Virus record (IMG/VR): IMGVR_UViG_3300025728_000008
Location: 1 to 64,000 of that record
Source: a virus
Direction: 5' to 3' (one strand)
Length of the DNA stretch: 64,000 bases
Made by a program: the position numbers and the translations under genes. Shown here in pieces: positions 1-64,000 of the stretch. The notes under the pieces were generated by a model. It searched no databases, was not told the origin of the DNA, and worked only from the letters and a program-made list of their open reading frames with translations. Every line of letters begins with the position of its first letter. The stretch's first letter is position 1.

Positions 1-530
1 ATCGCATTTATGCACAGCTCCTTTATTGTTTCTCTACGATAACTTTATATCCATTATCTGTAACTGACAATTGTGAGAAAGAATATTTCAACAATTTATA
101 ACCTATTCCTTCAAAGGCTTTACCGTTTATATCCATTATTTTATGTATGTCTTCATTGTTGCGACCTGCTAGAGTCCATGTATCATGAATTTTACTACCT
201 TCATCAGACTCACTATAAGTTAGATTAACTATATATAAATTCAACATATCATCCCTCCTATAGTCCTTGTTTTCCTACTTTTTCACATGAAGTCCAAGTC
301 ATTTGATGACAAGTATGACCTAGTAATTTGTTTGCTCTTTGTAAAGATTTCTCAAATTCCTTTGCATCCTCTTTGCTTCCAAAGAATTGTGCAGTTTCTT
401 TTATTTGATTACTAAACTCTCCATAACGTTTATACCATCGCACTACCCATGTATCCATTCCTGTTTCTAAAGTCTTATGTCCCTTTTTGAAAATATTTAT
501 GTTAAACATAACAACACTCCTTTTGTTTTG

Positions 531-779
531 TTATTTAAAATAATCTTGCCTATTAAACTTTACTTTCCGATGTTCTGGGTCAATCAATTCTGGTTTGATA
601 TTCTTATTTAGCCATCTTTCTGCTTCATCCTCTGTAGAGAATTTCAACACATCACCATCTTCATCTGTGAAAAATTTATCTTCATCATAATCATATTCAT
701 CAAACCATTGCATACATACAACTGTAAGCATTCCATTTAATCTTGAAGACTGGTATATTTTATAATATATATCGTTCAT
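531..779 (-). CDS. hypothetical phage protein (paralog of 26238..26492)
   Basis: SD GGAGG and sigmaA promoter upstream; shares DEDxxxxKFxxEDEAxxWLxxNIK with 26238..26492. Confidence 0.7.
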   Translation of the reverse strand: MNDIYYKIYQSSRLNGMLTVVCMQWFDEYDYDEDKFFTDEDGDVLKFSTEDEAERWLNKNIKPELIDPEHRKVKFNRQDYFK

Positions 780-797
780 ATTGTCCTCCTTAATAAT

Positions 798-826
798 AGT
801 ATACCATTATCTTTTAGTTCTGTCAA
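798..826 (-). promoter_or_regulatory. sigmaA-type promoter (TTGACA-17-TATACT, extended -10)
   Basis: plus strand agtata 798-803 and tgtcaa 821-826, 17 bp spacer. Confidence 0.75.
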
Positions 827-1226
827 CAATTATTTAATTGGTTTTAATTCAGTAACTCTGTCTATATTAACTACTAATTCAACTTCTGCCCCATTGTCTC
901 CTACTGTTTGGCGAAACTCATATAGGATATTAGCTCCCAAACTGACAAATGAAACTTTTGTTACAGGTACATCATTCAACATTTTCCAATTCAACTTCAA
1001 TTCTTTAACTCTAGCATTATTATCCTTAAAAACAGCTATGAAATCCAACATATTATCAATCCCCTTTTATTTTAATAAAAATCTCTACTACTCATACCAA
1101 ATGTTTTTAGACCACAAGATTGATTGCAAAATCCATATCTCATAGCATATCTATCTCTTGCATCCATTTGCTTGCCACAACCCGTACAAACTTCATATAC
1201 CTTAGTAAATCTCCAACGTTGTTTCT

Positions 1227-1433
1227 TCATTGTACTACCTCGTAGCTTTCATCTAATACCCATTCCTCTTCTAATTCATACCAGACATCTCCATTATCTC
1301 TATTTACTTCAATGAAATATGTATATTGCCCTTCAAAATCGGCTTTTGGAGATACATACATTATTGTAAAACTAAAACTATCTCCACGAGTGTCTGTGAG
1401 TTTTTGACCAACTTCATATTTAGGTTGTTTCAT
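1227..1433 (-). CDS. small hypothetical protein
   Basis: ORF with GGAGAGG SD directly after a palindromic site. Confidence 0.65.
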   Translation of the reverse strand: MKQPKYEVGQKLTDTRGDSFSFTIMYVSPKADFEGQYTYFIEVNRDNGDVWYELEEEWVLDESYEVVQ

Positions 1434-1448
1434 AGTATCCTCTCCTTG

Positions 1449-2116
1449 TTAAAATTATCCTTTTATTAACTTCTTGGTTCTGCCACACCTTCCATACCTT
1501 TAGGGAATCTGTAATGTGAAACTTTATCTGGCATTATGTAAGTAGTATAGTCTATATGTGCATTTTCCTGCACGATAAAAACATCATCTCTACACATCAT
1601 ATCTAATATTTCTCCAACATTTTTTGCCCAACACTTCAATACTGTCCCATTCACTAATACAATTTCATAAATCATATAAAATCCTCCTTTATAAAATGTA
1701 GTTTTTATTCACTAAATTCTTTTACAAATACATCATAAAATTCTTTACTAACTTCTTGTTTGCTTGTGCTACCCCAATCATCTAATGCTAAATAATATTT
1801 CCCATCAGACTCATAAACATGTACAGTTCCATAATAATTAGACACTAATGTATAAACACTCATATTATCAATCTCCCTCTTCTTCTTCAATAAATTCAAA
1901 TGAATCATCGTCAAGGTCTATAATCACATTACCAGATTCAGAAGCTACTTCTACAATTCTATCTGCTCTCCAAACCTCTATAACCTCATAATATTCATCT
2001 TTAATCCAACGAAATGTATCATCTTCAAATATATCCTGCAATGCTTTTACATGTGTATAGACTGCATATTCATCACGTAACTCCATTGTATCACCCTTTA
2101 TAAAATGTAGTTTTAT
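1449..2116. repeat. array of 3 ATAAAA-N5/6-TTTTAT sites (1449-1466, 1691-1708, 2100-2116)
   Basis: TTAAAA-TTATCC-TTTTAT, ATAAAA-TGTAGT-TTTTAT, ATAAAA-TGTAG-TTTTAT; each overlaps a stop codon and precedes an SD. Confidence 0.8.
1466..1675 (-). CDS. small hypothetical protein (cassette-like, flanked by sites)
   Basis: SD AAGGAGG; stop overlaps site 1449-1466. Confidence 0.7.
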   Translation of the reverse strand: MIYEIVLVNGTVLKCWAKNVGEILDMMCRDDVFIVQENAHIDYTTYIMPDKVSHYRFPKGMEGVAEPRS

Positions 2117-2351
2117 CCCCTTGCTAACTGTTCAATAAACTCCTGTATGCTAACCCCTTCTGATTCATCAAACCAATCCCCCACCACAATTCTCAAATCT
2201 AGAGAGCATTCTACACTCCAGTTCGCTCCCTCTCCCCAATATAAACTTAGAATTTCATTGATTAGTTTATCTTTATCAACTATTACATCTCTATATGGTA
2301 CATATTTGACTCCATCAATATAAACTTCTTTTGCCATATTATCGACCTCCA

Positions 2352-2753
2352 TTATTTACCATTGCTTGTTTGTAAGTCAATATCTGGCACAATTGCTTCT
2401 GGTCTGAATAACACTTTGTAATGGTATGCACTCTCATATTTTGCATCAGTTTGCTCAATAAAGTAAGTCACATTATCACTCAAACCAAGATAATGCTTCT
2501 TATATTGTCCTTCACCAACTTTGCAAGTTACAGAAATCTTCTTGCTGTCACCTGCATCAAGCGCACATAACCCCTCAATTGACAGTAAATACTTATCAGT
2601 AATACCATTAACGAATACTACTCTACGTTGTACTTCAAATGAATCTGCTGATTTAGATAAATTTTCTGAAACTGTATCCGCTTCTGTTCCACAACCTACT
2701 AATCCTACAATTGCCATAAGAGATAATAAACCTGCCATTAGTTTCTTTTTCAT
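2352..2753 (-). CDS. phage lipoprotein
   Basis: signal peptide with lipobox LVGC. Confidence 0.75.
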   Translation of the reverse strand: MKKKLMAGLLSLMAIVGLVGCGTEADTVSENLSKSADSFEVQRRVVFVNGITDKYLLSIEGLCALDAGDSKKISVTCKVGEGQYKKHYLGLSDNVTYFIEQTDAKYESAYHYKVLFRPEAIVPDIDLQTSNGK

Positions 2754-3393
2754 ATTATCATTCTCCTTTATGTTTTATTTTAGTTGTAATCTGGAATATA
2801 CTTGCCACTAAACATTGACATATGAAACTCACATACATATTTATGATTTTTATTATCATAGATTAAATTAGGATTACCTTCTGCTGTAATTTCAAAATCA
2901 TACTTCTCAGATAGTTCTGTTAATTCTTTGAGAAAAGCTTCTACTTTCTCTTTTTTATCCATAAATTACATTCCTCCTTGAAGCATGAAAAACTCTGTTA
3001 CAGATAATTCAGAAAGTTTCACACGACTTAATGGTACTTCTGTTATACGTCTAATTCTTGAAAACCTATCTTTCATTTCATATTCTGTCTTTTCAGCTAA
3101 AGATTTTTCTATATCTTCATCATCTTTAGCTAATACAATCACACGATTCCCACTGCTTCCACCTATATCATAAAATACTTCAAATGCTTTCATATTATCG
3201 ACTCCATTTCAATTTAAGTTTATCAAACCATAAACAAAATACTCTTTTACATCCATTACCATTATCATAGTATTTGTGAATGCAGATGATAGGCTTGCAA
3301 TGTAAATCCCATTGGTCTTTACGATGAATCTTATAATCTCCTATTTGCATCGGATTCCTCCTTTAAATAAGTTAGGGGATAAACCCCTAACTA

Positions 3394-4278
3394 TTATGTT
3401 CTATTTCGTAATGTCCAATTTGCATCTACAAGGAAGTTATTTAAATTATCATTGATAACATTGTTCTTGCCAAATGTCACATTATTTATTGAAGTATTAT
3501 AATTTTCTTTATTGATAATAAATTCCTTTACATCCCCTGCTTTAAATACTAACTCTTGTGTATCCCAATTAATTGAATTTAATGCATCAGTAATTGTCAT
3601 AGGCTCACTCCCAACGATTTCTTCTACTACTTCTCTGATAACCCATTTACCTTCATTGAATAAATGCGGTTTCAATTCTACTATTTGATTTGTATCAGCA
3701 TACTTTAATCCTTCAATATCGAAATAAATTTTTCTTCCTGTTAATAACTGTAAACAATACTTAGATGGTTGATTTTGACTCGATATAATCCAAGAAAGAA
3801 TACCAGAAAAATCAAATATTACATCCTCTGGTAGTGCTCCATCAGTATGTACAGGAGACTTGAAGTTTATATTATTACCCATAACATAATGTTTAACAAA
3901 CCATGCCTTGCTTTCAAATATGTCTTTGAATGTTAAGTTTTTGAAGTTTATAAGTTTTGTTCCAGTAATTCCTGTAGAAACAGTTACACTATAACTTGAC
4001 CCTCCAAAATCACCTTTAGCAGAATAAGCGTTTGAATCATTTACAGCTAAATTATATGCTTCTAAAAGTGTGTTCTGATTTTGTTTTACATCCCATAAAT
4101 ATTGCAATGTTTCATTTTTTAATTGGATTGATGTACCATCAGTATGATAAAGAAAATCATTTTGATATCCAATATCTTTCATTGTGACACTATCATTCGT
4201 AAAAAATTCCAATCCATTCTCATATTCGTTATATTGTGCTCGATTCAACAATGTTAAAAAATTCATTTTATCTGCCAT
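3394..4278 (-). CDS. hypothetical protein
   Basis: 294 aa ORF with SD AAAGGTGG, followed by GC hairpin at about 3373-3389. Confidence 0.75.
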   Translation of the reverse strand: MADKMNFLTLLNRAQYNEYENGLEFFTNDSVTMKDIGYQNDFLYHTDGTSIQLKNETLQYLWDVKQNQNTLLEAYNLAVNDSNAYSAKGDFGGSSYSVTVSTGITGTKLINFKNLTFKDIFESKAWFVKHYVMGNNINFKSPVHTDGALPEDVIFDFSGILSWIISSQNQPSKYCLQLLTGRKIYFDIEGLKYADTNQIVELKPHLFNEGKWVIREVVEEIVGSEPMTITDALNSINWDTQELVFKAGDVKEFIINKENYNTSINNVTFGKNNVINDNLNNFLVDANWTLRNRT

Positions 4279-4280
4279 AA

Positions 4281-4577
4281 TTAAATTCCACCTTTGTTTT
4301 TATTTATTAACTCAATCAATACATCACCATGACAAGCTCTTGGTTTGCAGAAGCAACATAATGTCTTTCCTTCTAATTCATCCAGACTGTCAAGTAAATG
4401 TTGTTGTGTCATAATCCATTCACGATATTTCTCAATTGCTTCTTCTCTTGTATCTACTTTAAATCGTGCTTTTGTATTACTCATGTGAGAGAATGGGTTG
4501 CCCCACTTAGACCCTCTTCCTATGTAGATGTCATACGGAAGTTTGTGATACTTATTTACAACAGTTGTTTCATTCAT
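4281..4577 (-). CDS. DUF4326-family protein
   Basis: YIGRGSKWGNPF and LCCFCKPRACHGDVL motifs. Confidence 0.75.
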   Translation of the reverse strand: MNETTVVNKYHKLPYDIYIGRGSKWGNPFSHMSNTKARFKVDTREEAIEKYREWIMTQQHLLDSLDELEGKTLCCFCKPRACHGDVLIELINKNKGGI

Positions 4578-5133
4578 CTAAGTCCTCCTTTGGAAACTTC
4601 AAATCTCTCAAGGAATGAGTTATTCTGAAATATCTTCCATACTGTTCCAGTCCAATGTAACCTTTTTTCTCTAGTGATAACAGTATTCTATGTACATTTA
4701 GTTCTGTAAGTTTTAAATCTCGTGATGCAAAATTCAGATACAACTCAGTTCTACCATAAAATGAAGAGTTCATTATGATGTAATTGTAGACCTTGTATTC
4801 CTTCTTACTTATTATATCATTATTTTTGTATTCTGTCCAGTGTTCTTCCAAAGAAAATGTAAAATTTTCATTTCTATTTTCCATAACATTATATTTAGGA
4901 TTATAATAGTTAATAAAATATAACTCATAAATCTTCATTTCTGCTTCCACATCAAATGTCATATACTCAATAGTCTCACACTCATCATAACACCTCTTAG
5001 AGAGATGACCATGTGCTGTAAAGTGTTCTTGTGTCAGTCTTCTCTCAAGGTTGTTAGTCCTGCCGATGTAAATTGTATTATCATCTTTATCTAAAAATCT
5101 ATATACATAAAATTTATTCTGCACTTTCCTCAC
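4570..5133 (-). CDS. GIY-YIG endonuclease
   Basis: FYVYRF...IYIGRTNNLERRLxxEH and E..FI..YNPKYN motifs. Confidence 0.8.
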   Translation of the reverse strand: MRKVQNKFYVYRFLDKDDNTIYIGRTNNLERRLTQEHFTAHGHLSKRCYDECETIEYMTFDVEAEMKIYELYFINYYNPKYNVMENRNENFTFSLEEHWTEYKNNDIISKKEYKVYNYIIMNSSFYGRTELYLNFASRDLKLTELNVHRILLSLEKKGYIGLEQYGRYFRITHSLRDLKFPKEDLDE

Positions 5134-5437
5134 GTTCCTCCAAGATATGCCTTGCTAAAATCAATTCAAGAATAATACTAGTAAACTTATTTCTCGTATC
5201 TTGTGTCAAAGGCATGTTGTTATTTGTTCTAATATGTGCAAGCATCATCTGTAATTCTGTTGTTGGTATCTTCTCCATATTTCCCCTCCTATTTATCAAC
5301 CCAAACAAGTTTGATATCCATATCTTCACCTGCACGGGCTTTCTCATTAATTACTGTGAATATAGCTAATGAGATATAGTCGCTATGTCCTTCTGTTATA
5401 AATACATCATTCACATACAATTGAAACATATAGATTC

Positions 5438-5788
5438 CTACTTTCTATTTGAAACCAATGTAACGCTAATAACATCTTCTCCATCAGTCACTACATCAAA
5501 TGTTGTTTCTTTTTCTTTACCTACCATTTTAGCAGTCTTTAAAATTTTATCTATATCATCATACAAATATCCATCTATATCAAATTCAGTAGCCTTCCCA
5601 TCTTTCTCAAAGAATACTTTGTTGACGGTAATTTTCCCACTTTGATATGAATCAAGTTTAGAAACTTTTGCATCTGTAATTGTAACGTTCTCATTCACAC
5701 TTTGATGACTACTATCAGTTGATTCACATCCCTGTAATAATGCCATTGTCAAAGCAAATGTCAAAGTAAATACTCCAAATTTTTTCAT
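5438..5788 (-). CDS. lipoprotein
   Basis: signal peptide with lipobox LQGC. Confidence 0.65.
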   Translation of the reverse strand: MKKFGVFTLTFALTMALLQGCESTDSSHQSVNENVTITDAKVSKLDSYQSGKITVNKVFFEKDGKATEFDIDGYLYDDIDKILKTAKMVGKEKETTFDVVTDGEDVISVTLVSNRK

Positions 5789-5792
5789 TGAA

Positions 5793-6260
5793 TCACCCCT
5801 TATACTTATATAATGTTAAGATGTCTTCATGACCTTTAAACACTAATTCAATCAGTTTTAAAACTTCATTCCAGTCAGCTCCACCTCTATCACTTCCTAG
5901 TTTTACAGGAAGGGCAACTGTAAGACCATGTTGAAGTGCAAATGCTTTCAAATTCTTTAAAGAGTTTTCTAATGCATTCATAAGTGTATATTGACCAATC
6001 TTCCCATATGTATATTGACCAAATAAGTTAGCAATGTACTTACCATTTGATTCAACAACTAATGACTTACCTAAAAGGAAGCGTACAGACTTTTCTTTCT
6101 CTGCTTCTGTTACTAATTCTTTATATACTTCATAAGCCTTAGGATGCTGTTGTTTAATCTGTAGAGCCAGACCCGACCCCATAACTCCCATACAATTTAC
6201 TTGATGTCCAATAATTTCCTCTTTTGCTTTTAAAATGTCTCCATTAATAATTTTAATCAT
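5793..6260 (-). CDS. macrodomain protein (ADP-ribose binding/hydrolase)
   Basis: GDIL...IGHQVNCMGVMGSGLALQI and IANLFGQ motifs; C-terminal LGSDRGGADW. Confidence 0.85.
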   Translation of the reverse strand: MIKIINGDILKAKEEIIGHQVNCMGVMGSGLALQIKQQHPKAYEVYKELVTEAEKEKSVRFLLGKSLVVESNGKYIANLFGQYTYGKIGQYTLMNALENSLKNLKAFALQHGLTVALPVKLGSDRGGADWNEVLKLIELVFKGHEDILTLYKYKG

Positions 6261-6893
6261 ATTATCAACCTCTCTTAATCATGATTTGTGGTGGTTCTGG
6301 TTTCTTATGTGTTGTTGGTTTTCTTTCTCCTGTTAAGCTAAATCTTGAAATATGGTCAACATGATAATATGTATCTCCTAATTTAATAAATTTACCTGTT
6401 CTAAGTAGTTGTTGTAGTTCGTCTTCGGTGATATTGATTGGTTTATATTCTCCATCAATTCTAAGATTGATTATCATTTACTCACCTTCTTTTTCTTTAA
6501 GTTTATCCATCTCCCTAAAATCACAATATTGTTCAAAGGCATTTAGTAGCATATCCTTTGCTTCATCATTCGTAACCCAACCAGTTTTATGAGCTTCTAG
6601 TATTTGCCCCATCTTTCTTCTAAGCAAAACTTCTCTCCATTTTTCGGGTGTAAGTTTACTCATGATATCTTTCAGACTCATATTAACCCCTCCTATCGTT
6701 TTCTTGTTCCAACTCCACGTATAGGCTCACTTGGTTTAGTTCGAGTTAAATAATTGACCTGTCGTACTATTTCATTAATTTTCTGCATCATTTCTGCTTG
6801 ATTAGGTAGTCGAGTAACTTGTGTACCATCTTCTCTATTTTCTACGATAATACGTTCTAATTCTTTAATAATAGCCATTAAATTCCTCCTTTG

Positions 6894-6949
6894 ATAAAAT
6901 CAACATTTTATCCTGTATTTTGGGTTCAATATTTACCGTCTATAGACGG
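6894..6949. repeat. composite site: ATAAAA-N6-TTTTAT + 24 bp + CCGTCTATAGACGG
   Basis: core at 6894-6911, perfect 14 bp palindrome at 6936-6949. Confidence 0.8.
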
Positions 6950-7397
6950 GATTTAAATTTTGCCTTTTTTCGATTTTCCCACTTTTCATAACTTTCTTGG
7001 TCTACAACATGCCAAAGGTCAAAAACATTCTTTATTATCGCTATCAGCATCATAAAAACAATCAAAGTACCTGCTGTGTATAATCCAAAGTCTATTAAGC
7101 TCATTTGACATCCCCTCCCTGTAAACCTATTATATCATTATTTTTAGTGACTGTCAACAAAAAAATAGCAGGTAAGAAAATTTTTATCCTACCTGCTGTA
7201 AAACCTTAAACAACATTACTGTACTTAATATATCGGCAGGTGAAGTTGCTTTTAAAATCTCTTTCACTTCAAACTTTCCATCTGACATATCAATCTTGTC
7301 AATCTTGTTCCAATATGCTATTATCCATTGTTCATCTGTCTTTAACTTCTTTCCAAACTTATTATGTAAGGCTGTGACATTCTGCATCAACTCTTGA

Positions 7398-9134
7398 CTA
7401 TTCTTCTTCTTCATGCTTATAGAAATCTTCCAACATTATTTGTGGTGTACAAATTTTTTCTTTCAATTTGAAATTGTAAAATTCATTCATAGACAACACT
7501 CCTACAGCATCAATTGTATCCCATTCATTTAGAATTGCACCATATCTACTATTTACTCTAAATTTAATTAGTTCCATTTCATCATATGTTGCAAATTTCA
7601 TTGTTTCAAAAGTTTTTCCGATACACTTTTTACTTTCAATTGTGATTCCATTTACTCTCACAATAATTTTGTCAAATCCATTGCCTGTCAACTTGTTGAA
7701 TTTTTCAATTGTACGAATATTTTCAATCGCTTCTTCTGGTGTCAATTCAAGGTCATACTCAATTGTTTGTTCATCACTATCAAGGTCTGGCAAGAATCGT
7801 TTAATGTACTCATTTAAGTTTTCTAGGTGTTCCGATGGCATTACAATACCACCTGCTTCTGGATGACCTAAAACCTCAATTTCACCAATCTCATTGAAAT
7901 CAGCTAAGAAGTCTTTTAATGGAAATCCTCCATAGCTACGGAAACTTCCACTGATTGTACCTTTGTGATTACGACCTACAATTACAGGACGTTTAAATGT
8001 ATCAGACATTTGTTGTGCTACAACACCATTAAATCCTTTTGATGTTTTGTCATCTAATACAACTAGAATTTTCTCTTTTAAATTTACTTTCTTAGAATAA
8101 GATTCTACTAAGTCCTTCTGAATGGCTCTACGTCTTTCATTCAACTTCTGCATCTTTAAACGTAGTGGTTTACATTTATTGTCATCATCTTCTAATAGTA
8201 AATCAATTGCTAGTCTTAATTCATCCATACGTGCTGTACCATTTAATAGTGGTGCGATTCCGAAACCAATTGCATTACAATCTAAATTCCAGTTGTCAAT
8301 CTTTGCACCTTTTAAAATACGTGTAAGTCCCATTGTCTTCACATTTCGCAATCCTTGCAAAATTAAATATCTATTTTCTGGGACATTGACTTTCATAATA
8401 TCTGCATACATTCCTACAGCAACTAAATCAATATAATCAAATGGGTCTACTTGGTCAAGTGTATCTTCCATTACTTGCATAACTTTAAATACTACTCCTG
8501 CACCAGATAACGCTTTATTCGGATATTTACATCCTTCTTGTTGAGGATTGACCATTAACACATGTGGATTAGGACGTTCAATTTGATGGTGGTCTAAGAT
8601 GATAATTTCTTTGCCTAATTCTTCTGCAATATACTTACATGCAATAGCATCATTTGAAGATGAATCAACTAAGATTAATAAATCACATGCCTTGATTTTT
8701 TCTAAGTTTTCTAGATTCAATGCTAATCGTTTAGTCTTAGATTCATCCTGTTCATCTTCTGGTAATTCTGATTGGTCTAAGCCTTTTATCTTAATCATAC
8801 TTGCAATACCATGACCATCATTTCTTTCACCATAAATGAAATCTACTTTATCAGTATAATTTCTCAAGTATCGTATCATTGTAGAAGCAGAAGTAAGTCC
8901 ATCTGCATCTGGGTCATATGATACAACAATATTTTGCTCTTTCATAAGAGCTAAGATAATTCTATTACCTGCTTCATCAATGTTCTTCATTAAATACGGG
9001 TCATGAAGCACACTTTCAGAGGGATTGAGAAACTCATCTAAGTCTTCAATCCCTCTAATTTTTGCTATTTGCTCACTGATATCATCACGCTTCCTTACTT
9101 TCACCTTCGCCTTGCGTTGAATCCACTTTACCAT
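7398..9134 (-). CDS. recJ: RecJ-like ssDNA exonuclease (DHH family; SPbeta YorK-like)
   Basis: YDPDADG, ILVDSS, ILDHH, GSFRS and GHPEAGG motifs; position in replication block. Confidence 0.9.
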   Translation of the reverse strand: MVKWIQRKAKVKVRKRDDISEQIAKIRGIEDLDEFLNPSESVLHDPYLMKNIDEAGNRIILALMKEQNIVVSYDPDADGLTSASTMIRYLRNYTDKVDFIYGERNDGHGIASMIKIKGLDQSELPEDEQDESKTKRLALNLENLEKIKACDLLILVDSSSNDAIACKYIAEELGKEIIILDHHQIERPNPHVLMVNPQQEGCKYPNKALSGAGVVFKVMQVMEDTLDQVDPFDYIDLVAVGMYADIMKVNVPENRYLILQGLRNVKTMGLTRILKGAKIDNWNLDCNAIGFGIAPLLNGTARMDELRLAIDLLLEDDDNKCKPLRLKMQKLNERRRAIQKDLVESYSKKVNLKEKILVVLDDKTSKGFNGVVAQQMSDTFKRPVIVGRNHKGTISGSFRSYGGFPLKDFLADFNEIGEIEVLGHPEAGGIVMPSEHLENLNEYIKRFLPDLDSDEQTIEYDLELTPEEAIENIRTIEKFNKLTGNGFDKIIVRVNGITIESKKCIGKTFETMKFATYDEMELIKFRVNSRYGAILNEWDTIDAVGVLSMNEFYNFKLKEKICTPQIMLEDFYKHEEEE

Positions 9135-9552
9135 TCACAATCTCTCCCTTTGAAACCTCATCCTCAAGATGGAAATTTTCTTCTGTGATATTTTTATTAA
9201 TATTTCCCATAGCTTCATATCCTTCTGCCATCTTAATGTGTCGTAAAAGTTTCGTAACACCTTCAACAAAATCAGCAGTAGCTTCTTGTAATAAGATTTT
9301 TTCTAATTCTTGTGCATCGAATACATCACCAACATAATTTGTAACTAAATCTAAATCATCCTTAGTGATTCCTAATTTAAACATTTGTTCCGCTAAAAAC
9401 GTTTGCATTTTATTCATTTCTAATACTGCCATACCTTTATTCATTTTTCTCACGTTATCAAGTATTTGTTGTTTTTTCATGTTCATTTCCCCTTTATATT
9501 ATTATTTTTTGTGTTTATGTTTAACAAGAAAGGCTAAGAAACTCTTAGCCTA

Positions 9553-9795
9553 TTATTTTTTGAATCCACCGAAAAATGTTACTTTACCGCCCATTTTCTT
9601 TGCTTCTAATTGAAGCTCTTTTTCAGCTTTGATTCGAGTTGTTGGAGATACCGTTGTAACCAACACATCCTTTTTAATTGTATTTCCTGCTTTGTCCTTG
9701 CTTGTTAATTCTACTACTGCATAGAAATGATGTCCTTTTACTGCTTTCATTTCAACGTGACGGTTGCCTTTAAGAATGTTTTTGTTAATTTTCAT
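9553..9795 (-). CDS. small basic hypothetical protein
   Basis: SD GGAGG; followed by hairpin aggctaaga-aac-tcttagcct. Confidence 0.65.
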   Translation of the reverse strand: MKINKNILKGNRHVEMKAVKGHHFYAVVELTSKDKAGNTIKKDVLVTTVSPTTRIKAEKELQLEAKKMGGKVTFFGGFKK

Positions 9796-9909
9796 AGTGT
9801 AATTCCTCCAATAAATTATTATTTTTTGTTTTTGTCTTTACTTTATTATATAATAATCATCATAAAAAGTGATGGATTATATCGAAATTAGTCGATTGCC
9901 TACGCCCTT

Positions 9910-10467
9910 TTAAGCTTGAGTCGCTTCTTCTAATGTCACATACTCAACAGAGTTCATATGTGCTAAGAATTGCTGTTCTTGTTCTTTTGCTCTACGTTGT
10001 ACCTTTTGCTCTTGACCTAAGTCTATGTATGGTTGTAACTCTGTGTACGCTCTTAGAGAGTACTGTTGCGTATCTAATCTTGCTTGGCGTGAATCTTGGT
10101 AATCTACTTGACTCTTTAATGAGCCTTTAAATTGATGATACTGTTTAACGAATGCAATCATTCTTCTTCTTTCATCAATTCTTTCTTTGATGATTCTTCG
10201 AGTGCGTTGTGCATCTTGAAGTTTTTTAAATAATCCATAACCCATAGATGCGTTACATTCTACAAATTCTATTGTGTGTTCAAGGTCTACAATCTTTTTG
10301 TCGATGATTGACATCTCTCTATTTAGCTCATCTGTAACATCTTGGTCTAAACTCATTGCAATTTCTTCTAAAGCTTTGAATGCTACAGCTAAATTCTCTT
10401 TATAATCTACTTGGAATGGTCTTTCATTAACTTGAGCTAAAGTTTCGTTAATTTTTGTGTTTGTCAT
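9910..10467 (-). CDS. coiled-coil hypothetical protein
   Basis: 185 aa; own sigmaA promoter at 10526-10554. Confidence 0.7.
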   Translation of the reverse strand: MTNTKINETLAQVNERPFQVDYKENLAVAFKALEEIAMSLDQDVTDELNREMSIIDKKIVDLEHTIEFVECNASMGYGLFKKLQDAQRTRRIIKERIDERRRMIAFVKQYHQFKGSLKSQVDYQDSRQARLDTQQYSLRAYTELQPYIDLGQEQKVQRRAKEQEQQFLAHMNSVEYVTLEEATQA

Positions 10468-10582
10468 AATATCATCCTCTTTTCGATTTTATGTTTGATT
10501 GATTTTCTATCAACCTTGTAATCTTATTATATCATTAATTTTTATGCCTGTCAACGTTATTTATTACATTATTTTAATTTTT

Positions 10583-11665
10583 TTAGGCAATTTCTACTTC
10601 AAAGATATAATCTTCTTCAAGCTGTTTCCAAATCTCGATACCTGCATCTATTGGTGATTGTTTGTCTGCCAATAAATCGTCAGTATCGAACATTGCGTAA
10701 ACATTACGTCCTTCAAACATTCTTGCATTCTTTTCAATATCTTCTTGGGGAAGTCCTTTGTCGTAGCATAAAACAATGTCAATGTCAAGTCCTAATTGTT
10801 TAATCATTTGCACCTGTACCTCTGAAATACCAGATGCTCCAATTGCTACGCTGTTGTAAATTCCATTTTCAAAGAGTTTCATACAACTCTTTTCTCCTTC
10901 AAATATGTATACTCTCTTCTCCATCAAAATATATTGATGAGCGTAATGGAAGTTAAACCATTCTTGACTGTTATTACATCTACATAGATAAAGATATTTG
11001 AAATCTGCATCTTCTTCATCTACCATTAATCGACCTTTAACTCCTACAAGCTGACCAAATCTGTTTCGTAGAGGAATTGTTATACGGTGTGATAAAGCAT
11101 CAACACCTATCCCATACATTACTTGAGTCTCATAACTTATCCCCTCATCAATCCAATCTTGAAATGGTAGAGGTTGACCCCAATAATAATAATCCTCTAA
11201 TGTTTCTTCTGGAATAACTGGATTAGGTTTAAATTCAACCCTTCTTTTACGTTTTCTAATGATGTCTTTGAGACAAGCTGTATAATCTTTTCTCTTTTTT
11301 ACTACACCATTAATATATTCAGTCCATCCAAGAAGTTCACATATAAATCGTTTTGCGTTGTTTAAATCTCCTTGTACTTCATCTTTACGCTTTTCGTGTG
11401 CCAAATATGACACTAAGTTGAAAATATCTCCATTAAAACTTCTGTTACGTATAGAGCAGGAGATATTTTCATCTGCCTTGGCTTGCACTGCTCTAGGATT
11501 GCTAGAGTGATGATGTTCTGGTAATCTTGCACAATACAAGTTACCACGTTGTTCAGTATGTATGTTCTCACACTCTAGAGCTTCCAAGATTGTTTCAATT
11601 TTGTCCTCTCTTAATATCCTTTTCTTGATTTCTTTCAAATCGTTGAAGTTGGACATTATTATCAC
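10583..11665 (-). CDS. DNA primase (TOPRIM; SPbeta YorJ-like)
   Basis: RITIPLRN...GVKGR, IFEGEKS and LCYD motifs; next to the helicase. Confidence 0.85.
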   Translation of the reverse strand: MIIMSNFNDLKEIKKRILREDKIETILEALECENIHTEQRGNLYCARLPEHHHSSNPRAVQAKADENISCSIRNRSFNGDIFNLVSYLAHEKRKDEVQGDLNNAKRFICELLGWTEYINGVVKKRKDYTACLKDIIRKRKRRVEFKPNPVIPEETLEDYYYWGQPLPFQDWIDEGISYETQVMYGIGVDALSHRITIPLRNRFGQLVGVKGRLMVDEEDADFKYLYLCRCNNSQEWFNFHYAHQYILMEKRVYIFEGEKSCMKLFENGIYNSVAIGASGISEVQVQMIKQLGLDIDIVLCYDKGLPQEDIEKNARMFEGRNVYAMFDTDDLLADKQSPIDAGIEIWKQLEEDYIFEVEIA

Positions 11666-11731
11666 CTGCTTAATACCAATTTGCTATATACTTAGTATAT
11701 CATTATTTTTTATTTCCGTCAACAATTATTT

Positions 11732-13258
11732 TTAAGATTTATCTTTTGGCACTGTACACCATCCAATTTCAGAGAATGTATTAGTATGGAAATGTGGTTC
11801 GATTACTAATACTGGTAATCCTGTATCATTCGCTTGACCAAAACGATTCTTAGGGAAAAACATAAGGTAATAAGTCTTTCCTTCTTCAAGTTTAAATTCA
11901 ACTTTTTCATATTTCCCACTTGGCATTTTCTTTAATCTCCAACATTTTAATTCATGTTTACCATCCTCAAGTTCACTTGACCAAACTGGACGAAACATCA
12001 TAACAACAGATGCTTCATTTTTTGATGCTTTCCCTTCTCCAATAGCTTCATAATCTAAGTATCTATTTCTAATTGCATTATCCGCTAACTGGAATGTGAC
12101 AAGTGTTCTGAGGTTCATACCCCCTGCATTTTTACGTGTAAGACGATAAATAGTCTTCATGTCCTCTGTAAATGTGACCCATCGAGTATCATGGTCTGAT
12201 TCCTCTGAAACCTTATGTGTATCAATCACCAAATTGTGATATCCTCTATTTGCCCAGAATCTAACAATCTTTTCAAGGTCTTTTATTACATATTTTTCCA
12301 TAAAGATTACCTTGATTAAAGCTTCTTCTCCATTTAACATTTCTTTCATTGTTGCAAATGCTGTTCTGATTTTATTTTTATCTTCTTCATTTAATTGTCC
12401 ATTAAGCATTTTCTTTCTGTCTAATACCATCTTATGCTCTGTCCATAGAATTGTTAAAACAATTTTCTGACGGAATGCTTGAGCATCTTCTTCATTAAGT
12501 ACAACTATTGCCTTTTCACCGTTCTTAATACAAGACATGACAACTTTTTCAGCAGTAATTGATGATTTCCCTGTTCCTCCGAAACCACCTAGCATCGCCA
12601 CGTGACCACGTGCAAGACCACTTGTAACACTATTCATTAGCACTCCATTATAGAATGGTAACATTTCTGCTGAATCTTCTTCTAATTTTCTAATAAATTC
12701 ATCTGCATCAATATATAAATCTTCTGCTTCATATCTGTTGACATTTCCTAATGAAATCTGATTCACTTTATCGTTCCAGAAAATAGATAATTGTTCTCGT
12801 GTCATTTTTTCAAAATCATAATTACCACTCTTTAAGAATACTTTATCACCAAATAGCAACCATAGTTGTCTTAGAGTGTAATTGCGTTTAATTGTTTCAT
12901 AGTAATATTCAATGTTATCTGCATTCTCTTTTACAATTTCAATTGCATCTTCAATAGTATTCATACCACCTAATGCATCAAACTCTTCTTCTACGTTCCA
13001 TTCTTTGACTTTAGTATGTACTGTAATCGTATCGAATGTTTTAATACCTTCATCATACATTCGTCTTCCTAACTCAAAATAGAAGCCCCATTGGTCATGT
13101 ACAAATTCATCTTGAGATAATCCATCATTATATTCTGCGTAATTAGTAAAAGGGTCTCCCCATAGTAACCCTGCAAAGTATGCTTCGTTAATCTCTGCCC
13201 CTTTATTAATCTTCTCTACAATCTTTTCAATCTCATCTTTAGTATTGACTTTTGCCAT
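11732..13258 (-). CDS. DnaB-like replicative helicase (SPbeta YorI-like)
   Basis: Walker A GGFGGTGKS, LNEE, Walker B LVIDT, TFQL and KNRFG. Confidence 0.9.
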   Translation of the reverse strand: MAKVNTKDEIEKIVEKINKGAEINEAYFAGLLWGDPFTNYAEYNDGLSQDEFVHDQWGFYFELGRRMYDEGIKTFDTITVHTKVKEWNVEEEFDALGGMNTIEDAIEIVKENADNIEYYYETIKRNYTLRQLWLLFGDKVFLKSGNYDFEKMTREQLSIFWNDKVNQISLGNVNRYEAEDLYIDADEFIRKLEEDSAEMLPFYNGVLMNSVTSGLARGHVAMLGGFGGTGKSSITAEKVVMSCIKNGEKAIVVLNEEDAQAFRQKIVLTILWTEHKMVLDRKKMLNGQLNEEDKNKIRTAFATMKEMLNGEEALIKVIFMEKYVIKDLEKIVRFWANRGYHNLVIDTHKVSEESDHDTRWVTFTEDMKTIYRLTRKNAGGMNLRTLVTFQLADNAIRNRYLDYEAIGEGKASKNEASVVMMFRPVWSSELEDGKHELKCWRLKKMPSGKYEKVEFKLEEGKTYYLMFFPKNRFGQANDTGLPVLVIEPHFHTNTFSEIGWCTVPKDKS

Positions 13259-13276
13259 TCTATCATTCTCCCTTTA

Positions 13277-13876
13277 TCAATCTAAGAAAGCGGAAATATC
13301 ATTCTTGCGTGTTGGTTTCTTGTAATTTGAAACATGTTCTTCTTGTACTTCCATTTGTTCTAATTGCTTTTGTGCAATAATATCAGCTCTCTTACGGTTT
13401 TTAACTCGTTGCTCTACAAAATAAATCTTATCAATAATAATTGACAAGGCATACTTGAATGCTTGCATAAATCCATTAAATCCTTTTGTTCCATTATAAT
13501 ATTCAATTGTTTCACTACAGTAATCAAAAGTTTCCTCAATTAACAGATAATCATAACCCTCTTTATATCGTTTTGTTACATCTTGCTTCCCATAAACTGG
13601 CTCACCATTTCTCAATTTCTGTAAGAATGGATAAGCTTGTGGTGGCACTGTACTTACACCATAAATCTTTTTCAGTGTCTCTACTAGTTTGTCAAGCTTT
13701 ACAGCTTCTTCGGCTTTAAACTCTTTTTCTTGTTGATGTTCTGCAAAACAATGTTTGTGATAGAATTTTCGTAGAGGTCTCTTGTCTCCTACTATCTCAA
13801 ACTCCATATCTTCTACGTTTGTATCTTCAATTTTACATCGCTGACACTTTCTTGTACGTTTAGCCAATATGACCAA
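13277..13876 (-). CDS. Zn-finger replication protein (YorH-like, possible helicase loader)
   Basis: CQRC...HKHC; directly upstream of the helicase. Confidence 0.55.
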   Translation of the reverse strand: MVILAKRTRKCQRCKIEDTNVEDMEFEIVGDKRPLRKFYHKHCFAEHQQEKEFKAEEAVKLDKLVETLKKIYGVSTVPPQAYPFLQKLRNGEPVYGKQDVTKRYKEGYDYLLIEETFDYCSETIEYYNGTKGFNGFMQAFKYALSIIIDKIYFVEQRVKNRKRADIIAQKQLEQMEVQEEHVSNYKKPTRKNDISAFLD

Positions 13877-13946
13877 CTCCCTTCGATATCAATATATCAT
13901 TATCTTTTGTTATTGTCAAGGATTATTTTGAAAAATAAAGACCACT

Positions 13947-14537
13947 CTATTGAGCAGTCTTTATAATGTTTGCAACTTTTGCTTCTACTTCTTCTGGTGA
14001 TAAATTGTCTGTAATAATCGTGTGTAAACGAATAGTACCATTACCAACATATTTCATATAAAAGTCATGAAAGACTCTCTCATAACCTTCTTGCTGTAAC
14101 AATGATTGTCTTGCATTTTCTTCTGCTTTTCCAAACGATACTTTATCTCTAATTAAACGTTGTTGTAAGATTTCTTCATCTTCTACTTTCAAGAATACGA
14201 TATCAATATCTAATCCAATTTGAGATAATATGAATAGTTCTTTTGAAAGAAAATTATATCGCTCTGTAAAGTCATAATCTTTATATAACTGTGAGTATAC
14301 TTGTTCAGAAAAGAAAAATCTATCACAAATCAATTGAATATCTTCCTTACAGAATCCATGTAAAGTACTAATCCAGTTAATGTAGTATCTATATACTTTT
14401 TTCATTCCTTCATAGCCATCATCATGAAAACCTGTAAAGTTAATCAATGTCATTTCTGAAATCTTATCACGCATTTTTCGTGCCACTGTAGACTTACCAG
14501 AGCCACGTGTACCTTCAATAATTGTTATGTGTGCCAT
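13947..14537 (-). CDS. dNMP/thymidylate kinase-like P-loop kinase
   Basis: IIEGTRGSGKST and ICDRFFFSEQVY. Confidence 0.8.
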   Translation of the reverse strand: MAHITIIEGTRGSGKSTVARKMRDKISEMTLINFTGFHDDGYEGMKKVYRYYINWISTLHGFCKEDIQLICDRFFFSEQVYSQLYKDYDFTERYNFLSKELFILSQIGLDIDIVFLKVEDEEILQQRLIRDKVSFGKAEENARQSLLQQEGYERVFHDFYMKYVGNGTIRLHTIITDNLSPEEVEAKVANIIKTAQ

Positions 14538-14548
14538 AAAACCTCTCC

Positions 14549-15262
14549 CTAATTTAAAATAGTCACATTAACATTCCTACGACCCCAATTATCAGTGAGG
14601 TTACTGTTAGCCATTAATATATCAATCCTATTACCTTGAATAGCACTTCCTGTATCTAAAGCAATATATGTACCTAATCCTTCAATCTCTACAATTGAAT
14701 TTAACGGTATAACATCTGGGTCTGTTGCAATGATTCCCATACCATTGTAAGTGATGCTACTAGAGATATCTAAACCTGTTCTAGTAACAACCTTTCCACC
14801 ATATGTACCGTTTTCTGACGGATGATTTGTATATGCTGTTGCTTCAACTGTAATTGTTCTACCATTCTTTTGTTCTACATTATTTGTCTTTTTCACATCA
14901 CTTCCTTTCTTCTGTTTTTTAAAATTTAATTCTTTCTCCAACTCTGAAATCTTAGACTCATAATTCTTAATCTGCGAATTTTGTTCTTCAATCTTCTTAG
15001 TTTGGTCAGTAATCTGTTGTTCCTGTTTCTTTGTTGTCTCTTCTGACTGTACAAACTTCTTTTCGATATCCTTCATTTTTAATTCGATATCGTTAATACG
15101 GGTATTCTTATCAGCATTGTCTACATTTAATTTATTGATAATTTTCTTATTATCACTGATTTCCGCATTCTTTCTGTCAATTGTGTTGTAAGAATAAGCA
15201 CCAACGCCTATTGTCAACATTAAACTGACTGTCATCACTCCACTTATCATAATTTTTTTCAT
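14549..15262 (-). CDS. exported 3D-domain (lytic transglycosylase-like) protein
   Basis: N-terminal hydrophobic helix, coiled coil, then VEATAY...ATDPDVIPL...DTGSAIQGNRIDI. Confidence 0.85.
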   Translation of the reverse strand: MKKIMISGVMTVSLMLTIGVGAYSYNTIDRKNAEISDNKKIINKLNVDNADKNTRINDIELKMKDIEKKFVQSEETTKKQEQQITDQTKKIEEQNSQIKNYESKISELEKELNFKKQKKGSDVKKTNNVEQKNGRTITVEATAYTNHPSENGTYGGKVVTRTGLDISSSITYNGMGIIATDPDVIPLNSIVEIEGLGTYIALDTGSAIQGNRIDILMANSNLTDNWGRRNVNVTILN

Positions 15263-15290
15263 TTCATCGCTCCTAGTTTAGCCTTATTAT

Positions 15291-15332
15291 GAGATGTGGT
15301 AGGCTGAATATCTCAACCTACCACATTATCTC
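15291..15332 (-). terminator. intrinsic terminator-like hairpin after the AAA ATPase
   Basis: atgtggtagg...cctaccacat stem. Confidence 0.55.
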
Positions 15333-15341
15333 TTTTATGTA

Positions 15342-16553
15342 TTAAGCTAGTTCTTTAACAAATTCTAATACTTCTTGTAAATCTTCTAAGTTGTTTGATT
15401 TTTTATAATCAATTGCACCTGTTACTTTTTTAAATTGACCTGCACATTTCTTTTTGTCTGCTAATGCCATATCTGTCAATAGTTCTCCAATCTCTGCTTT
15501 TACAGCTTCAATTGCTTCTGCAACATCTTCATCAGTTGTTGATTCTACTGCTGATTTCTCAGCTTCCGCTTCTTGTTCAACCTGTACTTTTTCTGCTTCT
15601 TTTTCTTTCTTAGTTTTCTTTACAGGTTTTTCTTCTACTACTGGTTCTGTTTCTGTTTCTTCTTCAACTTCCTCTTTTGGTTCTACAACTTTCTTAGGTA
15701 ATTTCTTACCAGATGATGCTTCAACAGCTTCTTTGAATGCTTTTAGGAAGTCAGCAGGTTCGTTACTAGTTGATGCAGGGAAGTGTTTGAATCGGCAACC
15801 TGCAAGGAAATTACCATCACTACGGAATCGTAACATGCGTTCCTCTTTTGGCTTACCATCTTCACCTTCTGTTGTCATTAAGTCAGCGTAAATAATGAAA
15901 TCTGATTCACGCTCAATGATGTCAGATACTTTACCCATAACATTTAATCCTGTGTAATCGTACTCATAACCATCTTTATTTTTAATCTTACGTGTTTTTT
16001 CGTGACCAATTACTAATACGCCATATCCTGCCTTTTTAAGACGGTCAATTTGCTCATAGATAGCTTCACCAACCATTGTATATCCATCACCCCAAGGGAT
16101 GTTAGCAATTGTTTTATAACGTTTTGCAGGGTTATCTTGACGGTTCGCTTGACGAATAACATGTTTTGTAGCATAACGTTCTAATGCTGTGATTGTGTCA
16201 ATGATAATAAACTTGAAATCTACTTCACTTCTATTTTCGATTAACTCGTCTACAACTTCAATGAATCCACGTTCTTCATTGTCTGTCTTTTTAGCTTTTA
16301 CTTCTTCATCATCATCGTCTTCATTTTCTGCCCATTCAAAACCAGTGATAGGAATCGCAATTACACCATTCATAGTCTTATAACCAATCTCTGTACCTAG
16401 TAATAATGCATTCTCTAAACTACCGAAATGTTCTTCAACAACTTCAACTGCCCATGTTGTCTTACCGAATTTAGATTTTCCTAACATTGTCATGAAATAT
16501 CCTTCTAATTTAGCTTCTGGTTTGTTGGCTTTTAATTTCTTTAAAAATGACAT
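15342..16553 (-). CDS. AAA_24/Sak4-like ATPase (SPbeta YorG-like)
   Basis: GKSKFGKTT, IIIDTIT and VIGHEK; acidic low-complexity C-terminal linker. Confidence 0.8.
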   Translation of the reverse strand: MSFLKKLKANKPEAKLEGYFMTMLGKSKFGKTTWAVEVVEEHFGSLENALLLGTEIGYKTMNGVIAIPITGFEWAENEDDDDEEVKAKKTDNEERGFIEVVDELIENRSEVDFKFIIIDTITALERYATKHVIRQANRQDNPAKRYKTIANIPWGDGYTMVGEAIYEQIDRLKKAGYGVLVIGHEKTRKIKNKDGYEYDYTGLNVMGKVSDIIERESDFIIYADLMTTEGEDGKPKEERMLRFRSDGNFLAGCRFKHFPASTSNEPADFLKAFKEAVEASSGKKLPKKVVEPKEEVEEETETEPVVEEKPVKKTKKEKEAEKVQVEQEAEAEKSAVESTTDEDVAEAIEAVKAEIGELLTDMALADKKKCAGQFKKVTGAIDYKKSNNLEDLQEVLEFVKELA

Positions 16554-16683
16554 ATTATAATTTCCCCTTTTTCTCTCAATTTATGAGAGAAGGGGGCTTT
16601 CTTCTCTAAGTTATTGCCCCTATGTTCTTAATGTTTCAGTTTAATATTTTAATATATTGTTATTTTTTACGTTTATGTATATC

Positions 16684-17862
16684 TTAGAATGGTAAATCGT
16701 CCTCATCAATACCTTCTAATGGATTTTCCTCTTCTTCTTTCTTTTTAGCAAATGGATTTGCTGTCTTAGATTTCTTACCACCTAAACCACTAGCTTTCTT
16801 AGATGATGTATCTTCTTCTTGAATTAATTCTTGGTTAGGGAAATCATCCTCATCATATACTCCATCCTGCCAATCTACTACACCTTGAATCTGTAAACCA
16901 CTTTCAAATCGTGTTCCAGTATATTTTTCAGCATGTTTCGGTTGTGCTTTACCACCCAACCCACTTAGAAGATTCTTCTTACGTTTATCTTCTTTTTGTT
17001 CTTCTTCTGATTTTTCGTTTGTTGTGATAATACGGTTCACTGCATAGCCCCAAACAGTTAAAACATCACCAAATTTAACTTCTTTAGCTAACCCTGTTGC
17101 TAATTCTTTAAGTTCTGCATCTTCATTACCCTCTGAATCTTTGTAAACAACTTCAAACTGTTTGTCATACCATTTCTTACGGAAGTCAATAACACGACCT
17201 GTAACGATTGTTTTCTTTTCTTTTTTAATATGTTCTGCATCAATGAATACAAATTCTTGTGAGAAGTAATTCATTTCCTCTGCATCTTCTTTTGTTAAAT
17301 CTTCTTCTCGGACAACGTGTACTTTCTTAATTGTCCATTGTACTTGTTCAATCCATTCTTTTGCTTGGTTCTGGAATTTATTGTATCGAATTTCACCTTC
17401 GATTTTTAATAAGTCACCATTTTCAACATTTTCTGATAGAATATCAGCTAACTGATAATCTGGTACACCATGACTAATAACCTTACCATCTTCACCAAAT
17501 TCAAGACCTACACGTGCTTGAGGTGCTGTATATCCTTCTGCACGATACTCATCAGCACTTTCTAACCATTCTTCGTAAGGGATACGTAATCCTTTAAATT
17601 CTGCATCTTCTTTTTTCTTTTCACTATTCCATAAGAAAACTTCTGTTGGCTCGTAAGCATACATTTGTACTTGTAACGTATTTGTTTCAGATGTTCTGAT
17701 ACCAAATTTCATTTTACGGAATAATCGTCCTTCATTTTGACCGCTTTTTGCTTCATCTTCTACAAAGAATCCATCCTTATCTGCGTTAGTTACCTTTCCG
17801 ATAAACTTAAATTCCGATTTGTTTTGTTTTAACTCTGTGCGCTCTTTTTTATTACGTGCCAT
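16684..17862 (-). CDS. single-stranded DNA-binding protein-like (YorF-like)
   Basis: beta-rich body with acidic tail ending DEDDLPF; upstream of the AAA ATPase. Confidence 0.7.
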   Translation of the reverse strand: MARNKKERTELKQNKSEFKFIGKVTNADKDGFFVEDEAKSGQNEGRLFRKMKFGIRTSETNTLQVQMYAYEPTEVFLWNSEKKKEDAEFKGLRIPYEEWLESADEYRAEGYTAPQARVGLEFGEDGKVISHGVPDYQLADILSENVENGDLLKIEGEIRYNKFQNQAKEWIEQVQWTIKKVHVVREEDLTKEDAEEMNYFSQEFVFIDAEHIKKEKKTIVTGRVIDFRKKWYDKQFEVVYKDSEGNEDAELKELATGLAKEVKFGDVLTVWGYAVNRIITTNEKSEEEQKEDKRKKNLLSGLGGKAQPKHAEKYTGTRFESGLQIQGVVDWQDGVYDEDDFPNQELIQEEDTSSKKASGLGGKKSKTANPFAKKKEEEENPLEGIDEDDLPF

Positions 17863-17976
17863 TATTAATTTCCCCCAATATGTAATTATTTTTGATTTTT
17901 ATGGTGAAGGAAAAGTTATGTCTTTTCCTTACTAACAATACTTAGTATATCATATATTTTTGCGCTTGTCAACTAA

Positions 17977-18354
17977 TTATAGTACATACCGCAAAATATT
18001 TTTGTTTGGATTTTTTTGGAATCCGTTATAAATAGTTTCAAGCTCTACATCTTGATTGTGCAATTTGCATCCAATAAGGACGATTTGTTCTGTGTCAAAC
18101 GCTTGCAAGAAAGTTTTCTCAAAAGCATGACGGATTCCATAAGTGTAACACATTTTTCTAAACATGTCAAATGATACGTTAGATTTTTTTATTTTCTCTT
18201 CTCTGTAATCTAGAAGGTCATCGGATACATTCTTGTTTCTACCTAAATGGGTTATGTAAAACGAATGGCAATCGCCAAACGTCTGAAACAATACTCGTGA
18301 ATCCTCTGGCAAATTATGTGTTTCTATAAACTCTGTGATGGATGTATTTACCAT
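17977..18354 (-). CDS. hypothetical protein
   Basis: ORF with SD GGGAGAGGGG. Confidence 0.65.
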   Translation of the reverse strand: MVNTSITEFIETHNLPEDSRVLFQTFGDCHSFYITHLGRNKNVSDDLLDYREEKIKKSNVSFDMFRKMCYTYGIRHAFEKTFLQAFDTEQIVLIGCKLHNQDVELETIYNGFQKNPNKNILRYVL

Positions 18355-18466
18355 TTAAAAACCCCTCTCCCAATAACATTATTTAATTGTCAATTAGTAT
18401 CGTATCATGTTTGACCATTCTTGTCTAGTATGATTTATGTGAAACCACTAAATTTTCTGATAGCTA

Positions 18467-18787
18467 TCACCTCCCTTTATTACGGATGTCTTTGTTCTTC
18501 ATTTTTTGTCGCTGATTAAGTTCAGCATCAACATCAACATCAATTAATTCAAATATCTGATTATAATTTACTTTTAACAATTCACATAATGCATAAGCAT
18601 ACAGAAATTTCCAACTGTTACGATTAGAAAGAATATTCATGAATCCCTTGTATGAAATCTGGAGACCAAACTCTTTACAAATTTTGTCATGGAGTTCTGT
18701 ATAGTCCATCTTTTGTGAGTCTAAAATGGCATCCAGTTTTGTCTTATTTAATTTGATGTCTTTTTTGTGAATCAAAAATGTACGCAT
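18467..18787 (-). CDS. XRE-like HTH transcriptional regulator
   Basis: AYALCELLKVNYNQIFEL resembles the XRE C-terminal helix; directly downstream of the YopR-like gene. Confidence 0.55.
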   Translation of the reverse strand: MRTFLIHKKDIKLNKTKLDAILDSQKMDYTELHDKICKEFGLQISYKGFMNILSNRNSWKFLYAYALCELLKVNYNQIFELIDVDVDAELNQRQKMKNKDIRNKGR

Positions 18788-18805
18788 ACTTTGCTCCTTT
18801 AAAAT

Positions 18806-19816
18806 TTATTTTGTGTAAGTTTGACGGATGATATCTAATGTCAAGAATCCTTTTAGATTGTGGTATGACTTCATATTAAATCGGTCTGCAACCACTTTTA
18901 GTTCATCTAAAGTAAGTTCTTCATCATTCATTTGTGATAGTAATTCATTTGCATAATAAACCATACCACTACGTTGTATAAATTTTGCAGTCAAACTTTT
19001 AATGCTTAATGTTTCTTTAATTACATCTAATCTTCTATAAATAACAAATTTGTCAGCAGGTTTATTTATATTGCTTTCATCTTTAACATTTGTTATAGAA
19101 GCTCTAATGACATAATCATTATCAATTAAATTTGTATATCTACCTACGTGTTCATTTTCCTCCATTTGACCATTTTTCTTTTCATATGTCTTTTGGTCAA
19201 TAGCTTCTTGAAGTAGGTCTAATGTGCGCTCATCAACTTCTAGATAACGTTGTGTATACTTTAATGGAAATCCATTATCATCTTCTTTTAATGTGTTAGT
19301 TAAGTGTATTCTACCGTTTGCCCAATCAATGTCAGACTTCTTTAGGTTTCGAATTTCACTCATTTGTTTGCCCCCAACACCGATGAATGATAATCTTAGT
19401 ATAACTGAATCTTGTGCATTCACACATCTGTCTTCATAACGTGCAAGCTGTTTCTCTGTCATATACTGTTCCATATTAGTTAGATACTTTTCAAAGTCAG
19501 TTGGCTTTAAGTCCTTTAAAACGTTATTCTTTACATATCCATGTTCAACACACCAGTTAAGGTAACTAGAGATAATACGACCATATGTTTCAGCAGTGTT
19601 TCTCGTGTTAGCCTTAAATCCGTATAATACTGTTTCCATTTCTTTTAATGAGAAGAAACGAATTTCTTTGTTTAATGATTCCTCGTGTGGTTTAGCATAC
19701 TCGAATATACGTTTATAACTTTTGGCAGTTGACTCGGCAATCTCACCTAAAAACTTCTTCTTTAGATTATCCTTATCAAATAAAGAATTATCATTTATGT
19801 TTGTCATGGCTGTCAT
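18806..19816 (-). CDS. tyrosine-recombinase-fold protein, probably non-catalytic; YopR/MrpR-like master repressor
   Basis: SAM-like N-terminus (STAKSYKRIF...GRIISSYLNWC); box I reads IGVGGKQMSEIRNL (no TGxR Arg) and box II reads KFIQRSG (no HxxRH); start set by SD GGAG. Confidence 0.7.
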   Translation of the reverse strand: MTAMTNINDNSLFDKDNLKKKFLGEIAESTAKSYKRIFEYAKPHEESLNKEIRFFSLKEMETVLYGFKANTRNTAETYGRIISSYLNWCVEHGYVKNNVLKDLKPTDFEKYLTNMEQYMTEKQLARYEDRCVNAQDSVILRLSFIGVGGKQMSEIRNLKKSDIDWANGRIHLTNTLKEDDNGFPLKYTQRYLEVDERTLDLLQEAIDQKTYEKKNGQMEENEHVGRYTNLIDNDYVIRASITNVKDESNINKPADKFVIYRRLDVIKETLSIKSLTAKFIQRSGMVYYANELLSQMNDEELTLDELKVVADRFNMKSYHNLKGFLTLDIIRQTYTK

Positions 19817-19985
19817 AGTGACCACTCCTAACTCTTGATTTTAGTCTTATTATATCCCCTTTTTCTAAACATATACCCTCTTTGTTACACATTTTTATCT
19901 TAACATTGATGTCGAATCATGTCAAAAAATTTAAGGTGGCAAAAGTTGCCTTTATAGAGGATATTTATTGTATGTTCATTTCTGG

Positions 19986-20041
19986 ATAAAAGTGCAGTTT
20001 TATCAAGATATTAAGAGTGTCATTTTATCCTTTATTGACGG
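19986..20041. repeat. composite site upstream of the YopR-like gene
   Basis: ATAAAA-GTGCAG-TTTTAT at 19986-20003, 24 bp, then TCCTTTATTGACGG at 20028-20041. Confidence 0.7.
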
Positions 20042-20101
20042 TACTTTTGATGACCTCTTATTTACTACTTAATTATATCATTAATTTTTTGGGCTGTCAA
20101 C

Positions 20102-20623
20102 TTAATTTTTGTATTTATCTAACCCAGAAGCTCTCATATCAAAAGCTCCTTCTTTCATTAATGTAACACCATATTGCATCTTTTCTTTGTTGTGTTCTTT
20201 GATTCCATCATATACATAGTTGTTACCATTAAAAGCATTTTCGTATCCAGATAACAAAAGTCTATGACCATTTAAAAGGTCAAATGGAATGTCTAATTCT
20301 TTGTAACGCTTCAAAGTGAAATACGAATCTTCAATAACATTATATTCATTTTTTAATTCGTTTCTCCATTGTTCATTGTCAAATAAATTAGGGTTTGCTG
20401 TAGCTCTATCCATAATATCTTTAATGTTATTGAATGCTGTAATGCTTTTCGTATTCACTTCCTTAACAACTGTCATATATTCTTGTGTCAATTGTTCTTC
20501 GGATTTAGTCTCTATCTTTACTGGTTTCTCTACAGGTTTAGCTGTCTCAGAACAACCAACCATTCCTGTAATTAATAATGCCCCAAAAACTAGACTTGCT
20601 AACCTCAGTTTCATGATAATCAT
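20102..20623 (-). CDS. lipoprotein
   Basis: lipobox MVGC. Confidence 0.7.
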   Translation of the reverse strand: MIIMKLRLASLVFGALLITGMVGCSETAKPVEKPVKIETKSEEQLTQEYMTVVKEVNTKSITAFNNIKDIMDRATANPNLFDNEQWRNELKNEYNVIEDSYFTLKRYKELDIPFDLLNGHRLLLSGYENAFNGNNYVYDGIKEHNKEKMQYGVTLMKEGAFDMRASGLDKYKN

Positions 20624-20694
20624 CTCCCCTACATTTTATATTAAATTATATGCTTATAATTTAATTTGATGACTAAAATATGTAGGTTAGGAGA

Positions 20695-21132
20695 TTAAAC
20701 TCCCAACACTTCCATATACTTATCGTAAATCGACCAGTCAAGCGTAGAGTGTCTATCTCTAAAATGATTAATCCAAACTGTAACAATTCTCTTTGTAGTA
20801 AGACTAAATACTACATTTAAGTTATAGCTTCGATTAACCATCGCTTTTGCTCTCAAGATGACTCTCTCTTCATAACGGTCTCTTCTTTCATTGTGTACAA
20901 TTCGATACTCAATGATGACACAATGTTTAATAGTAGAAACAATGTCCTCTTTTGTTGCATTAATCTCTTTAGCTACTAATCTGTCTAATGCATGAGGTGT
21001 AAGTTGCCATTGTTCCTCCCGAACTTCTTTCAATCTTCTTAATAATCCTAATCTTTCATCTTGTGTTAATTGTGAGCCATGTTTCCGCTTTCCAGAATTT
21101 CTTTTCAAATTTGTTAACGAGACATATTTCAT
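20695..21132 (-). CDS. DUF4258-like protein
   Basis: LTPHALDRL...VVFS...RIVTVW pattern. Confidence 0.55.
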   Translation of the reverse strand: MKYVSLTNLKRNSGKRKHGSQLTQDERLGLLRRLKEVREEQWQLTPHALDRLVAKEINATKEDIVSTIKHCVIIEYRIVHNERRDRYEERVILRAKAMVNRSYNLNVVFSLTTKRIVTVWINHFRDRHSTLDWSIYDKYMEVLGV

Positions 21133-21210
21133 AGTGAATCTCCCCTTTTAATGTTCTTACTAATAGTATACGATTAATTTTTGTTTTTGTCAATGAAAAT
21201 TGCAAATATT

Positions 21211-21540
21211 TTAAATAATATTTGCAATTTCTTCTGACAAGTCTATGCTACGAATAATTTTATGGGTAGCCTTCCAGAAATCCACATTCAACTTCTTGGC
21301 TAACTCTTCTGCTTGAATTGTATACTCACGATTCAATTTGCATGATGCTACATTATATTGTACCCTCTGACTATATAAAACTACGACAATACCTTTATAC
21401 TCAACAAGGTGGGAAAATGGCTTATTACCATTCTCCCATTTACCATTTTCAACTACAACTTGAATTATTGCTTTTGATAGTCCTCGCTTTGCCATTCGTT
21501 TTAGTTGGTGTTTAGTGAAGAAAAGAGGTTTATTTATCAT
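21211..21540 (-). CDS. DUF4258-like protein
   Basis: FTKHQLKRMAKRGLSKAIIQVVVENG pattern. Confidence 0.55.
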   Translation of the reverse strand: MINKPLFFTKHQLKRMAKRGLSKAIIQVVVENGKWENGNKPFSHLVEYKGIVVVLYSQRVQYNVASCKLNREYTIQAEELAKKLNVDFWKATHKIIRSIDLSEEIANII

Positions 21541-22034
21541 GTTGTCACAACCCTCTTTCCACGGTCAATCAGTTTTCCTGTACATTGACATGTATGATTA
21601 CGACCATTATTTTTAAGTCTTTTTGTTAATGTGAAAATCTTATTACATTCTTTACACTGATAAATTTGTTTCACATTCATTATAGTATATTTATCAACTG
21701 TTGATTGGCTTACAATTCCTTTCTTTCTTAATTCATTCTCAAAGTGAGAGTCACCGTCACTATGCGGTTCACCCTTCATGAATAATGCATAATGCATTAA
21801 CTCATGTTTAAGGACATTCAATACTATATCTTTTTCATTATTTTGTACAAATTGTTTATTTAAATGCACTGCTACAGGTTCTAATGCTTTCTTTTTATAA
21901 ATAAACCATCCCAATGTTGTTCTCAATCTCCCATTCAACTTCAATGGTACTACTAATTTCAAACCATAGTTATCTAGCAACCAACTTTCAGCATATCTAC
22001 GTAATTGCAATTCCGTCATTGCCATAGACAACAC
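21537..22034 (-). CDS. SprT-like zinc metalloprotease
   Basis: NGRLRTTLG, KHELMHY (HExxH) and C-terminal CKEC...CQC. Confidence 0.85.
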   Translation of the reverse strand: MLSMAMTELQLRRYAESWLLDNYGLKLVVPLKLNGRLRTTLGWFIYKKKALEPVAVHLNKQFVQNNEKDIVLNVLKHELMHYALFMKGEPHSDGDSHFENELRKKGIVSQSTVDKYTIMNVKQIYQCKECNKIFTLTKRLKNNGRNHTCQCTGKLIDRGKRVVTT

Positions 22035-22793
22035 CCCTTATCGTCTTGATAATTTATTATATGCATCTACTACTTCATTGAATACTTCTTTATCAGTTTC
22101 AAACATTCTTTGTTCAAGAGCCTTATCTAAACTTCTTGTTGCGTTATGTAATTCAATCTGGTTGACAGTCCGTTCTGCTTCATGAGACATGCTACCTTTA
22201 GCTACTAAATCAATGTACTCTTCTAGCATTTCGTCAAAGAAGATTACTTTTTCATTTGTTTTACCATTAACCATTAATACATATCCACTCTTTTTATGTT
22301 TAACAACTACTCCAATTTTACCTGCGTATTCTTTATGCCCTGCTGTTAGATATGTGCTTCCAGTACGACCTCTATTAGCATACTGATTACCGCCAATCAT
22401 ATCAGTTCTAACGAATACCATTTGACCTAACTCAAAATTTGTGTGTTTGTTTGTCATAAAAATCAGCTCCCTTTAATTTTTATTGTTTTTGTTCTTAAAC
22501 CAATTATATCATTATCTTTTACGCTTGTCAAGAGATTATTTGTTTAATTTATTCATAATTTGTGAGAGTAAATCATCATAAGTTACTGCCATCGCTTTAA
22601 TCTCTTTTAAATCTGCAATCATGTGCTCTGATAATTCTATAGCTGATTCACTGAATGATGTTTTCCCATTAGCTTTCAAGTGAGCAATTCCCATCTCGTA
22701 ACCTGCAATTTTAGCATCAATCGTTACTTCCATTAATTTGTACTGCTCTGTCATAGGCAACACTCCTTTTGTTTGATTAATAATAGTATATCA

Positions 22794-23138
22794 TTATTTT
22801 TTGTACTTGTCAATTAGTTTTTGATTATTTTCAGAAATTCTGTCTATATTTTTCATTATCTCATCAAACTTCAAATCTATATCTAGAAATCCGACTTTCT
22901 CAATTTCATCTAAGATACTTCCATATGTGGGTGTTGGTTCACGATAAATAATTGTAGCATTTTCACGCCCATATGCCATATCTTGATTATCTGTCACAGA
23001 GTATCCATTAAAATATTTAATATCAATAATCGTAATATCGGGGTTTTCTCGAATGAATTGATTTAATTTAGTTATAGCATCTCCATCAGTGTAATCATCA
23101 AAATTTTTAACTACAACACCATGTGCTTTACCTATCAT
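22794..23138 (-). CDS. Cse60-like protein
   Basis: KLNQFIRENPDITIIDIKY resembles the Cse60/DUF2758 pattern. Confidence 0.4.
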   Translation of the reverse strand: MIGKAHGVVVKNFDDYTDGDAITKLNQFIRENPDITIIDIKYFNGYSVTDNQDMAYGRENATIIYREPTPTYGSILDEIEKVGFLDIDLKFDEIMKNIDRISENNQKLIDKYKK

Positions 23139-24751
23139 GACTTCCCTCCTAAACGGTCAACCATTTCTGGATACTTCTTCATTAAACGTCTAAGTTCATT
23201 TTTTTCATGGTCTTGTTCTAGCTTCTTATAATAAGCACTTCTTTCTGCTTCTTCTTTTTCTTTTTCTGCTATTCTTTTGTTTAAGTCTTGAATTTTTGCA
23301 TCATCATAGAAATACTCAATTGGAATTTTTATAGTGTCATCACAAGCATCTCTAATTGTAATGTGACTATCATCTACACTCCACAAATAGTCTCCAGAAA
23401 TAAAATCATATTTGTGTTTATAGAGTTTGTTTAATTTTCTTGAAATATCTTCTGCTAATTCCATAAAGTCTTCAAAATTATCAATTAACCATTGTATTTC
23501 TTCTCTTGTAAACTGTTTTCTCATATAATCACAACCCCTTATTTATAATTGTCATTCTATCAGCTAAAAACTTTAATTGCACATCAATTGCACCGTCAAG
23601 AAAATCAACACAATCTCTTCTCCATCCTTGCCGTTTCTTTCTAACTTGATAGCTTAAATACTTCTCTACAAATTTATAATTATCCTTTTGCATCTTGTCA
23701 GAGAAATCAATTGTTTGTTTATAGATTCCTAGTAAGTGGCTAATCATATCCATTCAATCACCCTCCTATGCTTTTGAATCATAGAATAATGACCCATAAG
23801 AATATCGTTTAACGTTGTTTGGGTCTTCAAAATATTCTTTTGGATTTTCAAACTCTTCAATACGTTTACGACTTCTCATATAGATAGTTGCGTTCCTCGT
23901 GAATAATTTAGATTTAAGCATATAATTCCATCCTCGCCCTAACTCAAATCTAACTATAGGAATCCAATAACCTTCTTCACTCTTAATTACTAATGATGTT
24001 CCATTTTTAGATAATCGTCCAAAGTATGCACGACCTTCATAAAATGTTGCTTTACGCCTAAACATATCTTCATTTGCTGTAAATACATATGCTTCAATCA
24101 TTATCTCAACCCCTTAACTGTTCCAATTTTAACTGTCTTTTCAACTTTGACAACTCCTACTGGAAGTGAAGATACCCAATAATCAAACTTTCCTGTATTG
24201 TTTTTCATATGGTTACCTTCTGCTACAGCAATATCATATGTATCATACATATCAGCATCATCTACTGATTCAGTAGTAAATACATCAATTTCTCTATCAC
24301 CAGTTTGTACTGTATGTATATAATTACCATTTTCCGCAACAATAGCATATCCTTCAATTAAGATAACATCGCTCATTAAACCACCTCACAAGTACTTATT
24401 TTAGTTAATTCATAACCTATTAACATTGGATGTGCTTCGAAATATGCAATTAATGTTTCATCATTCTCAAAGTATAACATTCTCCCTTGGTCTGGAGATA
24501 TATCTCCTGCTGTATGTAAAGGTACTAATCTATAAAACCCTTCTCCTTCTATAATTTGCATAATATCATCCTCCTTAGTAATAAGTATATCATTATGTTT
24601 AGTGTTTGTCAACGGTTTTTTATGAGTTTAATATTTCTCGTATCTCTCCTGCACAAACTGATTCATCATCCCACATACCACTAATCAATTCTTCAATCTT
24701 TTTCAATTTTTCTTCTGCTGTCATATTATCATCCTCCATAAAAGGGAAATT

Positions 24752-24910
24752 TTATACATCATAAAAAGTTATGTTTGCAACATTCAATCCTAATTCAGCT
24801 ATCTTATGTGCATTAATCATATCTTCTAATGTATATTTGTGGCGTAAATTAGGATTCTTATCTCCATCGCAAATATTTATTATTGTCATAACAAATGTCA
24901 ATGTTGTCAC
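24752..24910 (-). CDS. 52 aa cassette-like ORF not in the ORF track
   Basis: GTG start after GGTGGTG SD; TAA inside site 24738-24755. Confidence 0.55.
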   Translation of the reverse strand: MTTLTFVMTIINICDGDKNPNLRHKYTLEDMINAHKIAELGLNVANITFYDV

Positions 24911-24945
24911 TCTATCACCACCACCTTTATAAAAGTAAGATTTTA

Positions 24946-25110
24946 TTAGATTTCTTCAACTTGTGTTACTTCTACTTCCCCACTATCAATTTCATATTCT
25001 CCTTCAAAATCTCCATTCTCAACCATTTTCTCTGCATCATCTGGAGACTCGGCTTTCACTGTGACTTCCTTATAAATTACCTCTTTATAACTTACTGTAA
25101 ATTTTCTCAT
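24946..25110 (-). CDS. 54 aa cassette-like ORF not in the ORF track
   Basis: MRKFTVSYKEVIYKEVTVKAESPDDAE...; SD GAAGGAGG; stop at site 24929-24946. Confidence 0.65.
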   Translation of the reverse strand: MRKFTVSYKEVIYKEVTVKAESPDDAEKMVENGDFEGEYEIDSGEVEVTQVEEI

Positions 25111-26237
25111 TTATATTCCTCCTTCATAAATTAAGATTTTATTCTATCACGTTATCTTTCCACCATTTAGAATCTTTAAATTCTGGTTTAATAATCTGAA
25201 TGACTTCATTCCTATTTTTATCCGTATCAGCAAAGTCATTAAATCTAAGGACAAACTTCATACGGTCTTTCATTTCATCACAACATTTATTTTCTGCACC
25301 AATTCCGCATTTACATTGGTCTTTGTGGATAAATCCTTGACCACCTTCTTTAGCATAACAGAAAGTATAATCTTCAATGTTCGGCAATTTATCTCGAAAA
25401 CTCATAATATCACTCCTTAATCTATATCTAATTCTTTCAGAGGTAATTCTCCTACATATCTTATCGTAGAATACACACTATCACCATTTGCAATTTTCTT
25501 CAACAAGCTATCATTAGGCATTGGTATAACAACTAAATCTTCCGCACCTTTTAAATTACCTCTTCTAAGTCCTGCATTTATGATTGATTGTGCTCGACCT
25601 TCTGTTGTATAAATCTTGTCAAAGACAACTTTTCCTGTATTTTTATCAACAACTAAAAATCCACTCATAATCGTTTCATCCTCATTTCTATTGGAAAATC
25701 ACATGGACGAATACCTTTCAGTTCATTGTGAATATTCCATTTTTTCTTATGTCCATCCCAAATCATTACATCATATCCTAATTCATCTAATGTTCGTTTA
25801 TCATCTGTTGTAGAGTAAGGGTCACAACTCCATTTTTCAAGTGATAAATCCTCTGGTATTTGCACTCTAAGAGCGCTATAACCATGATATGATGGTTTGA
25901 TATTATTCGCACCAATCAAGCGAAAATCACCTATCTGGTCACTCCCTAATGCTACTCCATTTGTAATGTATCGGTATTTTTTACGTGGCATATAATCACC
26001 ATCCTCTTTTTCTATCAGAATAATCTAATGACCATAACATAAATGTTAACATGAAGAATATTCCTAAAAACATTAGTATTATTCCCCATCCTAAACCAAT
26101 ACTTCCTGTTGTAACAATGTCAGCGAAACCTAAAGGTAGAAATAATAAGAATGTAGACATAAGCAACATTCCCATAACCTTCAAAGATTGGACTATGTAT
26201 TTCATAGTCTCACCTCCTTCATGTTTGTAAAATAATG

Positions 26238-26492
26238 TTAGTTAAAGAATTTTTTACGATTATATTTGATGCTGTAACGTGCTAAGTACTCATCTGGAAT
26301 AAAATTGTATTTAATGTTGTCTAACAACCATTTTACAGCTTCATCTTCATCTTCAAACTTCATGATATTATCATCTTCATCTTTCATCAATCTGTCTACA
26401 GAATAATCGTTTAGACTTGAAACAGCGTATAGTTTACTTTCTCCATACGGATGAAAAATCATGTAGTACTTCTCCATAAACACCAACTCCAT
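26238..26492 (-). CDS. hypothetical protein (paralog of 531..779)
   Basis: shared KF-EDEA-WL-NIK motif. Confidence 0.65.
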   Translation of the reverse strand: MELVFMEKYYMIFHPYGESKLYAVSSLNDYSVDRLMKDEDDNIMKFEDEDEAVKWLLDNIKYNFIPDEYLARYSIKYNRKKFFN

Positions 26493-27473
26493 TATCAGTC
26501 TAACATACTACTCTCCTTATGTTTTATTTTGTTTTGAGTGTGATGTTATTCTTATTTTGAATTTTCCTTCTGGTACAAGGAATATGCTGTCATCATTATT
26601 TTTATTTACTGTATTGTCAAATGTGTTGTTGTAGTAGTATGTATCTTGATTTAAGGACTTGACTTCTCCACCTGTTGTTTCAAACCCTATGATAACAGAC
26701 TTTTTACGTTTACTAAGATACCATACAGCTAAACTACTTAACATACAATCACTCCCCTTTGATTTCTTTTGCAAATCCTTTTAAAAACTCTTCAACATGA
26801 CTTTTAGCTGTGCGACCATCATGTGTTCTACGTTTAAGCCATAAGTACCAACCTGCTAACTCATCGTATCGTTTAGCTTTTTCTTCTTGTGTTAATTCTG
26901 GTAATTTTTCTTCATGTAATTGTTCCATTTAACATCATCCTTTTCTATTTAAGTAAGAAAGTAGTCACTACTCCGTAAGTGATAAAGGTTAATAATGCCA
27001 TTGCCCATATAAGGACTACTGCCATTGCAACTCCTATAAGTTTATCAAGGAATTTTGTCACATCATCACCTCCTTAATCTTCATAAGATGGTTCATCTTC
27101 GAACCAGTTTTCACCACACATAACTTCCCCTGCGGTAACATTTCTCATGCTTTCTTTCCAAAGACCTAACATTTCAGTATCTTCATTTAAAACAAATTCT
27201 AGTGCATTTATTTGTGCATCCAGTTTTCTAAGCCATTCTATCATTTCTCCATAAAGATTCTTTTCGTATTTATCAAGGTCACTGTATGTGCGACCAAGAA
27301 CAAGTTCACGTTGTTTCTCGATTGTTTTCATTTTGATATCTCTAAGGAAATTACGTTTTGCTTTAATATTTTTTACACTTCTCATACACATCATCCTTTT
27401 CTATTTGATAAGAATATTATACCATGAACTGTTTTCTCTTGTCAAGAGAAAATTTTTATTTAATTAGAGAGGG

Positions 27474-27490
27474 CTAACGTTCACCCTCTC
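27474..27490 (-). terminator. hairpin terminator after nadR (stem starts about 27467)
   Basis: gagaggg...ccctctc stem. Confidence 0.45.
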
Positions 27491-27541
27491 ATTTATATCA
27501 ATTTCCCATCCCTTAATACATAGTATATCATTATCTTTAAT

Positions 27542-28579
27542 TTATGTCAACAGGTTATCAATATTTTTTATAGATTCTTGTAATCTTTGTTGGTAATTGC
27601 CTTTAATCGTTATGTATTCAACACCCATATACCTTAACATATACTTTAATTCTTTGTTATTTTCTTCTCGTACAGATTGCTCACCAAATGTCCTAGTACC
27701 ATCATCAACCCATTTTACATCTGGCTCTAAGAAAATCCACAAGTCATACTGTTGATTGTTTGCAATACGTGTTATAAGAGCATCTTTTTGCCCTAAATAC
27801 ATTTTTAAATAGTATTGTGTTACGATAGCTTCTGTATCTACAATAAGCACCTTATTTGCCCCTTTAAGAGCTTCATATTCTAATACTTTTTGTTTGTAAG
27901 CAATGTGAGGATAATCTTCTGCTAATGTGACACCTTCACATCCACCTAATTCTTCATAAAATGTTCGACCATATTCTTCAACATAATTAGTATTGTACAA
28001 GGTTGCTAAATTTTGCACAAGTGTAGATTTTCCACATGATTCTGTCCCGATAATTACAACTTTTTTAACATAATGTCGTCTTACTGGTTCTGGTAATAAA
28101 TCCCAATATTTATAAACACCTTCTGTACGTAATTTTGTTGCGGAAATTGGATATTTCTTTCTGTCTTCATCAATAATTACATGTTCTGCTTCTGGATATA
28201 ATTTATTGAAAAATTCTGTATAAGCACTTTCAGATGAGAATACATGTGTAATAGGTTTTCCAATCGCTTTCTTGATTCCTTCTGCTCCTTTTTGCCAACT
28301 TTCAAATTGACCATTATTAGTTTCATAGACAGCGTGTATATGTACATGTGGTAGATGGTTTGTAATTTCTGTCCACCATCGGACACGTTGTGTGTAACTA
28401 GCATGTTCTAATTTTGAATCTTTGAATAATACATTCTTCTCATAATCCTCATCATATGAAACAATTACGTGAAGTTCATCTACCATTGTAGAAGCCATTG
28501 TCATGCAAAACACATGACCCATATGAGGTATTGCAAATTTTCCACCGTACATTCCTACTGTTTTCGTCATAAGCATCAT
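27542..28579 (-). CDS. nadR: NadR-like bifunctional NMN adenylyltransferase / nicotinamide riboside kinase (no HTH; likely start 28570)
   Basis: GGKF..PHMGH (HxGH), ISATKLR, GTESCGKST, VEEYGR and WVDDGTR. Confidence 0.9.
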   Translation of the reverse strand: MMLMTKTVGMYGGKFAIPHMGHVFCMTMASTMVDELHVIVSYDEDYEKNVLFKDSKLEHASYTQRVRWWTEITNHLPHVHIHAVYETNNGQFESWQKGAEGIKKAIGKPITHVFSSESAYTEFFNKLYPEAEHVIIDEDRKKYPISATKLRTEGVYKYWDLLPEPVRRHYVKKVVIIGTESCGKSTLVQNLATLYNTNYVEEYGRTFYEELGGCEGVTLAEDYPHIAYKQKVLEYEALKGANKVLIVDTEAIVTQYYLKMYLGQKDALITRIANNQQYDLWIFLEPDVKWVDDGTRTFGEQSVREENNKELKYMLRYMGVEYITIKGNYQQRLQESIKNIDNLLT

Positions 28580-28836
28580 CCTTATCTATGTTTATTATCC
28601 AAATATTTGTGGAATTACTACACCAAGTCCTTTACCTACTAAGAATCCTATACAAGCCCAGAAAGATAATCTAATGATAAATTTAAATGCTTCCATTTAC
28701 ATCACCTCATCCAAATATTTTAATTGCAAAATGTGTTATAGCAGTACCAATAAGACTTCCTAATGTGAATCCTGCTAGATACATTAGGATTAGCTCAAAC
28801 TTACTCATTTTTATAATGTATTTACGTTCAAACATA

Positions 28837-29517
28837 TTACATCACCTCATTCTGTTTAGCATTTTTAGACCACTTAATGTATCCGTATGTAGAGTTCACA
28901 AGGTACATGCACCACATTACTAAGATTGTAATACTGTTTCCATCTGCCATAAAAGCATTAAACCATAGAATGATAGTTAGAATGTTAACCACAATCCATA
29001 ATAGCCATTGTTCTGCATATCGTTTAAGCATTAACAGTTGAGCTGTGATACTTAATACTACTGCAAATCCATCTAATCCTGCTTGTTGACTACCAATTGC
29101 ATTTAAGAATAATCCGTACAATACTCCAACACCTGCAACAGTTGCTACTAAATACATCCAACCTTTTTTAGACAATTTCTTAGCTTTTACAACACTGTCT
29201 GTTACTGATTTGTTCTTGTTCCATAAGTAGAAGCCGATAAACTGAATAGGGAAGTAATAGAAAGCGTTAAGCATAAATTCACCATATAATTGTGATTTGT
29301 AAGAGATGTAAGCATATAACGCTGTGTTAATTACTCCAAAAATGTAGTTTGATACTTTACCTTTTGCCACCAGTAGCACACACCACATACCTGTCAGAGA
29401 AGCTGTAAGGCTCAATACTGTATCGTCAAAGGCAACAAACATGTACACGCTCAATACTGTAAATAATGTTAGCATTGCTAATTCAAATCCTGTCCAACCT
29501 TTTAATAATGTTTTCAT
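28837..29517 (-). CDS. pnuC: PnuC nicotinamide riboside transporter
   Basis: multi-pass membrane protein with LVAKGKVSNYIFG, QLYGE, AQLLM..RYAEQWLLWIVVNI and YGYIKW. Confidence 0.9.
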   Translation of the reverse strand: MKTLLKGWTGFELAMLTLFTVLSVYMFVAFDDTVLSLTASLTGMWCVLLVAKGKVSNYIFGVINTALYAYISYKSQLYGEFMLNAFYYFPIQFIGFYLWNKNKSVTDSVVKAKKLSKKGWMYLVATVAGVGVLYGLFLNAIGSQQAGLDGFAVVLSITAQLLMLKRYAEQWLLWIVVNILTIILWFNAFMADGNSITILVMWCMYLVNSTYGYIKWSKNAKQNEVM

Positions 29518-30048
29518 AGAATCGACCCCTTTATGTTTTGTTTTAGTCACGTTTGAAAAGAATTTCTAAAATAAAGAAGAAAAGCTCACCTATTAGTTCG
29601 AAAAGAAAGAATCCATCACTTTTATGTTTCTTTTTCTTTCTAAACATCATAATCACCCCGTTTAAGTTTTTGTTTGACTTTTCTACGATGATTCTTTTTC
29701 TTTTTGTTTTCATCTGCTCGTGTTGGCGGTACGGAAGCCCCTCTATTTTGCGTAAGGACTCCAATACGTTTCTTCTTATTTCTTTTTCTTTTGTTTTTCA
29801 ATTTTCTCCAACGCCTTTCTTGCTCTGAATTGTCTAAAGTTAAGACCTCTTTCCACAAATTGTTCAAAAGTGAATACTAATTCATCATCAAAAGCTTCAA
29901 CCTCATCCACATACTTCTTATATTCTTGTGCAAAGTGCTCCATCAATTCATCAGTTAATTTTTCTCTCATTTCTCCACGCTCCCTAGTATATCATTATTT
30001 TTTATGTAAGTCAAATGTTTCTGTTATATTTTTCATCGAATTTAAGGT

Positions 30049-30138
30049 GGTAGTCCATATCGCCTAATACTATATTAATTATATATTTATTTATATTTAT
30101 TTTATATAATATTTAGTTGTTAGGCGATATGAGCAACC
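30049..30138. repeat. 19 bp imperfect inverted repeat around an AT-rich core
   Basis: catatcgcctaa (30056-30067) and ttaggcgatatg (30120-30131) form a perfect 12 bp core. Confidence 0.75.
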
Positions 30139-30511
30139 TGCTAAATTTTGATTGCTTTCAATTCAAATACATTACCATTAAATTCAAGTACTGGTGTAAT
30201 CTTTGCAGTGAATAATACTTCATTTTCGTTCCCGAATTTTACATAGCTTCCAGATGAATAATATACTGCATAATGTTCTGACCAATCCATTTCAAATCCA
30301 TCTGGACATGCATCATATACAGCACCTTCTATTTCTGAATCACACAATTCAACTACGTCAATGAAGTCAACTATCTCATTTTCTGTGATAACATGACCAT
30401 TGAATGTTCTACAGAAAGTTAATAATGTTTTTATCATTGGAATCATCATTTGCACCACTCCTTTGCTTTGTTAACTCTAGTATAGCATGTATTTCTTCGC
30501 TTGTCAAGAGA

Positions 30512-30889
30512 TTATTTTTCGTATTTTGCCTTTAATTTCGCTAATAATGCACGTTCTTTCTTTTCTTCCCAATTTTTATGACGTTCTTCTGCTTTCTTTT
30601 GTTGTTCATCTTTTGAAAGCTTCATTTCATCGAATATATCATTAACTGGCACACTATAACAGTCATCTGGATTAAAAATAACTTCAATCACAACTGCATC
30701 ATGATATGGGTAACTTTTATGCTCTTTACCCATCCACAAATAAGAATTTAAATGAGACCGTACATGACCTAAATTACCCCATGATTTACCATTTTTAGTC
30801 CATATTTTATCCCCACCATCAGAACCACCCTTTGAAAATTTACCTGTATTTTTATTCATGATTTTGTATATTTTATTCATAAAAACCAC
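30512..30889 (-). CDS. conserved-looking phage hypothetical protein
   Basis: YKI..K.TGKFSKGG...WTKNGKSW...H pattern. Confidence 0.65.
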   Translation of the reverse strand: MVFMNKIYKIMNKNTGKFSKGGSDGGDKIWTKNGKSWGNLGHVRSHLNSYLWMGKEHKSYPYHDAVVIEVIFNPDDCYSVPVNDIFDEMKLSKDEQQKKAEERHKNWEEKKERALLAKLKAKYEK

Positions 30890-32696
30890 CCCTTTTTATG
30901 TAATTATCGCTTCTTTAACAATCTGTATGAATGACCTTCTTTTTCAACATATTTAATTGCTTTTTGTAATTCTTTTTCATCTGTAAATACTTTTGCATAT
31001 TTAATATCATTAGTATACATAATTTGATATTTATTATTAATCGGATGTTTATATCTTTTTAAGAAAAATGACCCATCCCATGTAATTTGAATCACCTCAT
31101 TTAATCCACTATCCATTTCAACTTCTGTTTGCATGAATTTATAGTATTCACTGCTGTATCGCTCATAATCCTTTAAGAGACTGTTTATTACGTGTTGTGG
31201 ACTTCCTGCACTCATTCCTAATGCAATTGCCTTAGAAGTGCGATTCATCCCTTCCTCAAGCATATTAGCCTTATTTATAATTTCCGCTACATTCATATTG
31301 TCACTCTCCTAAATTTGAATTTCTAATTATTTCCATTCTACGATGATAGTCATCATTACTGTCACGATTATTATTTGGTTTTGGTTTAATTCTTGTAGGA
31401 CTACTTTTTCTTGTACTGCAAGAATGATTATTATCTTTTATTTCAATTTTAATTTTAGGCTTATAACCTTGTTCTTTCAAATACTGATTTGTTTCAGCTC
31501 TCACTTGCTTTAGTCTCTCTTTATCTTGGACTTCCTTCTTTTCTTCTTGCTTGCGAGTATGCACACCAAACGCTATTGAAGCCATGCATAGTATAAATAT
31601 TGAAGTCAAACCCAATAATCCTTCAATCATTGAATTTGTCATATTATCGTTCCTTCCAGTCTTCATGTAAATAGAATACATGAGTAGGTATTCCTGTTCC
31701 ATGCTGTCTATCATGGTGTCTAGTGTATCTGACACCATTTCTTTCTAGAAATTCTTCCATCTCATCATGCATATTGTCTTCATCAAACAAGATACAACAA
31801 CCATTTTGGAATAAATACTTTAATTCTTCTGCAAATTCAGTGAAATGACCTTTTTTAAGAGACATTTAATCACGCTCCTTTAATCGAATTAATTGTTCCA
31901 GTAATTCAATACGGGCTTCTTTCTTTGCTAATGCTTTACCATAACCCACATCATCAAATTCTTCCCATCCATCATAATCTCTTACATCAACTTCATGTTT
32001 TTTCTCCCATGCAAGATGCTCTTTTAAAGTGTTAATAGAGATACGATTCTTCAATTTCTTTTTTAATACCCTAACCATATCCGACTTTGCTATGTGGTCT
32101 TTCCATATTTTCATTACTGTGTCTGGATATCTCATAGCACCATCTCCTTAATAATAGTTTACTATATTTTGTTTCTTTTGTCAAGCGAATCATTAATTTG
32201 TTTTTATTTTATTTCTGTGAAGTAATTACAAGACATCAAAGCAAATTTATGACCATTTTTTATATAATATCCTTGTGGTTCGTTACTGTTGCCAAATAAT
32301 CTTACCCATAAAGAATCATCAAATGTCAATGGAATGTCTCTTGGTCTATCAAGCTTCACAAGATACAGAGTATTGCTATACCTTGACAATGTTACCCCAT
32401 GTAATTCAATTGGTTTATCAGTATCAAGATAAGTTTTAACATAACGCAATGAATCTTCACTTATATTTTCTGTATCAATCTTTACATATTGTTGTTTCAT
32501 TCGGATTCCTCCTTTGTCCACCAGTCTGTAATAAATTCTTTCACTTTAATATTGATATACATATCATTAAGAGGATAATAGACTTTCACATATTCGTCAT
32601 TGTATTTACCTTGAAACACCACAATGTCATCATCAGCATTTGTATATTCTTGACCGACAATAAATTCAAAAGTATAAGTTACTTTCTCCATATTAT

Positions 32697-32750
32697 CATC
32701 TCCCTTTGTTTTGTTACTCTTAGTATACACTATAATAATTCTCCCGTCAA
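32697..32750 (-). promoter_or_regulatory. sigmaA promoter/leader/SD module, 38 bp identical to 45215-45252
   Basis: catctccctttgttttgttactcttagtatacactata occurs at both loci. Confidence 0.8.
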
Positions 32751-33501
32751 GCGAAATTTTAATAATCTTCATCTTCTTCATAATCTTTTTTGTATTCAAC
32801 CACTTCACGGATTGCAAGTGGAATGTCATAGTAGTTCATCCATTTAAGAGCATTGTGAAATTCTTCTTCTGTATCATATGTTCTTGTTTCAACATACTCT
32901 TTCACACCGTGGTCATTACCTACTCGCACCTTAATTTCCCAATACTTTGATTCAACAATTAATTTTATCATAAAATCCCTCCTATTTATCTTCTGGGTCA
33001 TATTCTAATTCAATTTTAACTTTGACACCATCACCTAAATACTTTCCACCTGCTTCTGCAACGCTCCAGAATGCATCATATAGCTCCACAATCAAATTTT
33101 CAAGGTGTTTCTCTGTTGATTTAATTGGCGTAAACTGACCATCGTGAGACATCTCTGAAAGCATCTTATTATACTTATCACAACTTTTCTGGTCTTGCAT
33201 CGGAATATTGAAATTTAAAGTCTTTTTCCATTCCATATTAATTCCACCCTCCAGATTGTTTTTTCTTCATATCTAACAATTCTGAATCATAATTGATTAC
33301 ATATGTAAGTGCATCAATCTGTATATTCAATGTATTAATCAGATTCATTACACGAGAATAGTCTTTTTTCTCTTCATCAGACAGTTTAGACCAGTCTGCA
33401 ATACCGAAACCATTTTTTATTCCTCTTGCATCTTCTAATTGACCTTTTAATTCTTCACGCTTTTTTAATACTGTTTCTAATGATTTCATAGACATCTCTC
33501 C

Positions 33502-33783
33502 TTATTGTTTATCATAATTTTTTACTTCAAGATATGTAGTGTAAAAGTCATTTGTTTGATATTCTACCTTATATATTGCACCTTTTTCTAGTGGTTTTGG
33601 TTCATCATCCCAATACAGACTAACAACATTACCATTTTTATCTTCAAATATAGCTACTTGTTTTTCATATTTAGCTTTAACAACTGTATTTCCCACAAAC
33701 TTCAATTCTTTTTGTTCGAACGTTTGCCCACCGCCACACCCAACCAAGAGGACTAGAAACAATACTGTAATAAGTTTTTTCAT
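33502..33783 (-). CDS. lipoprotein
   Basis: lipobox LVGC. Confidence 0.7.
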   Translation of the reverse strand: MKKLITVLFLVLLVGCGGGQTFEQKELKFVGNTVVKAKYEKQVAIFEDKNGNVVSLYWDDEPKPLEKGAIYKVEYQTNDFYTTYLEVKNYDKQ

Positions 33784-33814
33784 TATACCACTCCTTTATA
33801 AAATTGAGTTTTTA

Positions 33815-33973
33815 TTAAAATAATCCACCATTACTACCTTGACCTCCATCATCCTTACCTGTACCACTGTCATCTCCACCTTTGGAGAAACATAACCAAG
33901 TTAGGATGATGAGAAATATTCCAAGTATTGTATAAATGATACCTCCTAATATTAAACCCCATATTGGATACAT
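33815..33973 (-). CDS. 52 aa membrane peptide, cassette-like, not in the ORF track
   Basis: MYPIWGLILGGIIYTILGIFLIILTWLCF plus Gly/Asp tail; SD GAGGTG. Confidence 0.6.
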   Translation of the reverse strand: MYPIWGLILGGIIYTILGIFLIILTWLCFSKGGDDSGTGKDDGGQGSNGGLF

Positions 33974-33998
33974 AATATCACCTCATAAAAGTAAACTT

Positions 33999-34157
33999 TT
34001 ATTCACCAAATTCTTTTCTATTAACATATAGAATATTATCACAAAGTTCATCAAAACATTTAATGCTACAAATACTTCCATACGCACTTCCAACAATATC
34101 CTCATCTTTTTCAGCAACTATTGTTCTTTCACATACAGTACAAGTTCCTTTTACCAT
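33999..34157 (-). CDS. 52 aa Cys-rich (Zn-binding) cassette-like ORF, not in the ORF track
   Basis: MVKGTCTVCER...ICSIKCF; SD AAGGAGG. Confidence 0.6.
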   Translation of the reverse strand: MVKGTCTVCERTIVAEKDEDIVGSAYGSICSIKCFDELCDNILYVNRKEFGE

Positions 34158-34189
34158 ATAAATTCCTCCTTGTTAAAAGTAAAATTTTA

Positions 34190-34393
34190 TCAATCTTCAT
34201 AGATAGAAACAACTACCTTTACCCTTTTCCCATTGTATTCTTCTAACAAATCCCCTAAATCTGCACCGTCATCTCCTATTATTTCGTGCCAGATATATCC
34301 ATAATGTTCATTGTCTCTGACAGTACCAACCATGACAACTTGTTCTGTTCCAGATGAATCCTTACCTATATGATAGCTCTTTTTATTTTTCAT
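34190..34393 (-). CDS. small hypothetical protein, cassette-like
   Basis: flanked by sites 34173 and 34410. Confidence 0.7.
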   Translation of the reverse strand: MKNKKSYHIGKDSSGTEQVVMVGTVRDNEHYGYIWHEIIGDDGADLGDLLEEYNGKRVKVVVSIYED

Positions 34394-36499
34394 ACAATCA
34401 TCTCCCTTGTTAAAATTAAGATTTTATTTACCAAACACCTAACAAAACACATACCCATATTAAACATGCACAAGACAATATATAACAGACAACACTTATA
34501 ATATTTCTCATTAAAACACCCTCTTTCCAATTGCTTTCTCTATGTCTTTTCTCCATTCGTTGTAAAGTTTTGTGGCATATTTATCTAAACCTAATTCTTG
34601 TATAACTTCTTTCACGTGAATTTTTAATTTGTCATAAGTTTCCTCATCGTAATCAATCTCAATCTCAAAACTTTTAACTAAGTCTTCTTTGCTTCCTGTC
34701 TCGGAATAATCAAAATCTATATCATCAATATCTTGATTGATTGAAAAGACATGAAACAATCCTTTTTCTGTTGTCAAGTATCCACACAAACCACCAAAAG
34801 CAGGAGGTGAAAATCCTCTTTCTTCCCATTTTCTCATAAGCATCTCTCCTTTGTATAAGTTAATTATACTACATTATGATTCTTTTGTCAAGCGAAAATT
34901 TTTAGACTCCGTATTTTACTAAACTACGAATTTCATCTACTGCTTTTGGATGTGCTTCTTCACATTGTTCTAATTCTTGTAAAACCTCTTTTGGAGAATA
35001 TCCTAATGAAATAGCTTCATTGAATGCATCTATTGTTTCTTGATACGTCATAGAATCATCCCATTAATCTTGCTTAATCGTTCTTCTAATGTCTCTAGGG
35101 CTTCTTTAACTCTATCATTACGCACTTTATGTGAAGCATGTTCAATATCTCCTTCAAACTCTGTATAAGCTCTAAGCTTGTAATTCATTCGTTGAATCAT
35201 TTTAAAAAGCACCATCACATCATTACCACTACGCTCATAAGTGTTGATAATGTTGAATAGCATAGCGTTATTTTCTTTACTTGCTTGCATTTTCATTTCC
35301 TGTACCTTTTTAGCAGTTTCGGATTCTGTTTGCCATTTGTCTTGTTCATACATACTCATTGAATCACCCCTATTTTACGTTTTTAAAAACTCCTTGCTCT
35401 TTCACATAATAATTATAAGTTGGTGCATATTTATCTACATAAGCCTGTGCATCATGACCATTATCAAACGATGTAATGTATGTAGAATCATTATCATCAT
35501 AATAAGCATCAAGCTTTTCAAATATACTGTAAATTGTTGCGACTCTAATAGTTTTCATTAAACCGCCCCTTTCACATATCGTCTAACGTATCTATAAACA
35601 TTATCACGTACTTCTGTATCATCCCAATCCCACTTCATAGCATCGTGATAGTATAATTCTTTAACGTTGATACCAATTTTAATTATTTCATCGTCACTTG
35701 GATTTTGACCTGTAATATCCTTATAACACATTACAATGATATCATTCATCGGCTTATCTTCTTCATTTTCTAAAGTATTCATGTATGCCAAAACCCAATC
35801 TAGCATATCGACTCTATCCATTTCTAATTCTTTTTCTAACTGTGTTCGAGTAGATTTAAGTTGTTCTTTTAATGTTTTCCATTTACCCATAACATCATCT
35901 CCTTATCTTAATTACATTTTATCACACTTCAAATCTTGTGTCAAGCGAATTATTTAATTACTTTTTCAAGTTTCTCAATAAAATAATTCAATGTATTCGA
36001 AACAGGGAAATCATAGGCTTCAAATGCTTTGTCTTTCTCTTCCTTCATTTCTGCTAAAATCTCCAGAATGCTTTCTGTGCTGTTTGGAGATAAGATAGAC
36101 CCTTTTGTATCATCAATCAACTCTCCAGAATCTATAACCTTATCTATCTCACTTCTCATGGAAAGTGCAGTGCTCTTGTATTTAACAAACACACTGTCAA
36201 TATCATTTTCATACTCATCATAGAATGCTAAAGATAAACCACTACCAATACCAGACCCACTTAACCCAATACGTACAGATGCACCTTTTTGTTTTATAAA
36301 CATTGGTGATAATTCATCATGAAATTTTTTACCCATTAGACATCTCTCCTTTTAATTTATTATTATATTCCTCTTGCATTTTTTTATCTTTCTTGTCATT
36401 ACCTAGTTCTCTACATGACCAACAATAAACTTCTGTTTCTTTTTGATTATACCAATCATGACACCATTTACATTTACACATTGCCATAAGCATTCCTCC

Positions 36500-36741
36500 A
36501 TAAAATCAGACTTTTATACAGATTTTTTAGCACCTCTAGGTAGTTTGCCAACTGTAAATGGCTTATTTAAATCTCTAGAGCATCTAAGCTCACCATTAAG
36601 ATTAACAAAGTAATAAGAGCCATCCATAATCACTTTCCGTTGGACTTGATGTATTTCTCCAAGATAATCAATTAATATAGTTTTCAATGTAGTTTCCATA
36701 GTTTTCATAGCATTACCTCCTTGATAATATGAGAATTTTAT
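36500..36741. repeat. pair of palindromic sites bracketing ORF 36514..36708
   Basis: ATAAAA-TCAGAC-TTTTAT and ATAATA-TGAGAA-TTTTAT. Confidence 0.75.
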
Positions 36742-37651
36742 CAGTCTACTCCTTTAGTCCAGTTAGCCAATAATCTTGCATGACTAATAACATGACTTTT
36801 AAATACTTTTACTAGACCTGCAACTCTCTTATTTTCTTGTGATTTTTTTGCAAATTCTTCGCTTGTAAGTTCTTCAACAATTTCATTTGTCAACTTTTGT
36901 ACTAATATAGCTTTTTCTTGTATATTCATAAACATTCCTCCTTATTCGTCATTCCAATGTGTTCCTGTCACTTTACGAACACAATCAAGCAAATGCAACT
37001 GCTTCTTTAAATCACCATCATGTAATGCATCTTCTAGAAGGTCTAGATAAGATTTAAGCTGTTCCATTTCACCTGCACCGATAACATATTGTACTTGCAT
37101 ATACATCACTCCTCATCATCATTTAAACAGTCTTCACAAGCGTTACAAGACCAACAATAAGCACATCCACAATCATTTCCACCACAATCACAACAATCAT
37201 ACATATACTCGCAATTACATGGTTTTGTCATATTATCGACTCCTTAGAATTAATGTATTTATATTCTTATTATTGTTACACCATGTACACTTACCGTTCT
37301 TTTCAATATTATAGAGTGTTAGACACGCTTTACAGCGTTTTGCTTTTGGTTTAATCATAATATCACTCTCCTATATAATATTGTAAAACATTGTTGGTAT
37401 CTATAATCTCGCCCGTTCCTTTAACATGAATATCTCCTTTTTCAGTTTGAACCGCCACACCATTATCCCAATCGTAATTAGAATGAATTGTCATATATGT
37501 TTCAACTTTCAAATAACTTGTTCTTGGTAAAACAACCTTATTCATAATTTCCCATGCTAGTTGATTAGCCATTTAACATCACTCCTTGTTTGTTTGTATC
37601 TTTATTATACAATACATTTTATGCTCTTGTCAAGCGAATGATACATTTATT

Positions 37652-38305
37652 TTAAAGAAATTTTACTGAATCAATATCTTCAACTTCAATTAATCCAGAA
37701 GATTCATTAATAATTCTAACTGCATCTCTGTCTACTGTGAAAGCAACTCTAGTATTCATAGCATTCCTTTGCTGTAATTCAGCATTGAATGTATATTGTT
37801 CATTAAATAACGCTTGCCCCGAATAACTAGTATAACACAATAATCTTCCATTTTCCTGTGTTGCTTTATCTAGAAGTGCATCAAGTCTTACTTTTTGTTC
37901 TTCTCTCATTTTTAGTACCATTTCAAGAGTAACCTTCCCTATTATTTCTACTCTTTTTCTTTTACTTATTTGTACACGTGAATTTGCAAAAGGAAAGACA
38001 TCTCTTTCTTGAGCTTTCATAATAAAATCGCCTACTTCTGGTATTTTCCCACCTTCTGCTTCACCATAAAAAGCAGATTTTTTATTTTTCATACAATAAT
38101 GATTCCATGAATCAACATAGAAAGTTACAAATTTTCTTTCCGTTGCTTCTTCTGTATGAGAAAACTTCATAACACCTACGGAATATCCATCTAGAACTAA
38201 TGTGTCTTTGTAATCCTCCTGCAATTCAAGCTGTGAAGGATAGAATCTACTCATTTTCTTATTTCCTTTTTTTAGAAAAAATGCCATTCTCTTCATTAGC
38301 ATCAA
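37652..38305 (-). CDS. hypothetical protein (N-terminal paralog of 48802..49482)
   Basis: FLKKGNKKMSxFxxSQLELQExY shared. Confidence 0.7.
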   Translation of the reverse strand: MMLMKRMAFFLKKGNKKMSRFYPSQLELQEDYKDTLVLDGYSVGVMKFSHTEEATERKFVTFYVDSWNHYCMKNKKSAFYGEAEGGKIPEVGDFIMKAQERDVFPFANSRVQISKRKRVEIIGKVTLEMVLKMREEQKVRLDALLDKATQENGRLLCYTSYSGQALFNEQYTFNAELQQRNAMNTRVAFTVDRDAVRIINESSGLIEVEDIDSVKFL

Positions 38306-38481
38306 CTCCTTGTTTTTGTTTGTACCTCAAGTATACCATTATCTTTTATGTAAGTCAACAACTATTTTCATCACCCCTTTATTATCTCAATAAGATGCAT
38401 CAAAGTTGTCATAATAGCAATACCCGTAAGGATTCCAAGTCCATATATTTTATGTCTTTCATTCATATAATCACCTCCTGC

Positions 38482-38978
38482 ATAAATCTAAAATTTTATC
38501 AATAACCAAACAATTCTCTACTAACCTCTTTAAACCCTTCTTTTTCAAGATGGCTTTTATAAATAGTCCATTCATTGCTAATGATTCTCTTGTTTGCATT
38601 GTAATGGCTACAAGTTAGACTATTACCATTATAACCAACATGTAATACGATATATGCTGTTGTATATCTTTCTGTATCTTGAGACAATACAAAGGTTTGA
38701 CCTTCTTTCAAAGTCTCATTCTTGAATTTGTTTACAACATCTAATAATATCATAACATCACCCTTTCATAAAACAATCCTTTTATCATTCTTTATATTCA
38801 AATATTGTCATAGTAAGTACGTTTAATTTACTAAAATCAACTTTCTCCAATAGTTTAACCATTGCTTTCTGTTTATCTTTAGCTTCAACATACTCAATAT
38901 CATATCCACCATTAACAGTTGCAAAAACAAATTTATAAGTATTCATAATATCTCCCCTTTATAAAAGATTTCTTTTAT
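38482..38978. repeat. array of 3 palindromic sites (38482, 38768, 38961)
   Basis: spacers CTAAAA, CAATCC, GATTTC; one ORF per unit. Confidence 0.8.
38785..38946 (-). CDS. 53 aa cassette-like ORF not in the ORF track
   Basis: MNTYKFVFATVNGGYDIEYVEAKDKQKAM...; SD AAGGGGAG; TGA overlaps site 38768-38785. Confidence 0.65.
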   Translation of the reverse strand: MNTYKFVFATVNGGYDIEYVEAKDKQKAMVKLLEKVDFSKLNVLTMTIFEYKE

Positions 38979-41548
38979 CTATAGATAATCAATCAATTTT
39001 ACATCTTTATTCAACATGTAATTCCCTTTGTAATCTATACCAATGATAGGATTGTTTTTATTTTGCATAGAAATAATATTGTCAATAAATTCTTTCTTTG
39101 TTTTGGTACTTCCTAATCCAACTAAGTATCCAACTTTACGTAAATGAGATATATCAATTCCTTGTATCTTATTATTCGGATACATTCTATTAAGATAAGC
39201 TTTCCTTTCTTCTTTATGCTTCTGATAATCTATTTGCCATTGCATCATATACATTCCTCCTATTCGATATCTAAATAAGAATATTGAACTATTCCAGACC
39301 AACAGACAGTATCCATTCTTATATCTGTAAATGTATCGTTTGTAAAGTGTATTCTCACTACCAAAGGCTTCCCCTCTGGCGAGTGGTGCGTTTCTTCTAC
39401 TTTTTTAATAGTAAACCCTTCTGCTAATCTCAAAGCCATTATAGGTATCATATAACCCCTCCTAATATTTGCTTGCTAATCTTATCAGATACACAAATCC
39501 AAGAATACATAGAAGCTTGACAATGTTTATCATTGATTCCATTTAATTTTGTCACATAATGTATAGAATATTGTTAGTTCTGTTTGGGTTAATAATTTAC
39601 CTTCATTCAATTTCTTCCAATCTATAATAATATTATCTCCATCCACTTTATAAGTTTTCTCTTCCATACAATCACTCCTTTTGTTCTTCTATTATCTTAA
39701 TAGCTATTTCTAAACCCCTCATACAACCACTCTTTTTAGTTGTATGAGGTAATTGTCTAAGTTGTGCTTTTGCTAATTCCTCGTGTAATCTGAGAAGAAT
39801 TTCAACCTTACTCATTAATATGCAAATCCAATAACTTAGCTGTCAATTGCATAAGAGATTTTCTTAATTCATCAATTCTTTCCTTAATGCTTTCTTTTGC
39901 TCCCTCATGATGTACCCGTTTTAAATCTTGTTCCAATATATTTATTTCTGATTTTACTTCTCTTATCTTTAATTGTGTGTGATGGACATGAAATTGAAGT
40001 TGTTCTTCTGGCGTTAATTCTTCTACAGTTGTATCTACATCAATGAAGTGCAATTTAAACCATGAATCATCATCTTCACTGCTCACACCATGAGGATTTC
40101 CTTGTTCATCCCATGCATACAATTCTCCATCTTGAATGTATGAAGTGTATGTTTTTCCTTTAAGGAAATAAAATAAGTGTCGTGATGAACCAAGAGGGAC
40201 ATCTTTTATACATTGAATCATACTAGTCATTAACATTACCTCCTTTAGCTTCAATCATGGCTTCAATTTCTTGTTTCAAACCATCAATCCGAGTTACATC
40301 AATCATATCCATTTGACGATGTACACGAGGGTCTAAATCAGTCATTTCAGTAAGGTTTGCCAATGCATTATATACTGCTCCACTAGCATCATCCAATTGT
40401 TTCCATACCGTTTTTAAATTGTTTACAGTTTTATTTATACGTGTCATATACATTCCTCCCGATATTTAGGTCTCACTAGCACCCGTTTTGATAATTCAAA
40501 GCACCATACTTTGCCTTCTGGTGATTCTTTTGATATATACCATGTTTGTATTCTAAATTTATCTTCTTCAAGCTCTCTTGCTTTTTCTAAAGCCTTGAAA
40601 TAGCTTGAATCCTCGATTGTCACATCAATGACTTCATAAACTGTTTTAGTTATCTTCATGCAGTGATACCAACTGGACTTCCTGTTGATTCTAAATGTTT
40701 AATAGATTCTTTCAGAATGCGTTTTGCACTGTCATATACTACATTTCCTAGTGCTAGACTAATATAACCTTCCATACCATCTCCACCAACCCAATCATCA
40801 GCAGGTGATATTTCATAATCATAACCACCACATTCTAAAGTAACTTCCATTCCACTTTCTAACAACTCAACTGCTTCATCAAATGTAATCATAAACAACA
40901 TCCTCTCTTTTGTTGATATCTTTAGTATACTATATTCTTATTCTTCTGTCAAGCGAATTATGAATAATTTTCAACAATTGTATATTTATTTGCTTTTGCT
41001 TCATCAATAGCTTCCTGTTCTGTTTTGTAGTAAATAGTTGTCAGTTGGTTGTTTCTTCCTAATAGAGAGTAATTACGACCAGAATTGAAACAATAAATAA
41101 CATATCCTCTATGAGTTAATCTGATTTGTACTTTCATCAACATCACTCCTTATAATTTTAATAAAAGGTAATCCGTTTTTATATTTCCTTGAGCAATTGT
41201 TGTAATCGTGCGATTTCTTTTTTAATTACATCTCTACGCTCCATTTTTTCATTGTCTATAGTTCTTTCATTGCTATGTTCAAATGCACATTCTAATCCTT
41301 CTATGATTGGTTCTATTCCTGTTTCAGCTTGTAATCGTATTAATACCCACCCCATAGTACTATATTTTACAGTAGAAGAAATTGTAAAGTCTTTAGTTAA
41401 AGAGCATGTTTGTAAATAAGCTCCATGACCTTTTTCATTTTCAACATTGAAATAATCTTTGCCTTTACTTGTTATTTCCCACTTACTATTATTTAGAACA
41501 TGATTTAGTACCTCTGTAAACGTCATAAACATCTCTCCCTTTATCTTA

Positions 41549-41605
41549 ATAAAATTGTGATTTTATACAAATTTCTTAGGTGGCTAAAACCCCGTCTATT
41601 AACGG
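41549..41605. repeat. composite site
   Basis: ATAAAA-TTGTGA-TTTTAT at 41549-41566, 25 bp, then CCGTCTATTAACGG at 41592-41605. Confidence 0.75.
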
Positions 41606-42069
41606 GATTCTAGCTCTTTGATTTTTTGCTCCCAATGTTCGATGCCATGCTTGTTAGTTGCTAATTGCTCAAGAATCTCAAGTCTTTCCTCTTGCATACG
41701 TTGATGATGCTTTTTAGCTTCATTTAACAATGATGTATGGATTAAATCAGCTACAGTTGCATCCTCTGGCATCGCTATTAATGGTTCAAATGTTAGGAAA
41801 TGTACTTTACCTCTTACATCATATTTATAGCGTTTATCTGCTGTGTATTCAATGTTATACTTCATAATTTTGTGGTACTCACCTTTGATGTGAATATCCC
41901 AACAATAATCTATTTGTAATCCTGTTTCATTTCTTTGAAGGATTTCATCTGTGATTGCAATGATTTCTTGATGAAGTTTTCCAATATTATCAAACTTTAC
42001 ACCTCTAAATTTTGCAGTTACCTCTGTATTTAATTGGTCAATTAACGATTTAAGTTTCATGAACACCAC
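41599..42069 (-). CDS. hypothetical protein
   Basis: ORF with SD and own sigmaA promoter at 42104-42132. Confidence 0.7.
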   Translation of the reverse strand: MVFMKLKSLIDQLNTEVTAKFRGVKFDNIGKLHQEIIAITDEILQRNETGLQIDYCWDIHIKGEYHKIMKYNIEYTADKRYKYDVRGKVHFLTFEPLIAMPEDATVADLIHTSLLNEAKKHHQRMQEERLEILEQLATNKHGIEHWEQKIKELESR

Positions 42070-42445
42070 TCCTTTGAATTTGTTTTGTTTTCTTATTATC
42101 TCAAGTATACATCATAATTATTCTTTTGTCAAGCGACTAAAATAAAATTCTTTTTAATTCTTCAACAATGTCATCTCGTGTTGGTTTATCCTGCCTAATC
42201 GTTGCAATTAAACATTCAATTTCCGTCCTCATATCATCTAAATGTTCTTGTGCTGTTACTTCTTCTGCTTCTTCTGCAAATGCATTTTCAAGCTCATCAA
42301 CTTCATCATCAATTTGTTTATATAATTCCAACACTTCATAGTTTGGCTCTGTTAAATCATAGAGGTAATTGTGGAGGGCTTTGACACCCTCCAGATTAGC
42401 CTTAGGTACGTTTACAATCATACACATATGCATTCCTCCTAAATG

Positions 42446-43504
42446 TTATTTATATGTTCGTAATGACCCATGTAACTGTTCTACGAGACTTTTTAATGAT
42501 GCTTTACTTAAAATAATTTCATCTCTACCTTGATTAATTATAACATTGTTTCCAAATTCATATACAATTGTATCACCTTTTGAATCCTCCACTTGTGCAA
42601 ATAAATCTTCTACAAAATCAGTCTCTTCTACAAAATCCCCCATAAACATTTCTTCATAATATGCTACATCTTTATATTGGTATCCACCCATTGAATTTGC
42701 AACCCATTGATTTTGTGGTGGTACTTCTGTGAATGTATGGCAGAAGTCATTGATTACCCCAAATGTTTGCATGATTAACTTTACAGTTCGTTTCATTTCT
42801 GATATCACTACATATTCTTTATCAGTATGTTCATTGTAATATCCGCATGATAAGTTGATTGCATTTACTCCTGCTTCTGAGAATGTACAAGCATCAGAGA
42901 TACCACCTTCTACACACATGTAGTCAAGTCCTGCTAACTCTGAAACGTTCTCCATGAAGTTTCCTACTTCATCACAACAGAAGGCTTGCCAACAGCCTAC
43001 AACGATGTCTTTACTACCTCTTCTGTCACATACGATTGCTAAGTCTACACCTTCATACCATTCTTCTCTAATTCTTGATGCACCCACACATCCAATTTCT
43101 TCTTCTCTTGAGAATGCTACTAATACTTTACCATTGAAGTTTACTTTATCCATGTTACGTAATACTGTTAATATGATTGCTATACCTGCTCTATCATCAG
43201 CACCTAACGCACTACCTTTTCCATCTGGCATTTGAGCACGAATACTACCATTTTCAATGATTAATTCTTTGAATAATTTCACATTGGTTACAGTGTCCAT
43301 ATGTGCTGATAATAGAACAGTTGCACCCTTACCATTTCCAAATGTCTTTTGTCCTAGTAAGTTTCCATATTCATCTACATGCATTGTATCAACTAATTTC
43401 TCTCTACATAATGTCATTGCTAAGTAATCACGTACAGGCTTTTCATTTCCAGATGTAGCATGAATGTTTAATAATTCCACTAATTGATTTTCCATTTTTT
43501 TCAT
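42446..43504 (-). CDS. M20/M28/M42-clan metallopeptidase
   Basis: SGNE, LLSAHMDTV, LGADDRAG, EEEIG and YYNEHT; start reset to MKKMENQ using SD GGAGTG and promoter 43547-43575. Confidence 0.85.
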   Translation of the reverse strand: MKKMENQLVELLNIHATSGNEKPVRDYLAMTLCREKLVDTMHVDEYGNLLGQKTFGNGKGATVLLSAHMDTVTNVKLFKELIIENGSIRAQMPDGKGSALGADDRAGIAIILTVLRNMDKVNFNGKVLVAFSREEEIGCVGASRIREEWYEGVDLAIVCDRRGSKDIVVGCWQAFCCDEVGNFMENVSELAGLDYMCVEGGISDACTFSEAGVNAINLSCGYYNEHTDKEYVVISEMKRTVKLIMQTFGVINDFCHTFTEVPPQNQWVANSMGGYQYKDVAYYEEMFMGDFVEETDFVEDLFAQVEDSKGDTIVYEFGNNVIINQGRDEIILSKASLKSLVEQLHGSLRTYK

Positions 43505-45289
43505 TCGCAACACTCCATTCGATTGTTTGTTTTTGTTCTTACCTTTATTATACATTCTATTGTTTCTTTTGTCAAGCGACTTTTTATTTTTATTTCTTTT
43601 CATTAGCATCACGCTCCATTTTCTTAATTGTATAATCCATTTCCTCAATAGCATACTTCTGTGATGGTTTATGGAAAGAATAGTCTCTTCTCCAAGGTTG
43701 ACCTTCTTCACGTTTTCTTTCTTCCGTGATATATAGTCCTGCTGGCTCACCACGCTGACCACGGATACTCATATAAATTGTGCTTCTTTGCATTTCAGCT
43801 TTATAAGATAACTTTTCATTGATGAATACACGTATTGCAGGTTGGTCTCCATATGCATAAGTTTCTTCTACTTTATAACCATTTTTCTCTGCCCATTTAC
43901 GAATTACAGTGAACGTTCTTCTTTGTTTTGTCATTCAATCATCCCCTTATTTGTTATTAAGTTAATTATATCATTATTTTATGCTCTTGTCAAACACTTT
44001 ATGCATGATATATTTCAATTTCTCCATCATCTACCTTATAATTAACGTTCAATGTCTTTCTAACTGCTTCTGCACGTTTCTTAGCTTCTTTCTCTGTTCC
44101 ATACGTATTTAAATCAAAATACGTGTCGTCATCAGTCATAAAGTTAGATACGACTTCTACAATATAACCTTCTTCATCATTCTCATCATAATTATAAATA
44201 CGAACTGTTAAATCTTGCAAATTCTTTAACTTCTTCAACTTTTGTTTCAGTTCTTTCATACTCATATTAACTTCATTTTGTAATTTATCCACTTATATCA
44301 TCCTCTCTTTTGTTGTTACCCTTATTATACACCTATTATATTCTTCTGTCAAGAGAATTATGCCAGTTTATTTTTTATTTCATTTTGTTTTTCAAATGCT
44401 CTCTCATTCATTTCATTCATTCTTCTCCAATATTTATGGTCATCACTCATATTCCAATATTCATCTATATCACTAGCCCATTTGATTTCACTATACTCCT
44501 TCAACAATGCTAAAGCTTCTACATTTGATTTAACACGTTGAGGGTTTGGGTCAAGATTATCTCCATCTATTCTTTCTACATTTATAACATCATTTTCATT
44601 TTCAATTAAAACCTCTGCATACCATCCATAATCATAATCACAAATAGTTACAACAAGCCCACCATTATGATGATATTGAACATTACTAGGATGATGAGGT
44701 AGTTTATCTAAAAAGTTTAGAATTTTATTTTGTAATTCTTCTGTGTACTTCATGCCTGTTGCCTTTTCAACATATTCTAATGCTTCACGAACATTCATTT
44801 TAGCCATACAATCATCTCCTTATATAGTGTATTTAGATAATGTTAAAGCTTTCTTTTGAGCTGATTTAAGGCTCTTATATGTTCTGATAAACTCTCCATC
44901 TCCATCATATTCAACTTCTCCATGTCTAGCTCTTACTTTATGGAAATATAAATCATACTCACCATCAGTATCATCACTGCAAATTTCTACACAATGCAAC
45001 TCTTCAAGCTTCTGCTCAATGTTGTAGTCTTCTGTTTCAAACTCTTCATCATAAGTAATTTCAGTGTTTGGTTTGCGAATGAACGATTGCATTTGTTCAC
45101 AATCAAGACCTTCCCACTGAGTGTGACCATTATGTGTGATTTCTACTCTAAAGATTACATCTTCACAAATTGTATCTACTCTATATACATGAACTGTTGT
45201 TTTAGCCATTCGACCATCTCCCTTTGTTTTGTTACTCTTAGTATACACTATATTATATGCTCTTGTCAAGCGAATGTGATAAAAAATTT

Positions 45290-45309
45290 TCCCCACTTTT
45301 AAAGTGGGG
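45290..45309 (-). terminator. intrinsic terminator-like hairpin after the Ocr-like gene
   Basis: ccccactt-ttaa-agtgggg stem. Confidence 0.5.
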
Positions 45310-45315
45310 CTATGC

Positions 45316-45822
45316 TTATGATACAAACGCTTCTTCTTTGATTTCTTCAATAATTTGATTTGCAATCTCTTCTAATGCATCAAACATATTGTTGTGGTCA
45401 TAGTCTTCTGTTTCTGATTCAATACGTGATTCAATTGCATCCTCATCAATTTCAGAAGTATCTTCATTGTCTAAGTAGTCATTAACTTTCTTTGCTACAT
45501 AATTGAAACACAATGCATCCATATTCTCATATATCAATTGGCTATAATATTGATAATAACCTGCTTGGAATATTTTAATTAAATCCACTGTACCATCTTC
45601 ATTTGCTCCTGCAATTCCTTCTTCTATTGCGCTTTCAATATGGTCTTGAATATCAGAAGCATATTTCCATACATCATAGTTGTAAATAGGTATTGCTCCA
45701 TCTGCAATCTTTGTTACTTCATCACAAATGTAGTCAGAGCCATCTTTATCATAAAACTCATCCAATACATCCTCTTCATCATTTAAAATATTATTTAATT
45801 CATATCCTTTTAATTCAATCAT
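45316..45822 (-). CDS. Ocr-like acidic DNA-mimic (anti-restriction) protein
   Basis: very D/E-rich; DxxDxxxxxADxAxPxYxxD...DxxxIxQAxxY pattern aligns by eye with T7 gp0.3. Confidence 0.65.
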   Translation of the reverse strand: MIELKGYELNNILNDEEDVLDEFYDKDGSDYICDEVTKIADGAIPIYNYDVWKYASDIQDHIESAIEEGIAGANEDGTVDLIKIFQAGYYQYYSQLIYENMDALCFNYVAKKVNDYLDNEDTSEIDEDAIESRIESETEDYDHNNMFDALEEIANQIIEEIKEEAFVS

Positions 45823-46326
45823 GTTAGCATCTCCCTTTCTGTTGTCGATTGTTATTATATCATTATTCTATGCACCCGACAACAGAAAGATGACTGCTAT
45901 TTAAAACTAATTTTAATTTACTTTGTAATTCAATCCATAAACCAATGTCATTGCATAGTTTATGTACTGTTCAACGTTCTTTCCTTTACCTGTACTAATA
46001 GCTGTTTCAACAATCTCTTCTGCCATATACTTGCTTACTCCACGTGTCATAACACTCTTTACATACTTTTTATGCATCACTTCATTATACATATTCTTCA
46101 CGCTCCCGTTTGTTTGTTATATCATTAGTTTATGTGCCTATGTATTTGTCTGATACCCAATTTTGAAATTTTCTTTCAATAGTCCAATCATGACAACCAA
46201 AACAACCAGAAACAATCATGACAAGGTGAAATAAAATTTCATCTGTACTAGTTTACCATTAGTACAACTCTGTAATAGTACAGCATTATAACAGAACAAA
46301 GAAAAACCCACTAATAATAGTGGGTG

Positions 46327-46581
46327 TCAATGGTTATTGTTGTTGTTGATATTGTTCACTGTTACCTGTACTGGTGCTCTACTGGCTAGTAAAACATTCT
46401 TGTAATCAACACGCCCACTTAGAAGAAAGAAGTCTGCTATCCATAGGAAGCCTAAACCGCCCAATGTAAAGAGTTGTAATAATCCCATACCTATATCCCC
46501 TACATAAAATCTCCCTGCTCCTAGCACCCCGAAGAATGTGTGTAAAAGATACGCTACGAATTTACTCTTCATAGTTATCAA
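46327..46581 (-). CDS. TM2-domain membrane protein
   Basis: KSKFVAYLL..FFGVLGAGRFYVG..GMGLLQLFTLGGLG. Confidence 0.85.
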   Translation of the reverse strand: MITMKSKFVAYLLHTFFGVLGAGRFYVGDIGMGLLQLFTLGGLGFLWIADFFLLSGRVDYKNVLLASRAPVQVTVNNINNNNNH

Positions 46582-46631
46582 TCTCCTTTATTCATGATGT
46601 ATTTATATAAAGACACAATTGTGTCAAGAAC

Positions 46632-47024
46632 TTATTTTGACCAATAGCCATACATAGAGCATGAGCCACTATCCCATAGGTCATAATAGTATCCATTCTC
46701 AAGCGTAACAAGATGATTAGCTACTCTTAATACAAATGTACCTTCTTTGTTCTTTTGAGAAAATTCAGCTACCTTAGGACGTTTAGTACCACGTTTGATA
46801 GTTAATTTGTTGTATGTAAAGCCATTGTTGATTAGAAATTGTTTCCATGCTTCATCACAATTAGGCATAACTTTCAATTCAAATCCTATATCATATAATT
46901 CACTATACACTTCATCCCATTCTTTACCAGTTGCTTTACACATTGCCCGAACTACACAATCACCAGTTTCTTTCTTTAATGGATTAGGGTTGTAATACTT
47001 GTTTCTTGATTTAGCCATGTACAT
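46632..47024 (-). CDS. hypothetical protein, possible Cys-His-Asp hydrolase
   Basis: YYNPNP..K.TGDCVVRA...NHLV...YYDLWDS. Confidence 0.55.
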   Translation of the reverse strand: MYMAKSRNKYYNPNPLKKETGDCVVRAMCKATGKEWDEVYSELYDIGFELKVMPNCDEAWKQFLINNGFTYNKLTIKRGTKRPKVAEFSQKNKEGTFVLRVANHLVTLENGYYYDLWDSGSCSMYGYWSK

Positions 47025-47963
47025 TCCTCCTAGTCTTCTAGTTCATTTCTAATAAATGTATAACCTTCACCGAAATGACTTAATTGTGTGTAATATGTGA
47101 CTTCATCTTGACCATATAAACGTTGTTGAATCATATAAACATAACCACCAGTATGTGCATGTTCTACTCGACTTACAACTGTATATTCATATTCTTTACG
47201 AGAATACACATCACCTATTTTCATTAAATCACTTCTTTTCATAGACATTCCTCCTATATTTTACATTTGCATTTACGTTGTTTACATACAATGCATTTCG
47301 GAAGCGCTTTTGCCATTTCTATTAATTTCTGTTCAAACTCATCAGTCATTGTCTTTGTAGTAGTTGGTACATTGTTGATGATTTCAACCTTTACTCCACC
47401 AGACACATAATATCCTTGCTTATCCTTTCTAACATTTAAATATCCTGCATTTGTTTCTACTATCCACTCATTGTGATTACACCATGATACATTAAAGAAT
47501 AAGATTTCTGTATGATTCATGCACACCCCTCCAATTCTTCTCTGATTTTAGCTCTCAATTGCAGTTCTTCAATCAATTCTTCTCTACTCATTAAATCTGC
47601 TGAATATACTTCTAATACCCACATAGAGTCTCTTTGGTCTTTATATACTGTGAATAATGGTTCACCATTTTCTAGTATTTCATATGCATCATCATATTTA
47701 GTGTATAAAACACTATCAATGTATCTGCTTTCTGTTAAGTTTCTAAATCCATATCCTTCTGTGTCATTTAGCTTTTCAAATGTATCTCTCAACATGTCAA
47801 GGTTACGACCTTTTGCATTTGCTTGCCTAATACCTTCCTGCAACACGATTACAATACCATTTCTCATTTGATAGTTGATTGTCATCCACATCACTCCTTG
47901 TTTTGTTGTTAACTCTAGTATACTAAATTATATGTCTCTTGTCAAGCGATTATTCCATTTATT

Positions 47964-48737
47964 TTAAAATGGACAATCTAAATCTTCTTGTGTTAATTTT
48001 AATGGCTCAATCTTTTCAGCTTCATCAGATTCCTTCATTATACTATCAGTTCCAAGTAAACAATCTATCCACAAACTTGATGGTCTAGTTGTATACTGTC
48101 TTGCATATGGACGTACTACAATTCCTTCTGGTGCTACTCTCATTTCTTCTGCTCGTATTGGTTCTATTGTTCTTGTTCTTGAAATTAATCTTAAATCTGG
48201 CAAATCTGGGATTGCATCAATGTATCCACCTATGTTTCTATGTCTTTCATTAGTTGTTACTTCTTCAATAGCTTGATTCAATTGCTCTTTTAATTGATTG
48301 ACTTCTGCATCTTCTGTAGTTTCTTCTTTTACCTCTTCTACTTCTTTAGGTTTTTTGTATGGTTTGATAATATCTACATTTTCTGTATCACGTATAACAT
48401 AGCTTCCCCAAACTGTGTGCCTTGCATGTTCTTTCTTTACTTTGAAGATATAATCACCTTCTCGGTATTCCTCAACGCATCTATCATTCACATTATCACC
48501 GTAAAACTCCCAACCTCTTTTCCATTGAATATATCCACCTTTACTAGTATATAATTCAATGTAATCTGATTCATCAACCATTTCTGTTTCACCTGCAAAT
48601 GTAAATACTCCAATTGAATATTGTGGGTCTTCCAATTTCTTTGCATATGTTTCTTCTACACTGCGTTTTGTATCAAAGAACTTACCAATCATCTCATCAT
48701 TTTTTACTAATGCATATGCTTTAATTTCCATTAACAT
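47964..48737 (-). CDS. hypothetical protein
   Basis: 257 aa; SD AAGGGAG; promoter at about 48777-48805. Confidence 0.7.
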   Translation of the reverse strand: MLMEIKAYALVKNDEMIGKFFDTKRSVEETYAKKLEDPQYSIGVFTFAGETEMVDESDYIELYTSKGGYIQWKRGWEFYGDNVNDRCVEEYREGDYIFKVKKEHARHTVWGSYVIRDTENVDIIKPYKKPKEVEEVKEETTEDAEVNQLKEQLNQAIEEVTTNERHRNIGGYIDAIPDLPDLRLISRTRTIEPIRAEEMRVAPEGIVVRPYARQYTTRPSSLWIDCLLGTDSIMKESDEAEKIEPLKLTQEDLDCPF

Positions 48738-48801
48738 CTCTCCCTTAATTGTTTTATTGTTTTTGTTCTTGTAAACAGTATATCATTAATTTTAATTTTT
48801 G

Positions 48802-49482
48802 TCAATCCTCATTTGAAACTTTACCAATTATTTTTATGTGGTGTGTTCCATCTGCTTGAATACTACCTCTTTGATAACCTGCTTTTACTTTATCCATATC
48901 AAGTTCAATAATATAATCACTTGTGCTAGGGCTTCTATTCTCTGTTTCAAAGAAGCATGAGACAGTACACCAACCACTTTCGATTAAATCTGCACCTGCA
49001 CTATTTACATATAATCTGATTCTATTTTTACTTACCATGAATTGTTTTAGGTCTTCTAAGAAATCCTGTCTATACTTTTTCTTTAATTCTTTTAGACTTT
49101 CATTTGTATATTTTCCTAAATTTCTAATTCTTGCTTTTGGTGCAATTTTAACTGTTGTACTGTTTGTTTTTTCTATAATATCTCTCTTGTCAATTTCAAT
49201 TTTTGTGTTCCATGTTTCGGGAATCTCTCCCCAACAATCTTCATAATTAGCATAAAAATGATGACCTCTTTTGTTATATCCTAATCCACAATCATCTGTC
49301 CATAATGTAATATATTCTCTTTCATCTTTACTCTCAATATGTGAGTACTGCATTTTGCCAATTGTGTATTCATCTTGAGATAATTTATCACTATATTTCT
49401 CTTGTAATTCTAATTGTGAGAAGAAAAACTGACTCATTTTCTTGTTACCTTTTTTAAGGAAATATGCATTTCTATTTACCAT
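48802..49482 (-). CDS. hypothetical protein (paralog of 37652..38305)
   Basis: shared N-terminal ~60 aa. Confidence 0.7.
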   Translation of the reverse strand: MVNRNAYFLKKGNKKMSQFFFSQLELQEKYSDKLSQDEYTIGKMQYSHIESKDEREYITLWTDDCGLGYNKRGHHFYANYEDCWGEIPETWNTKIEIDKRDIIEKTNSTTVKIAPKARIRNLGKYTNESLKELKKKYRQDFLEDLKQFMVSKNRIRLYVNSAGADLIESGWCTVSCFFETENRSPSTSDYIIELDMDKVKAGYQRGSIQADGTHHIKIIGKVSNED

Positions 49483-49598
49483 TTAACCAACTCCCTGTTA
49501 TTTGTTGTTAAACCAAGTATAGCATGTATGTGTATCTCTTGTCAAGAGATTGTTTTAAAAATATTTGAGGGGATTTTTCACCCCTCATTATGTATGTA

Positions 49599-50384
49599 TT
49601 AATTATGTAAAATCTCACCTATGTCCGCCAATCCACCTATTGCTTCAATTTGACCTAACATCATATCTTTATAACTTTCAAAATATCCTTGTGCTTCTTT
49701 ATGTAGTTTTTCATTAATCATTATTGCCATTGGATAGATAACTTCTTCATGTGTTTGGTATGTATCAAAATGTCTTCTAAAATCTAATTTATCTATGACA
49801 CCATATCCATATTGTTTCTTGTCAAATTCACCAAAATCAACTATAACTGGTAATCCTGTATGCTTATCAATCATAACGTTTCCGCTATGTAAATCATCTG
49901 GACTGAATCCTGCTCTCATTATATCTTTAATTAGTTCTTTATATACATGATTGAAACGGGTACTAACAAAATTATCAATCTTTCCACTTCTAACTTTGTA
50001 ACGATAACTTGATATAGTATATCCATCAACTTTACTCATTATGACTGCTTTTACTTCTTTATTGTGATGGAATACCCCGTATAAACGGGGCACATGTTCC
50101 AGATGTTGTAATTGCCCTAATACTGAAATATCATGACTGCGCCAATATCCATGTTGGAATACTTTAATCGCATAATCTTTATATCCGAAAACAATTGCTT
50201 GTGCCCCGTGACCTAATTCATCCCAATCATCTAAATTATCTCTTCCCATAACTGCATTTTCTAACTTGCTACATATATATTCAAAGTCATCTAAATTTAT
50301 GTTTGGATTTAATCCTTTAAATTGTAAGTTTCGCATTCTTTCATTTAACGGGTGGTTAATAATATAGTTATCATGTTCTCCCAT
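49599..50384 (-). CDS. Ser/Thr protein kinase-like protein
   Basis: LGHGAQAIVF, AIK, DLHSGNVM and IVDFG. Confidence 0.85.
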   Translation of the reverse strand: MGEHDNYIINHPLNERMRNLQFKGLNPNINLDDFEYICSKLENAVMGRDNLDDWDELGHGAQAIVFGYKDYAIKVFQHGYWRSHDISVLGQLQHLEHVPRLYGVFHHNKEVKAVIMSKVDGYTISSYRYKVRSGKIDNFVSTRFNHVYKELIKDIMRAGFSPDDLHSGNVMIDKHTGLPVIVDFGEFDKKQYGYGVIDKLDFRRHFDTYQTHEEVIYPMAIMINEKLHKEAQGYFESYKDMMLGQIEAIGGLADIGEILHN

Positions 50385-50877
50385 ATTTTCATCCCCTTTG
50401 TGCCAATTTGTGTTAAGGCTAGTATACTATTATTTTTTGTGCTTGTCAACTACTAACTGTAACTTTTAATCTATTATATAATTCGACACGTAAACAATTT
50501 ATTTCTTTATCACTTATAAACAATTGTGATGCATCAATGATTGACATCCCCATTCTTTCAATATCTCCTACATATAATTCATTGTCTAAGCCAATATTCA
50601 CCATATTCATTAACTGTAATGAAACCATACGATATTCTTTTGATTTTGTCATGAGCAACAACTCCCTTTGTTTTATAGTGTATCTTATGTGATTATATTT
50701 GATGTGTGACTTGTTAGGGGTATATTGTTTTAAAAATAGTATTTGCACCCAGATTTTTATCTGTTTTGAGCCAATAATATATGAATCTTTGTTTGGGGCG
50801 CAGGACATTCAAAAAAATACTCTCATTAAAATATTCGTTCGTTCCATGCCAATGAAACAATACAGGCGAAAACGTGG

Positions 50878-50933
50878 ATAAAATACGAATTTTATCAAGA
50901 AAAACAGGTGCAAAATGTTCCGTCTATTGACGG
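50878..50933. repeat. composite site
   Basis: ATAAAA-TACGAA-TTTTAT at 50878-50895, 24 bp, then CCGTCTATTGACGG at 50920-50933. Confidence 0.8.
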
Positions 50934-51004
50934 TATAAATTTTTTTGTTACTTCTGTATCAATAGAATTATAGCGAAAAACAAGGAAAATCAAGCTGATT
51001 CCCC

Positions 51005-51781
51005 TTATGATTCCATATTCCATACTAATCTGTTTATTTCTCCACACAATAATGATAAATCTTGATATGATTCATTTTCTTCATTTTTGACTGCTGTATC
51101 ATAAGCTAAGTTTTGTATCAATTTTATTGTCTTTTCTTGTTCTTTTACTTTTGCTTCCATCATGATTCTATATTCGTGATGTGCTTTAATTTTTAATATG
51201 TGAGGATATAATGTTGTTTTTGCAGTTTGCAAATAACGTGCATACTCTGGATATCTGTCTCTACCTTCTTTAAACAGTGGCAAGAAATATTCCTCTGTTT
51301 CCAATGCTTGACGATATTCTTTTTCTGGCGTTGCATCTTGTAATGTAGACATATTATGTTTTCTGTCTGCTGTCTTGACTAATAATTTTCGCCAATCTTT
51401 CAATATCTCATTTAAGTAATGTACGAATGCAACTCTATTTGTCTTATAATCAATATTTGGGTCTTTTGTTACTCCTAATACTACATCTGCTACTTCTTCA
51501 CCAAACAATGATTTAATTGTCTCATATGTAATCTCTGGTACATCTTCAATACTGTCATGCAATACAAATGCTGTTAACACTATTTTATCTGTTATGTTGT
51601 TATTAATAAGGTCTTGTGTCCCGTCTACAAGATGCATATAATAATGTGTACCATCATGACGTTTATATCCATTTGTTGCATTCATAGTAACCAACATCCA
51701 ATTTAATGCTTTTAATGTATCCCAACAACCTAGTTCCATTAAATCCTTTTGTAATTGTATAACACGAGATTCTACTGCCAT
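51005..51781 (-). CDS. HD-domain protein, RelA/SpoT hydrolase-like (small alarmone hydrolase)
   Basis: KRHDGTHYYMH, LHDSIED, VLGVTKD and VKTADRKHNMSTL. Confidence 0.85.
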   Translation of the reverse strand: MAVESRVIQLQKDLMELGCWDTLKALNWMLVTMNATNGYKRHDGTHYYMHLVDGTQDLINNNITDKIVLTAFVLHDSIEDVPEITYETIKSLFGEEVADVVLGVTKDPNIDYKTNRVAFVHYLNEILKDWRKLLVKTADRKHNMSTLQDATPEKEYRQALETEEYFLPLFKEGRDRYPEYARYLQTAKTTLYPHILKIKAHHEYRIMMEAKVKEQEKTIKLIQNLAYDTAVKNEENESYQDLSLLCGEINRLVWNMES

Positions 51782-51789
51782 AATATCAT

Positions 51790-53240
51790 CCTCCTAAAAA
51801 TGTAAGTAATACCATTATATTATTATTATTTGCTTTTGTCAACATTATATAGTATATAGTCGCTATTTAATCACTATTGTTAATTTAATAACTAATGCTA
51901 ATATATGCATATATTGTGAGCAATATTTCAAATTTGCGGTAAGTATAATATAGGCATTTTTTCAAAAAATAAAGCGATAAATTTCTGGACTATTTTTTGC
52001 AGGTCTGATACTGTATCATATGTAATGGTTTCTAATGTGTGTGTGCTTGTGTTACAATTATTATGTTCTATGCTACATCATTATTACTATTTAATACTTA
52101 TTATTATTATTTGTTGTGTTTCTTCTTATATATAGTTAGAAGTGATGTAATAGTAATCTTTTTACATTATATGCTCATATTGTATATGTATCATGTGTTA
52201 TGCTCATCATTATCTATATTGCATACATACATATATTGCATACATACCTACATACATATATATGTACATACAGTATGGGTGATATTTCGAAATCGCACTA
52301 AGTTATATATAGTGGTTTTTTCAAAAAATCATCTCGTAAATTTCTGGAGCTTTTTCCCCGACTGGTGGCGCATCACAAAAACCAAATAAAAAGATATTTG
52401 AATATATCGGTATTTGAATATTACGATATGAGGATGAATTTGGAAGCCCGTGCAATCGGATATTCAAATATATAAATATATACAATTACATAAAGTAAGT
52501 ACGATACTATTTGTTAGGGATACAACTAAAAGTAAGTATAATAACAAATAGTAAGTTGCATAAATTAAATAAGCAACTTACAAAATAAATATTACAACTC
52601 ACTTATTTAATGTAAGTATGATAAATAAAAGTAAGTATAACCATGTAAATTATATAATATAAATATTTCTAAAATTAACAGTTGACAAACGGATATTTTT
52701 ATGAATTTCATTTATACAAAATTTATGTATATCTCATGTATAAATCATTAAAATTTAGGCTAAAATGTATAAATGAAGATACATAGCAGGGTATAATAAA
52801 CCTTGATATGAAGGGATTTATACATAAAAACTTATACAAAATACTGTATAAATACACTGTTTTCACTGAATATATACAAACATTCAAAAAACACAATATC
52901 CTCTGTAAGCTCGTTCACGGGTTTCTCTGGTGTTAATCCCTTGTCAAGCGACTAAAACGCTTAGAAACGATTTTGGAGCGTTTAACGGTTATTTTCAAGT
53001 TTCTTCTATATAATGCAAACAAAACAACAAATAAAAATTTTCCCTTATAATAGAAGAAACTAATAAATTTACTTGTAACATAACTGTAATATTCCTGTTA
53101 TTTGTTTGTAACATATTCCATGTTATATTATGTGTACAGAAAAGGAACACAAACACAAGAACAACTGTTCTGGTCATGTTCTCTCATTATATCGCTTGTC
53201 AAAAGACAAATGAAAAACTTTTTAAAAACTTTTTTTAAAA
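51790..53240. other. long non-coding region at the strand switch, with short repeats
   Basis: no credible ORF; repeats AAAGTAAGT, TAAATTTCTGGA and ATATTCAAAT/ATTTGAATAT. Confidence 0.65.
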
Positions 53241-53241
53241 A

Positions 53242-53270
53242 GAAGGAAACTTTTGAAAAGTAGCGAATAT
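53242..53270 (+). promoter_or_regulatory. sigmaH-type promoter 1
   Basis: GAAGGAAAC-11-AGCGAATAT. Confidence 0.7.
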
Positions 53271-53505
53271 AATAAAGTAAGAGCAACAGGGAAGGAAGTG
53301 AAAGCGATACGAACATAAAAAATAATGGTTTACCTCAAGTTCCTTGAAAAGTTAATAAAAGAAGTTTTATCTTGTATCCCTAGTGATGGATATCATGATT
53401 GAAGGACGGCAACCACCGACAAAATACAAGGTTTAAAACTTCCCTCTTTATTACTATAGAAAACATTCTCACGAGTGCTTTCTAAATAATATAAGAGGTG
53501 ATAAT

Positions 53506-53745
53506 ATGAAAGCTGAAAATTTAAGAAACTACATTGATAAGGAAGTAAAGGTTTCATTTTGGAATACATGGGAAGAACTTGTAAACAATGGTAATAGTTC
53601 CGAGTGGGTAGAAACAGCAGGGATTCAAACAATAAAAGGTAAAGTGATTTTACTTGACAATCAAGAACACATTTTACAAGATAGTGGGGAATTAAATTGT
53701 TTCCTTAATAAAGAAACAAAAATTACAATAGAGGTGGTTAACTAA
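53506..53745 (+). CDS. hypothetical protein
   Basis: SD GAGGTG; first gene of the plus-strand island. Confidence 0.7.
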   Translation: MKAENLRNYIDKEVKVSFWNTWEELVNNGNSSEWVETAGIQTIKGKVILLDNQEHILQDSGELNCFLNKETKITIEVVN

Positions 53746-54071
53746 TGGAAACTTACAATCAATTACCAAAAGCAATGATGTTATTAAATCAAGGTTACGA
53801 TGAAGACGAAACAGCAAAAGAAATTGTAAAAGGCTTGCAAGATGTAAATGTTTATTCTCGCTACGGTATTGCACATAAAATTGTCGAAAAGGCTGTAAAA
53901 GAACTAAATGCTATCTATAATAAAAAATACGAAATTACGTTCGTACTTGATGGTAAAAAAGAAATAATCAACGTTGATGCAAGAAATTTTGCCCACGCTG
54001 ATTATTTAGCAGAAGAACACGCAATAAAAAACAACTTCCCTAGTCATACATGCAGAATCAAACAATTGTAA
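53745..54071 (+). CDS. hypothetical protein
   Basis: translationally coupled (TAATG). Confidence 0.7.
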   Translation: METYNQLPKAMMLLNQGYDEDETAKEIVKGLQDVNVYSRYGIAHKIVEKAVKELNAIYNKKYEITFVLDGKKEIINVDARNFAHADYLAEEHAIKNNFPSHTCRIKQL

Positions 54072-54130
54072 ATTTTTGATAGAACACTAGTTACTATAAA
54101 AAGTATAGTAACTAGAATTGTATCAAAAAT
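54072..54130 (+). promoter_or_regulatory. long internal-loop hairpin (RNase III-like site)
   Basis: atttttgata/tatcaaaaat outer stem and ctagttactata/tatagtaactag inner stem. Confidence 0.6.
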
Positions 54131-54151
54131 AAAATTAAAGGGGTTTTTAAA

Positions 54152-54700
54152 ATGACAAACATTAAAGCGGTTGACTACTTATCACAAGTTCGTACAGTTG
54201 AGGAATTTGAAAAGTTCGTTTCATTACTTGCAAGCACTAAAGGAGCTATCACAAGTCAATTAAAAGGTTTTACATCTGTTCAACTAGTCGAGGACGTTAA
54301 CGGGCTAATAGATGAAATGGAATACACTGTAAAATGGATTAACGAACGTTTTGAAAGTGGCGCTTATTCTGGTAACTACGATGTATTAGAATCATTAAGA
54401 GAAAACAAGTCATATCTTAATAAATCAATATTCCAACTTAAAAACAATATTCAATATAGTATAACTATTCAAATACAGCAATATACAGAGGGTTTGGAAT
54501 GGAAAGATACACCAATCGAACATAGAGAAGTTTTAGGGGTTGACCGTGAAGAATGTGAAAACATTGCTTATCAAATGGTTAAAGTGATTTCTAACATAAA
54601 TGAAAATGAAATTCGCTACACTATTAACAACGGTTCAAACGGTCATTATGTGGGAAGTGATTACAAATTCAGAAACTACTATAAAGGAGGTAAAAACTAA
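54152..54700 (+). CDS. hypothetical protein
   Basis: 182 aa; SD AAAGGGG. Confidence 0.75.
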   Translation: MTNIKAVDYLSQVRTVEEFEKFVSLLASTKGAITSQLKGFTSVQLVEDVNGLIDEMEYTVKWINERFESGAYSGNYDVLESLRENKSYLNKSIFQLKNNIQYSITIQIQQYTEGLEWKDTPIEHREVLGVDREECENIAYQMVKVISNINENEIRYTINNGSNGHYVGSDYKFRNYYKGGKN

Positions 54701-54830
54701 TGTTAAAATTTATCAAACGTTTGTTCGTAAAGGAAAGCAAGCAAGATGTATACATGAGAAAGATTAACAATGTATTACAATTATGCGATGAACTGGAATT
54801 AAAAATAAAAAAATAAATTTCTTTTAAAAA

Positions 54831-54859
54831 GAAGGAATCTTTTACAGAACGTTGAATAT
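54831..54859 (+). promoter_or_regulatory. sigmaH-type promoter 2
   Basis: GAAGGAATC-11-GTTGAATAT. Confidence 0.75.
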
Positions 54860-54898
54860 ATTATAGTAAGAAGTAAAACAAAAAATAATCATATAAAG

Positions 54899-55300
54899 GT
54901 GGTTAATAACATGCGATTAAATGAATTTAATAAAGTAAACTCTGTACGCCAAAAGGAAAACGGGGAAATCATGAGTCATGAAGAATATTATGGAAATGTA
55001 GTAAATGGAATAGGTTTAGAAAGACTAGTTCAACTGCTTCCTGCGACTAAAGAGGAAATGAAAAGAAGTATGAAAAGATATGGGAATTTAAGCGGAATAA
55101 AATTGAAAGTATGGGACAATTCCGCTCAACACTTAACACATTACGTTCACCGTATCGGTGTTAAACGCTTGTCATTATGTGAAGGTGTTTGTATCTTGAA
55201 ACAAACTGCTATAATGTACTTACAGGAAGAAGAAAAGAGAGAGAAGCAGGAAAAAGAAGAACTAGAAAGAATTGTAAAAGCCCGTCCAGTATGGTTATAA
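54899..55300 (+). CDS. hypothetical protein (likely start 54911)
   Basis: SD AAAGGTGG. Confidence 0.7.
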   Translation: MVNNMRLNEFNKVNSVRQKENGEIMSHEEYYGNVVNGIGLERLVQLLPATKEEMKRSMKRYGNLSGIKLKVWDNSAQHLTHYVHRIGVKRLSLCEGVCILKQTAIMYLQEEEKREKQEKEELERIVKARPVWL

Positions 55301-55326
55301 AAAAAATAAAATAAATTTCTCAAAAA

Positions 55327-55355
55327 GAAGGAATCTTTTAACAAGTGCCGAATAT
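55327..55355 (+). promoter_or_regulatory. sigmaH-type promoter 3
   Basis: GAAGGAATC-11-GCCGAATAT. Confidence 0.75.
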
Positions 55356-55395
55356 AATATATTAAGAAACACAAAAAATAATGATGTAAAGGGGA

Positions 55396-55617
55396 TTGGT
55401 TCATATGACTACACGAAAAAAATTAGGTGAAAAGGCTATCCGTAACAGACTACAAAAAGAGGTTGACAGAATGTTTACACCAATTGAACAGGAATTTATT
55501 GGATGGTATGAAGATACAGAAAATGATATTTCCTACACATGGAAAGGAGAACACAACGGAAAAGATTTCCGTCTAGTATGTTGTAAATTTAGAGGTACAG
55601 TCACAATTTGTTCATAA
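55396..55617 (+). CDS. hypothetical protein
   Basis: SD AAAGGGG. Confidence 0.65.
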   Translation: MVHMTTRKKLGEKAIRNRLQKEVDRMFTPIEQEFIGWYEDTENDISYTWKGEHNGKDFRLVCCKFRGTVTICS

Positions 55618-55684
55618 ATTTTGTTAGAAAATATTCTAGAATAATAAACCTAATTATTCTAGAATACTATTGTAACAAAATTTA
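55615..55684 (+). promoter_or_regulatory. long internal-loop hairpin (RNase III-like site)
   Basis: taaattttgtta/taacaaaattta and tattctagaataat/attattctagaata stems. Confidence 0.6.
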
Positions 55685-56189
55685 AAATAAGGAGGTTGCA
55701 AGATGTCATTTCGTGGAATCTTAAAAGTATTAGCAATTATTATATTCGGATATTGCGCTTTACTTGTCTTGTCTCATCTAATAGTAAATTATGGTTTCTA
55801 AATATAAGGAGGTTACGATATGAAAAAACCTACTAAAGAAGAATTGAAAAGAGAGACAGAAAGAGAGTTATTACTATTAAGAAAGAATAAAGAAGCTATC
55901 ATTCAAAAACATATTGATAGAGGAATGAGCAGGGAATGGGCAGAAGAAGCATTTGAGGTATTTTATGAGATTTGGGGAAAATCATATGAATAATTGGTTT
56001 GTGTTCATTATGTTAACTGTCAATGATGATAAGTTACTTGCAATAGATAACGATAAAAGCATATTAGAAAAACATGATATTGTTATTCACTGGAATCTTA
56101 CAAAAGAAGATGCACTTTCTACAATGTATGAATATTCAAATAAACACAATATCAAAACTGTAAATTATAACCAATAAGGAGGAAAACAC

Positions 56190-56375
56190 ATGTACTATAA
56201 AATTAATGTTGCTAAAGATGGAAGGCATTTTTTCGCCACTGCTGAAAATAGTGTCCATTCAGAAGAAAAATTGAAAGAGGTTGTAAAAGTGTTTCGACAA
56301 AAGTTTCCAGAAAGTGAAGGTTATAAAATCAGTGCTATGTTAGTGCAAACAATAGGAAGTGAGGTTGAATTATGA
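56190..56375 (+). CDS. small hypothetical protein
   Basis: SD AAGGAGG. Confidence 0.7.
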   Translation: MYYKINVAKDGRHFFATAENSVHSEEKLKEVVKVFRQKFPESEGYKISAMLVQTIGSEVEL

Positions 56376-56529
56376 AACTAAATAAATATATTGGTTTAGT
56401 TGTGGATAATATGGTAATCACTGGAATAGAAAAATATTTTGATGTATCAACTGAAAAAGAGGAAAAATGCTTTATTATAAATAATAGATATGGTGTAAAT
56501 TGTGAATTGTTCATAGAATCATATATGTA

Positions 56530-56588
56530 AATTTTTGAATAAACCTGCCTTAGAACAAATGTTCATAGGTGGGATTATTCAAAAAATT
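56530..56588 (+). promoter_or_regulatory. long hairpin (RNase III-like site or terminator)
   Basis: atttttgaataa/ttattcaaaaaat outer stem and cctgcct/aggtggg inner stem. Confidence 0.55.
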
Positions 56589-56622
56589 ATTCGCAAAAAA
56601 ATAAAAAAATTCTTTTTTAAAA

Positions 56623-56651
56623 GAAGGAATCTTTTCACTTTTGGCGAATAT
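56623..56651 (+). promoter_or_regulatory. sigmaH-type promoter 4
   Basis: GAAGGAATC-11-GGCGAATAT. Confidence 0.75.
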
Positions 56652-56697
56652 AGTATAGTAAGAACAAAAAATAATTATTTAAAAGGGGAAATGACAA

Positions 56698-57066
56698 ATG
56701 ATTAAACAAGTAAATGAAACGGTTAACCCACTTGCAAGATTCAGCGCTTTAAATGAAGATGTTAAAATTTATGTTCCTTCTACTGTTAGTGTATCGCATG
56801 AAGTTGACAATTCAACATTTGTAAAATATGTAGAAACTCAACTTTCTCAAGTATTTGGTGGTTGTACTACTTATTCAGCAAATGGAAACTATGTATCAAA
56901 TGATGGACATCTCATATCTGAAAAAGTGAATATAGTTCAAGCCTTTACAACTGAATTGCAAAATGAAGATATAGAAAAAGCAATTCAAATATGTGAATAT
57001 CTAAAACATGAGATGTCACAAGAATGTGTTTCTTTAGAAGTCAAGGGAAAATTATACTTTATCTAA
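56698..57066 (+). CDS. hypothetical protein, possibly DUF3574/PII-like fold
   Basis: FGGCT...G.Y...G..I.E...QE.V pattern. Confidence 0.55.
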   Translation: MIKQVNETVNPLARFSALNEDVKIYVPSTVSVSHEVDNSTFVKYVETQLSQVFGGCTTYSANGNYVSNDGHLISEKVNIVQAFTTELQNEDIEKAIQICEYLKHEMSQECVSLEVKGKLYFI

Positions 57067-57099
57067 ACATAAAAAATAATTATTTATTTTTTCGAGAAA

Positions 57100-57128
57100 G
57101 AAGGAATCTTTCTTTCTTTCTCGAATAT
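57100..57128 (+). promoter_or_regulatory. sigmaH-type promoter 5
   Basis: GAAGGAATC-11-CTCGAATAT, embedded in an inverted repeat (tcgagaaagaa/ttctttctcga). Confidence 0.75.
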
Positions 57129-57174
57129 AGTATAGTAAGACAAAAAAAATAACCGTATAAAGGGGAAATGTTCT

Positions 57175-58164
57175 ATGAAAAAAGTATCTAAATTAGTTGC
57201 TAAAATTGGTCTTGTTATTGCAATGTTTGGTAGTGGGTTCGCTGTAAACGAAATGATTCATGACAATGAGGTTCAAGCGCAAAAAGCAATTTCTACACCA
57301 GTTCAAGACATGGCAAAAGAAGAAGGGTTCAACATTGCTACTATTCCGAGTGATAAAGACAACATTTTCACACAATATTTTACAATCAAAAAAGTTTGGG
57401 ATAACGTTGTTGAAGCTGAAAATACATTCTATAAATACGATATAGTTTTCTTAGAAAAGACAGATTTTGACAATGTTGAATTGAAAGAAGGCGTGAAAAT
57501 TGCGGTTACTTATAATCATGATACAGTTGTAACAGTCACAAAAGCCGAACAAGAGCCACAAAAGAAAGAAGATACACCGCCACCAGTTGAACAAGTAAAA
57601 CCCGTCACACAAGAAAAACAAGTCGCTAAACCAATTGCAAAAGTTGACAATGTAACAACTGAAAAACCTGTCAAAAAAGAGGTAAAACAAGATAAACCAA
57701 AAAATGACAAAAAGCAAGTAGCACAAGAAAAGCCACAAGTCAAGACTGAAAAACCTGTCCAAAATCAGACTAAAGAACAAGCTAAACCAATTGTAAAACC
57801 CGAACAAAAAGAGCAAAAGAAACAAAATGATTCGTTTATTGAAAAAGATGAAAAACGTGCAAATTCGACAAAAGAATACATTATAACAGAGAATACACAA
57901 AACCAATTGATTCATGCAGAAAATGGAAATGAAAAGTATTTGTTAGAAAATGACAATTACAAAAAAGGTGACAAAATTAAAGTAACATTTGGTGACAGTG
58001 GTTATCATGATGACATCAAGAAACAAGAAAAGGTAATGAGTGATGAAGATAAAGCCTACAAAGATGCATTTGAGGAAAACGCAAAAACTGACATAAATCG
58101 TAATAACCCTAATTACGTACAAACCGAGGACGGTTCATTTGTACCGAAAAATTTCTGGAATTGA
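57175..58164 (+). CDS. exported protein with K/P/Q/E-rich linker
   Basis: N-terminal signal/TM helix; two small beta domains separated by a low-complexity linker. Confidence 0.75.
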   Translation: MKKVSKLVAKIGLVIAMFGSGFAVNEMIHDNEVQAQKAISTPVQDMAKEEGFNIATIPSDKDNIFTQYFTIKKVWDNVVEAENTFYKYDIVFLEKTDFDNVELKEGVKIAVTYNHDTVVTVTKAEQEPQKKEDTPPPVEQVKPVTQEKQVAKPIAKVDNVTTEKPVKKEVKQDKPKNDKKQVAQEKPQVKTEKPVQNQTKEQAKPIVKPEQKEQKKQNDSFIEKDEKRANSTKEYIITENTQNQLIHAENGNEKYLLENDNYKKGDKIKVTFGDSGYHDDIKKQEKVMSDEDKAYKDAFEENAKTDINRNNPNYVQTEDGSFVPKNFWN

Positions 58165-58229
58165 TTCACACAATTGTAACTTTTGCATAGAATACAGTAA
58201 GAACAAAAAATAATGATATAAAATAAAAA

Positions 58230-59540
58230 ATGAAAAGGTGGAATATTAATATGAAAACTCTTAAAAATGGCGTTCAAGTTGTGGAAAATGGATTGAAAGC
58301 AGATTTCGAAAAAACTCAAAATATGTTAGAAGAAAATGCATATACAGAAATATTTGATGCAGAATCAGCATTCGAGGACAGACCACAAAACAATTTTGAA
58401 AAAACTTACATTGTTAAAATTGAACGTCAAGAGGACTTCATGTTATTTACAAGAATGTTAACAAATGAATCAAACTGTATTGATAAAGAACGTAGTGTAG
58501 AATTATCAGAAAACCAACAATTGTATTATGCGGATAGAATCACAACGGATAAATTCCGTGAAAATCGTGATGAAATAAACGAACGTTTCAAAAATAAAAC
58601 ATGTGATTGCAAACCGTGTAATTTCAGAAAACCAACTTATGAAGAATGGCAAACGGGGAAATATGAAGGTAGAACAAAAATTAATAAAATTCTTAAAAGA
58701 AATGGATTCTCACAAGATGTACTTGATTACTATTCTTTACAAATCAAAGAAGAAAGTACAAAATGTATAACAATTTCATCTTTACCACAATTTATAGCAG
58801 GTATGTCCTACTGGTGCGAATTAGGCGAATGGGATGGTTACAGAGGTTCAAGTTGTCAAGATTTAAGACATGATGATGAAGATTATGCACTAAATATTGG
58901 TGGCGCTTTACATGATGACAAATTATTTATAGCAATGATGCATGAGAGCGTTGAAGATTTTGAAGATTTTACGGATAAAATGATTGCTAGAACTTTAATG
59001 AGATATGTCATAATTAATGGAGAACCTGCCTTAATTTCTTGTCAATATTATGGAAATAATACTACAAAAAATGAACTTGATAACGCAATGAACAAATTAA
59101 ATGAAGTGGGTATATTTGGAAGAAATATAACACGACAACGCTATGATGAGAATGGAAACAGCATCCGAGACAATGTAACAATTCATGAAGAAAGCGCAAA
59201 TGGAAAATATGAATATAGCGTTATTGATGAAGTAGACATAAACGAAACAATTGAGGAAACAGTGGATATTGATTGCCCTATGTGTAGTGGCTCTGGAAAG
59301 TATGAAGTATTTTCTCATAGAATTGATTCACATATAGAAATTGATTGTCCTATGTGTGGCGGTGGTGGTGAATATTCAGTATATGTATATGAAGAAATAG
59401 AAGTAAGTGAAGAAGTTGAAGGAACTAAAGAAATTCTTCCATACGTTGAAGGATACGACCACAATAGAGACAGAATAAAAATTGAAATTAATATGACACT
59501 TTTAGAAGAAGTCAGAAATTCATTTAAAGTTATTGCTTAA
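58230..59540 (+). CDS. hypothetical protein with DnaJ-type CxxCxGxG zinc finger (likely start 58251)
   Basis: CPMCSGSG and CPMCGGGG; WDGYRGSSCQ motif. Confidence 0.75.
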   Translation: MKRWNINMKTLKNGVQVVENGLKADFEKTQNMLEENAYTEIFDAESAFEDRPQNNFEKTYIVKIERQEDFMLFTRMLTNESNCIDKERSVELSENQQLYYADRITTDKFRENRDEINERFKNKTCDCKPCNFRKPTYEEWQTGKYEGRTKINKILKRNGFSQDVLDYYSLQIKEESTKCITISSLPQFIAGMSYWCELGEWDGYRGSSCQDLRHDDEDYALNIGGALHDDKLFIAMMHESVEDFEDFTDKMIARTLMRYVIINGEPALISCQYYGNNTTKNELDNAMNKLNEVGIFGRNITRQRYDENGNSIRDNVTIHEESANGKYEYSVIDEVDINETIEETVDIDCPMCSGSGKYEVFSHRIDSHIEIDCPMCGGGGEYSVYVYEEIEVSEEVEGTKEILPYVEGYDHNRDRIKIEINMTLLEEVRNSFKVIA

Positions 59541-59558
59541 TTGCAATAGCTTTTTTTT
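59527..59558 (+). terminator. intrinsic terminator closing the plus-strand island
   Basis: agttattgc-ttaatt-gcaatagct followed by a T run. Confidence 0.75.
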
Positions 59559-59559
59559 A

Positions 59560-61700
59560 TGTTCTATATTCAATTAGGGGTATATTCAAATATTTAAATA
59601 ATCGTGCTCTCGATTTTGTTCGATTTCAGCGCAATAAATTAGTATATTCAAATTTTACAATATATGGATCAGATTTTATAGTCAATATACGGTATATTCG
59701 GATAAAACGATATAGTCATTTCGAAATATCGTTAGATTTAAATTTCTGGATATGGTTTAAATTTTGAATCACAAAAAAAATTATTTGTCAACTTTTTTAT
59801 TTGTCAAGACTTTTCTATATGCGAAATGTACGATATTTGCGAGATGCGGTTTTAAGAGACTACCTAATACAAATATACGTTGAGCATTTATTTCTCCTGA
59901 CAAGCGAAAATAAGAGCCTTAAATAAAACATCTAATAATACTAATATACGTATAACCTTTCTATATTAAAGATATTGAATAATGATTTAATAAAGGTTGC
60001 TAACACATAAAAGCGAATATGTCAAACTTAATTAATAGCTACTTACTTTTAGTAGTAACACTTTGTATATACGTTTCTGATATACATCTTATTATTGCAA
60101 TGTATAATACAGTTCTTATATTCGATAAATAGGATAAACGAATATAAACAAAGTCGAATATACATTCTTATATCGCAATTAATAAACATAAAAGGAAACC
60201 TCATTTAACTTTTATTATTAACTTACTTTTAGTAATCCAATATAGAAACCATATTTACTTTCCTATTATAGATTCGATATACAAAAGTAATTAGGTTATT
60301 GAATTACATTATATTCCCTAATTATAAGCTACTATTATAAAGGATATTACTTACTTTATTATAGTAATAATACGAATAGTAAGTTATGGATATTAAATAA
60401 GGATATGAATATAAATAAGGTAATACAATATAGTATATAGATTACATATAGTAAGTGAATAATAAGAAGTAATTATATAAACTAATAATAGTAACTAATA
60501 TATAATAAGTATATAACATATAGTAATGTAATGCATATAAGTAATATGATATGTAATGTATAGTAATGTATATGATATAAGTATATGATTAATAGTAATG
60601 TAATAACTAATAGTAAGTAATAGTAATAACATAAGTAATATACTTAATATACATAACTAATATATAATACAATACTAATAGTATATATAGTACTAACATA
60701 TGTATAGTAACATATAATAAATAAGTATATAACATAACATATATAACTAATATATAATATATATAATAATATATAATAAGTATAATATAATAAGTAATGT
60801 ACTAACATAATGTAAGTAAAGTATATAACATAAGTAAGTAAGATAATGTAATAAGATAAAGTAATATTAGTAAACTGTAAATGTGAATAACAAATGATAA
60901 TCGTAATATCTCAAATGGTGAATATAAATAAATCGAGAATATGGAATATAGGAAATGTGGGATATTTATAAAATTGGATATTGTGGTGAATTTCTGAATA
61001 TGGTGAATGTGGATTATTGGATATTTCAATATGTGGATTTATGGAATTTGGGTTTGTGGGATTTTGGGGAAAATCATATTTACATATTTATATGTAGTGA
61101 ATCTGTAGTTTCGCCACTCAATATAAGATTGTATGCGTGTAGGAATCGCAAATAATTATCAATGTAAGCAACCCCGAAAATACGAATATTACAAGCGAAA
61201 ATGAGGACGAACATTCGTATCAAATAAATTATAAAATGTTCGTATTAGGGGAATGAATCAAAAAGGACAGTCAAACAAGCAACCCAACTACATGACATAC
61301 TAAATTGTTTCTAAAGATAACATAATTAATCTTATGGGGGTACTTTCTACCAAAACACTTGACGGATTCCCTCCAAAACCCTATAGCACTTCTTCCCTGC
61401 TACTCAGAGAAAATTGGAACGTACACGTGCTAAATCCGAACATTCGCCAATTTTTGTCCCACAAAATTCATGTAAAATCTTGTCCAAAACAACCTTAAAT
61501 TTCACCCACAAAATCATCAATTTCATACGTTATTTCACACGCTATATTATCGTCTATAAAGGGAACAATCCCGTACACGTATTCGTATGTGCAGGGGAGG
61601 GGGTATCTTCCGACCTTTTGTATATAATTCACTATATACCGTATACAGAGGATATAAATGAGCATAAAAAAAAGACACTATCTACCGTATGTAGAAGTGT
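59560..61700. other. about 2.1 kb non-coding tract with a low-complexity AT-rich core
   Basis: TAATAGTAA/TATAACATA-type repeats at 60300-60900 and GTGGATT-type repeats at 60940-61070; no credible ORF. Confidence 0.7.
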
Positions 61701-62058
61701 CAATTCTCGTGCTATTTCTTTATATAATCAATTACTTCTGTTTTGTATCCTTTATCCGTGAGACCTTTCATAATCCAACTAATAACATTGAAATCTAATC
61801 CTGTAATATCTTTTGCTTGATTAATATGATTTGTAGTTTTGATTCCACCTTCAAGCATATCATAGTAAAACAAATTCTTATCTATACGAATTACTTTAAT
61901 TTTCTTGTTCATTTTTATCTTCTTCCTTCAACGATTCTTTAGCCCACAAGTATCCAGTTTCGATATTTGTAATAGCAATTGATTTCTCTCTTCCATTCGG
62001 ACATAATAGACCAACCATAAAAATTAAATTCTTATATGCTTCTTTTAACATCTGTTCT

Positions 62059-62406
62059 TTATTCTCCATCATTAGCCACCCTTTTAATAAACATTTCCAT
62101 TTCTTCTGCTGACATATATTTTACGTATTTCATATTACCTTGTTCGTCTTTTTTAATGAAATCAACTTTACTTATTAATGAATCAAAATGTTCTTTCACA
62201 CCAAGACCCAATCCAGTTGTATCAATAATTACTTGATTTGGTTGATTATGTACAACGAGACTAATCAGAGATAATACAGCATCTTTTGTATTTTGTTCAC
62301 TATTGATACTCCAAGCACCAATGTATGTACCTTTTTTAATATCCATATTAAATACTTTCAAACAGTTTCTATAACAATCAACAAAAAATAATTTCATATT
62401 ATTCAT
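62059..62406 (-). CDS. hypothetical protein with a terminase-nuclease-like motif
   Basis: VIIDTTGLGLGV; start reset using SD AAGGAG. Confidence 0.5.
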   Translation of the reverse strand: MNNMKLFFVDCYRNCLKVFNMDIKKGTYIGAWSINSEQNTKDAVLSLISLVVHNQPNQVIIDTTGLGLGVKEHFDSLISKVDFIKKDEQGNMKYVKYMSAEEMEMFIKRVANDGE

Positions 62407-63053
62407 TCTCCTTATAATAAATGTTTTGTAATTCTTTTGACAAATACTCAATACAATGTGTATGACCCGAAAACATACGTTCTTTACCATTATCATCTAC
62501 AAGATTAATTGCTGACCGTTCTTCATCTTGATTCAACATTCTAAAACACTTATCACACATTAAGTCTACATATAAAGGTTTTCTTTGCATATTATTCAAT
62601 CCTTCCGTGACCATCAATATAATTTAACATTGCTTCTGCAAGTGCTTTTTCTAAATCCGTATTAATACCTCTTGCTGATTTATCTAATTGTAAATTTCTT
62701 ATTACAACTTCACATAACCCACCTGCATCTGACATTATATGTATTGAAAAACCTCTTTCAACTAATACTCTCATCATTTGGTTCATCATATAAATCACTC
62801 CTTATTTTTTTAATGATTTAACAACAAACTCTAACCAACCCAACGCCCACTTTGGATATTCAATCCAACCTGCAATATAGCCATCTCTGATTGAGAAGTC
62901 CCAAAATCCAGTCCATTCTTTTGCTTTAACAACAGCAAAGGTATACATACCTGCACCGATAAGCAAATAGAATCCTAATACCCATAATAAAAATGACATC
63001 CCATTATCTCCTTTTATTCAAGAATAAGGCAGGGAATAATCCCTACCTCAAGT

Positions 63054-63284
63054 TTATTTATTTTCTTCTTTCCACTCATTGATTCCTCTAACACCGATAC
63101 GTCTTAAAAGATTTTGGTCTTGACCTACTCCTAATGTCAATCCTTCAATTGGTTCTGCACTTACAATTTCAAATTCTAATTCAAACCCATTAGTTTTAAC
63201 ATTATAAATATTAACTTCTTGTGGCAACCCTAAAAGCTCTTTCAATTCTTCAAGATAAACAACTACTGGTCTTCGTCCTAACAT
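63054..63284 (-). CDS. hypothetical protein
   Basis: SD AAAGGGG; followed by hairpin at about 63027-63048. Confidence 0.65.
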   Translation of the reverse strand: MLGRRPVVVYLEELKELLGLPQEVNIYNVKTNGFELEFEIVSAEPIEGLTLGVGQDQNLLRRIGVRGINEWKEENK

Positions 63285-63304
63285 AGTATCAATCCCCTTT
63301 TATT

Positions 63305-63589
63305 CTAGAATAAATCTTTTAACTTTTGAGTGATACGGTTATTCTTTTCAATCTGTTCTTTTGCTTTGTCAATATCTGATTCTGCTTTAATGATTACTTC
63401 TTCTGCTTCATGAATAAGTTCATGTAAATTTTCTGTCTTCTTTGCTACACCATCAAACACACGTTTGAATGAATCAACTAAACCATCAACCTCTTGCCCA
63501 ATACTTTCAATCTTTCCATCACGGTCTAAATCAACTGGCGCTTGTTTATTCAACAATTTATCTAACCATTTCATAATATCATCCTCCAA
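63305..63589 (-). CDS. coiled-coil hypothetical protein
   Basis: ORF with SD GGAGG (likely start 63574). Confidence 0.65.
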   Translation of the reverse strand: MEDDIMKWLDKLLNKQAPVDLDRDGKIESIGQEVDGLVDSFKRVFDGVAKKTENLHELIHEAEEVIIKAESDIDKAKEQIEKNNRITQKLKDLF

Positions 63590-64000
63590 GTTTTATTAGT
63601 TTATAAGTTTAAGGGGCTTGAGCGCCCCATTATGTATTACTTGTCTGTCCAAAGGTCACAATCACAATCAGCAGGATGTGAGCCACATTTGCATTGTACA
63701 ATATCTTCTGCTTGACCTTCATTTGTGTCATCTGCATTTAAATTTCCTTTTGTATAAGGTAAAGCACCTTCAACACTAATATTGATTCCTTCTTCTGTTG
63801 CTTTTAAATCTTTGCCAATGATGATTAATCCTTCTGTGCTGATTTCTGGATTACGTCCATACATTAAACCAGTTACATAGTTTGCTAATTCTTGAGGATT
63901 TACTTCTTTGATTAATCCACGTTCGATTGAATCAAGATATCCATCATATGGTAATGATACACGAGTGTAATCTTCTTCTTCTAATAACTGATGCCCAACG

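Follow-up and report, generated by a model that had tools for sequence, protein, structure and literature searches.

The window, a 64,000-nt stretch of viral DNA (positions 1 to 64,000 of IMG/VR record IMGVR_UViG_3300025728_000008), contains a family of short palindromes, ATAAAA-N6-TTTTAT, that are more conserved in sequence than the genes they bound. We tentatively favor the view that these palindromes are putative protein-bound, barcoded linkers, which could allow genes to be exchanged in register.

Exact copies of the motif number 12 in the window against 0.16 expected from dinucleotide shuffles (0/100 shuffles reached 12), at the 12 positions given in the initial annotation. All 12 are intergenic, in keeping with its placement of the copies at gene boundaries. 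Allowing up to one mismatch yielded 20 sites (3.6 expected); five of the seven near copies reported earlier (1449, 34173, 34410, 36724, and 38482) were recovered at this threshold, while those at 2100 and 25126 differ by a shift or an indel. One-mismatch matches at 4254, 38066, and 56601 lie within or beside ORFs and are chance-like in appearance. Genes across 1-51.8 kb are on the minus strand. The whole 159-kb genome of the window phage holds 18 exact sites (0 for the reversed-pattern control), and 17 of these 18 are intergenic, so that the motif is nearly missing from CDSs. Ten further phage genomes (C30-3, pW2, Kirov, Nate, Thrax2, PBC2, FADO, BcoS-136, Geobacillus E3, and SPbeta) carry 13-30 sites each, with controls of 0-1. 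No prior description of the motif was found in the literature within reach of our search. In the best explanation, the site family would already have been present in the ancestor of a large group of siphophages of Bacillus and Geobacillus, which includes SPbeta-like and Tsamsa-like phages and E3.

The site is longer than initially described. Its full form is a 24-mer with two-fold symmetry, TTGATAAAA-N6-TTTTATCAA, and symmetric preferences extend beyond ATAAAA-N6-TTTTAT at T(-3), G(-1), T(+6), A(+11), C(+18), and A(+20), the last being present in 95/104 sites. Column preferences are symmetric both outside and inside the arms, and the consensus has a symmetric 9-6-9 layout with invariant spacing, in which only six bases per arm are strictly conserved. 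This is the geometry of a tyrosine-recombinase core site (a 6-8 bp centre flanked by inverted arms that bind the recombinase), as had been recognized earlier. On the coding strand most sites read stop-ATAAAA-N6-TTTTAT-SD-ATG with the stop codon inside or touching arm 1, in agreement with the previous reading (stop-ATAAAA-N6-TTTTAW-SD-ATG). Excess complementarity was absent at all 7 symmetric position pairs tested (no base-pair covariation), arm-2 mismatches are never compensated, symmetric flanks are non-complementary within individual sites, and predicted RNA hairpins are weak (mean MFE -2.1 kcal/mol, with several sites near 0). The missing covariation suggests that the symmetry serves a putative dimeric DNA-binding protein rather than a hairpin, and the most likely binder of the 24-bp site would be a phage-protein dimer.

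The sites fall into two classes, core sites and array sites (stop-site-SD). The array sites in the window form five clusters (1449-2100, 24738-25126, 33798-34410, 36500-36724, and 38482-38961), tandem arrays whose units hold one small SD+ORF, as described before. They are listed here without strand:

1449..1466, array site with barcode GGATAA; arm 2 is TTTTAA; barcode and relative position are shared by pW2, Kirov, Thrax2, C30-3, and PBC2
1691..1708, array site with barcode ACTACA; exact; ACTATA or ACTAAA in relatives
2100..2117, near-duplicate of the site at 1691 (G-ATAAAA-CTACA-TTTTAT); the pair 1691/2100 encloses two ORFs
24738..24755, array site with barcode TTTCCC; exact
24929..24946, array site with barcode TCTTAC; exact
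25126..25143, degenerate site (A-ATAAAA-TCTTAA-TTTAT), enclosing with 24929 the ORF at 24946-25110
33798..33815, array site with barcode ACTCAA; exact; seen also in relatives
33985..34002, array site with barcode GTTTAC; exact
34173..34190, array site with barcode TTTTAC; arm 2 is TTTTAA in the window phage, C30-3, pW2, and Nate, and TTTTAC in Kirov
34410..34427, array site with barcode TCTTAA; arm 2 is TTTTAA, an imperfection shared by relatives
36500..36517, array site with barcode GTCTGA; in five phages (ten pairs) flank homology is absent on both sides
36724..36741, array site with barcode TTCTCA; arm 2 is TATTAT
38482..38499, array site with barcode TTTTAG; arm 2 is ATTTAT
38768..38785, array site with barcode GGATTG; exact
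38961..38978, array site with barcode GAAATC; exact

Across six phages of three genera, array sites keep both their order and their spacers. There are about 13-15 such linkers, each of ~27 bp with its own invariant 6-bp spacer (the barcode), identically ordered in every phage, and the canonical barcode was present in 57/60 arm-detected array sites. PBC2, FADO, and BcoS-136 retain sub-series in the same order. The 18-mer at 33798 is identical in eight phages (the window phage, C30-3, pW2, Kirov, Nate, Thrax2, PBC2, and BcoS-136). The spacer had been called variable, which is true between sites, whereas each array spacer is constant across phages. Similarly, the confinement of mismatches to the SD-proximal arm holds in the window but not in relatives (GTAAAA and ATCAAA in Kirov, ATAAAT in pW2).

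The genes between the sites are mostly unrelated from phage to phage. Around shared 18-mers, DNA homology continues for 0-5 nt on the left side and, through SD-ATG, for 0-21 nt on the right, and most pairs of flanking ORFs have no similarity by blastp. The TCTTAC>TTTCCC slot holds six unrelated ORFs, one family for each of six phages; five families in five phages occupy each of the slots GGATTG>TTTTAG and GTTTAC>ACTCAA, and four in four phages occupy TTCTCA>GTCTGA. Nearly every single-gene slot differs even between two close relatives, the window phage and C30-3 (~88% nt identity). Between the window phage and Kirov, the proteins occupying slot TCTTAA>TTTTAC share 39% identity, against 18/18 and 17/18 matching positions in the 18-mers on either side; core proteins of this pair are only 63-72% identical. 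The proposal that the sites bound single small promoterless genes is supported, and the same ORF families (F38, F53, F56, F51, F13, F7, F12, and F87) recur at different sites in different phages, a positive outcome for a check suggested in the initial annotation.

Homology between relatives ends at the sites, conserved intergenic elements that flank ORFans and at which insertions, deletions, and replacements begin and end. The earlier expectation of gain and loss breakpoints at the sites was borne out to this extent; some boundaries instead fall at the start codon, outside the spacer (GTCTGA, window phage vs C30-3), and mosaic joints showed no excess at motif junctions over other gene junctions of the region (11/122 HSP ends vs 19/~126 junctions), crossovers within shared sites having no locatable position because the shared copies are identical. 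Multi-gene slots without internal palindromes are hypervariable too. Together with the lack of joint excess, this suggests that the region may be plastic by other means and that the sites may be merely conserved survivors. The start-codon boundaries are easier to reconcile with joints of homology-driven or illegitimate origin than with strand exchange in the spacer.

In the reading we favor, core sites would mark transcription-unit borders, with spacers free to drift, and in the hyperplastic early region the site would have become a linker by fusion to the stop codon (inside arm 1) and the next SD. The ordered linkers would delimit fixed sockets holding unrelated small early genes, and co-infecting or resident relatives could exchange genes within them. 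Lox sites recombine only when the partners have identical central regions; a comparable identity requirement would explain the site-specific barcodes. Spacer identity would force exchange in register. Gene order and expression signals would thereby stay intact while accessory genes turn over, and the exchange may also keep the linkers homogeneous across genera. The route may be site-specific, through the Xer-like enzyme of the tail operon (predicted to be catalytically intact), or short-homology recombination. The contrast between fixed array spacers and core spacers that drift or flip points to exchange. The movement of ORF families among differently barcoded slots is beyond what strictly in-register exchange can explain, and conservation of spacers through selection for exchangeability would be second-order selection, which is a weak argument.

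Core sites follow terminators, overlap one promoter, separate convergent genes, and precede the mrpR-like gene. Those in the window (again without strand), with the associated features, are:

6894..6911, core site with spacer TGTTGA, 24 nt after a terminator hairpin
6936..6949, minus strand, terminator-like hairpin CCGTCTATAGACGG upstream of site 6894
18806..19825, minus strand, MrpR/YopR-like protein of tyrosine-recombinase fold; Pfam and PDB matches identify it as a homolog of the SPbeta master repressor
19986..20003, core site with spacer CTGCAC, in the mrpR-like gene's leader, downstream of a consensus sigA promoter
20072..20100, minus strand, consensus sigA promoter (TTGACA-17-TATAAT), directed toward site 19986 and, beyond it, the mrpR-like gene
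41549..41566, core site with spacer TCACAA, ~21-25 nt after a terminator hairpin
41592..41605, minus strand, terminator-like hairpin CCGTTAATAGACGG upstream of site 41549
50878..50895, core site with spacer TTCGTA, 24 nt after a terminator hairpin; no SD directly follows
50920..50933, minus strand, terminator-like hairpin CCGTCAATAGACGG upstream of site 50878

Terminator-linked sites lie 20-25 nt or 5-10 nt after the hairpin; the stem at 6936-6949 covaries in relatives (CCTCTC/GAGGGG) and is followed by a U tract. In colinear conserved contexts the core spacers drift and even flip between phages: in C30-3 and pW2 the spacer of site 6894 is the exact reverse complement, TCAACA, with unchanged flanks. 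All six phages have a site 152-193 nt ahead of the mrpR-like gene, in every phage a site overlaps the -35 element of the tail-operon promoter, and another lies between convergent genes beside a bidirectional terminator.

The best candidates for putative binders of the palindrome are phage proteins of the tyrosine-recombinase fold, whose genes lie at 18806-19825, 73789-74847, and 99331-100323. The product of the first matches Pfam MrpR_N_CB (1.7e-23) and MrpR_C_cat (5e-14) and PDB 8A0A/8BJ6 (E ~1e-19). Among the proteins conserved in the window phage, SPbeta, E3, Kirov, and BcoS-136, these three are the only sequence-specific DNA binders. Two of them are probably non-catalytic. MrpR is a repressor of a non-recombinase family (PMC10516654), and in the YopP-like protein lysine replaces the box II arginine (HxxK) in all lineages. 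The tail-operon Xer-like enzyme retains RI, HxxR, H, and Y in the Tsamsa-like phages and has HxxK in SPbeta and E3, where the palindrome is conserved nonetheless.

Core sites resemble operators or insulators where they occur at terminators, in a promoter or leader, or at a convergent junction, and the operator or roadblock alternative raised in the initial annotation suits about a third of the sites (core sites at terminators, promoter, and convergent pair). It is conceivable, if rather unlikely, that all sites are purely regulatory operators, at which a dimer of a non-catalytic recombinase-derived protein (e.g., the YopP-like MrpR paralog) forms a stoperator-like roadblock or insulator. Such a protein would reinforce terminators, repress the promoter at 98228, autoregulate the mrpR-like gene, and block early-cistron read-through in lysogeny or late infection; mosaic joints would then merely reflect selection for intact genes and signals. 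The contexts of the core sites, their unconstrained spacers, the absence of joint enrichment, and the missing box II arginine are consistent with this account, and MrpR, which has ~10 sites in SPbeta, offers a precedent for a repressor derived from a recombinase fold (PMC10516654). However, it leaves the invariance of array spacers across genera unexplained while core spacers drift, gives no reason for a regulator site to stay put while both neighbors are replaced, and would make roadblocks every 190 bp in tandem redundant. SPbeta MrpR (YopR), from the same phage supergroup, is a tyrosine-recombinase-fold protein that binds the repeated intergenic SPBRE (Kohm et al. 2023, PMC10516654), and the window encodes its homolog with the palindrome in the leader. 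The SPBRE that we derived from the SPbeta regions upstream of yorE, yorM, yorZ, yosX, and yopV is a promoter-embedded, non-palindromic 15-18-mer, ACAAATAATATGTATAT, and the palindrome is a second, separate SPbeta repeat (13 copies). We therefore rejected the palindrome as the MrpR/SPBRE operator, its sequence being unlike SPBRE and most SPbeta copies lying away from the reported MrpR ChAP-seq peaks, which are at SPBRE promoters.

We regard as improbable a phage-specific promoter with only a -10 element, supplied by ATAAAA, that would place transcript starts in the spacer or arm 2 and would equip every small gene and post-terminator operon with a separate middle or late promoter. The T4 late promoter, TATAAATA, shares the ATAAA core; the order terminator-site-SD-gene at 151916, 139905, 6894, and 41549 and the short, fixed distance from site to SD would also suit a promoter. 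Perfect two-fold symmetry is unexpected for such an element, though, and at site 128962 neither strand offers a gene for it to drive. Strong sigA promoters stand upstream of some sites, inspection found no consistent sigA -35/-10 fit, and the window phage has neither a sigma factor match (PF04542) nor an SPbeta YonO-like RNA polymerase. An RNA element, with an AUAAAA-N6-UUUUAU hairpin 5' of the SD as a binding or processing site for a translational repressor or ribonuclease or as a ribosome-binding-site insulator, is likewise improbable: the constant stop-to-SD position in arrays would agree with it, as would the core-site spacer flips, through which the palindrome can act mutationally as a hairpin, but identical sites occur without a following SD and between convergent genes, and the lack of covariation, compensation, flank complementarity, and stability described above argues against it.

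Among known systems, the linkers appear most to resemble the 'regulatory cassette' PeSLs of T4, with the addition of tyrosine-recombinase core-site geometry. PeSLs of T4-type phages combine sigma-70 promoters and G+C stem-loops and are mutually similar (PMC2839356, Arbiol et al. 2010; PMC4122927, Comeau et al. 2014). Both are short conserved intergenic elements flanking small ORFans in hyperplastic early regions, putative exchange points for unrelated genes of related phages, often paired with a terminator stem-loop, and both keep the inserted gene's expression signals. Here, in contrast, the element is an AT palindrome with a centre fixed at 6 bp; each copy, fused to a stop codon and an SD, has an unchanging spacer of its own and keeps its place in the genome order. 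As to the sigma-70-type promoter and stable stem-loop of PeSLs, inspection of the site sequences found no sigA promoter inside the palindrome, the arrays sitting within operons run by ordinary, separate sigA promoters, and a G+C stem-loop accompanies only ~28% of sites. The single-recombinase Xer sites difH and difSL (PMC5357621) have the same core geometry as the palindromes, whose 9-11 bp inverted arms end in AAAA/TTTT. With dif, difH, difSL, and loxP with heterospecific spacers, the palindromes share imperfect inverted arms of ~9-11 bp that end in A/T runs, a 6-bp centre, and the location of a site near recombinase genes; they differ in number (13-30 per genome, not one), in the strict conservation of only six bases per arm, and in having some homology boundaries beyond the site.

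In cluster A mycobacteriophages, the immunity repressor binds stoperators, asymmetric 13-mers that point in the direction of transcription, and would there block elongation. Stoperators too are short sites in many copies in small intergenic gaps of operons of a temperate phage; we rejected this identity for the palindromes, which are symmetric and have position-specific spacers. The initial annotation, partly supported as a whole, had proposed an integron-like cassette system. Integrons share with the window arrays of single promoterless genes, recombination-site-like palindromes, and very high gene turnover. That identity was rejected: there is no IntI, attI, or Pc platform, no array is headed by a recombinase gene, and the sites are 18-24 bp long rather than folded attC sites of 60-140 bp (R''-L''/L'-R'). 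The sites are fixed in order and spacer, not cassette-bound, each holding its rank in the genome while the genes on both sides change.

The virus record is 159,412 bp long, the window being its first 64 kb (G+C 31-33%), and the closest relatives are C30-3 and pW2 (Joanripponvirinae), giant siphophages of the Bacillus cereus group, with Nate, Thrax2, Tsamsa, and Kirov more remote. Identity with C30-3 is ~88% across most of the genome. The early region, comprising the first 52 kb, is crowded with small ORFs, and the minus strand carries the genes at 1-51.8 kb. This region is driven by sigA promoters of consensus TTGACA-17-TATA[AC]T, of which there are 27 in the window (826-51842) and 46 in the genome (e.g., 20072-20100, 34863-34891, and 43965-43993); the copies are nearly identical, and their spacer is conserved (...AAAATAATGATATAAT).

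The palindrome ATAAAA-N6-TTTTAT (arm 1, spacer, arm 2) occurred 12 times exactly in the window against 0.16 expected, and at 20 sites with at most 1 mismatch against 3.6 expected. The whole genome held 18 exact copies and none of a reversed control pattern, values that rule out chance or a compositional artefact. All 12 exact window sites, and 17 of the 18 genome-wide, are intergenic. The plus-strand stretch at 53242-57128 contains none of the 12, with a single 1-mismatch match (56601). The sole non-intergenic copy (genome 108575-108592) lies within the tape-measure CDS and is retained in 6/6 Tsamsa-like phages; it encodes the peptide (N/D)KISILS(K/R)D, and its spacer changes fall at synonymous positions, so that it may be functional or may reflect no more than coding constraint. 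At the array sites, which form linkers between early genes, the coding strand reads stop-site-SD-ATG with the stop codon within or touching arm 1. A by-product of this stop-codon and SD context is ruled out, since the palindrome stands without stop or SD at 128962, 98228, 50878, and 19986. The initial annotation had described a real motif at gene boundaries with this order, which is borne out, the order applying to the array sites. It had also called the spacer variable, which holds between sites but not for a given array site, whose spacer, or barcode, is kept across phages: 57/60 array sites found by their arms alone had the canonical spacer, and arm imperfections were shared too.

Within the hyperplastic stretch of early genes, every such site falls into one barcode series, GAAATC-GGATTG-TTTTAG-(TAAGAG)-TTCTCA-GTCTGA-TCTTAA-TTTTAC-GTTTAC-ACTCAA-TCTTAC-TTTCCC, followed farther along by ACTAYA-TGATAC-GGATAA. 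Our phage, C30-3, pW2, Kirov, Nate, and Thrax2 all share this order. Parts of the series, likewise in unchanged order, occur in PBC2, FADO (host B. subtilis), and BcoS-136 (host B. cohnii), and Tsamsa has a GTCTGA site in yet another context. The motif is ancient within this phage group. Array linkers (about -3 to +24), spacers included, are far better conserved than their surroundings. Near-duplicate sites flank single genes at 25126/24929, 2100/1691, pW2 ACTCAA/ACTGAA, and Kirov TAAATC/TAAATA. An IMG/VR scan with one barcode recovered Tsamsa and a single related fragment among matches that were mostly fortuitous, in AT-rich viruses without relationship to these phages. The literature searched on Tsamsa-like and SPbeta-like phages held no description of the motif.

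The genes between these linkers differ from phage to phage. Around identical 18-mers, DNA similarity reached no further than 0-5 nt on the upstream side and, taking in the SD up to the ATG, 0-21 nt on the downstream side, and the flanking ORFs were mostly unrelated (blastp 1e-3). At GTCTGA, all ten pairs among five phages lacked similarity on either side. In a given single-gene slot, named here by its flanking barcodes, almost every phage had a family of its own, and this was so even for our phage and C30-3:

Gene families in single-gene slots
TCTTAC>TTTCCC: 6 families in 6 phages
GGATTG>TTTTAG: 5 families in 5 phages
GTTTAC>ACTCAA: 5 families in 5 phages
TTCTCA>GTCTGA: 4 families in 4 phages

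Where our phage and Kirov share a slot gene, the two copies are 39% identical, the flanking 18-mers match at 18/18 and 17/18 positions, and core proteins of the two phages are 63-72% identical. ORF families also recur in different slots across phages:

ORFs found in different slots
CKCKWCH zinc-ribbon ORF: after GTCTGA in our phage, before TTCTCA in C30-3
MKMFLLYISYPYEGG ORF: after ACTCAA in pW2, after GTTTAC in Thrax2
KELYSNCYTCRKG ORF: between TCTTAC and TTTCCC in pW2, before TCTTAC in Nate
BcoS-136 ORF after ACTCAA: matches the C30-3 ORF after TCTTAA
133-aa putative lipoprotein gene: window 2352-2753 (minus strand), pW2 140573-140983, C30-3 about 71460-71801

The last is a clear case of relocation inside the early region. 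In pW2 and C30-3 the gene adjoins the TCTTAC socket, and in our phage it lies ~22 kb off, among the ACTACA/GGATAA sockets. The initial annotation had asked whether the same ORF occurs at other sites, as these families do across phages. The integron analogy it drew fails as a classification: the sites are tied to positions, not cassettes, and attC, attI, Pc, and IntI are absent.

A second set of palindromes, the core sites, lies at terminators, a promoter, a leader, and between convergent genes:

Core sites
6894 (6894-6911), 41549, and 50878: 21-25 nt past a hairpin
151916 and orthologs: 5-10 nt past another hairpin
128962: between convergent genes, beside a bidirectional terminator; neither strand has a gene there to promote
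98228: overlapping a sigA promoter -35 (spacer TTGAAA, 17 nt, then TATAAT)
19986: in the leader of the mrpR-like gene, downstream of a consensus promoter

We considered the CCGTC...GACGG box beside the first three as a second protein site and rejected this for an intrinsic terminator, because the stem covaries in relatives (CCGTC/GACGG to CCTCTC/GAGGGG or CCCCTC/GAGGGG) and is followed by a U tract. In the hairpins at 6936-6949, 41592-41605, and 50920-50933 and their orthologs the loop C-WATA-G is kept while the stems covary between phages. The promoter at 98228 serves an operon whose last gene encodes a tyrosine recombinase, directly before the tape-measure gene, and a site 152-193 nt upstream of the mrpR-like gene is present in 6/6 phages. 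Core-site spacers showed no conservation between genera, and in three cases the spacer is inverted between phages with the flanks the same:

Inverted core-site spacers
Our phage 6894-6911, TGTTGA: TCAACA in C30-3 (90693) and pW2 (107)
C30-3 106188, CATGGT: ACCGTG in pW2 12028 (near-exact)
Nate 37695, CAGTG: CACTG in Thrax2 130014

These are flip-flop inversions of the palindrome centre, probably via template switching at a hairpin.

The conservation of array linkers against the drift of core-site spacers is what exchange between phages would be expected to produce if it were located in the linkers and dependent on their identity. We tentatively read the palindrome, at somewhat less than an even chance, as a protein-bound element whose barcoded, rank-fixed copies in the early region serve as linkers where related phages swap accessory genes in register. 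Exchange would take place within linkers and require their identity; those that still match would keep exchanging and homogenising, and hence would gain diverse neighbours, while sites not used for exchange would diverge with their lineage. The main rival, a purely regulatory operator or roadblock bound by a recombinase-derived repressor, is a rather unlikely account. Array spacers are conserved and core-site spacers drift in colinear, conserved DNA, the opposite of what a plain operator model predicts. The sigA promoters were uninformative as a control for "islands of identity", since nearly every promoter position is constrained. Four observations limit the linker-exchange inference itself. 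BLAST breakpoints showed no enrichment at motif junctions over other gene junctions (11/122 ends vs 19 of about 126 junctions), multi-gene slots are variable inside too, where palindromes are absent, some homology boundaries fall at the start codon (e.g., GTCTGA in our phage vs C30-3), and genes have moved between slots out of register. A more specific form, natural recombinase-mediated cassette exchange, is improbable. A late tail-operon, Xer-like tyrosine recombinase would join identical palindromes of co-infecting or resident related genomes, the rank-specific 6-bp central regions acting as heterospecific "lox variants", such that only same-rank sites recombine and single accessory genes could be swapped in register between genera without deletions.

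Ever since the modular theory of phage evolution was put forward, it has been disputed whether mosaicism arises at dedicated, conserved linkers or through random joints that selection then sorts. The linkers described here are unusually explicit, being short, symmetric, individually barcoded, and constant in order among phages whose hosts are of the B. cereus group, B. subtilis, and B. cohnii, with unrelated genes between them, and thus make the question directly testable. Genes for host takeover or anti-defence are the probable content of the sockets, which makes the sites an easy means of locating genes of this kind. Should a recombinase act on the sites, they would amount to a collection of natural, orthogonal recombination sites. 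Among known systems, the PeSL regulatory cassette of T4-type phages (PMC2839356, PMC4122927) comes closest; our linkers differ from it in being promoter-less, symmetric, individually barcoded, and conserved in rank.

That the palindrome is a promoter is very doubtful, given that site 128962 has no gene to promote on either strand. By inspection the spacings misfit sigA readings (TGnTAAAAT as extended -10, TTGATA as -35, TTTTAT as -10), the actual early promoters being the 46 consensus elements, located elsewhere; a PF04542 search gave no sigma factor match, and no homolog of the phage RNA polymerase YonO of SPbeta was found. An RNA element is marginally less probable still. Among 104 distinct sites from six phages, column preferences were symmetric outside and inside the arms, T(-3)/A(+20, 95/104 sites), G(-1)/C(+18), and T(+6)/A(+11), giving a full consensus of TTGATAAAA-N6-TTTTATCAA. 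Complementarity exceeded that expected from column frequencies at 0/7 symmetric position pairs, the arm-2 mismatches TTTTAA, TATTAT, and ATTTAT were never compensated, and RNA hairpins were marginal (mean MFE -2.1 kcal/mol), which rules out a selected hairpin. Because the preferences come without pairing, the sequence pattern is characteristic of a protein that binds double-stranded DNA as a dimer.

Of the host regulators considered (Fur, CodY, ComK AT-box, Rex, FNR, DnaA box, ArgR), none fits half-site and spacing together. The palindrome occurs in 13 copies in SPbeta, against 1 for the control, and in 17 in Geobacillus phage E3. In SPbeta (NC_001884) the copies lie at 2628, 12495, 24127, 39885, 44416, 57147, 95562, 99497, 111028, 113663, 116414, 128076, and 132746, at the ends of genes, downstream of terminators, and upstream of SDs; one is annotated only as "stem_loop", and the literature searched assigned them no binder or function. 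The palindrome is a second repeated DNA element of this model phage, besides SPBRE. Our phage, SPbeta, E3, Kirov, and BcoS-136 share replication and virion proteins and exactly three recombinase-fold proteins:

Recombinase-fold proteins
18806-19825: MrpR-like, 339 aa, Pfam MrpR_N_CB and MrpR_C_cat, PDB 8A0A and 8BJ6
Genome 73789-74847: YopP-like
Genome 99331-100323 (SPbeta 40301-41335): Xer-like

The first is a homolog of SPbeta MrpR/YopR, a master repressor that combines a tyrosine-recombinase fold with loss of catalysis and works by binding repeats called SPBRE (PMC10516654). We derived SPBRE from SPbeta sequence upstream of five reported MrpR targets as the promoter-embedded ACAAATAATATGTATAT, distinct from the palindrome. 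The conserved spacer of the window's sigA promoters resembles SPBRE as derived from SPbeta promoters (ACAAATAATATGTATATAAT), and these promoters are likelier operators of the MrpR-like repressor than the palindromes are. The MrpR-like protein as palindrome binder is made less likely by the difference from SPBRE and by most SPbeta palindromes lying away from reported MrpR peaks. The binder is probably one of the other two proteins, as judged by co-occurrence and by a geometry like that of the single-recombinase Xer sites difH (AGTTATGAAAA/6 bp/TTTTCAAACT) and difSL (PMC5357621). The YopP-like protein has HSFKK for HxxR, a lysine replacing the box II arginine in 6/6 lineages aligned, and may, by analogy with MrpR, be a second recombinase turned DNA-binding regulator. 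The Xer-like protein keeps the catalytic residues RI, HxxR, H, and Y in Tsamsa-like phages and has HxxK, with lysine for the box II arginine, in SPbeta and E3. Its gene lies directly upstream of the tape-measure gene in our phage, pW2, Kirov, Nate, Thrax2, BcoS-136, E3, and SPbeta, an odd and conserved location for a recombinase.

Follow-up and report, generated by a model that had tools for sequence, protein, structure and literature searches.

The closest described counterparts of the sites analysed here are the boxes bound by MrpR, YopR and SroF in SPbeta and phi3T. MrpR binds copies of a dispersed repeat, SPBRE, located in about ten promoter regions, which it represses, and ChAP-seq of SPbeta MrpR yields about ten peaks, located at SPBRE only (PMC10516654), whereas SroF of phi3T clamps a 26-bp box (bioRxiv 10.1101/2025.11.27.690993). 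In phi3T, three of the five SroF boxes directly abut the palindrome ATAAAA-N6-TTTTAT (hereafter the core) and also precede a ribosome-binding site, providing a precedent-like layout in which a lineage-specific box stands next to a generic core. The core is found throughout the SPbeta supergroup (phi3T, Geobacillus E3 and Perkons); since the ChAP-seq peaks of SPbeta lie at SPBRE only, the generic core itself is probably not the MrpR-type box.

The window, a stretch of 64,000 nucleotides covering positions 1 to 64,000 of the IMG/VR record IMGVR_UViG_3300025728_000008, belongs to the 159-kb genome of a Tsamsa-like (“Tyrovirus”) temperate Bacillus phage. Genome-wide, this phage carries five two-part sites, each composed of a 14-bp near-palindromic arm and an AT-rich palindromic core that are 24-25 bp apart. 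Four of them lie in the window, at the coordinates and with the reading given in the original prediction; the arm is on the upstream side at every site, relative to the minus-strand genes, and the core is extended to G...C in three of the four, both as predicted. The parts are arranged as follows:

6936-6949, minus strand: site 1 arm, CCGTCTATAGACGG; overlaps the stop codon of the ORF 6940-7104
6894-6911, minus strand: site 1 core, ATAAAA-N6-TTTTAT; gap to arm 24 bp; directly precedes the ribosome-binding site and ATG of the ORF 6693-6878
20028-20041, minus strand: site 2 upstream arm, listed as TCCTTTATTGACGG, minus strand CCGTCAATAAAGGA; gap 24 bp
19986-20003, no strand assigned: site 2 core, centre of a dyad of about 94 bp (arm-24-core-24-arm)
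19948-19961, minus strand: inverted second arm of site 2, reading GCCTTTATAGAGGA on the plus strand; gap to core 24 bp
41592-41605, minus strand: site 3 arm, CCGTTAATAGACGG on the minus strand; overlaps the stop codon of the ORF 41599-42069; part of a dyad with a 14-bp stem
41549-41566, minus strand: site 3 core; gap to arm 25 bp; precedes the ribosome-binding site and ATG of the ORF 41179-41532
50920-50933, minus strand: site 4 arm, minus strand CCGTCAATAGACGG
50878-50895, minus strand: site 4 core; gap to arm 24 bp; no ribosome-binding site beside it
genome 139905-139961: fifth site, outside the window

The inverted second arm of site 2 is absent from the list in the original prediction.

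A chance origin of the arm-core pairing is excluded. Exact cores number 12 in the window against 0.16 expected, and 18 in the whole genome. A search of the 159-kb genome for CCGTC-N4-GACGG, allowing at most one mismatch, returns four places, three of which are 24-25 bp from a core, so that arms lacking a core are not the majority; the fourth match (14808) falls within coding sequence. Across six related genomes, STC-WATW-GAS motifs stand 23-26 bp from a core in 19 of 48 cases (0.06 expected). In a looser set of 31 arms, defined by at least seven of the eight central bases, the gap is 24 bp in 19 arms, 25 bp in nine, 23 bp in two and 26 bp in one. The spacing is thus conserved in relatives, and the proposal that spacing rather than intervening sequence is selected holds in so far as the gap is what stays constant, even where the spacer has diverged, e.g., at site 4 here compared with Thrax5. 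The spacer is not wholly free, however, and carries patches of AAAAT(C/A) beside the arm, an AAGGT-like sequence in its middle and CAAG/ACAG beside the core. Measured from centre to centre, arm and core are about 40 bp (roughly four helical turns) apart, which places the two dyad centres close to the same DNA face. Two elements at this constant spacing fit the suggestion that two proteins, or two domains, may bind in helical phase.

Position, orientation (arm upstream) and spacing are kept as far as Kirov, PBC2, FADO and BcoS-136. At site 2, the order P1-arm-24-core-24-arm-P2 before an MrpR-like gene, P1 and P2 being promoters, is retained in Thrax5, pW2, Tsamsa, Skywalker, Nate, Kirov, PBC2 and FADO, while the BcoS-136 locus is cut at the core and only core-24-arm is visible; across these relatives, identity of the MrpR-like protein drops to 59%. 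The arm is limited to Tyroviruses, as is an Xre-like gene that follows the MrpR-like gene, and in phi3T and E3 the cores are present while arms and Xre-like gene are both absent. This co-occurrence of arm and Xre-like gene amounts to a single evolutionary event.

Two genes encoding DNA-binding proteins directly follow site 2, the sole site with arms on both sides:

18806-19825, minus strand: integrase-fold protein of the MrpR/YopR/SroF family, 339 aa, without the box I arginine, with the DNA-reading helix DKFVIYRR kept
18467-18787, minus strand: HTH protein of the Xre/Cro/CI type, 106 aa, in the same direction as the MrpR-like gene and 18 bp behind it

The MrpR-like protein matches the Pfam families MrpR_N_CB (PF22822, 1.7e-23) and MrpR_C_cat (PF22823, 5e-14) and, with E values of about 1e-20, the solved structures of MrpR/YopR and the core-binding-domain chain 9rd5_H (PDB 8a0a, 8bj6 and 9rd5), a chain that is probably SroF of phi3T. 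Its family comprises more than 200 members. Box I reads GVGGKQMSE and box II KFIQRSG. The box I arginine is lacking from this protein and 45 relatives (46 family members in all), and the MrpR substitutions V137/S138, N254 and V257/R258 match those found here (PMC10516654, Table 3). By these motifs, the protein belongs to the catalytically dead repressor family of MrpR, and it retains the SroF DNA-contact residues K-F-x-x-H/Y-R. The Xre-like protein has a predicted Xre/Cro/CI HTH fold (pLDDT 82.5) that matches VanUg, CylR2, TP901-1 CI, SinR and 434 Cro.

These neighbours bear on the two interpretations put forward in the original prediction, an attI- or res-like full site and a two-factor operator. 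As a full site for recombination (attI-, res- or attP-like), the core would be the crossover and the arms accessory sites for a tyrosine recombinase. Such a role would suit the integrase-fold gene adjoining site 2, the two further Phage_integrase genes in the genome (at 74.2 kb and 99.7 kb) and the core geometry of inverted arms around a 6-bp spacer, a geometry not specific to recombination sites. Yet it is highly improbable, because the adjacent protein lacks the box I arginine as well as the box II H-x-x-R, like the non-recombinase MrpR (PMC10516654), because the N6 spacers are all different (12 of 12 exact cores in the window and 18 of 18 in the genome), which cannot be reconciled with ordinary strand exchange between sites by a tyrosine recombinase, and because core and spacer move intact with the downstream gene, the same gene being seen with or without a core in comparison with C30-3. 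Among the two relatives compared in detail for breakpoints, no cassette was gained or lost with a breakpoint inside a core spacer, and the Tyrovirus paper places a candidate attP elsewhere, after gp50 (PMC9703825).

The two-factor operator fits better, with two DNA-binding proteins encoded right after the double-armed site, and we tentatively favour it: the sites may well be bipartite protein-binding operators of lysogeny and early-gene control, which would gate transcription into five leftward operons and place the repressor operon under its own control. Both proteins encoded after site 2, the MrpR/SroF-family repressor and the Xre-type HTH protein, are likely binders; an Xre-like dimer or the MrpR-like protein would read the arm, and a second protein or domain would read the extended core. 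As with the SPBRE and SroF boxes, a temperate phage encodes a homologous repressor-family protein with its DNA-reading residues kept and carries a handful of dispersed, lineage-specific boxes, here five arm-bearing sites, of which the one before the MrpR-like operon has two arms. The arm differs from those boxes in bearing no relation to TAATTTTATTTTTATTCT in sequence, and a search allowing at most three mismatches finds no convincing box of that type in the present genome, Thrax5 or Tsamsa; a different box is expected because the proteins are only about 26% identical. Further differences are that the arm is quasi-palindromic and set apart from the core instead of abutting it, that an Xre-type partner gene is attached, that all sites except site 2 lie well downstream of promoters, and that the arm is a putative binding site, whereas the SPBRE/SroF boxes are bound by an MrpR-type repressor. 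Counted against operators are the binding of SroF as a monomer to an asymmetric box, compared with the quasi-palindromic arm, the lack of relation between the arm sequence and the phi3T box, the terminator-like appearance of many arms and the linker-like simple cores. Operators of the Cro/CI/Xre type (lambda, 434 and TP901-1 CI) resemble the arm in being 14-bp dyads with a conserved centre, located beside and between promoters of the regulator's own operon, with a small HTH protein of that fold encoded. However, the five dispersed copies here each lie at a fixed distance from a second, unlike palindrome, no divergent cro/cI switch layout is present and the arm is only partly symmetric.

The signals surrounding the sites in the window are:

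7129-7157, minus strand: sigma-A consensus promoter, TTGACA-17-TATAAT; -10 ends 179 nt before the arm of site 1
20072-20100, minus strand: promoter P1 of site 2, TTGACA-17-TATAAT with TG; -10 ends 30 nt before the upstream arm
19897-19925, minus strand: promoter P2 of site 2, TTGACA-17-TAAGAT with TG; downstream of the second arm, before the MrpR-like gene
42104-42132, minus strand: sigma-A promoter, TTGACA-17-TATACT; 498 nt before the arm of site 3
50980-51008, minus strand: terminator-like hairpin that follows the HD-domain gene (51005-51781) and lies 46 nt before the arm of site 4

Strong promoters precede every site, and a first small gene usually lies in between. Site 2 apart, no site overlaps a consensus promoter and all stand 179-684 nt downstream of one, so that repression would need a roadblock or looping. 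In the bipartite-operator reading, occupied sites would gate or roadblock transcription from the strong sigma-A promoters into five long leftward operons, with the arm always promoter-proximal of the core, and the complex at site 2, flanked by P1 and P2 in tandem, would let the repressor operon regulate itself. We infer both the binders and the repressive outcome from the anatomy, statistics, conservation and neighbouring genes described above.

CI-type HTH proteins are able to activate from sites near -42, and the constant placement of the arm upstream of the core would also accommodate an activator-dependent promoter, in which the core left half serves as -10 element (TAAAAT, often after TG) and the arm, at about -45, binds an activator such as the Xre-like protein that recruits host RNA polymerase without a -35 element. 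The sequence cTTGATAAAAT of sites 2 and 4 fits an extended -10 element, and the terminator-like hairpin precedes site 4. We consider this arrangement unlikely: TG is at the right offset in only about a third of composite sites, no -35 element is consistent (candidate hexamers lie 13-16 nt from TAAAAT), consensus sigma-A promoters already occur every 1-3 kb in the region, and neither the inverted second arm of site 2 nor the palindromic right half of the core is accounted for.

Alternatively, arm and core may act in RNA as a pair of hairpins within an intercistronic leader that is transcribed from the upstream sigma-A promoters. The arm would then be a terminator or antiterminator recognised by a factor (nut/boxB-like), or else a hairpin for processing or stability, and the core a generic hairpin joining a stop codon to the next ribosome-binding site. 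The lambda nut site (boxA-spacer-boxB) likewise has two short elements at a fixed distance, and nutR likewise comes after an early promoter and often after an initial small gene. Sites 1, 3 and 4 can form a GC stem of 5 bp with a small loop. With an A-tract and GATTTT at their flanks, many arms resemble intrinsic terminators. GGTTTT follows the arm in gene direction at about half of the sites, and one arm motif, located 24-26 bp away from a core at a convergent junction (genome ~129000), is a genuine terminator in both directions. Compared with shuffled sequence, the 14-bp stem of site 3 (z -6) and the site 2 region (z -3.5) fold well, whereas sites 1 and 4 fold no better (z -1.3 and -2.1). 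No Rfam family matches, and no N-like protein was identified. The arm consensus is CC[C/G]TC-TATW-GA[G/C]RG in the Tyrovirus family and CCGTC-TATW-GACGG in the present phage, a 14-bp quasi-palindrome rather than a strict palindrome, with all five Watson-Crick pairs formed in only 8 of the 31 arms. Among possible pairs, 117 of 155 are Watson-Crick, and 12 of the 31 arms retain three or fewer, losing the stem. The same 31 arms all have T4 and A11, and C5, A7, T8 and G10 are almost constant; T occupies position 6 in 27 of them, whereas the partner of that position, 9, is as often A as T. Positions 3 and 12 change independently of each other, and neither strand is favoured by G-U pairing. With its near-invariant centre, few full stems, no covariation at 3 and 12 and no G-U strand bias, the arm is conserved as a sequence, unlike nut, which argues for a DNA site rather than an RNA hairpin. 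The RNA-level alternative is possible, if doubtful.

The behaviour of the core itself is mixed. Most copies are located between a stop codon and the next ribosome-binding site, and simple cores mostly resemble a directional linker of the two, in which position 18 varies and position 1 does not; this directionality points to an RNA- or translation-level role of the core. Single-arm changes in cores are never compensated, however, and the N6 positions show no covariation. In six genomes whose flanking sequence is 62-86% identical, 12 of 12 arm bases are retained in a core within the tape-measure gene; as this copy lies inside coding sequence, it cannot be a linker. The spacer of the core at genome 98228 contains a -35 hexamer, 17 bp before TATAAT. 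Some cores thus appear to be under DNA-level selection. The core is often extended to CTTG...CAAG.

Cores are dense in a 9-kb hyperplastic region (32.1-41.0 kb) that Thrax5 lacks, and homology blocks with C30-3 and Thrax5 often end at cores. Both features would be expected of a passive module boundary, i.e., a terminator-plus-linker cassette spread by duplication and short-homology recombination with no dedicated factor. PeSLs are promoter-early stem-loops, and the PeSL cassettes of T4-type phages and integron attI/attC sites share with the present sites short palindromic repeats that bound small accessory genes, a hyperplastic region and mosaic junctions. The present sites differ in having neither an internal promoter nor a linked active recombinase and in their heterogeneous spacers, whereas duplicated cassettes would keep theirs; here spacers diverge while arm, core and distance are fixed. 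The five composite sites are, moreover, stable and syntenic across subfamilies rather than mobile, and the site 2 dyad is kept before the regulator operon. A passive boundary is therefore quite unlikely.

Arm-plus-core sites and other “backbone” cores recur about 10-12 kb apart all round the genome, the copy in the tape-measure gene among them. It is conceivable, albeit unlikely, that together they scaffold the integrase-fold repressor and its Xre-type partner genome-wide in fixed helical phase, silencing the prophage, and the phage's prophage form could be a 160-kb plasmid type. If so, these sites would represent a new bipartite operator architecture for domesticated recombinases, with an ancient palindrome common to SPbeta-like, Tyrovirus, E3 and Perkons phages as the second element.

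All four composite loci of the original prediction, each pairing the core palindrome with a GC-rich arm at a fixed distance, were recovered exactly as first described. Two further elements were added, an inverted second arm at site 2 and a fifth site outside the window:

6894-6949, minus-strand gene region: site 1, core 6894-6911, arm 6936-6949
19948-20041, minus-strand gene region: site 2, second, inverted arm 19948-19961, core 19986-20003, arm 20028-20041
41549-41605, minus-strand gene region: site 3, core 41549-41566, arm 41592-41605
50878-50933, minus-strand gene region: site 4, core 50878-50895, arm 50920-50933
139905-139961 of the genome: fifth composite site

Along the coding direction, sites 1-4 consist of the arm, CCGT(C/T)(A/T)ATA(G/A)A..., a gap of 24 or 25 bp and the core ATAAAA-N6-TTTTAT, in that order; sites 1 and 3 have a ribosome-binding site and start codon immediately after the core. 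The second arm of site 2 also lies 24 bp from the core, giving an arm-24-core-24-arm layout. Exact cores number 12 in the window versus 0.16 expected, and 18 in the genome. The proposed association of the palindrome with the core was borne out genome-wide, where CCGTC-N4-GACGG with at most one mismatch has 4 matches, 3 of which are composite sites and 1 of which falls within coding sequence; the GC-rich arm was likewise always on the transcriptionally upstream side of the core across the aligned sites. A scan of viral contigs with the 14-mer CCGTCTATTGACGG returned 114 unrelated random matches, none with a core. The idea that the arm encodes a conserved C-terminus of paralogous upstream genes was rejected: the frames read SRL-stop, SR-stop and YRQ-stop, and no real gene end is present at sites 2 and 4.

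The source virus record is 159,412 bp long, the window being its bases 1-64000, and shares 88-89% identity with Bacillus phages C30-3, vB_BanS-Thrax5 (Thrax5) and pW2 and ~79% with Tsamsa and its kin, a group of large temperate siphoviruses known as Tyroviruses (PMC3903500, PMC9703825). Thrax5 has all five composite sites with gaps of 24-25 bp and diverged spacers, most clearly at site 4, as expected if spacing is conserved in relatives while the intervening sequence is not. The order P1-arm-24-core-24-arm-P2, in which tandem promoters P1 and P2 flank site 2 before an MrpR-like gene, is shared by Thrax5, pW2, Tsamsa, Skywalker, Nate, Kirov, PBC2 and FADO; in FADO the MrpR-like protein is only 59% identical. 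The BcoS-136 record stops at the core and shows only the core and the downstream arm. Across six complete genomes, 19 of 48 matches to STC-WATW-GAS lie 23-26 bp from a core, versus 0.06 expected. A looser arm criterion (at least 7 of 8 central bases) gave an aligned set of 31 arms, with gaps of 24 bp (19 arms), 25 bp (9), 23 bp (2) and 26 bp (1). In this set, T4 and A11 are invariant and C5, A7, T8 and G10 nearly so, AAAAT(C/A) borders the arm towards the core and GATTTT borders it on the opposite side, and the arm-core spacer shows a weak AAGGT-like patch mid-way and CAAG or ACAG beside the core. In FADO, arm motifs also occur at 62987, 63064 and 63139 (CTCTCTATAGACAA twice, then CCCTCTATAGACAG) as direct repeats spaced 75-77 bp apart, none of them near a core; this triple repeat may be an array for an arm-binding factor.

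An element acting at the RNA level is an account that we consider unlikely. RNA folding z-scores are -6 at site 3 and -3.5 for the whole site 2 dyad, and unremarkable at site 1 (-1.3) and site 4 (-2.1). Five Watson-Crick pairs are possible in only 8 of the 31 arms, and 12 arms allow three or fewer. Arm positions 3 and 12 vary independently, CTC...GAC combinations being common, and neither strand is favoured when G-U pairs are allowed. Cores with one altered arm never show compensation, no covariation was found within the core spacer, and an Rfam search gave no family match. Collectively, the pairing, covariation and fold results point to a sequence that is recognised, rather than a stem that is selected; therefore, protein recognition of double-stranded DNA is the favoured reading of the arm.

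Two genes downstream of site 2 bear on which proteins might do so:

18806-19825, minus strand: MrpR-like protein, 339 aa, with Pfam domains MrpR_N_CB and MrpR_C_cat
18467-18787, minus strand: Xre-like protein, 106 aa, the next gene, with a predicted Xre/Cro/CI-type helix-turn-helix fold (pLDDT 82.5)

The 339-aa protein corresponds to Tsamsa gp94 and Thrax1 gp175, and its family has more than 200 members. It matches, at E ~1e-20, solved MrpR/YopR structures and the core-binding-domain chain 9rd5_H, probably phi3T SroF. MrpR is the SPbeta master repressor, a tyrosine-recombinase fold that has lost recombinase activity and binds a dispersed element, SPBRE, at ~10 promoter regions (PMC10516654). 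SroF is a monomer that clamps a 26-bp box (bioRxiv 10.1101/2025.11.27.690993). The window protein and 45 relatives lack the box I arginine, reading GVGGKQMSE there, and their box II is KFIQRSG, paralleling the MrpR substitutions in Table 3 of PMC10516654; the DNA-reading helix of SroF, K-F-x-x-H-R, is retained in them as DKFVIYRR. In the Tyrovirus paper, the MrpR-like gene appears as a XerC-type recombinase (PMC9703825). The 106-aa protein has no Pfam or PHROGs match, and phmmer against the PDB returned only noise. All Tyroviruses examined, and also Alicyclobacillus phage KKP_3916, carry its gene after the MrpR-like one; no homologue was found in phi3T or Geobacillus virus E3. KKP_3916 carries a LexA-type SOS box, CGAACATACGTTC, ~150 nt upstream of the MrpR-like/Xre-like pair, in the position where Tyroviruses carry the arm-core-arm site.

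An attI-like or res-like recombination site had been one of the functions proposed, and the comparisons run against it. The adjoining integrase-fold protein belongs to a dead-enzyme family, and the 6-bp spacer differs in every core. Relative to C30-3, a shared gene keeps its own core and spacer while the upstream gene differs, and the same gene is found with or without a core. A candidate attP has been placed elsewhere, after gp50 (PMC9703825). Although the neighbouring protein does have an integrase fold, we regard recombination at these sites as extremely unlikely.

The core by itself is far more widespread than the arm. Every Tyrovirus examined has 14-30 exact cores and none of the reversed control; exact cores number 14 in phi3T, 17 in E3, 9 in Perkons, only 2 in KKP_3916 and none in Sundance. 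With up to one mismatch, phi3T has ~33 and E3 ~52, mostly just before ribosome-binding sites. Among 150 oriented cores, the upstream gene's stop codon touches or overlaps the left arm of the palindrome, the ribosome-binding site begins 2-3 nt past the right arm, and there is variation at position 18 (T to A in 17%) but none at position 1; thus, simple cores, those lacking the GC-rich arm, behave as a directional gene-to-gene linker. A passive boundary cassette is a very unlikely account of the composite sites. Some cores, moreover, cannot be linkers. One, at genome 108575-108592 (Thrax5 45079), outside the window, lies inside the tape-measure gene and encodes NKISILS; its 12 palindrome-arm bases are all identical in six genomes while its spacer varies and its flanks are 62-86% identical, which suggests DNA-level selection. 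Another, at genome 98228-98245, also outside the window, has the spacer TTGAAA (TTGACA in FADO) and TATAAT 17 bp downstream, placing a sigma-A -35 hexamer exactly between the palindrome arms, upstream of the neck/recombinase/tape-measure block. Several further cores sit at convergent or late-region junctions.

The distribution of cores shows two other features. Backbone cores (genome 86435, 98228, 108575, 128962, 139905 and 151916; window 6894, 19986, 41549 and 50878) are spaced by ~10-12 kb or multiples all round the genome, in a series syntenic in Thrax5, Nate, Tsamsa, Kirov and FADO; in the late half, no two of the six exact cores are closer than 10.3 kb (P ~0.009, random placement). The 9 kb at window 32100-40970, made up of small genes with many simple cores, is missing from Thrax5 and mosaic relative to C30-3, and cores often mark the ends of its homology blocks (33819, 36499 and 38972).

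Window genes from 1 to ~52 kb lie on the minus strand, with many consensus sigma-A promoters (TTGACA-17-TATAAT or TATACT), one every 1-3 kb. At least 30 consensus or near-consensus promoters occur on this strand in window 1-52000, and perfect -35 hexamers are unusually dense. A Pfam Sigma70_r2 search of the genome found no sigma factor, and tblastn of all phi3T ORFs of at least 120 aa (which should include YonO) at a cut-off of 1e-5 found no RNA-polymerase-like match; therefore, a promoter specific to a phage RNA polymerase or sigma factor is not supported. Consensus sequences for ECF, sigma-B, sigma-H, sigma-54 and sporulation sigma factors and the host boxes Fur, ComK, CodY, DnaA, LexA and IHF, fitted by eye, did not hold across the sites. 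The core as a sigma-A promoter was rejected, there being no consistent -35 element. An activator-dependent promoter, with the arm as the activator's site, appears quite unlikely. The four composite sites other than site 2 lie downstream of a consensus promoter and usually also of a first gene. Site 1 is 179 nt and site 3 498 nt from the promoter, and site 4 comes after a terminator-like hairpin.

The original prediction had offered a two-factor operator beside the recombination site; a bipartite operator is the best-supported reading, which we hold tentatively, at somewhat less than even confidence. The arm would be a Tyrovirus-specific recognition element and the extended core a second one, and the fixed ~40 bp from centre to centre would let two proteins or two protein domains act jointly. 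The MrpR-like and Xre-like proteins are the obvious candidate binders because they are encoded beside the only two-armed site, itself between their tandem promoters. At the other four loci, the bound complex would most simply be a roadblock or a loop anchor gating entry into the operon. By the Thrax5 annotation, the operons that would be gated include a macro-domain gene with repair genes, NAD-salvage genes, an alarmone synthetase with a Ser/Thr kinase, and a nucleotide-metabolism/DNA polymerase block. Around site 4, an HD-domain protein gene (51005-51781) precedes the site, a 120-aa ORF right after it (50446-50808) lacks a clear ribosome-binding site and is perhaps not a gene, and an alarmone (ppGpp) synthetase/hydrolase-like gene and a Ser/Thr kinase (Thrax5 annotation) lie downstream (49599-50384 region).

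A similar arrangement is seen in phi3T, where three of five SroF boxes directly abut or overlap a core (107906-107948, 121039-121081 and 125051-125091), which pairs a lineage-specific box with the generic core just as the Tyrovirus composite sites do. Arms were not found in phi3T or E3, nor phi3T-type boxes in Tyroviruses. On the operator reading, the composite site would be a variant among the dispersed operators of an integrase-fold phage repressor. The literature searched on Tsamsa, Tyroviruses, SPbeta, MrpR and YonO yielded no account of the arms, of the composite sites or of the generic palindrome, ATAAAA-N6-TTTTAT, of which genomes in four phage lineages carry 9 to 30 exact copies each. 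If the operator reading is true, a gene labelled as a XerC-type recombinase in Tyroviruses, phages of the Bacillus cereus group, B. anthracis included, would move to a new class of integrase-fold repressors, with five operons and autoregulation as its candidate regulon. The bipartite design, in which a lineage-specific box keeps a fixed phase to a generic palindrome, would then recur in phi3T, whose repressor box abuts that palindrome.

Follow-up and report, generated by a model that had tools for sequence, protein, structure and literature searches.

Promoter-early stem-loop (PeSL) cassettes of T4-type phages contain a short conserved intergenic motif that recurs where small orphan genes abound. 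It delimits insertions, deletions and replacements between related phages and is a proposed driver of modular shuffling (Arbiol et al., 2010, PMC2839356; Comeau et al., 2014, PMC4122927). The motif is ∼100 bp long and includes a working sigma70 promoter and a terminator stem-loop, and any two PeSLs can take part in an exchange, which relies on ordinary homology. The pdif modules on Acinetobacter plasmids are delimited by 28 bp sites (11-6-11) that resemble the chromosomal dif site and on which the host XerC/XerD are thought to act (PMC6449649; PMC13141974). In SPbeta, the master repressor MrpR (YopR) has a repeated operator, SPBRE (Kohm et al., 2023, PMC10516654), which mapped in the present analysis as ACAAA-A-AAAAAATATGTAT at the ten promoters bound in ChAP-seq. 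In integrons, attC sites, imperfect palindromes of 57-141 bp, travel with their cassettes and are used by the adjacent IntI at attI. The linker or boundary sequences of lambdoid phages, which belong to the modular theory of Susskind and Botstein, are short conserved stretches at gene boundaries where mosaic joints cluster.

The window analyzed here is a stretch of 64,000 nucleotides from the 159-kb genome of a large Bacillus phage, and it contains an array of four short sites enclosing mini-genes (Table 1). An earlier note had read this array as unrelated cargo in identically punctuated units behind one upstream promoter, as in a cassette array, and its description of the locus could be reproduced. 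The positions of the four sites and their periods (187, 188 and 237 bp) were recovered, the three enclosed minus-strand ORFs (52, 52 and 67 aa) are present, and the stop codon of a 27-aa ORF abuts site 4. Each enclosed ORF has its own GGAG-type Shine-Dalgarno (SD) sequence 0-4 nt past the site. The only 12/12 match to the sigmaA consensus within 33300-35200 lies upstream on the minus strand and none that good was present between the sites; no terminator-like site was found in the same region. The claim that the cargo genes are mutually unrelated was also supported. The near-equal periods mirror no more than the similar ORF sizes, and the array is not a tandem repeat.

Table 1. Coordinates of the array and of other features. 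Positions are those of the window unless marked G000; arms and spacers of sites 1-4 are given as on the minus (sense) strand.
Feature	Position	Strand	Remarks
Site 1	33798..33815	.	ATAAAA-N6-TTTTAT, spacer (address) ACTCAA
Site 2	33985..34002	.	ATAAAA-N6-TTTTAT, spacer GTTTAC; left arm contains TAA, the stop of the Cys-rich ORF
Site 3	34173..34190	.	ATAAAA-N6-TTTTAA, spacer TTTTAC; base 1 overlapped by the TGA stop of the 67-aa ORF
Site 4	34410..34427	.	ATAAAA-N6-TTTTAA, spacer TCTTAA; abuts the stop of the 27-aa ORF
93-aa lipoprotein-like gene, family F28	33502..33783	-	downstream of site 1
52-aa peptide, hydrophobic N-terminus, Gly/Asp-rich tail	33815..33973	-	cargo of slot GTTTAC->ACTCAA
52-aa Cys-rich protein, local family F27	33999..34157	-	cargo of slot TTTTAC->GTTTAC
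67-aa ORF	34190..34393	-	cargo of slot TCTTAA->TTTTAC
27-aa hydrophobic, Cys-rich ORF	34428..34511	-	ATG shares bases with the stop codon of the 110-aa gene (TAATG)
110-aa gene, local family F26	34511..34843	-	first gene after the promoter
Predicted sigmaA-type promoter	34863..34891	-	TTGACA-17-TATAAT, consensus match 12/12
Site	36500..36517	.	spacer GTCTGA, same scaffold
Site	36724..36741	.	spacer TTCTCA, right arm with one mismatch
Site	38482..38499	.	spacer TTTTAG
Site	38768..38785	.	spacer GGATTG
Site	38961..38978	.	spacer GAAATC
Site	41549..41566	.	spacer TCACAA
Site, second array	24738..24755	.	spacer TTTCCC
Site, second array	24929..24946	.	spacer TCTTAC
MrpR-like gene	18806-19825		homologue encoded in the window
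Phage_integrase-family gene	G000 73789-74847		
Phage_integrase-family gene	G000 99331-100323		

The site is an 18-base palindrome, ATAAAA-N6-TTTTAT/A, with a core of TAAAA-N6-TTTTA that is often widened to GATAAAA-N6-TTTTATC. Within the window there are 20 copies, 12 of them perfect and 8 with a single mismatch. For the 17-base core ATAAAA-N6-TTTTA, 28 strand matches were counted; dinucleotide shuffles gave 0.85 +/- 1.1, and not one of the 100 had as many as 28. The claim that one genuine, non-random site punctuates the units was supported. The whole genome contains 18 perfect and 8 one-mismatch sites; three other genomes have 19, 19 and 16 perfect sites, and the reversed pattern gave 0. About 16-32 copies each were counted in the related Tyroviruses C30-3, pW2 and Thrax2 and in SPbeta-like phages, and the Tsamsa locus likewise bears copies of the motif. 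With up to one mismatch allowed, SPbeta has 38 sites against 4 for the control. One SPbeta-like provirus has 32 against 0, and the 16-base core was found 28 times (control 1) in Mammaliicoccus phage phi36 and 16 times (control 2) in Lactobacillus phage Nyseid. The element is a genome-wide family and is not local to the array. No enrichment was seen in Lactococcus phage phiL47 (7 vs 3) or in 151 host genomes sampled at the level of the class Bacilli, where the count equaled the control at about 1 per Mb. Loci in bacterial genomes that were found via a NadR-like protein belonged to other lineages and were devoid of the motif. A single 18-mer matched 39 viral contigs, most of them by chance in A/T-rich DNA, and only the multi-site contigs among them were kept for analysis. 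No published description of the element was found in the literature searched, a scope that does not include the 1999 SPbeta genome paper.

A typical site starts at the stop codon of a mini-gene, which lies in or against the left arm, and the next start codon follows ∼15 nt beyond the site. In the 159-kb genome, 15 of the 26 sites abut the stop codon of an ORF, and for 14 of these 15 the next start is 6-17 nt on, mostly 13-17. The same stop-site-start layout was observed at 4 of 6 inspected sites in Nyseid; in SPbeta the distance from site to SD varies. The arms show no variation to G/C, while the spacers are free in sequence and fixed in length. Most sites lie inside operons rather than at promoters. 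Some are located at the end of an operon ahead of a terminator, with no gene downstream, and the site at G000 98228 overlaps a promoter-like TTGAAA-18-TATAAT before the operon that holds a YomM-like recombinase gene.

Ten Tyrovirus loci were compared (the window, C30-3, pW2, Thrax2, Tsamsa, L013, L019, L022, L037 and L047). Identical spacers occurred in identical order in all ten, despite very different spacing; the spacer of site 1, for example, was found at the syntenic place in each of the other nine. The DNA between these addresses was unrelated in nearly every phage of the ten, and homology broke off at the edges of the sites. About 50 SPbeta-like proviruses repeated this pattern, the kept order of the spacers included. 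At the nine syntenic addresses of the window and L047, the spacer is identical in eight and differs by one base in the ninth, at a four-fold-site identity of just 0.59. The comparison across relatives that the earlier note had proposed bore out variable content, with 6-7 versions for the three slots among 7-9 relatives, whereas the order of the sites was conserved. With the content of the three slots strongly polymorphic, the invariance of content and order that the note had named as counting against it was not observed.

Among genes of 40-110 aa, 71% of those between two sites were unique, compared with 34% of site-less genes (Fisher p = 2e-4, which is optimistic because related phages are not independent samples). 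The 52-aa peptide with the hydrophobic N-terminus has no relative among the nine other phage loci, and the 67-aa ORF is unique among the ten, with a weak PHROG match only. The Cys-rich 52-aa protein could be aligned with homologues in L037 and L013, in which C6, C9, C30, C34 and C39 are invariant. The family of the 110-aa gene is common to pW2 and Tsamsa, and that of the lipoprotein-like gene occupies a different slot in pW2. Several other families (F27, F35, F19, F17, F58 and F74) are also found in differing slots across phages. No function could be assigned to the cargo genes from PHROGs or Pfam. A single address, AGACTG, was joined to ∼24 sequences upstream and 19 downstream that are unrelated to one another. 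Over all addresses, a flank that recurred mostly retained its spacer, 43 times out of 48 for left flanks and 36 out of 37 for right flanks.

The ends of homology coincided with the sites. Eight sites were 100% identical between the window and C30-3, including the spacer, and two more had one arm mismatch, while identity was gone within 0-10 nt of the site edge. Site 3 is a 27-bp island identical to C30-3 with unrelated sequence on both flanks, the upstream edge of site 1 is the end of homology to C30-3, and at the site with spacer TCACAA this homology stops just past the site. Of 276 HSP ends, 90 lay within 25 nt of one of 11 sites, which account for 5.3% of the sequence; a site had 8.2 ends on average, a gene boundary without a site 3.0. 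Between SPbeta and phi3T, 13 of 78 ends fell at sites, with 1.9% expected (p = 3e-9, optimistic for the same lack of independence). These two phages share a 3,213-bp block of 100% identity that runs from base 1 of one site into another, and they differ by the yoqH-yoqI unit, the junction of which is the border between left arm and spacer. Gene replacement was observed at site-less boundaries too, so mosaicism does not depend on the site. The laboratory phi3T-SPbeta hybrid (PP526179) was discarded as evidence; its crossover lies within a 13-kb stretch where the parents are 99.9% identical and is thus uninformative on the sites.

The element is real and enriched, with a stop-site-SD geometry, a conserved order of addresses and hypervariable cargo, and homology breakpoints coincide with it in two phage families. 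The conserved order, the variable genes and the breaks at the site edges together point to the sites as crossover points. On these sequence comparisons, we consider it fairly probable that the palindromes are fixed addresses at which collinear phage genomes cross over and exchange accessory genes. The promoterless mini-genes would act as interchangeable alleles of a slot. The site is probably read as duplex DNA by a putative dimeric, sequence-specific phage protein, since invariant arms flank a spacer that varies in sequence but not in length, and the corresponding RNA hairpin is unstable. Some points may be raised against fixed addresses. Selection against chimeric proteins could account in part for joints that fall precisely at the ends of genes. 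The one-mismatch variants are biased to the downstream (3') arm of the sense strand, a hint of some constraint on one strand for which a symmetric DNA-binding dimer does not account.

The agent of the crossovers can be named only tentatively, and the most likely one would be a recombinase that needs matching spacers, with the YomM/gp50-type enzyme as candidate. Exchange was overwhelmingly between same-spacer sites, and the inverted arms around a 6-bp center fit a tyrosine-recombinase site by their sequence geometry, to which a requirement for matching spacers would also belong. The YomM/gp50-type enzyme is the only candidate found across all motif-bearing groups. The closest gp50 homologue found outside them, that in phiL47, has 55% identity, yet phiL47 is the phage without motif enrichment, and in five more phages the presence of tyrosine recombinase or MrpR showed no clean correlation with enrichment. 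The 159-kb genome has three genes with a tyrosine-recombinase fold. No integrase adjoins the array, since the two Phage_integrase-family genes and the MrpR-like gene all lie elsewhere. The palindrome was rejected as the attP of gp50, as a different, G/C-containing inverted repeat was found downstream of the YomM-like gene; an 11-6-11 site, different from the palindrome, has been proposed for gp50 in the Tyrovirus paper (PMC9703825).

In its most specific form, which we regard as possible but on the unlikely side, the system would be a natural recombinase-mediated cassette exchange. It would comprise 20-40 heterospecific sites with identical arms and unique 6-bp overlaps, and a tyrosine recombinase of the YomM/gp50 type. 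Its carriers would be large temperate siphoviruses of Bacilli, namely the Tyroviruses, SPbeta-like phages, phi36 and Lactobacillus phages like Nyseid. The recombinase, expressed in lytic growth, would join only sites with the same overlap. Accessory genes would be reassorted one slot at a time among co-infecting or resident relatives, none of which would delete genes of its own.

Alternatively, short-homology recombination may occur at a site that is retained for another reason. One such reason, which we consider rather unlikely, is that the palindrome is primarily regulatory, an operator or roadblock for a putative dimeric phage regulator that controls or insulates early operons. Junctions would then land there via rare homologous recombination, because the site is the sole conserved sequence between unrelated genes. 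The symmetric half-sites, the fixed 6-bp spacer and the distance of ∼11 bp between half-site centers are typical of helix-turn-helix dimers. The arms are conserved over phages with hosts as different as Bacillus, Mammaliicoccus and Lactobacillus, between which recombination is unlikely, and this calls for a trans-acting factor. The promoter overlap at G000 98228 is as expected for an operator, and genes for an annealing protein and a RecJ-like exonuclease are present in these phages. However, the majority of the sites are within operons and away from promoters, and an operator leaves the address-specific retention of spacers between phages as diverged as the window and L047 unexplained. A shared identity of 18-27 bp is also very short for homologous recombination, yet a single address has ∼20 different partners per side. 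The known master repressor MrpR binds another motif, SPBRE, and the palindrome was on this ground rejected as the MrpR operator, an idea that had been prompted by a palindromic site 160 bp upstream of the gene for the MrpR homologue. SPBRE is absent from the 159-kb genome, and the ten prominent MrpR ChAP-seq peaks do not include the palindromes (PMC10516654).

It is improbable that the element acts in mRNA as an intercistronic signal, as a protein-bound hairpin, a cleavage site or a translational operator. Cleavage would leave downstream messages that begin with a strong SD, and recombination would be a by-product. The site is always found in transcribed intercistronic space, from the stop codon to, in the present phage, 0-4 nt before the SD, and the skew of the one-mismatch variants to one arm would suit a function in the sense strand. 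Intercistronic processing hairpins are known from T7 and from the early RNA of SP82. The palindrome, by contrast, is according to the predicted folds not a stable RNA hairpin. Folding energies lay between -2.5 and -6.2 kcal/mol and z-scores against shuffles between -1.1 and +0.5, and the hairpin was missing from the best fold in 2 of 6 cases. No compensatory changes were seen in the stem, and the loop varies freely; most RNA-protein sites show the opposite. The variable SD distance in SPbeta, the sites at operon ends without a downstream gene, the lack of any Rfam family at E <= 0.1 and the fact that host genes in the class Bacilli genomes do not use the element argue against a role in mRNA as well.

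Integron- or pdif-like mobile cassettes, each a mini-gene with its own site that a site-specific recombinase excises as a circle and reinserts, are highly improbable: the row of units behind one consensus promoter, each a single promoterless gene with an SD of its own, the families that change slot, neighboring spacers one base apart (TTTTAC/GTTTAC/ATTTAC and ACTCAA/ACTGAA) as if insertion had duplicated a site, the yoqH-yoqI difference and the three tyrosine-recombinase-fold genes would fit, but recurring genes keep their address, each address has many partners, site order is conserved, the 18-bp site has no attC features and no integrase or attI is adjacent. As the spacer tracks the position in the genome and not the adjacent gene, the array is not of the integron type, and the earlier note's analogy to cassettes with their own recombination sites does not hold. 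The arms are also unlike B. subtilis dif.

Fixed addresses of crossover would be of interest beyond this locus, since SPbeta serves as a model among temperate phages, and Tsamsa and Thrax, which infect B. anthracis, belong to the Tyroviruses. Functions in anti-defence and host takeover are being found among the small early genes of such phages; the 18-bp punctuation predicts the boundaries of genes and flags those that are exchanged fastest, and the addresses provide a coordinate system in which exchanged genes can be compared over dozens of genomes. The long-standing question whether phage mosaicism arises via dedicated sites or by chance and selection thereby becomes testable in a tractable system. 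If the sites are targets of a heterospecific recombinase, they would represent a new kind of gene-exchange system, and a function would be gained for the tyrosine recombinase, as yet unexplained, that many large siphoviruses have in their structural modules.

Among the known systems, the PeSL has in common with the palindrome its setting among small orphan genes, and both bound indels and replacements between related phages. It is only 18 bp long, no promoter or terminator consensus was found at the palindromes, and their hairpins are no more stable than those of shuffles. Unlike a PeSL, it overlaps a stop codon, and its spacer is specific to the position and retained from phage to phage. SPBRE resembles it as a repeated element of the same phage lineage, but SPBRE is not palindromic and the palindromes are three to four times commoner. 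The likeness to integrons lies in the row of promoterless single-gene units with unrelated cargo behind one predicted promoter and in palindromic boundary sites with conserved ends and a variable center; here, in contrast to attC, the site stays in place and the cargo changes. With pdif sites it shares the large number of recombinase-type sites, with inverted arms and a 6-bp center, that delimit accessory modules whose content is shuffled between replicons. The palindrome differs in that only 5-7 bp of A/T per arm are conserved, that it is not enriched in the sampled Bacilli genomes, and that it occupies stop-SD gaps inside operons. Lambdoid linkers are heterogeneous and without a common motif, whereas here one palindrome recurs at 20-40 boundaries per genome and is used across several phage families.

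The minus strand is the coding strand for every gene near the four-site array. At each of the four palindromic sites the ORF upstream terminates in or against the start of the site, its stop being either a TAA within the left arm or a TGA or TAA whose last base is site base 1, and a GGAG-type Shine-Dalgarno sequence (SD) follows 0-4 nt past its end. The mini-ORFs matched their description in the earlier note, and the sigmaA promoter that it had named as the nearest upstream, at 34891-34863, was the sole full consensus match in the region; no terminator-like site was found in the four-site region. Shuffled sequence led to an expectation of 0.85 strand matches to the 17-base core, of which the window in fact has 28, so base composition does not explain the motif. 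The entire 159-kb genome contained 18 perfect and 8 one-mismatch sites. An ORF stop abutted 15 of these 26 sites and, at 14 of the 15, the next start was located 6-17 nt, mostly 13-17 nt, downstream of the site. The sole palindrome-free junction in the array is a TAATG at 34509-34513, where the ATG of the 27-aa hydrophobic ORF overlaps the stop of a 110-aa gene, an arrangement that resembles classical translational coupling. The 52-aa mini-protein encoded at 33999-34157 (-) has a CxxC...CxxxCxxxxC pattern, kept in two other phages, and is probably a small zinc-binding protein.

Sites of the array and tyrosine recombinase-family proteins of the phage (window positions)
Feature	Position	Strand	Description
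Site 1	33815-33798	read on minus	ATAAAA-N6-TTTTAT, spacer ACTCAA
Site 2	34002-33985	read on minus	ATAAAA-N6-TTTTAT, spacer GTTTAC
Site 3	34190-34173	read on minus	ATAAAA-N6-TTTTAA, spacer TTTTAC
Site 4	34427-34410	read on minus	ATAAAA-N6-TTTTAA, spacer TCTTAA
MrpR-like protein	18806-19825	-	Pfam MrpR_N_CB + MrpR_C_cat; catalytically dead recombinase fold, MrpR/YopR family
YopP/gp19-like protein	adjoins replication-relaxation gene		box II Arg -> Lys
YomM/gp50-like protein	directly ahead of tape-measure gene		catalytic residues all present

The site, a conserved element of gene boundaries, is also a homology breakpoint between related phages, and the genes between sites act as alternative alleles of one slot (the DNA between two addresses, an address being a site known by its spacer). 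The window is made up of the first 64 kb of a 159-kb Bacillus phage of the Tyrovirus group, whose kin are C30-3, pW2, Kirov, Thrax and Tsamsa. C30-3 was about 86-90% identical to the window in the alignable parts; homology extended to site 1 and then ended, and past it the two aligned at the sites alone, in islands of 27-44 bp separated by unrelated DNA of differing length. Base-level alignment of ten orthologous sites with C30-3 showed the site aligned with identity and the spacer identical in all ten, with identity gone 0-10 nt from the site edge on one or both sides. Ten loci (the window, C30-3, pW2, Thrax2, Tsamsa and five IMG/VR contigs) shared one address order: TCACAA ... GAAATC, GGATTG, TTTTAG, (TAAGAG), TTCTCA, GTCTGA, TCTTAA, TTTTAC, GTTTAC, ACTCAA, (ACTGAA) ... 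TCTTAC, TTTCCC. Of the polymorphism in order and content that the earlier note had proposed to look for among relatives, only that in content was found, with the three slots of the four-site array holding 7 contents in 7 phages, 6 in 7 and 7 in 9. Small genes between two sites lacked a relative in the other loci (no blastp match at 1e-4 among the loci compared) in 71% of cases vs 34% for site-less genes (p = 2e-4; the phages are related, so independence is overstated). When the window was compared with six relatives by blastn, one third of the HSP ends fell within 25 nt of 11 sites, which make up 5.3% of the sequence, corresponding to 8.2 ends per site vs 3.0 per ordinary gene boundary; gene replacement was also seen at site-less boundaries. 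Between the window and locus L047, which are 59% identical at four-fold degenerate sites, nine addresses were syntenic, with spacers identical in eight and one base off in the ninth.

The pattern was also present in a second family, the SPbeta-like phages. Between SPbeta and phi3T, 13/78 HSP ends lay within 25 nt of a site vs 1.9% expected (p = 3e-9; again related phages, with independence overstated). The two are 100% identical over 3,213 bp from yopW to yoqD (SPbeta NC_001884 83687-86899, phi3T PP526178 75552-78764), a block whose first base is base 1 of the site at 83687 and whose last lies within the site at 86885. Flanking DNA is unrelated, and near the block the two phages are otherwise 70-99% identical or unrelated. 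Bounded by palindromes at both ends, the block looks like a very recent exchange. At 87598, yoqG and the left arm are common to both phages, which then diverge, and phi3T runs on with the spacer of the next SPbeta site, so that the yoqH-yoqI unit is an indel with its joint at the arm/spacer border. A scan for the SPbeta address AGACTG retrieved 52 viral contigs, mostly 120-140-kb proviruses, in which address order was conserved and nearly every distance differed. Unrelated sequences adjoined this site on both sides, about 24 of them upstream and 19 downstream, and recurring flanks held the same spacer in 43/48 left and 36/37 right cases, which shows that exchange is overwhelmingly between same-address sites. 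Single crossovers at addresses common to collinear genomes would suffice to reassort slots, so a circle or double crossover need not be assumed.

Perfect 18-bp sites numbered 19 in C30-3, 19 in pW2, 16 in Thrax2 and 32 in an SPbeta-like provirus, against none for the reversed-pattern control in each; SPbeta had 38 sites with at most 1 mismatch (control 4), and the 16-base core occurred 28 times in Mammaliicoccus phi36 (control 1) and 16 times in Lactobacillus Nyseid (control 2). The SPbeta sites, a few of which carry a mere stem-loop annotation in its GenBank record, likewise occupy the gap from stop codon to next SD among small early genes, and the stop-site-SD layout was present in 4/6 Nyseid sites inspected. 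The motif was weakly enriched in Staphylococcus 6ec and not enriched over the control in Lactococcus phiL47 and Enterococcus VPE25. In 151 class Bacilli genomes its frequency equaled that of the reversed control, about one per Mb, and the element is therefore phage-specific and outside any host regulon. Five IMG/VR contigs of a different phage group (L016, L031, L048, L023 and L044; 42-126 kb, one metagenome) had three perfect sites clustered in one place, one of the three with an SD immediately after it, and no genome-wide enrichment of the palindrome. A perfect palindrome within the tape-measure gene (genome positions 108575-108592) codes for NKISIL, and its Thrax2 spacer differs by synonymous changes; the copy probably just reflects the encoded amino acids and is not a functional site.

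A dimeric phage protein with sequence specificity likely reads the site as duplex DNA, since no change to G/C ever occurs in the invariant arms, and the spacer is fixed at 6 bp and free in sequence. A trans-acting protein is indicated because the arms are alike in phages of three host genera unlikely to exchange DNA, which a mere homology anchor would not need. That this protein is a recombinase requiring matching spacers is a tentative proposal, somewhat on the doubtful side. It is suggested by the geometry of a tyrosine-recombinase core site, address-specific exchange, spacer conservation beyond neutral expectation, identity of 18-27 bp that is very short for homologous recombination, and neighboring addresses one base apart (TTTTAC/GTTTAC/ATTTAC; ACTCAA/ACTGAA), as if a site had been duplicated by insertion. 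It is quite possible that the palindrome is instead the site of a regulator, and that recombination there is a by-product. Action at the RNA level is less likely. It is hinted at by the link of the palindrome to the stop codon and by an excess of one-mismatch variants in the downstream arm on the sense strand, but the hairpin is no stabler than shuffled sequence and no RNA family matches the site, both of which argue for recognition as DNA. An integron-type reading, akin to the cassette array to which the earlier note had likened the units, fails on its defining features.

The Tyrovirus group is named after three conserved tyrosine recombinases (PMC9703825), all of which were found in this phage. 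A palindrome site at 19986-20003 lies ∼160 bp upstream of the MrpR-like gene, and the 11-mer TATTGACGGTA occurs ∼30 nt from it and likewise ∼30 nt from the site at 50878. Another site (genome positions 98228-98245; L004 1729-1746) has the spacer TTGAAA, which is kept in C30-3, pW2 and Thrax2 and might be the -35 box in a promoter-like sequence, TTGAAA-18-TATAAT; the operon behind it contains a YomO-like gene, a 167-aa gene and the YomM/gp50-like recombinase gene. The YomM/gp50-type enzyme, catalytically intact by its residues and encoded in the late operon, is the sole tyrosine recombinase that every motif-bearing group was found to have and a weak candidate for acting on the sites; against it, phiL47, whose genome shows no enrichment of the motif, has a 55% identical homologue, and a different gp50 site was proposed by the Tyrovirus authors (PMC9703825). 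Homologues are encoded within the structural or lysis modules of numerous large siphoviruses, among them the Lactococcus 949 group (55% identity), Staphylococcus 6ec-like, Enterococcus VPE25-like and Lactobacillus plantarum phages, which points to a role of the enzyme beyond integration.

SPbeta also has all three tyrosine recombinases, and tail, replication and recombination genes in common with this phage. The palindrome is not SPBRE, the operator of MrpR: SPBRE as mapped in SPbeta is a different motif (ACAAA-A-AAAAAATATGTAT), and the SPbeta type is absent from the 159-kb genome. ChAP-seq of MrpR in SPbeta gave ten prominent peaks only (PMC10516654), which makes binding of MrpR to the palindromes improbable, and our SPbeta scan located SPBRE at exactly the ten genes bound.
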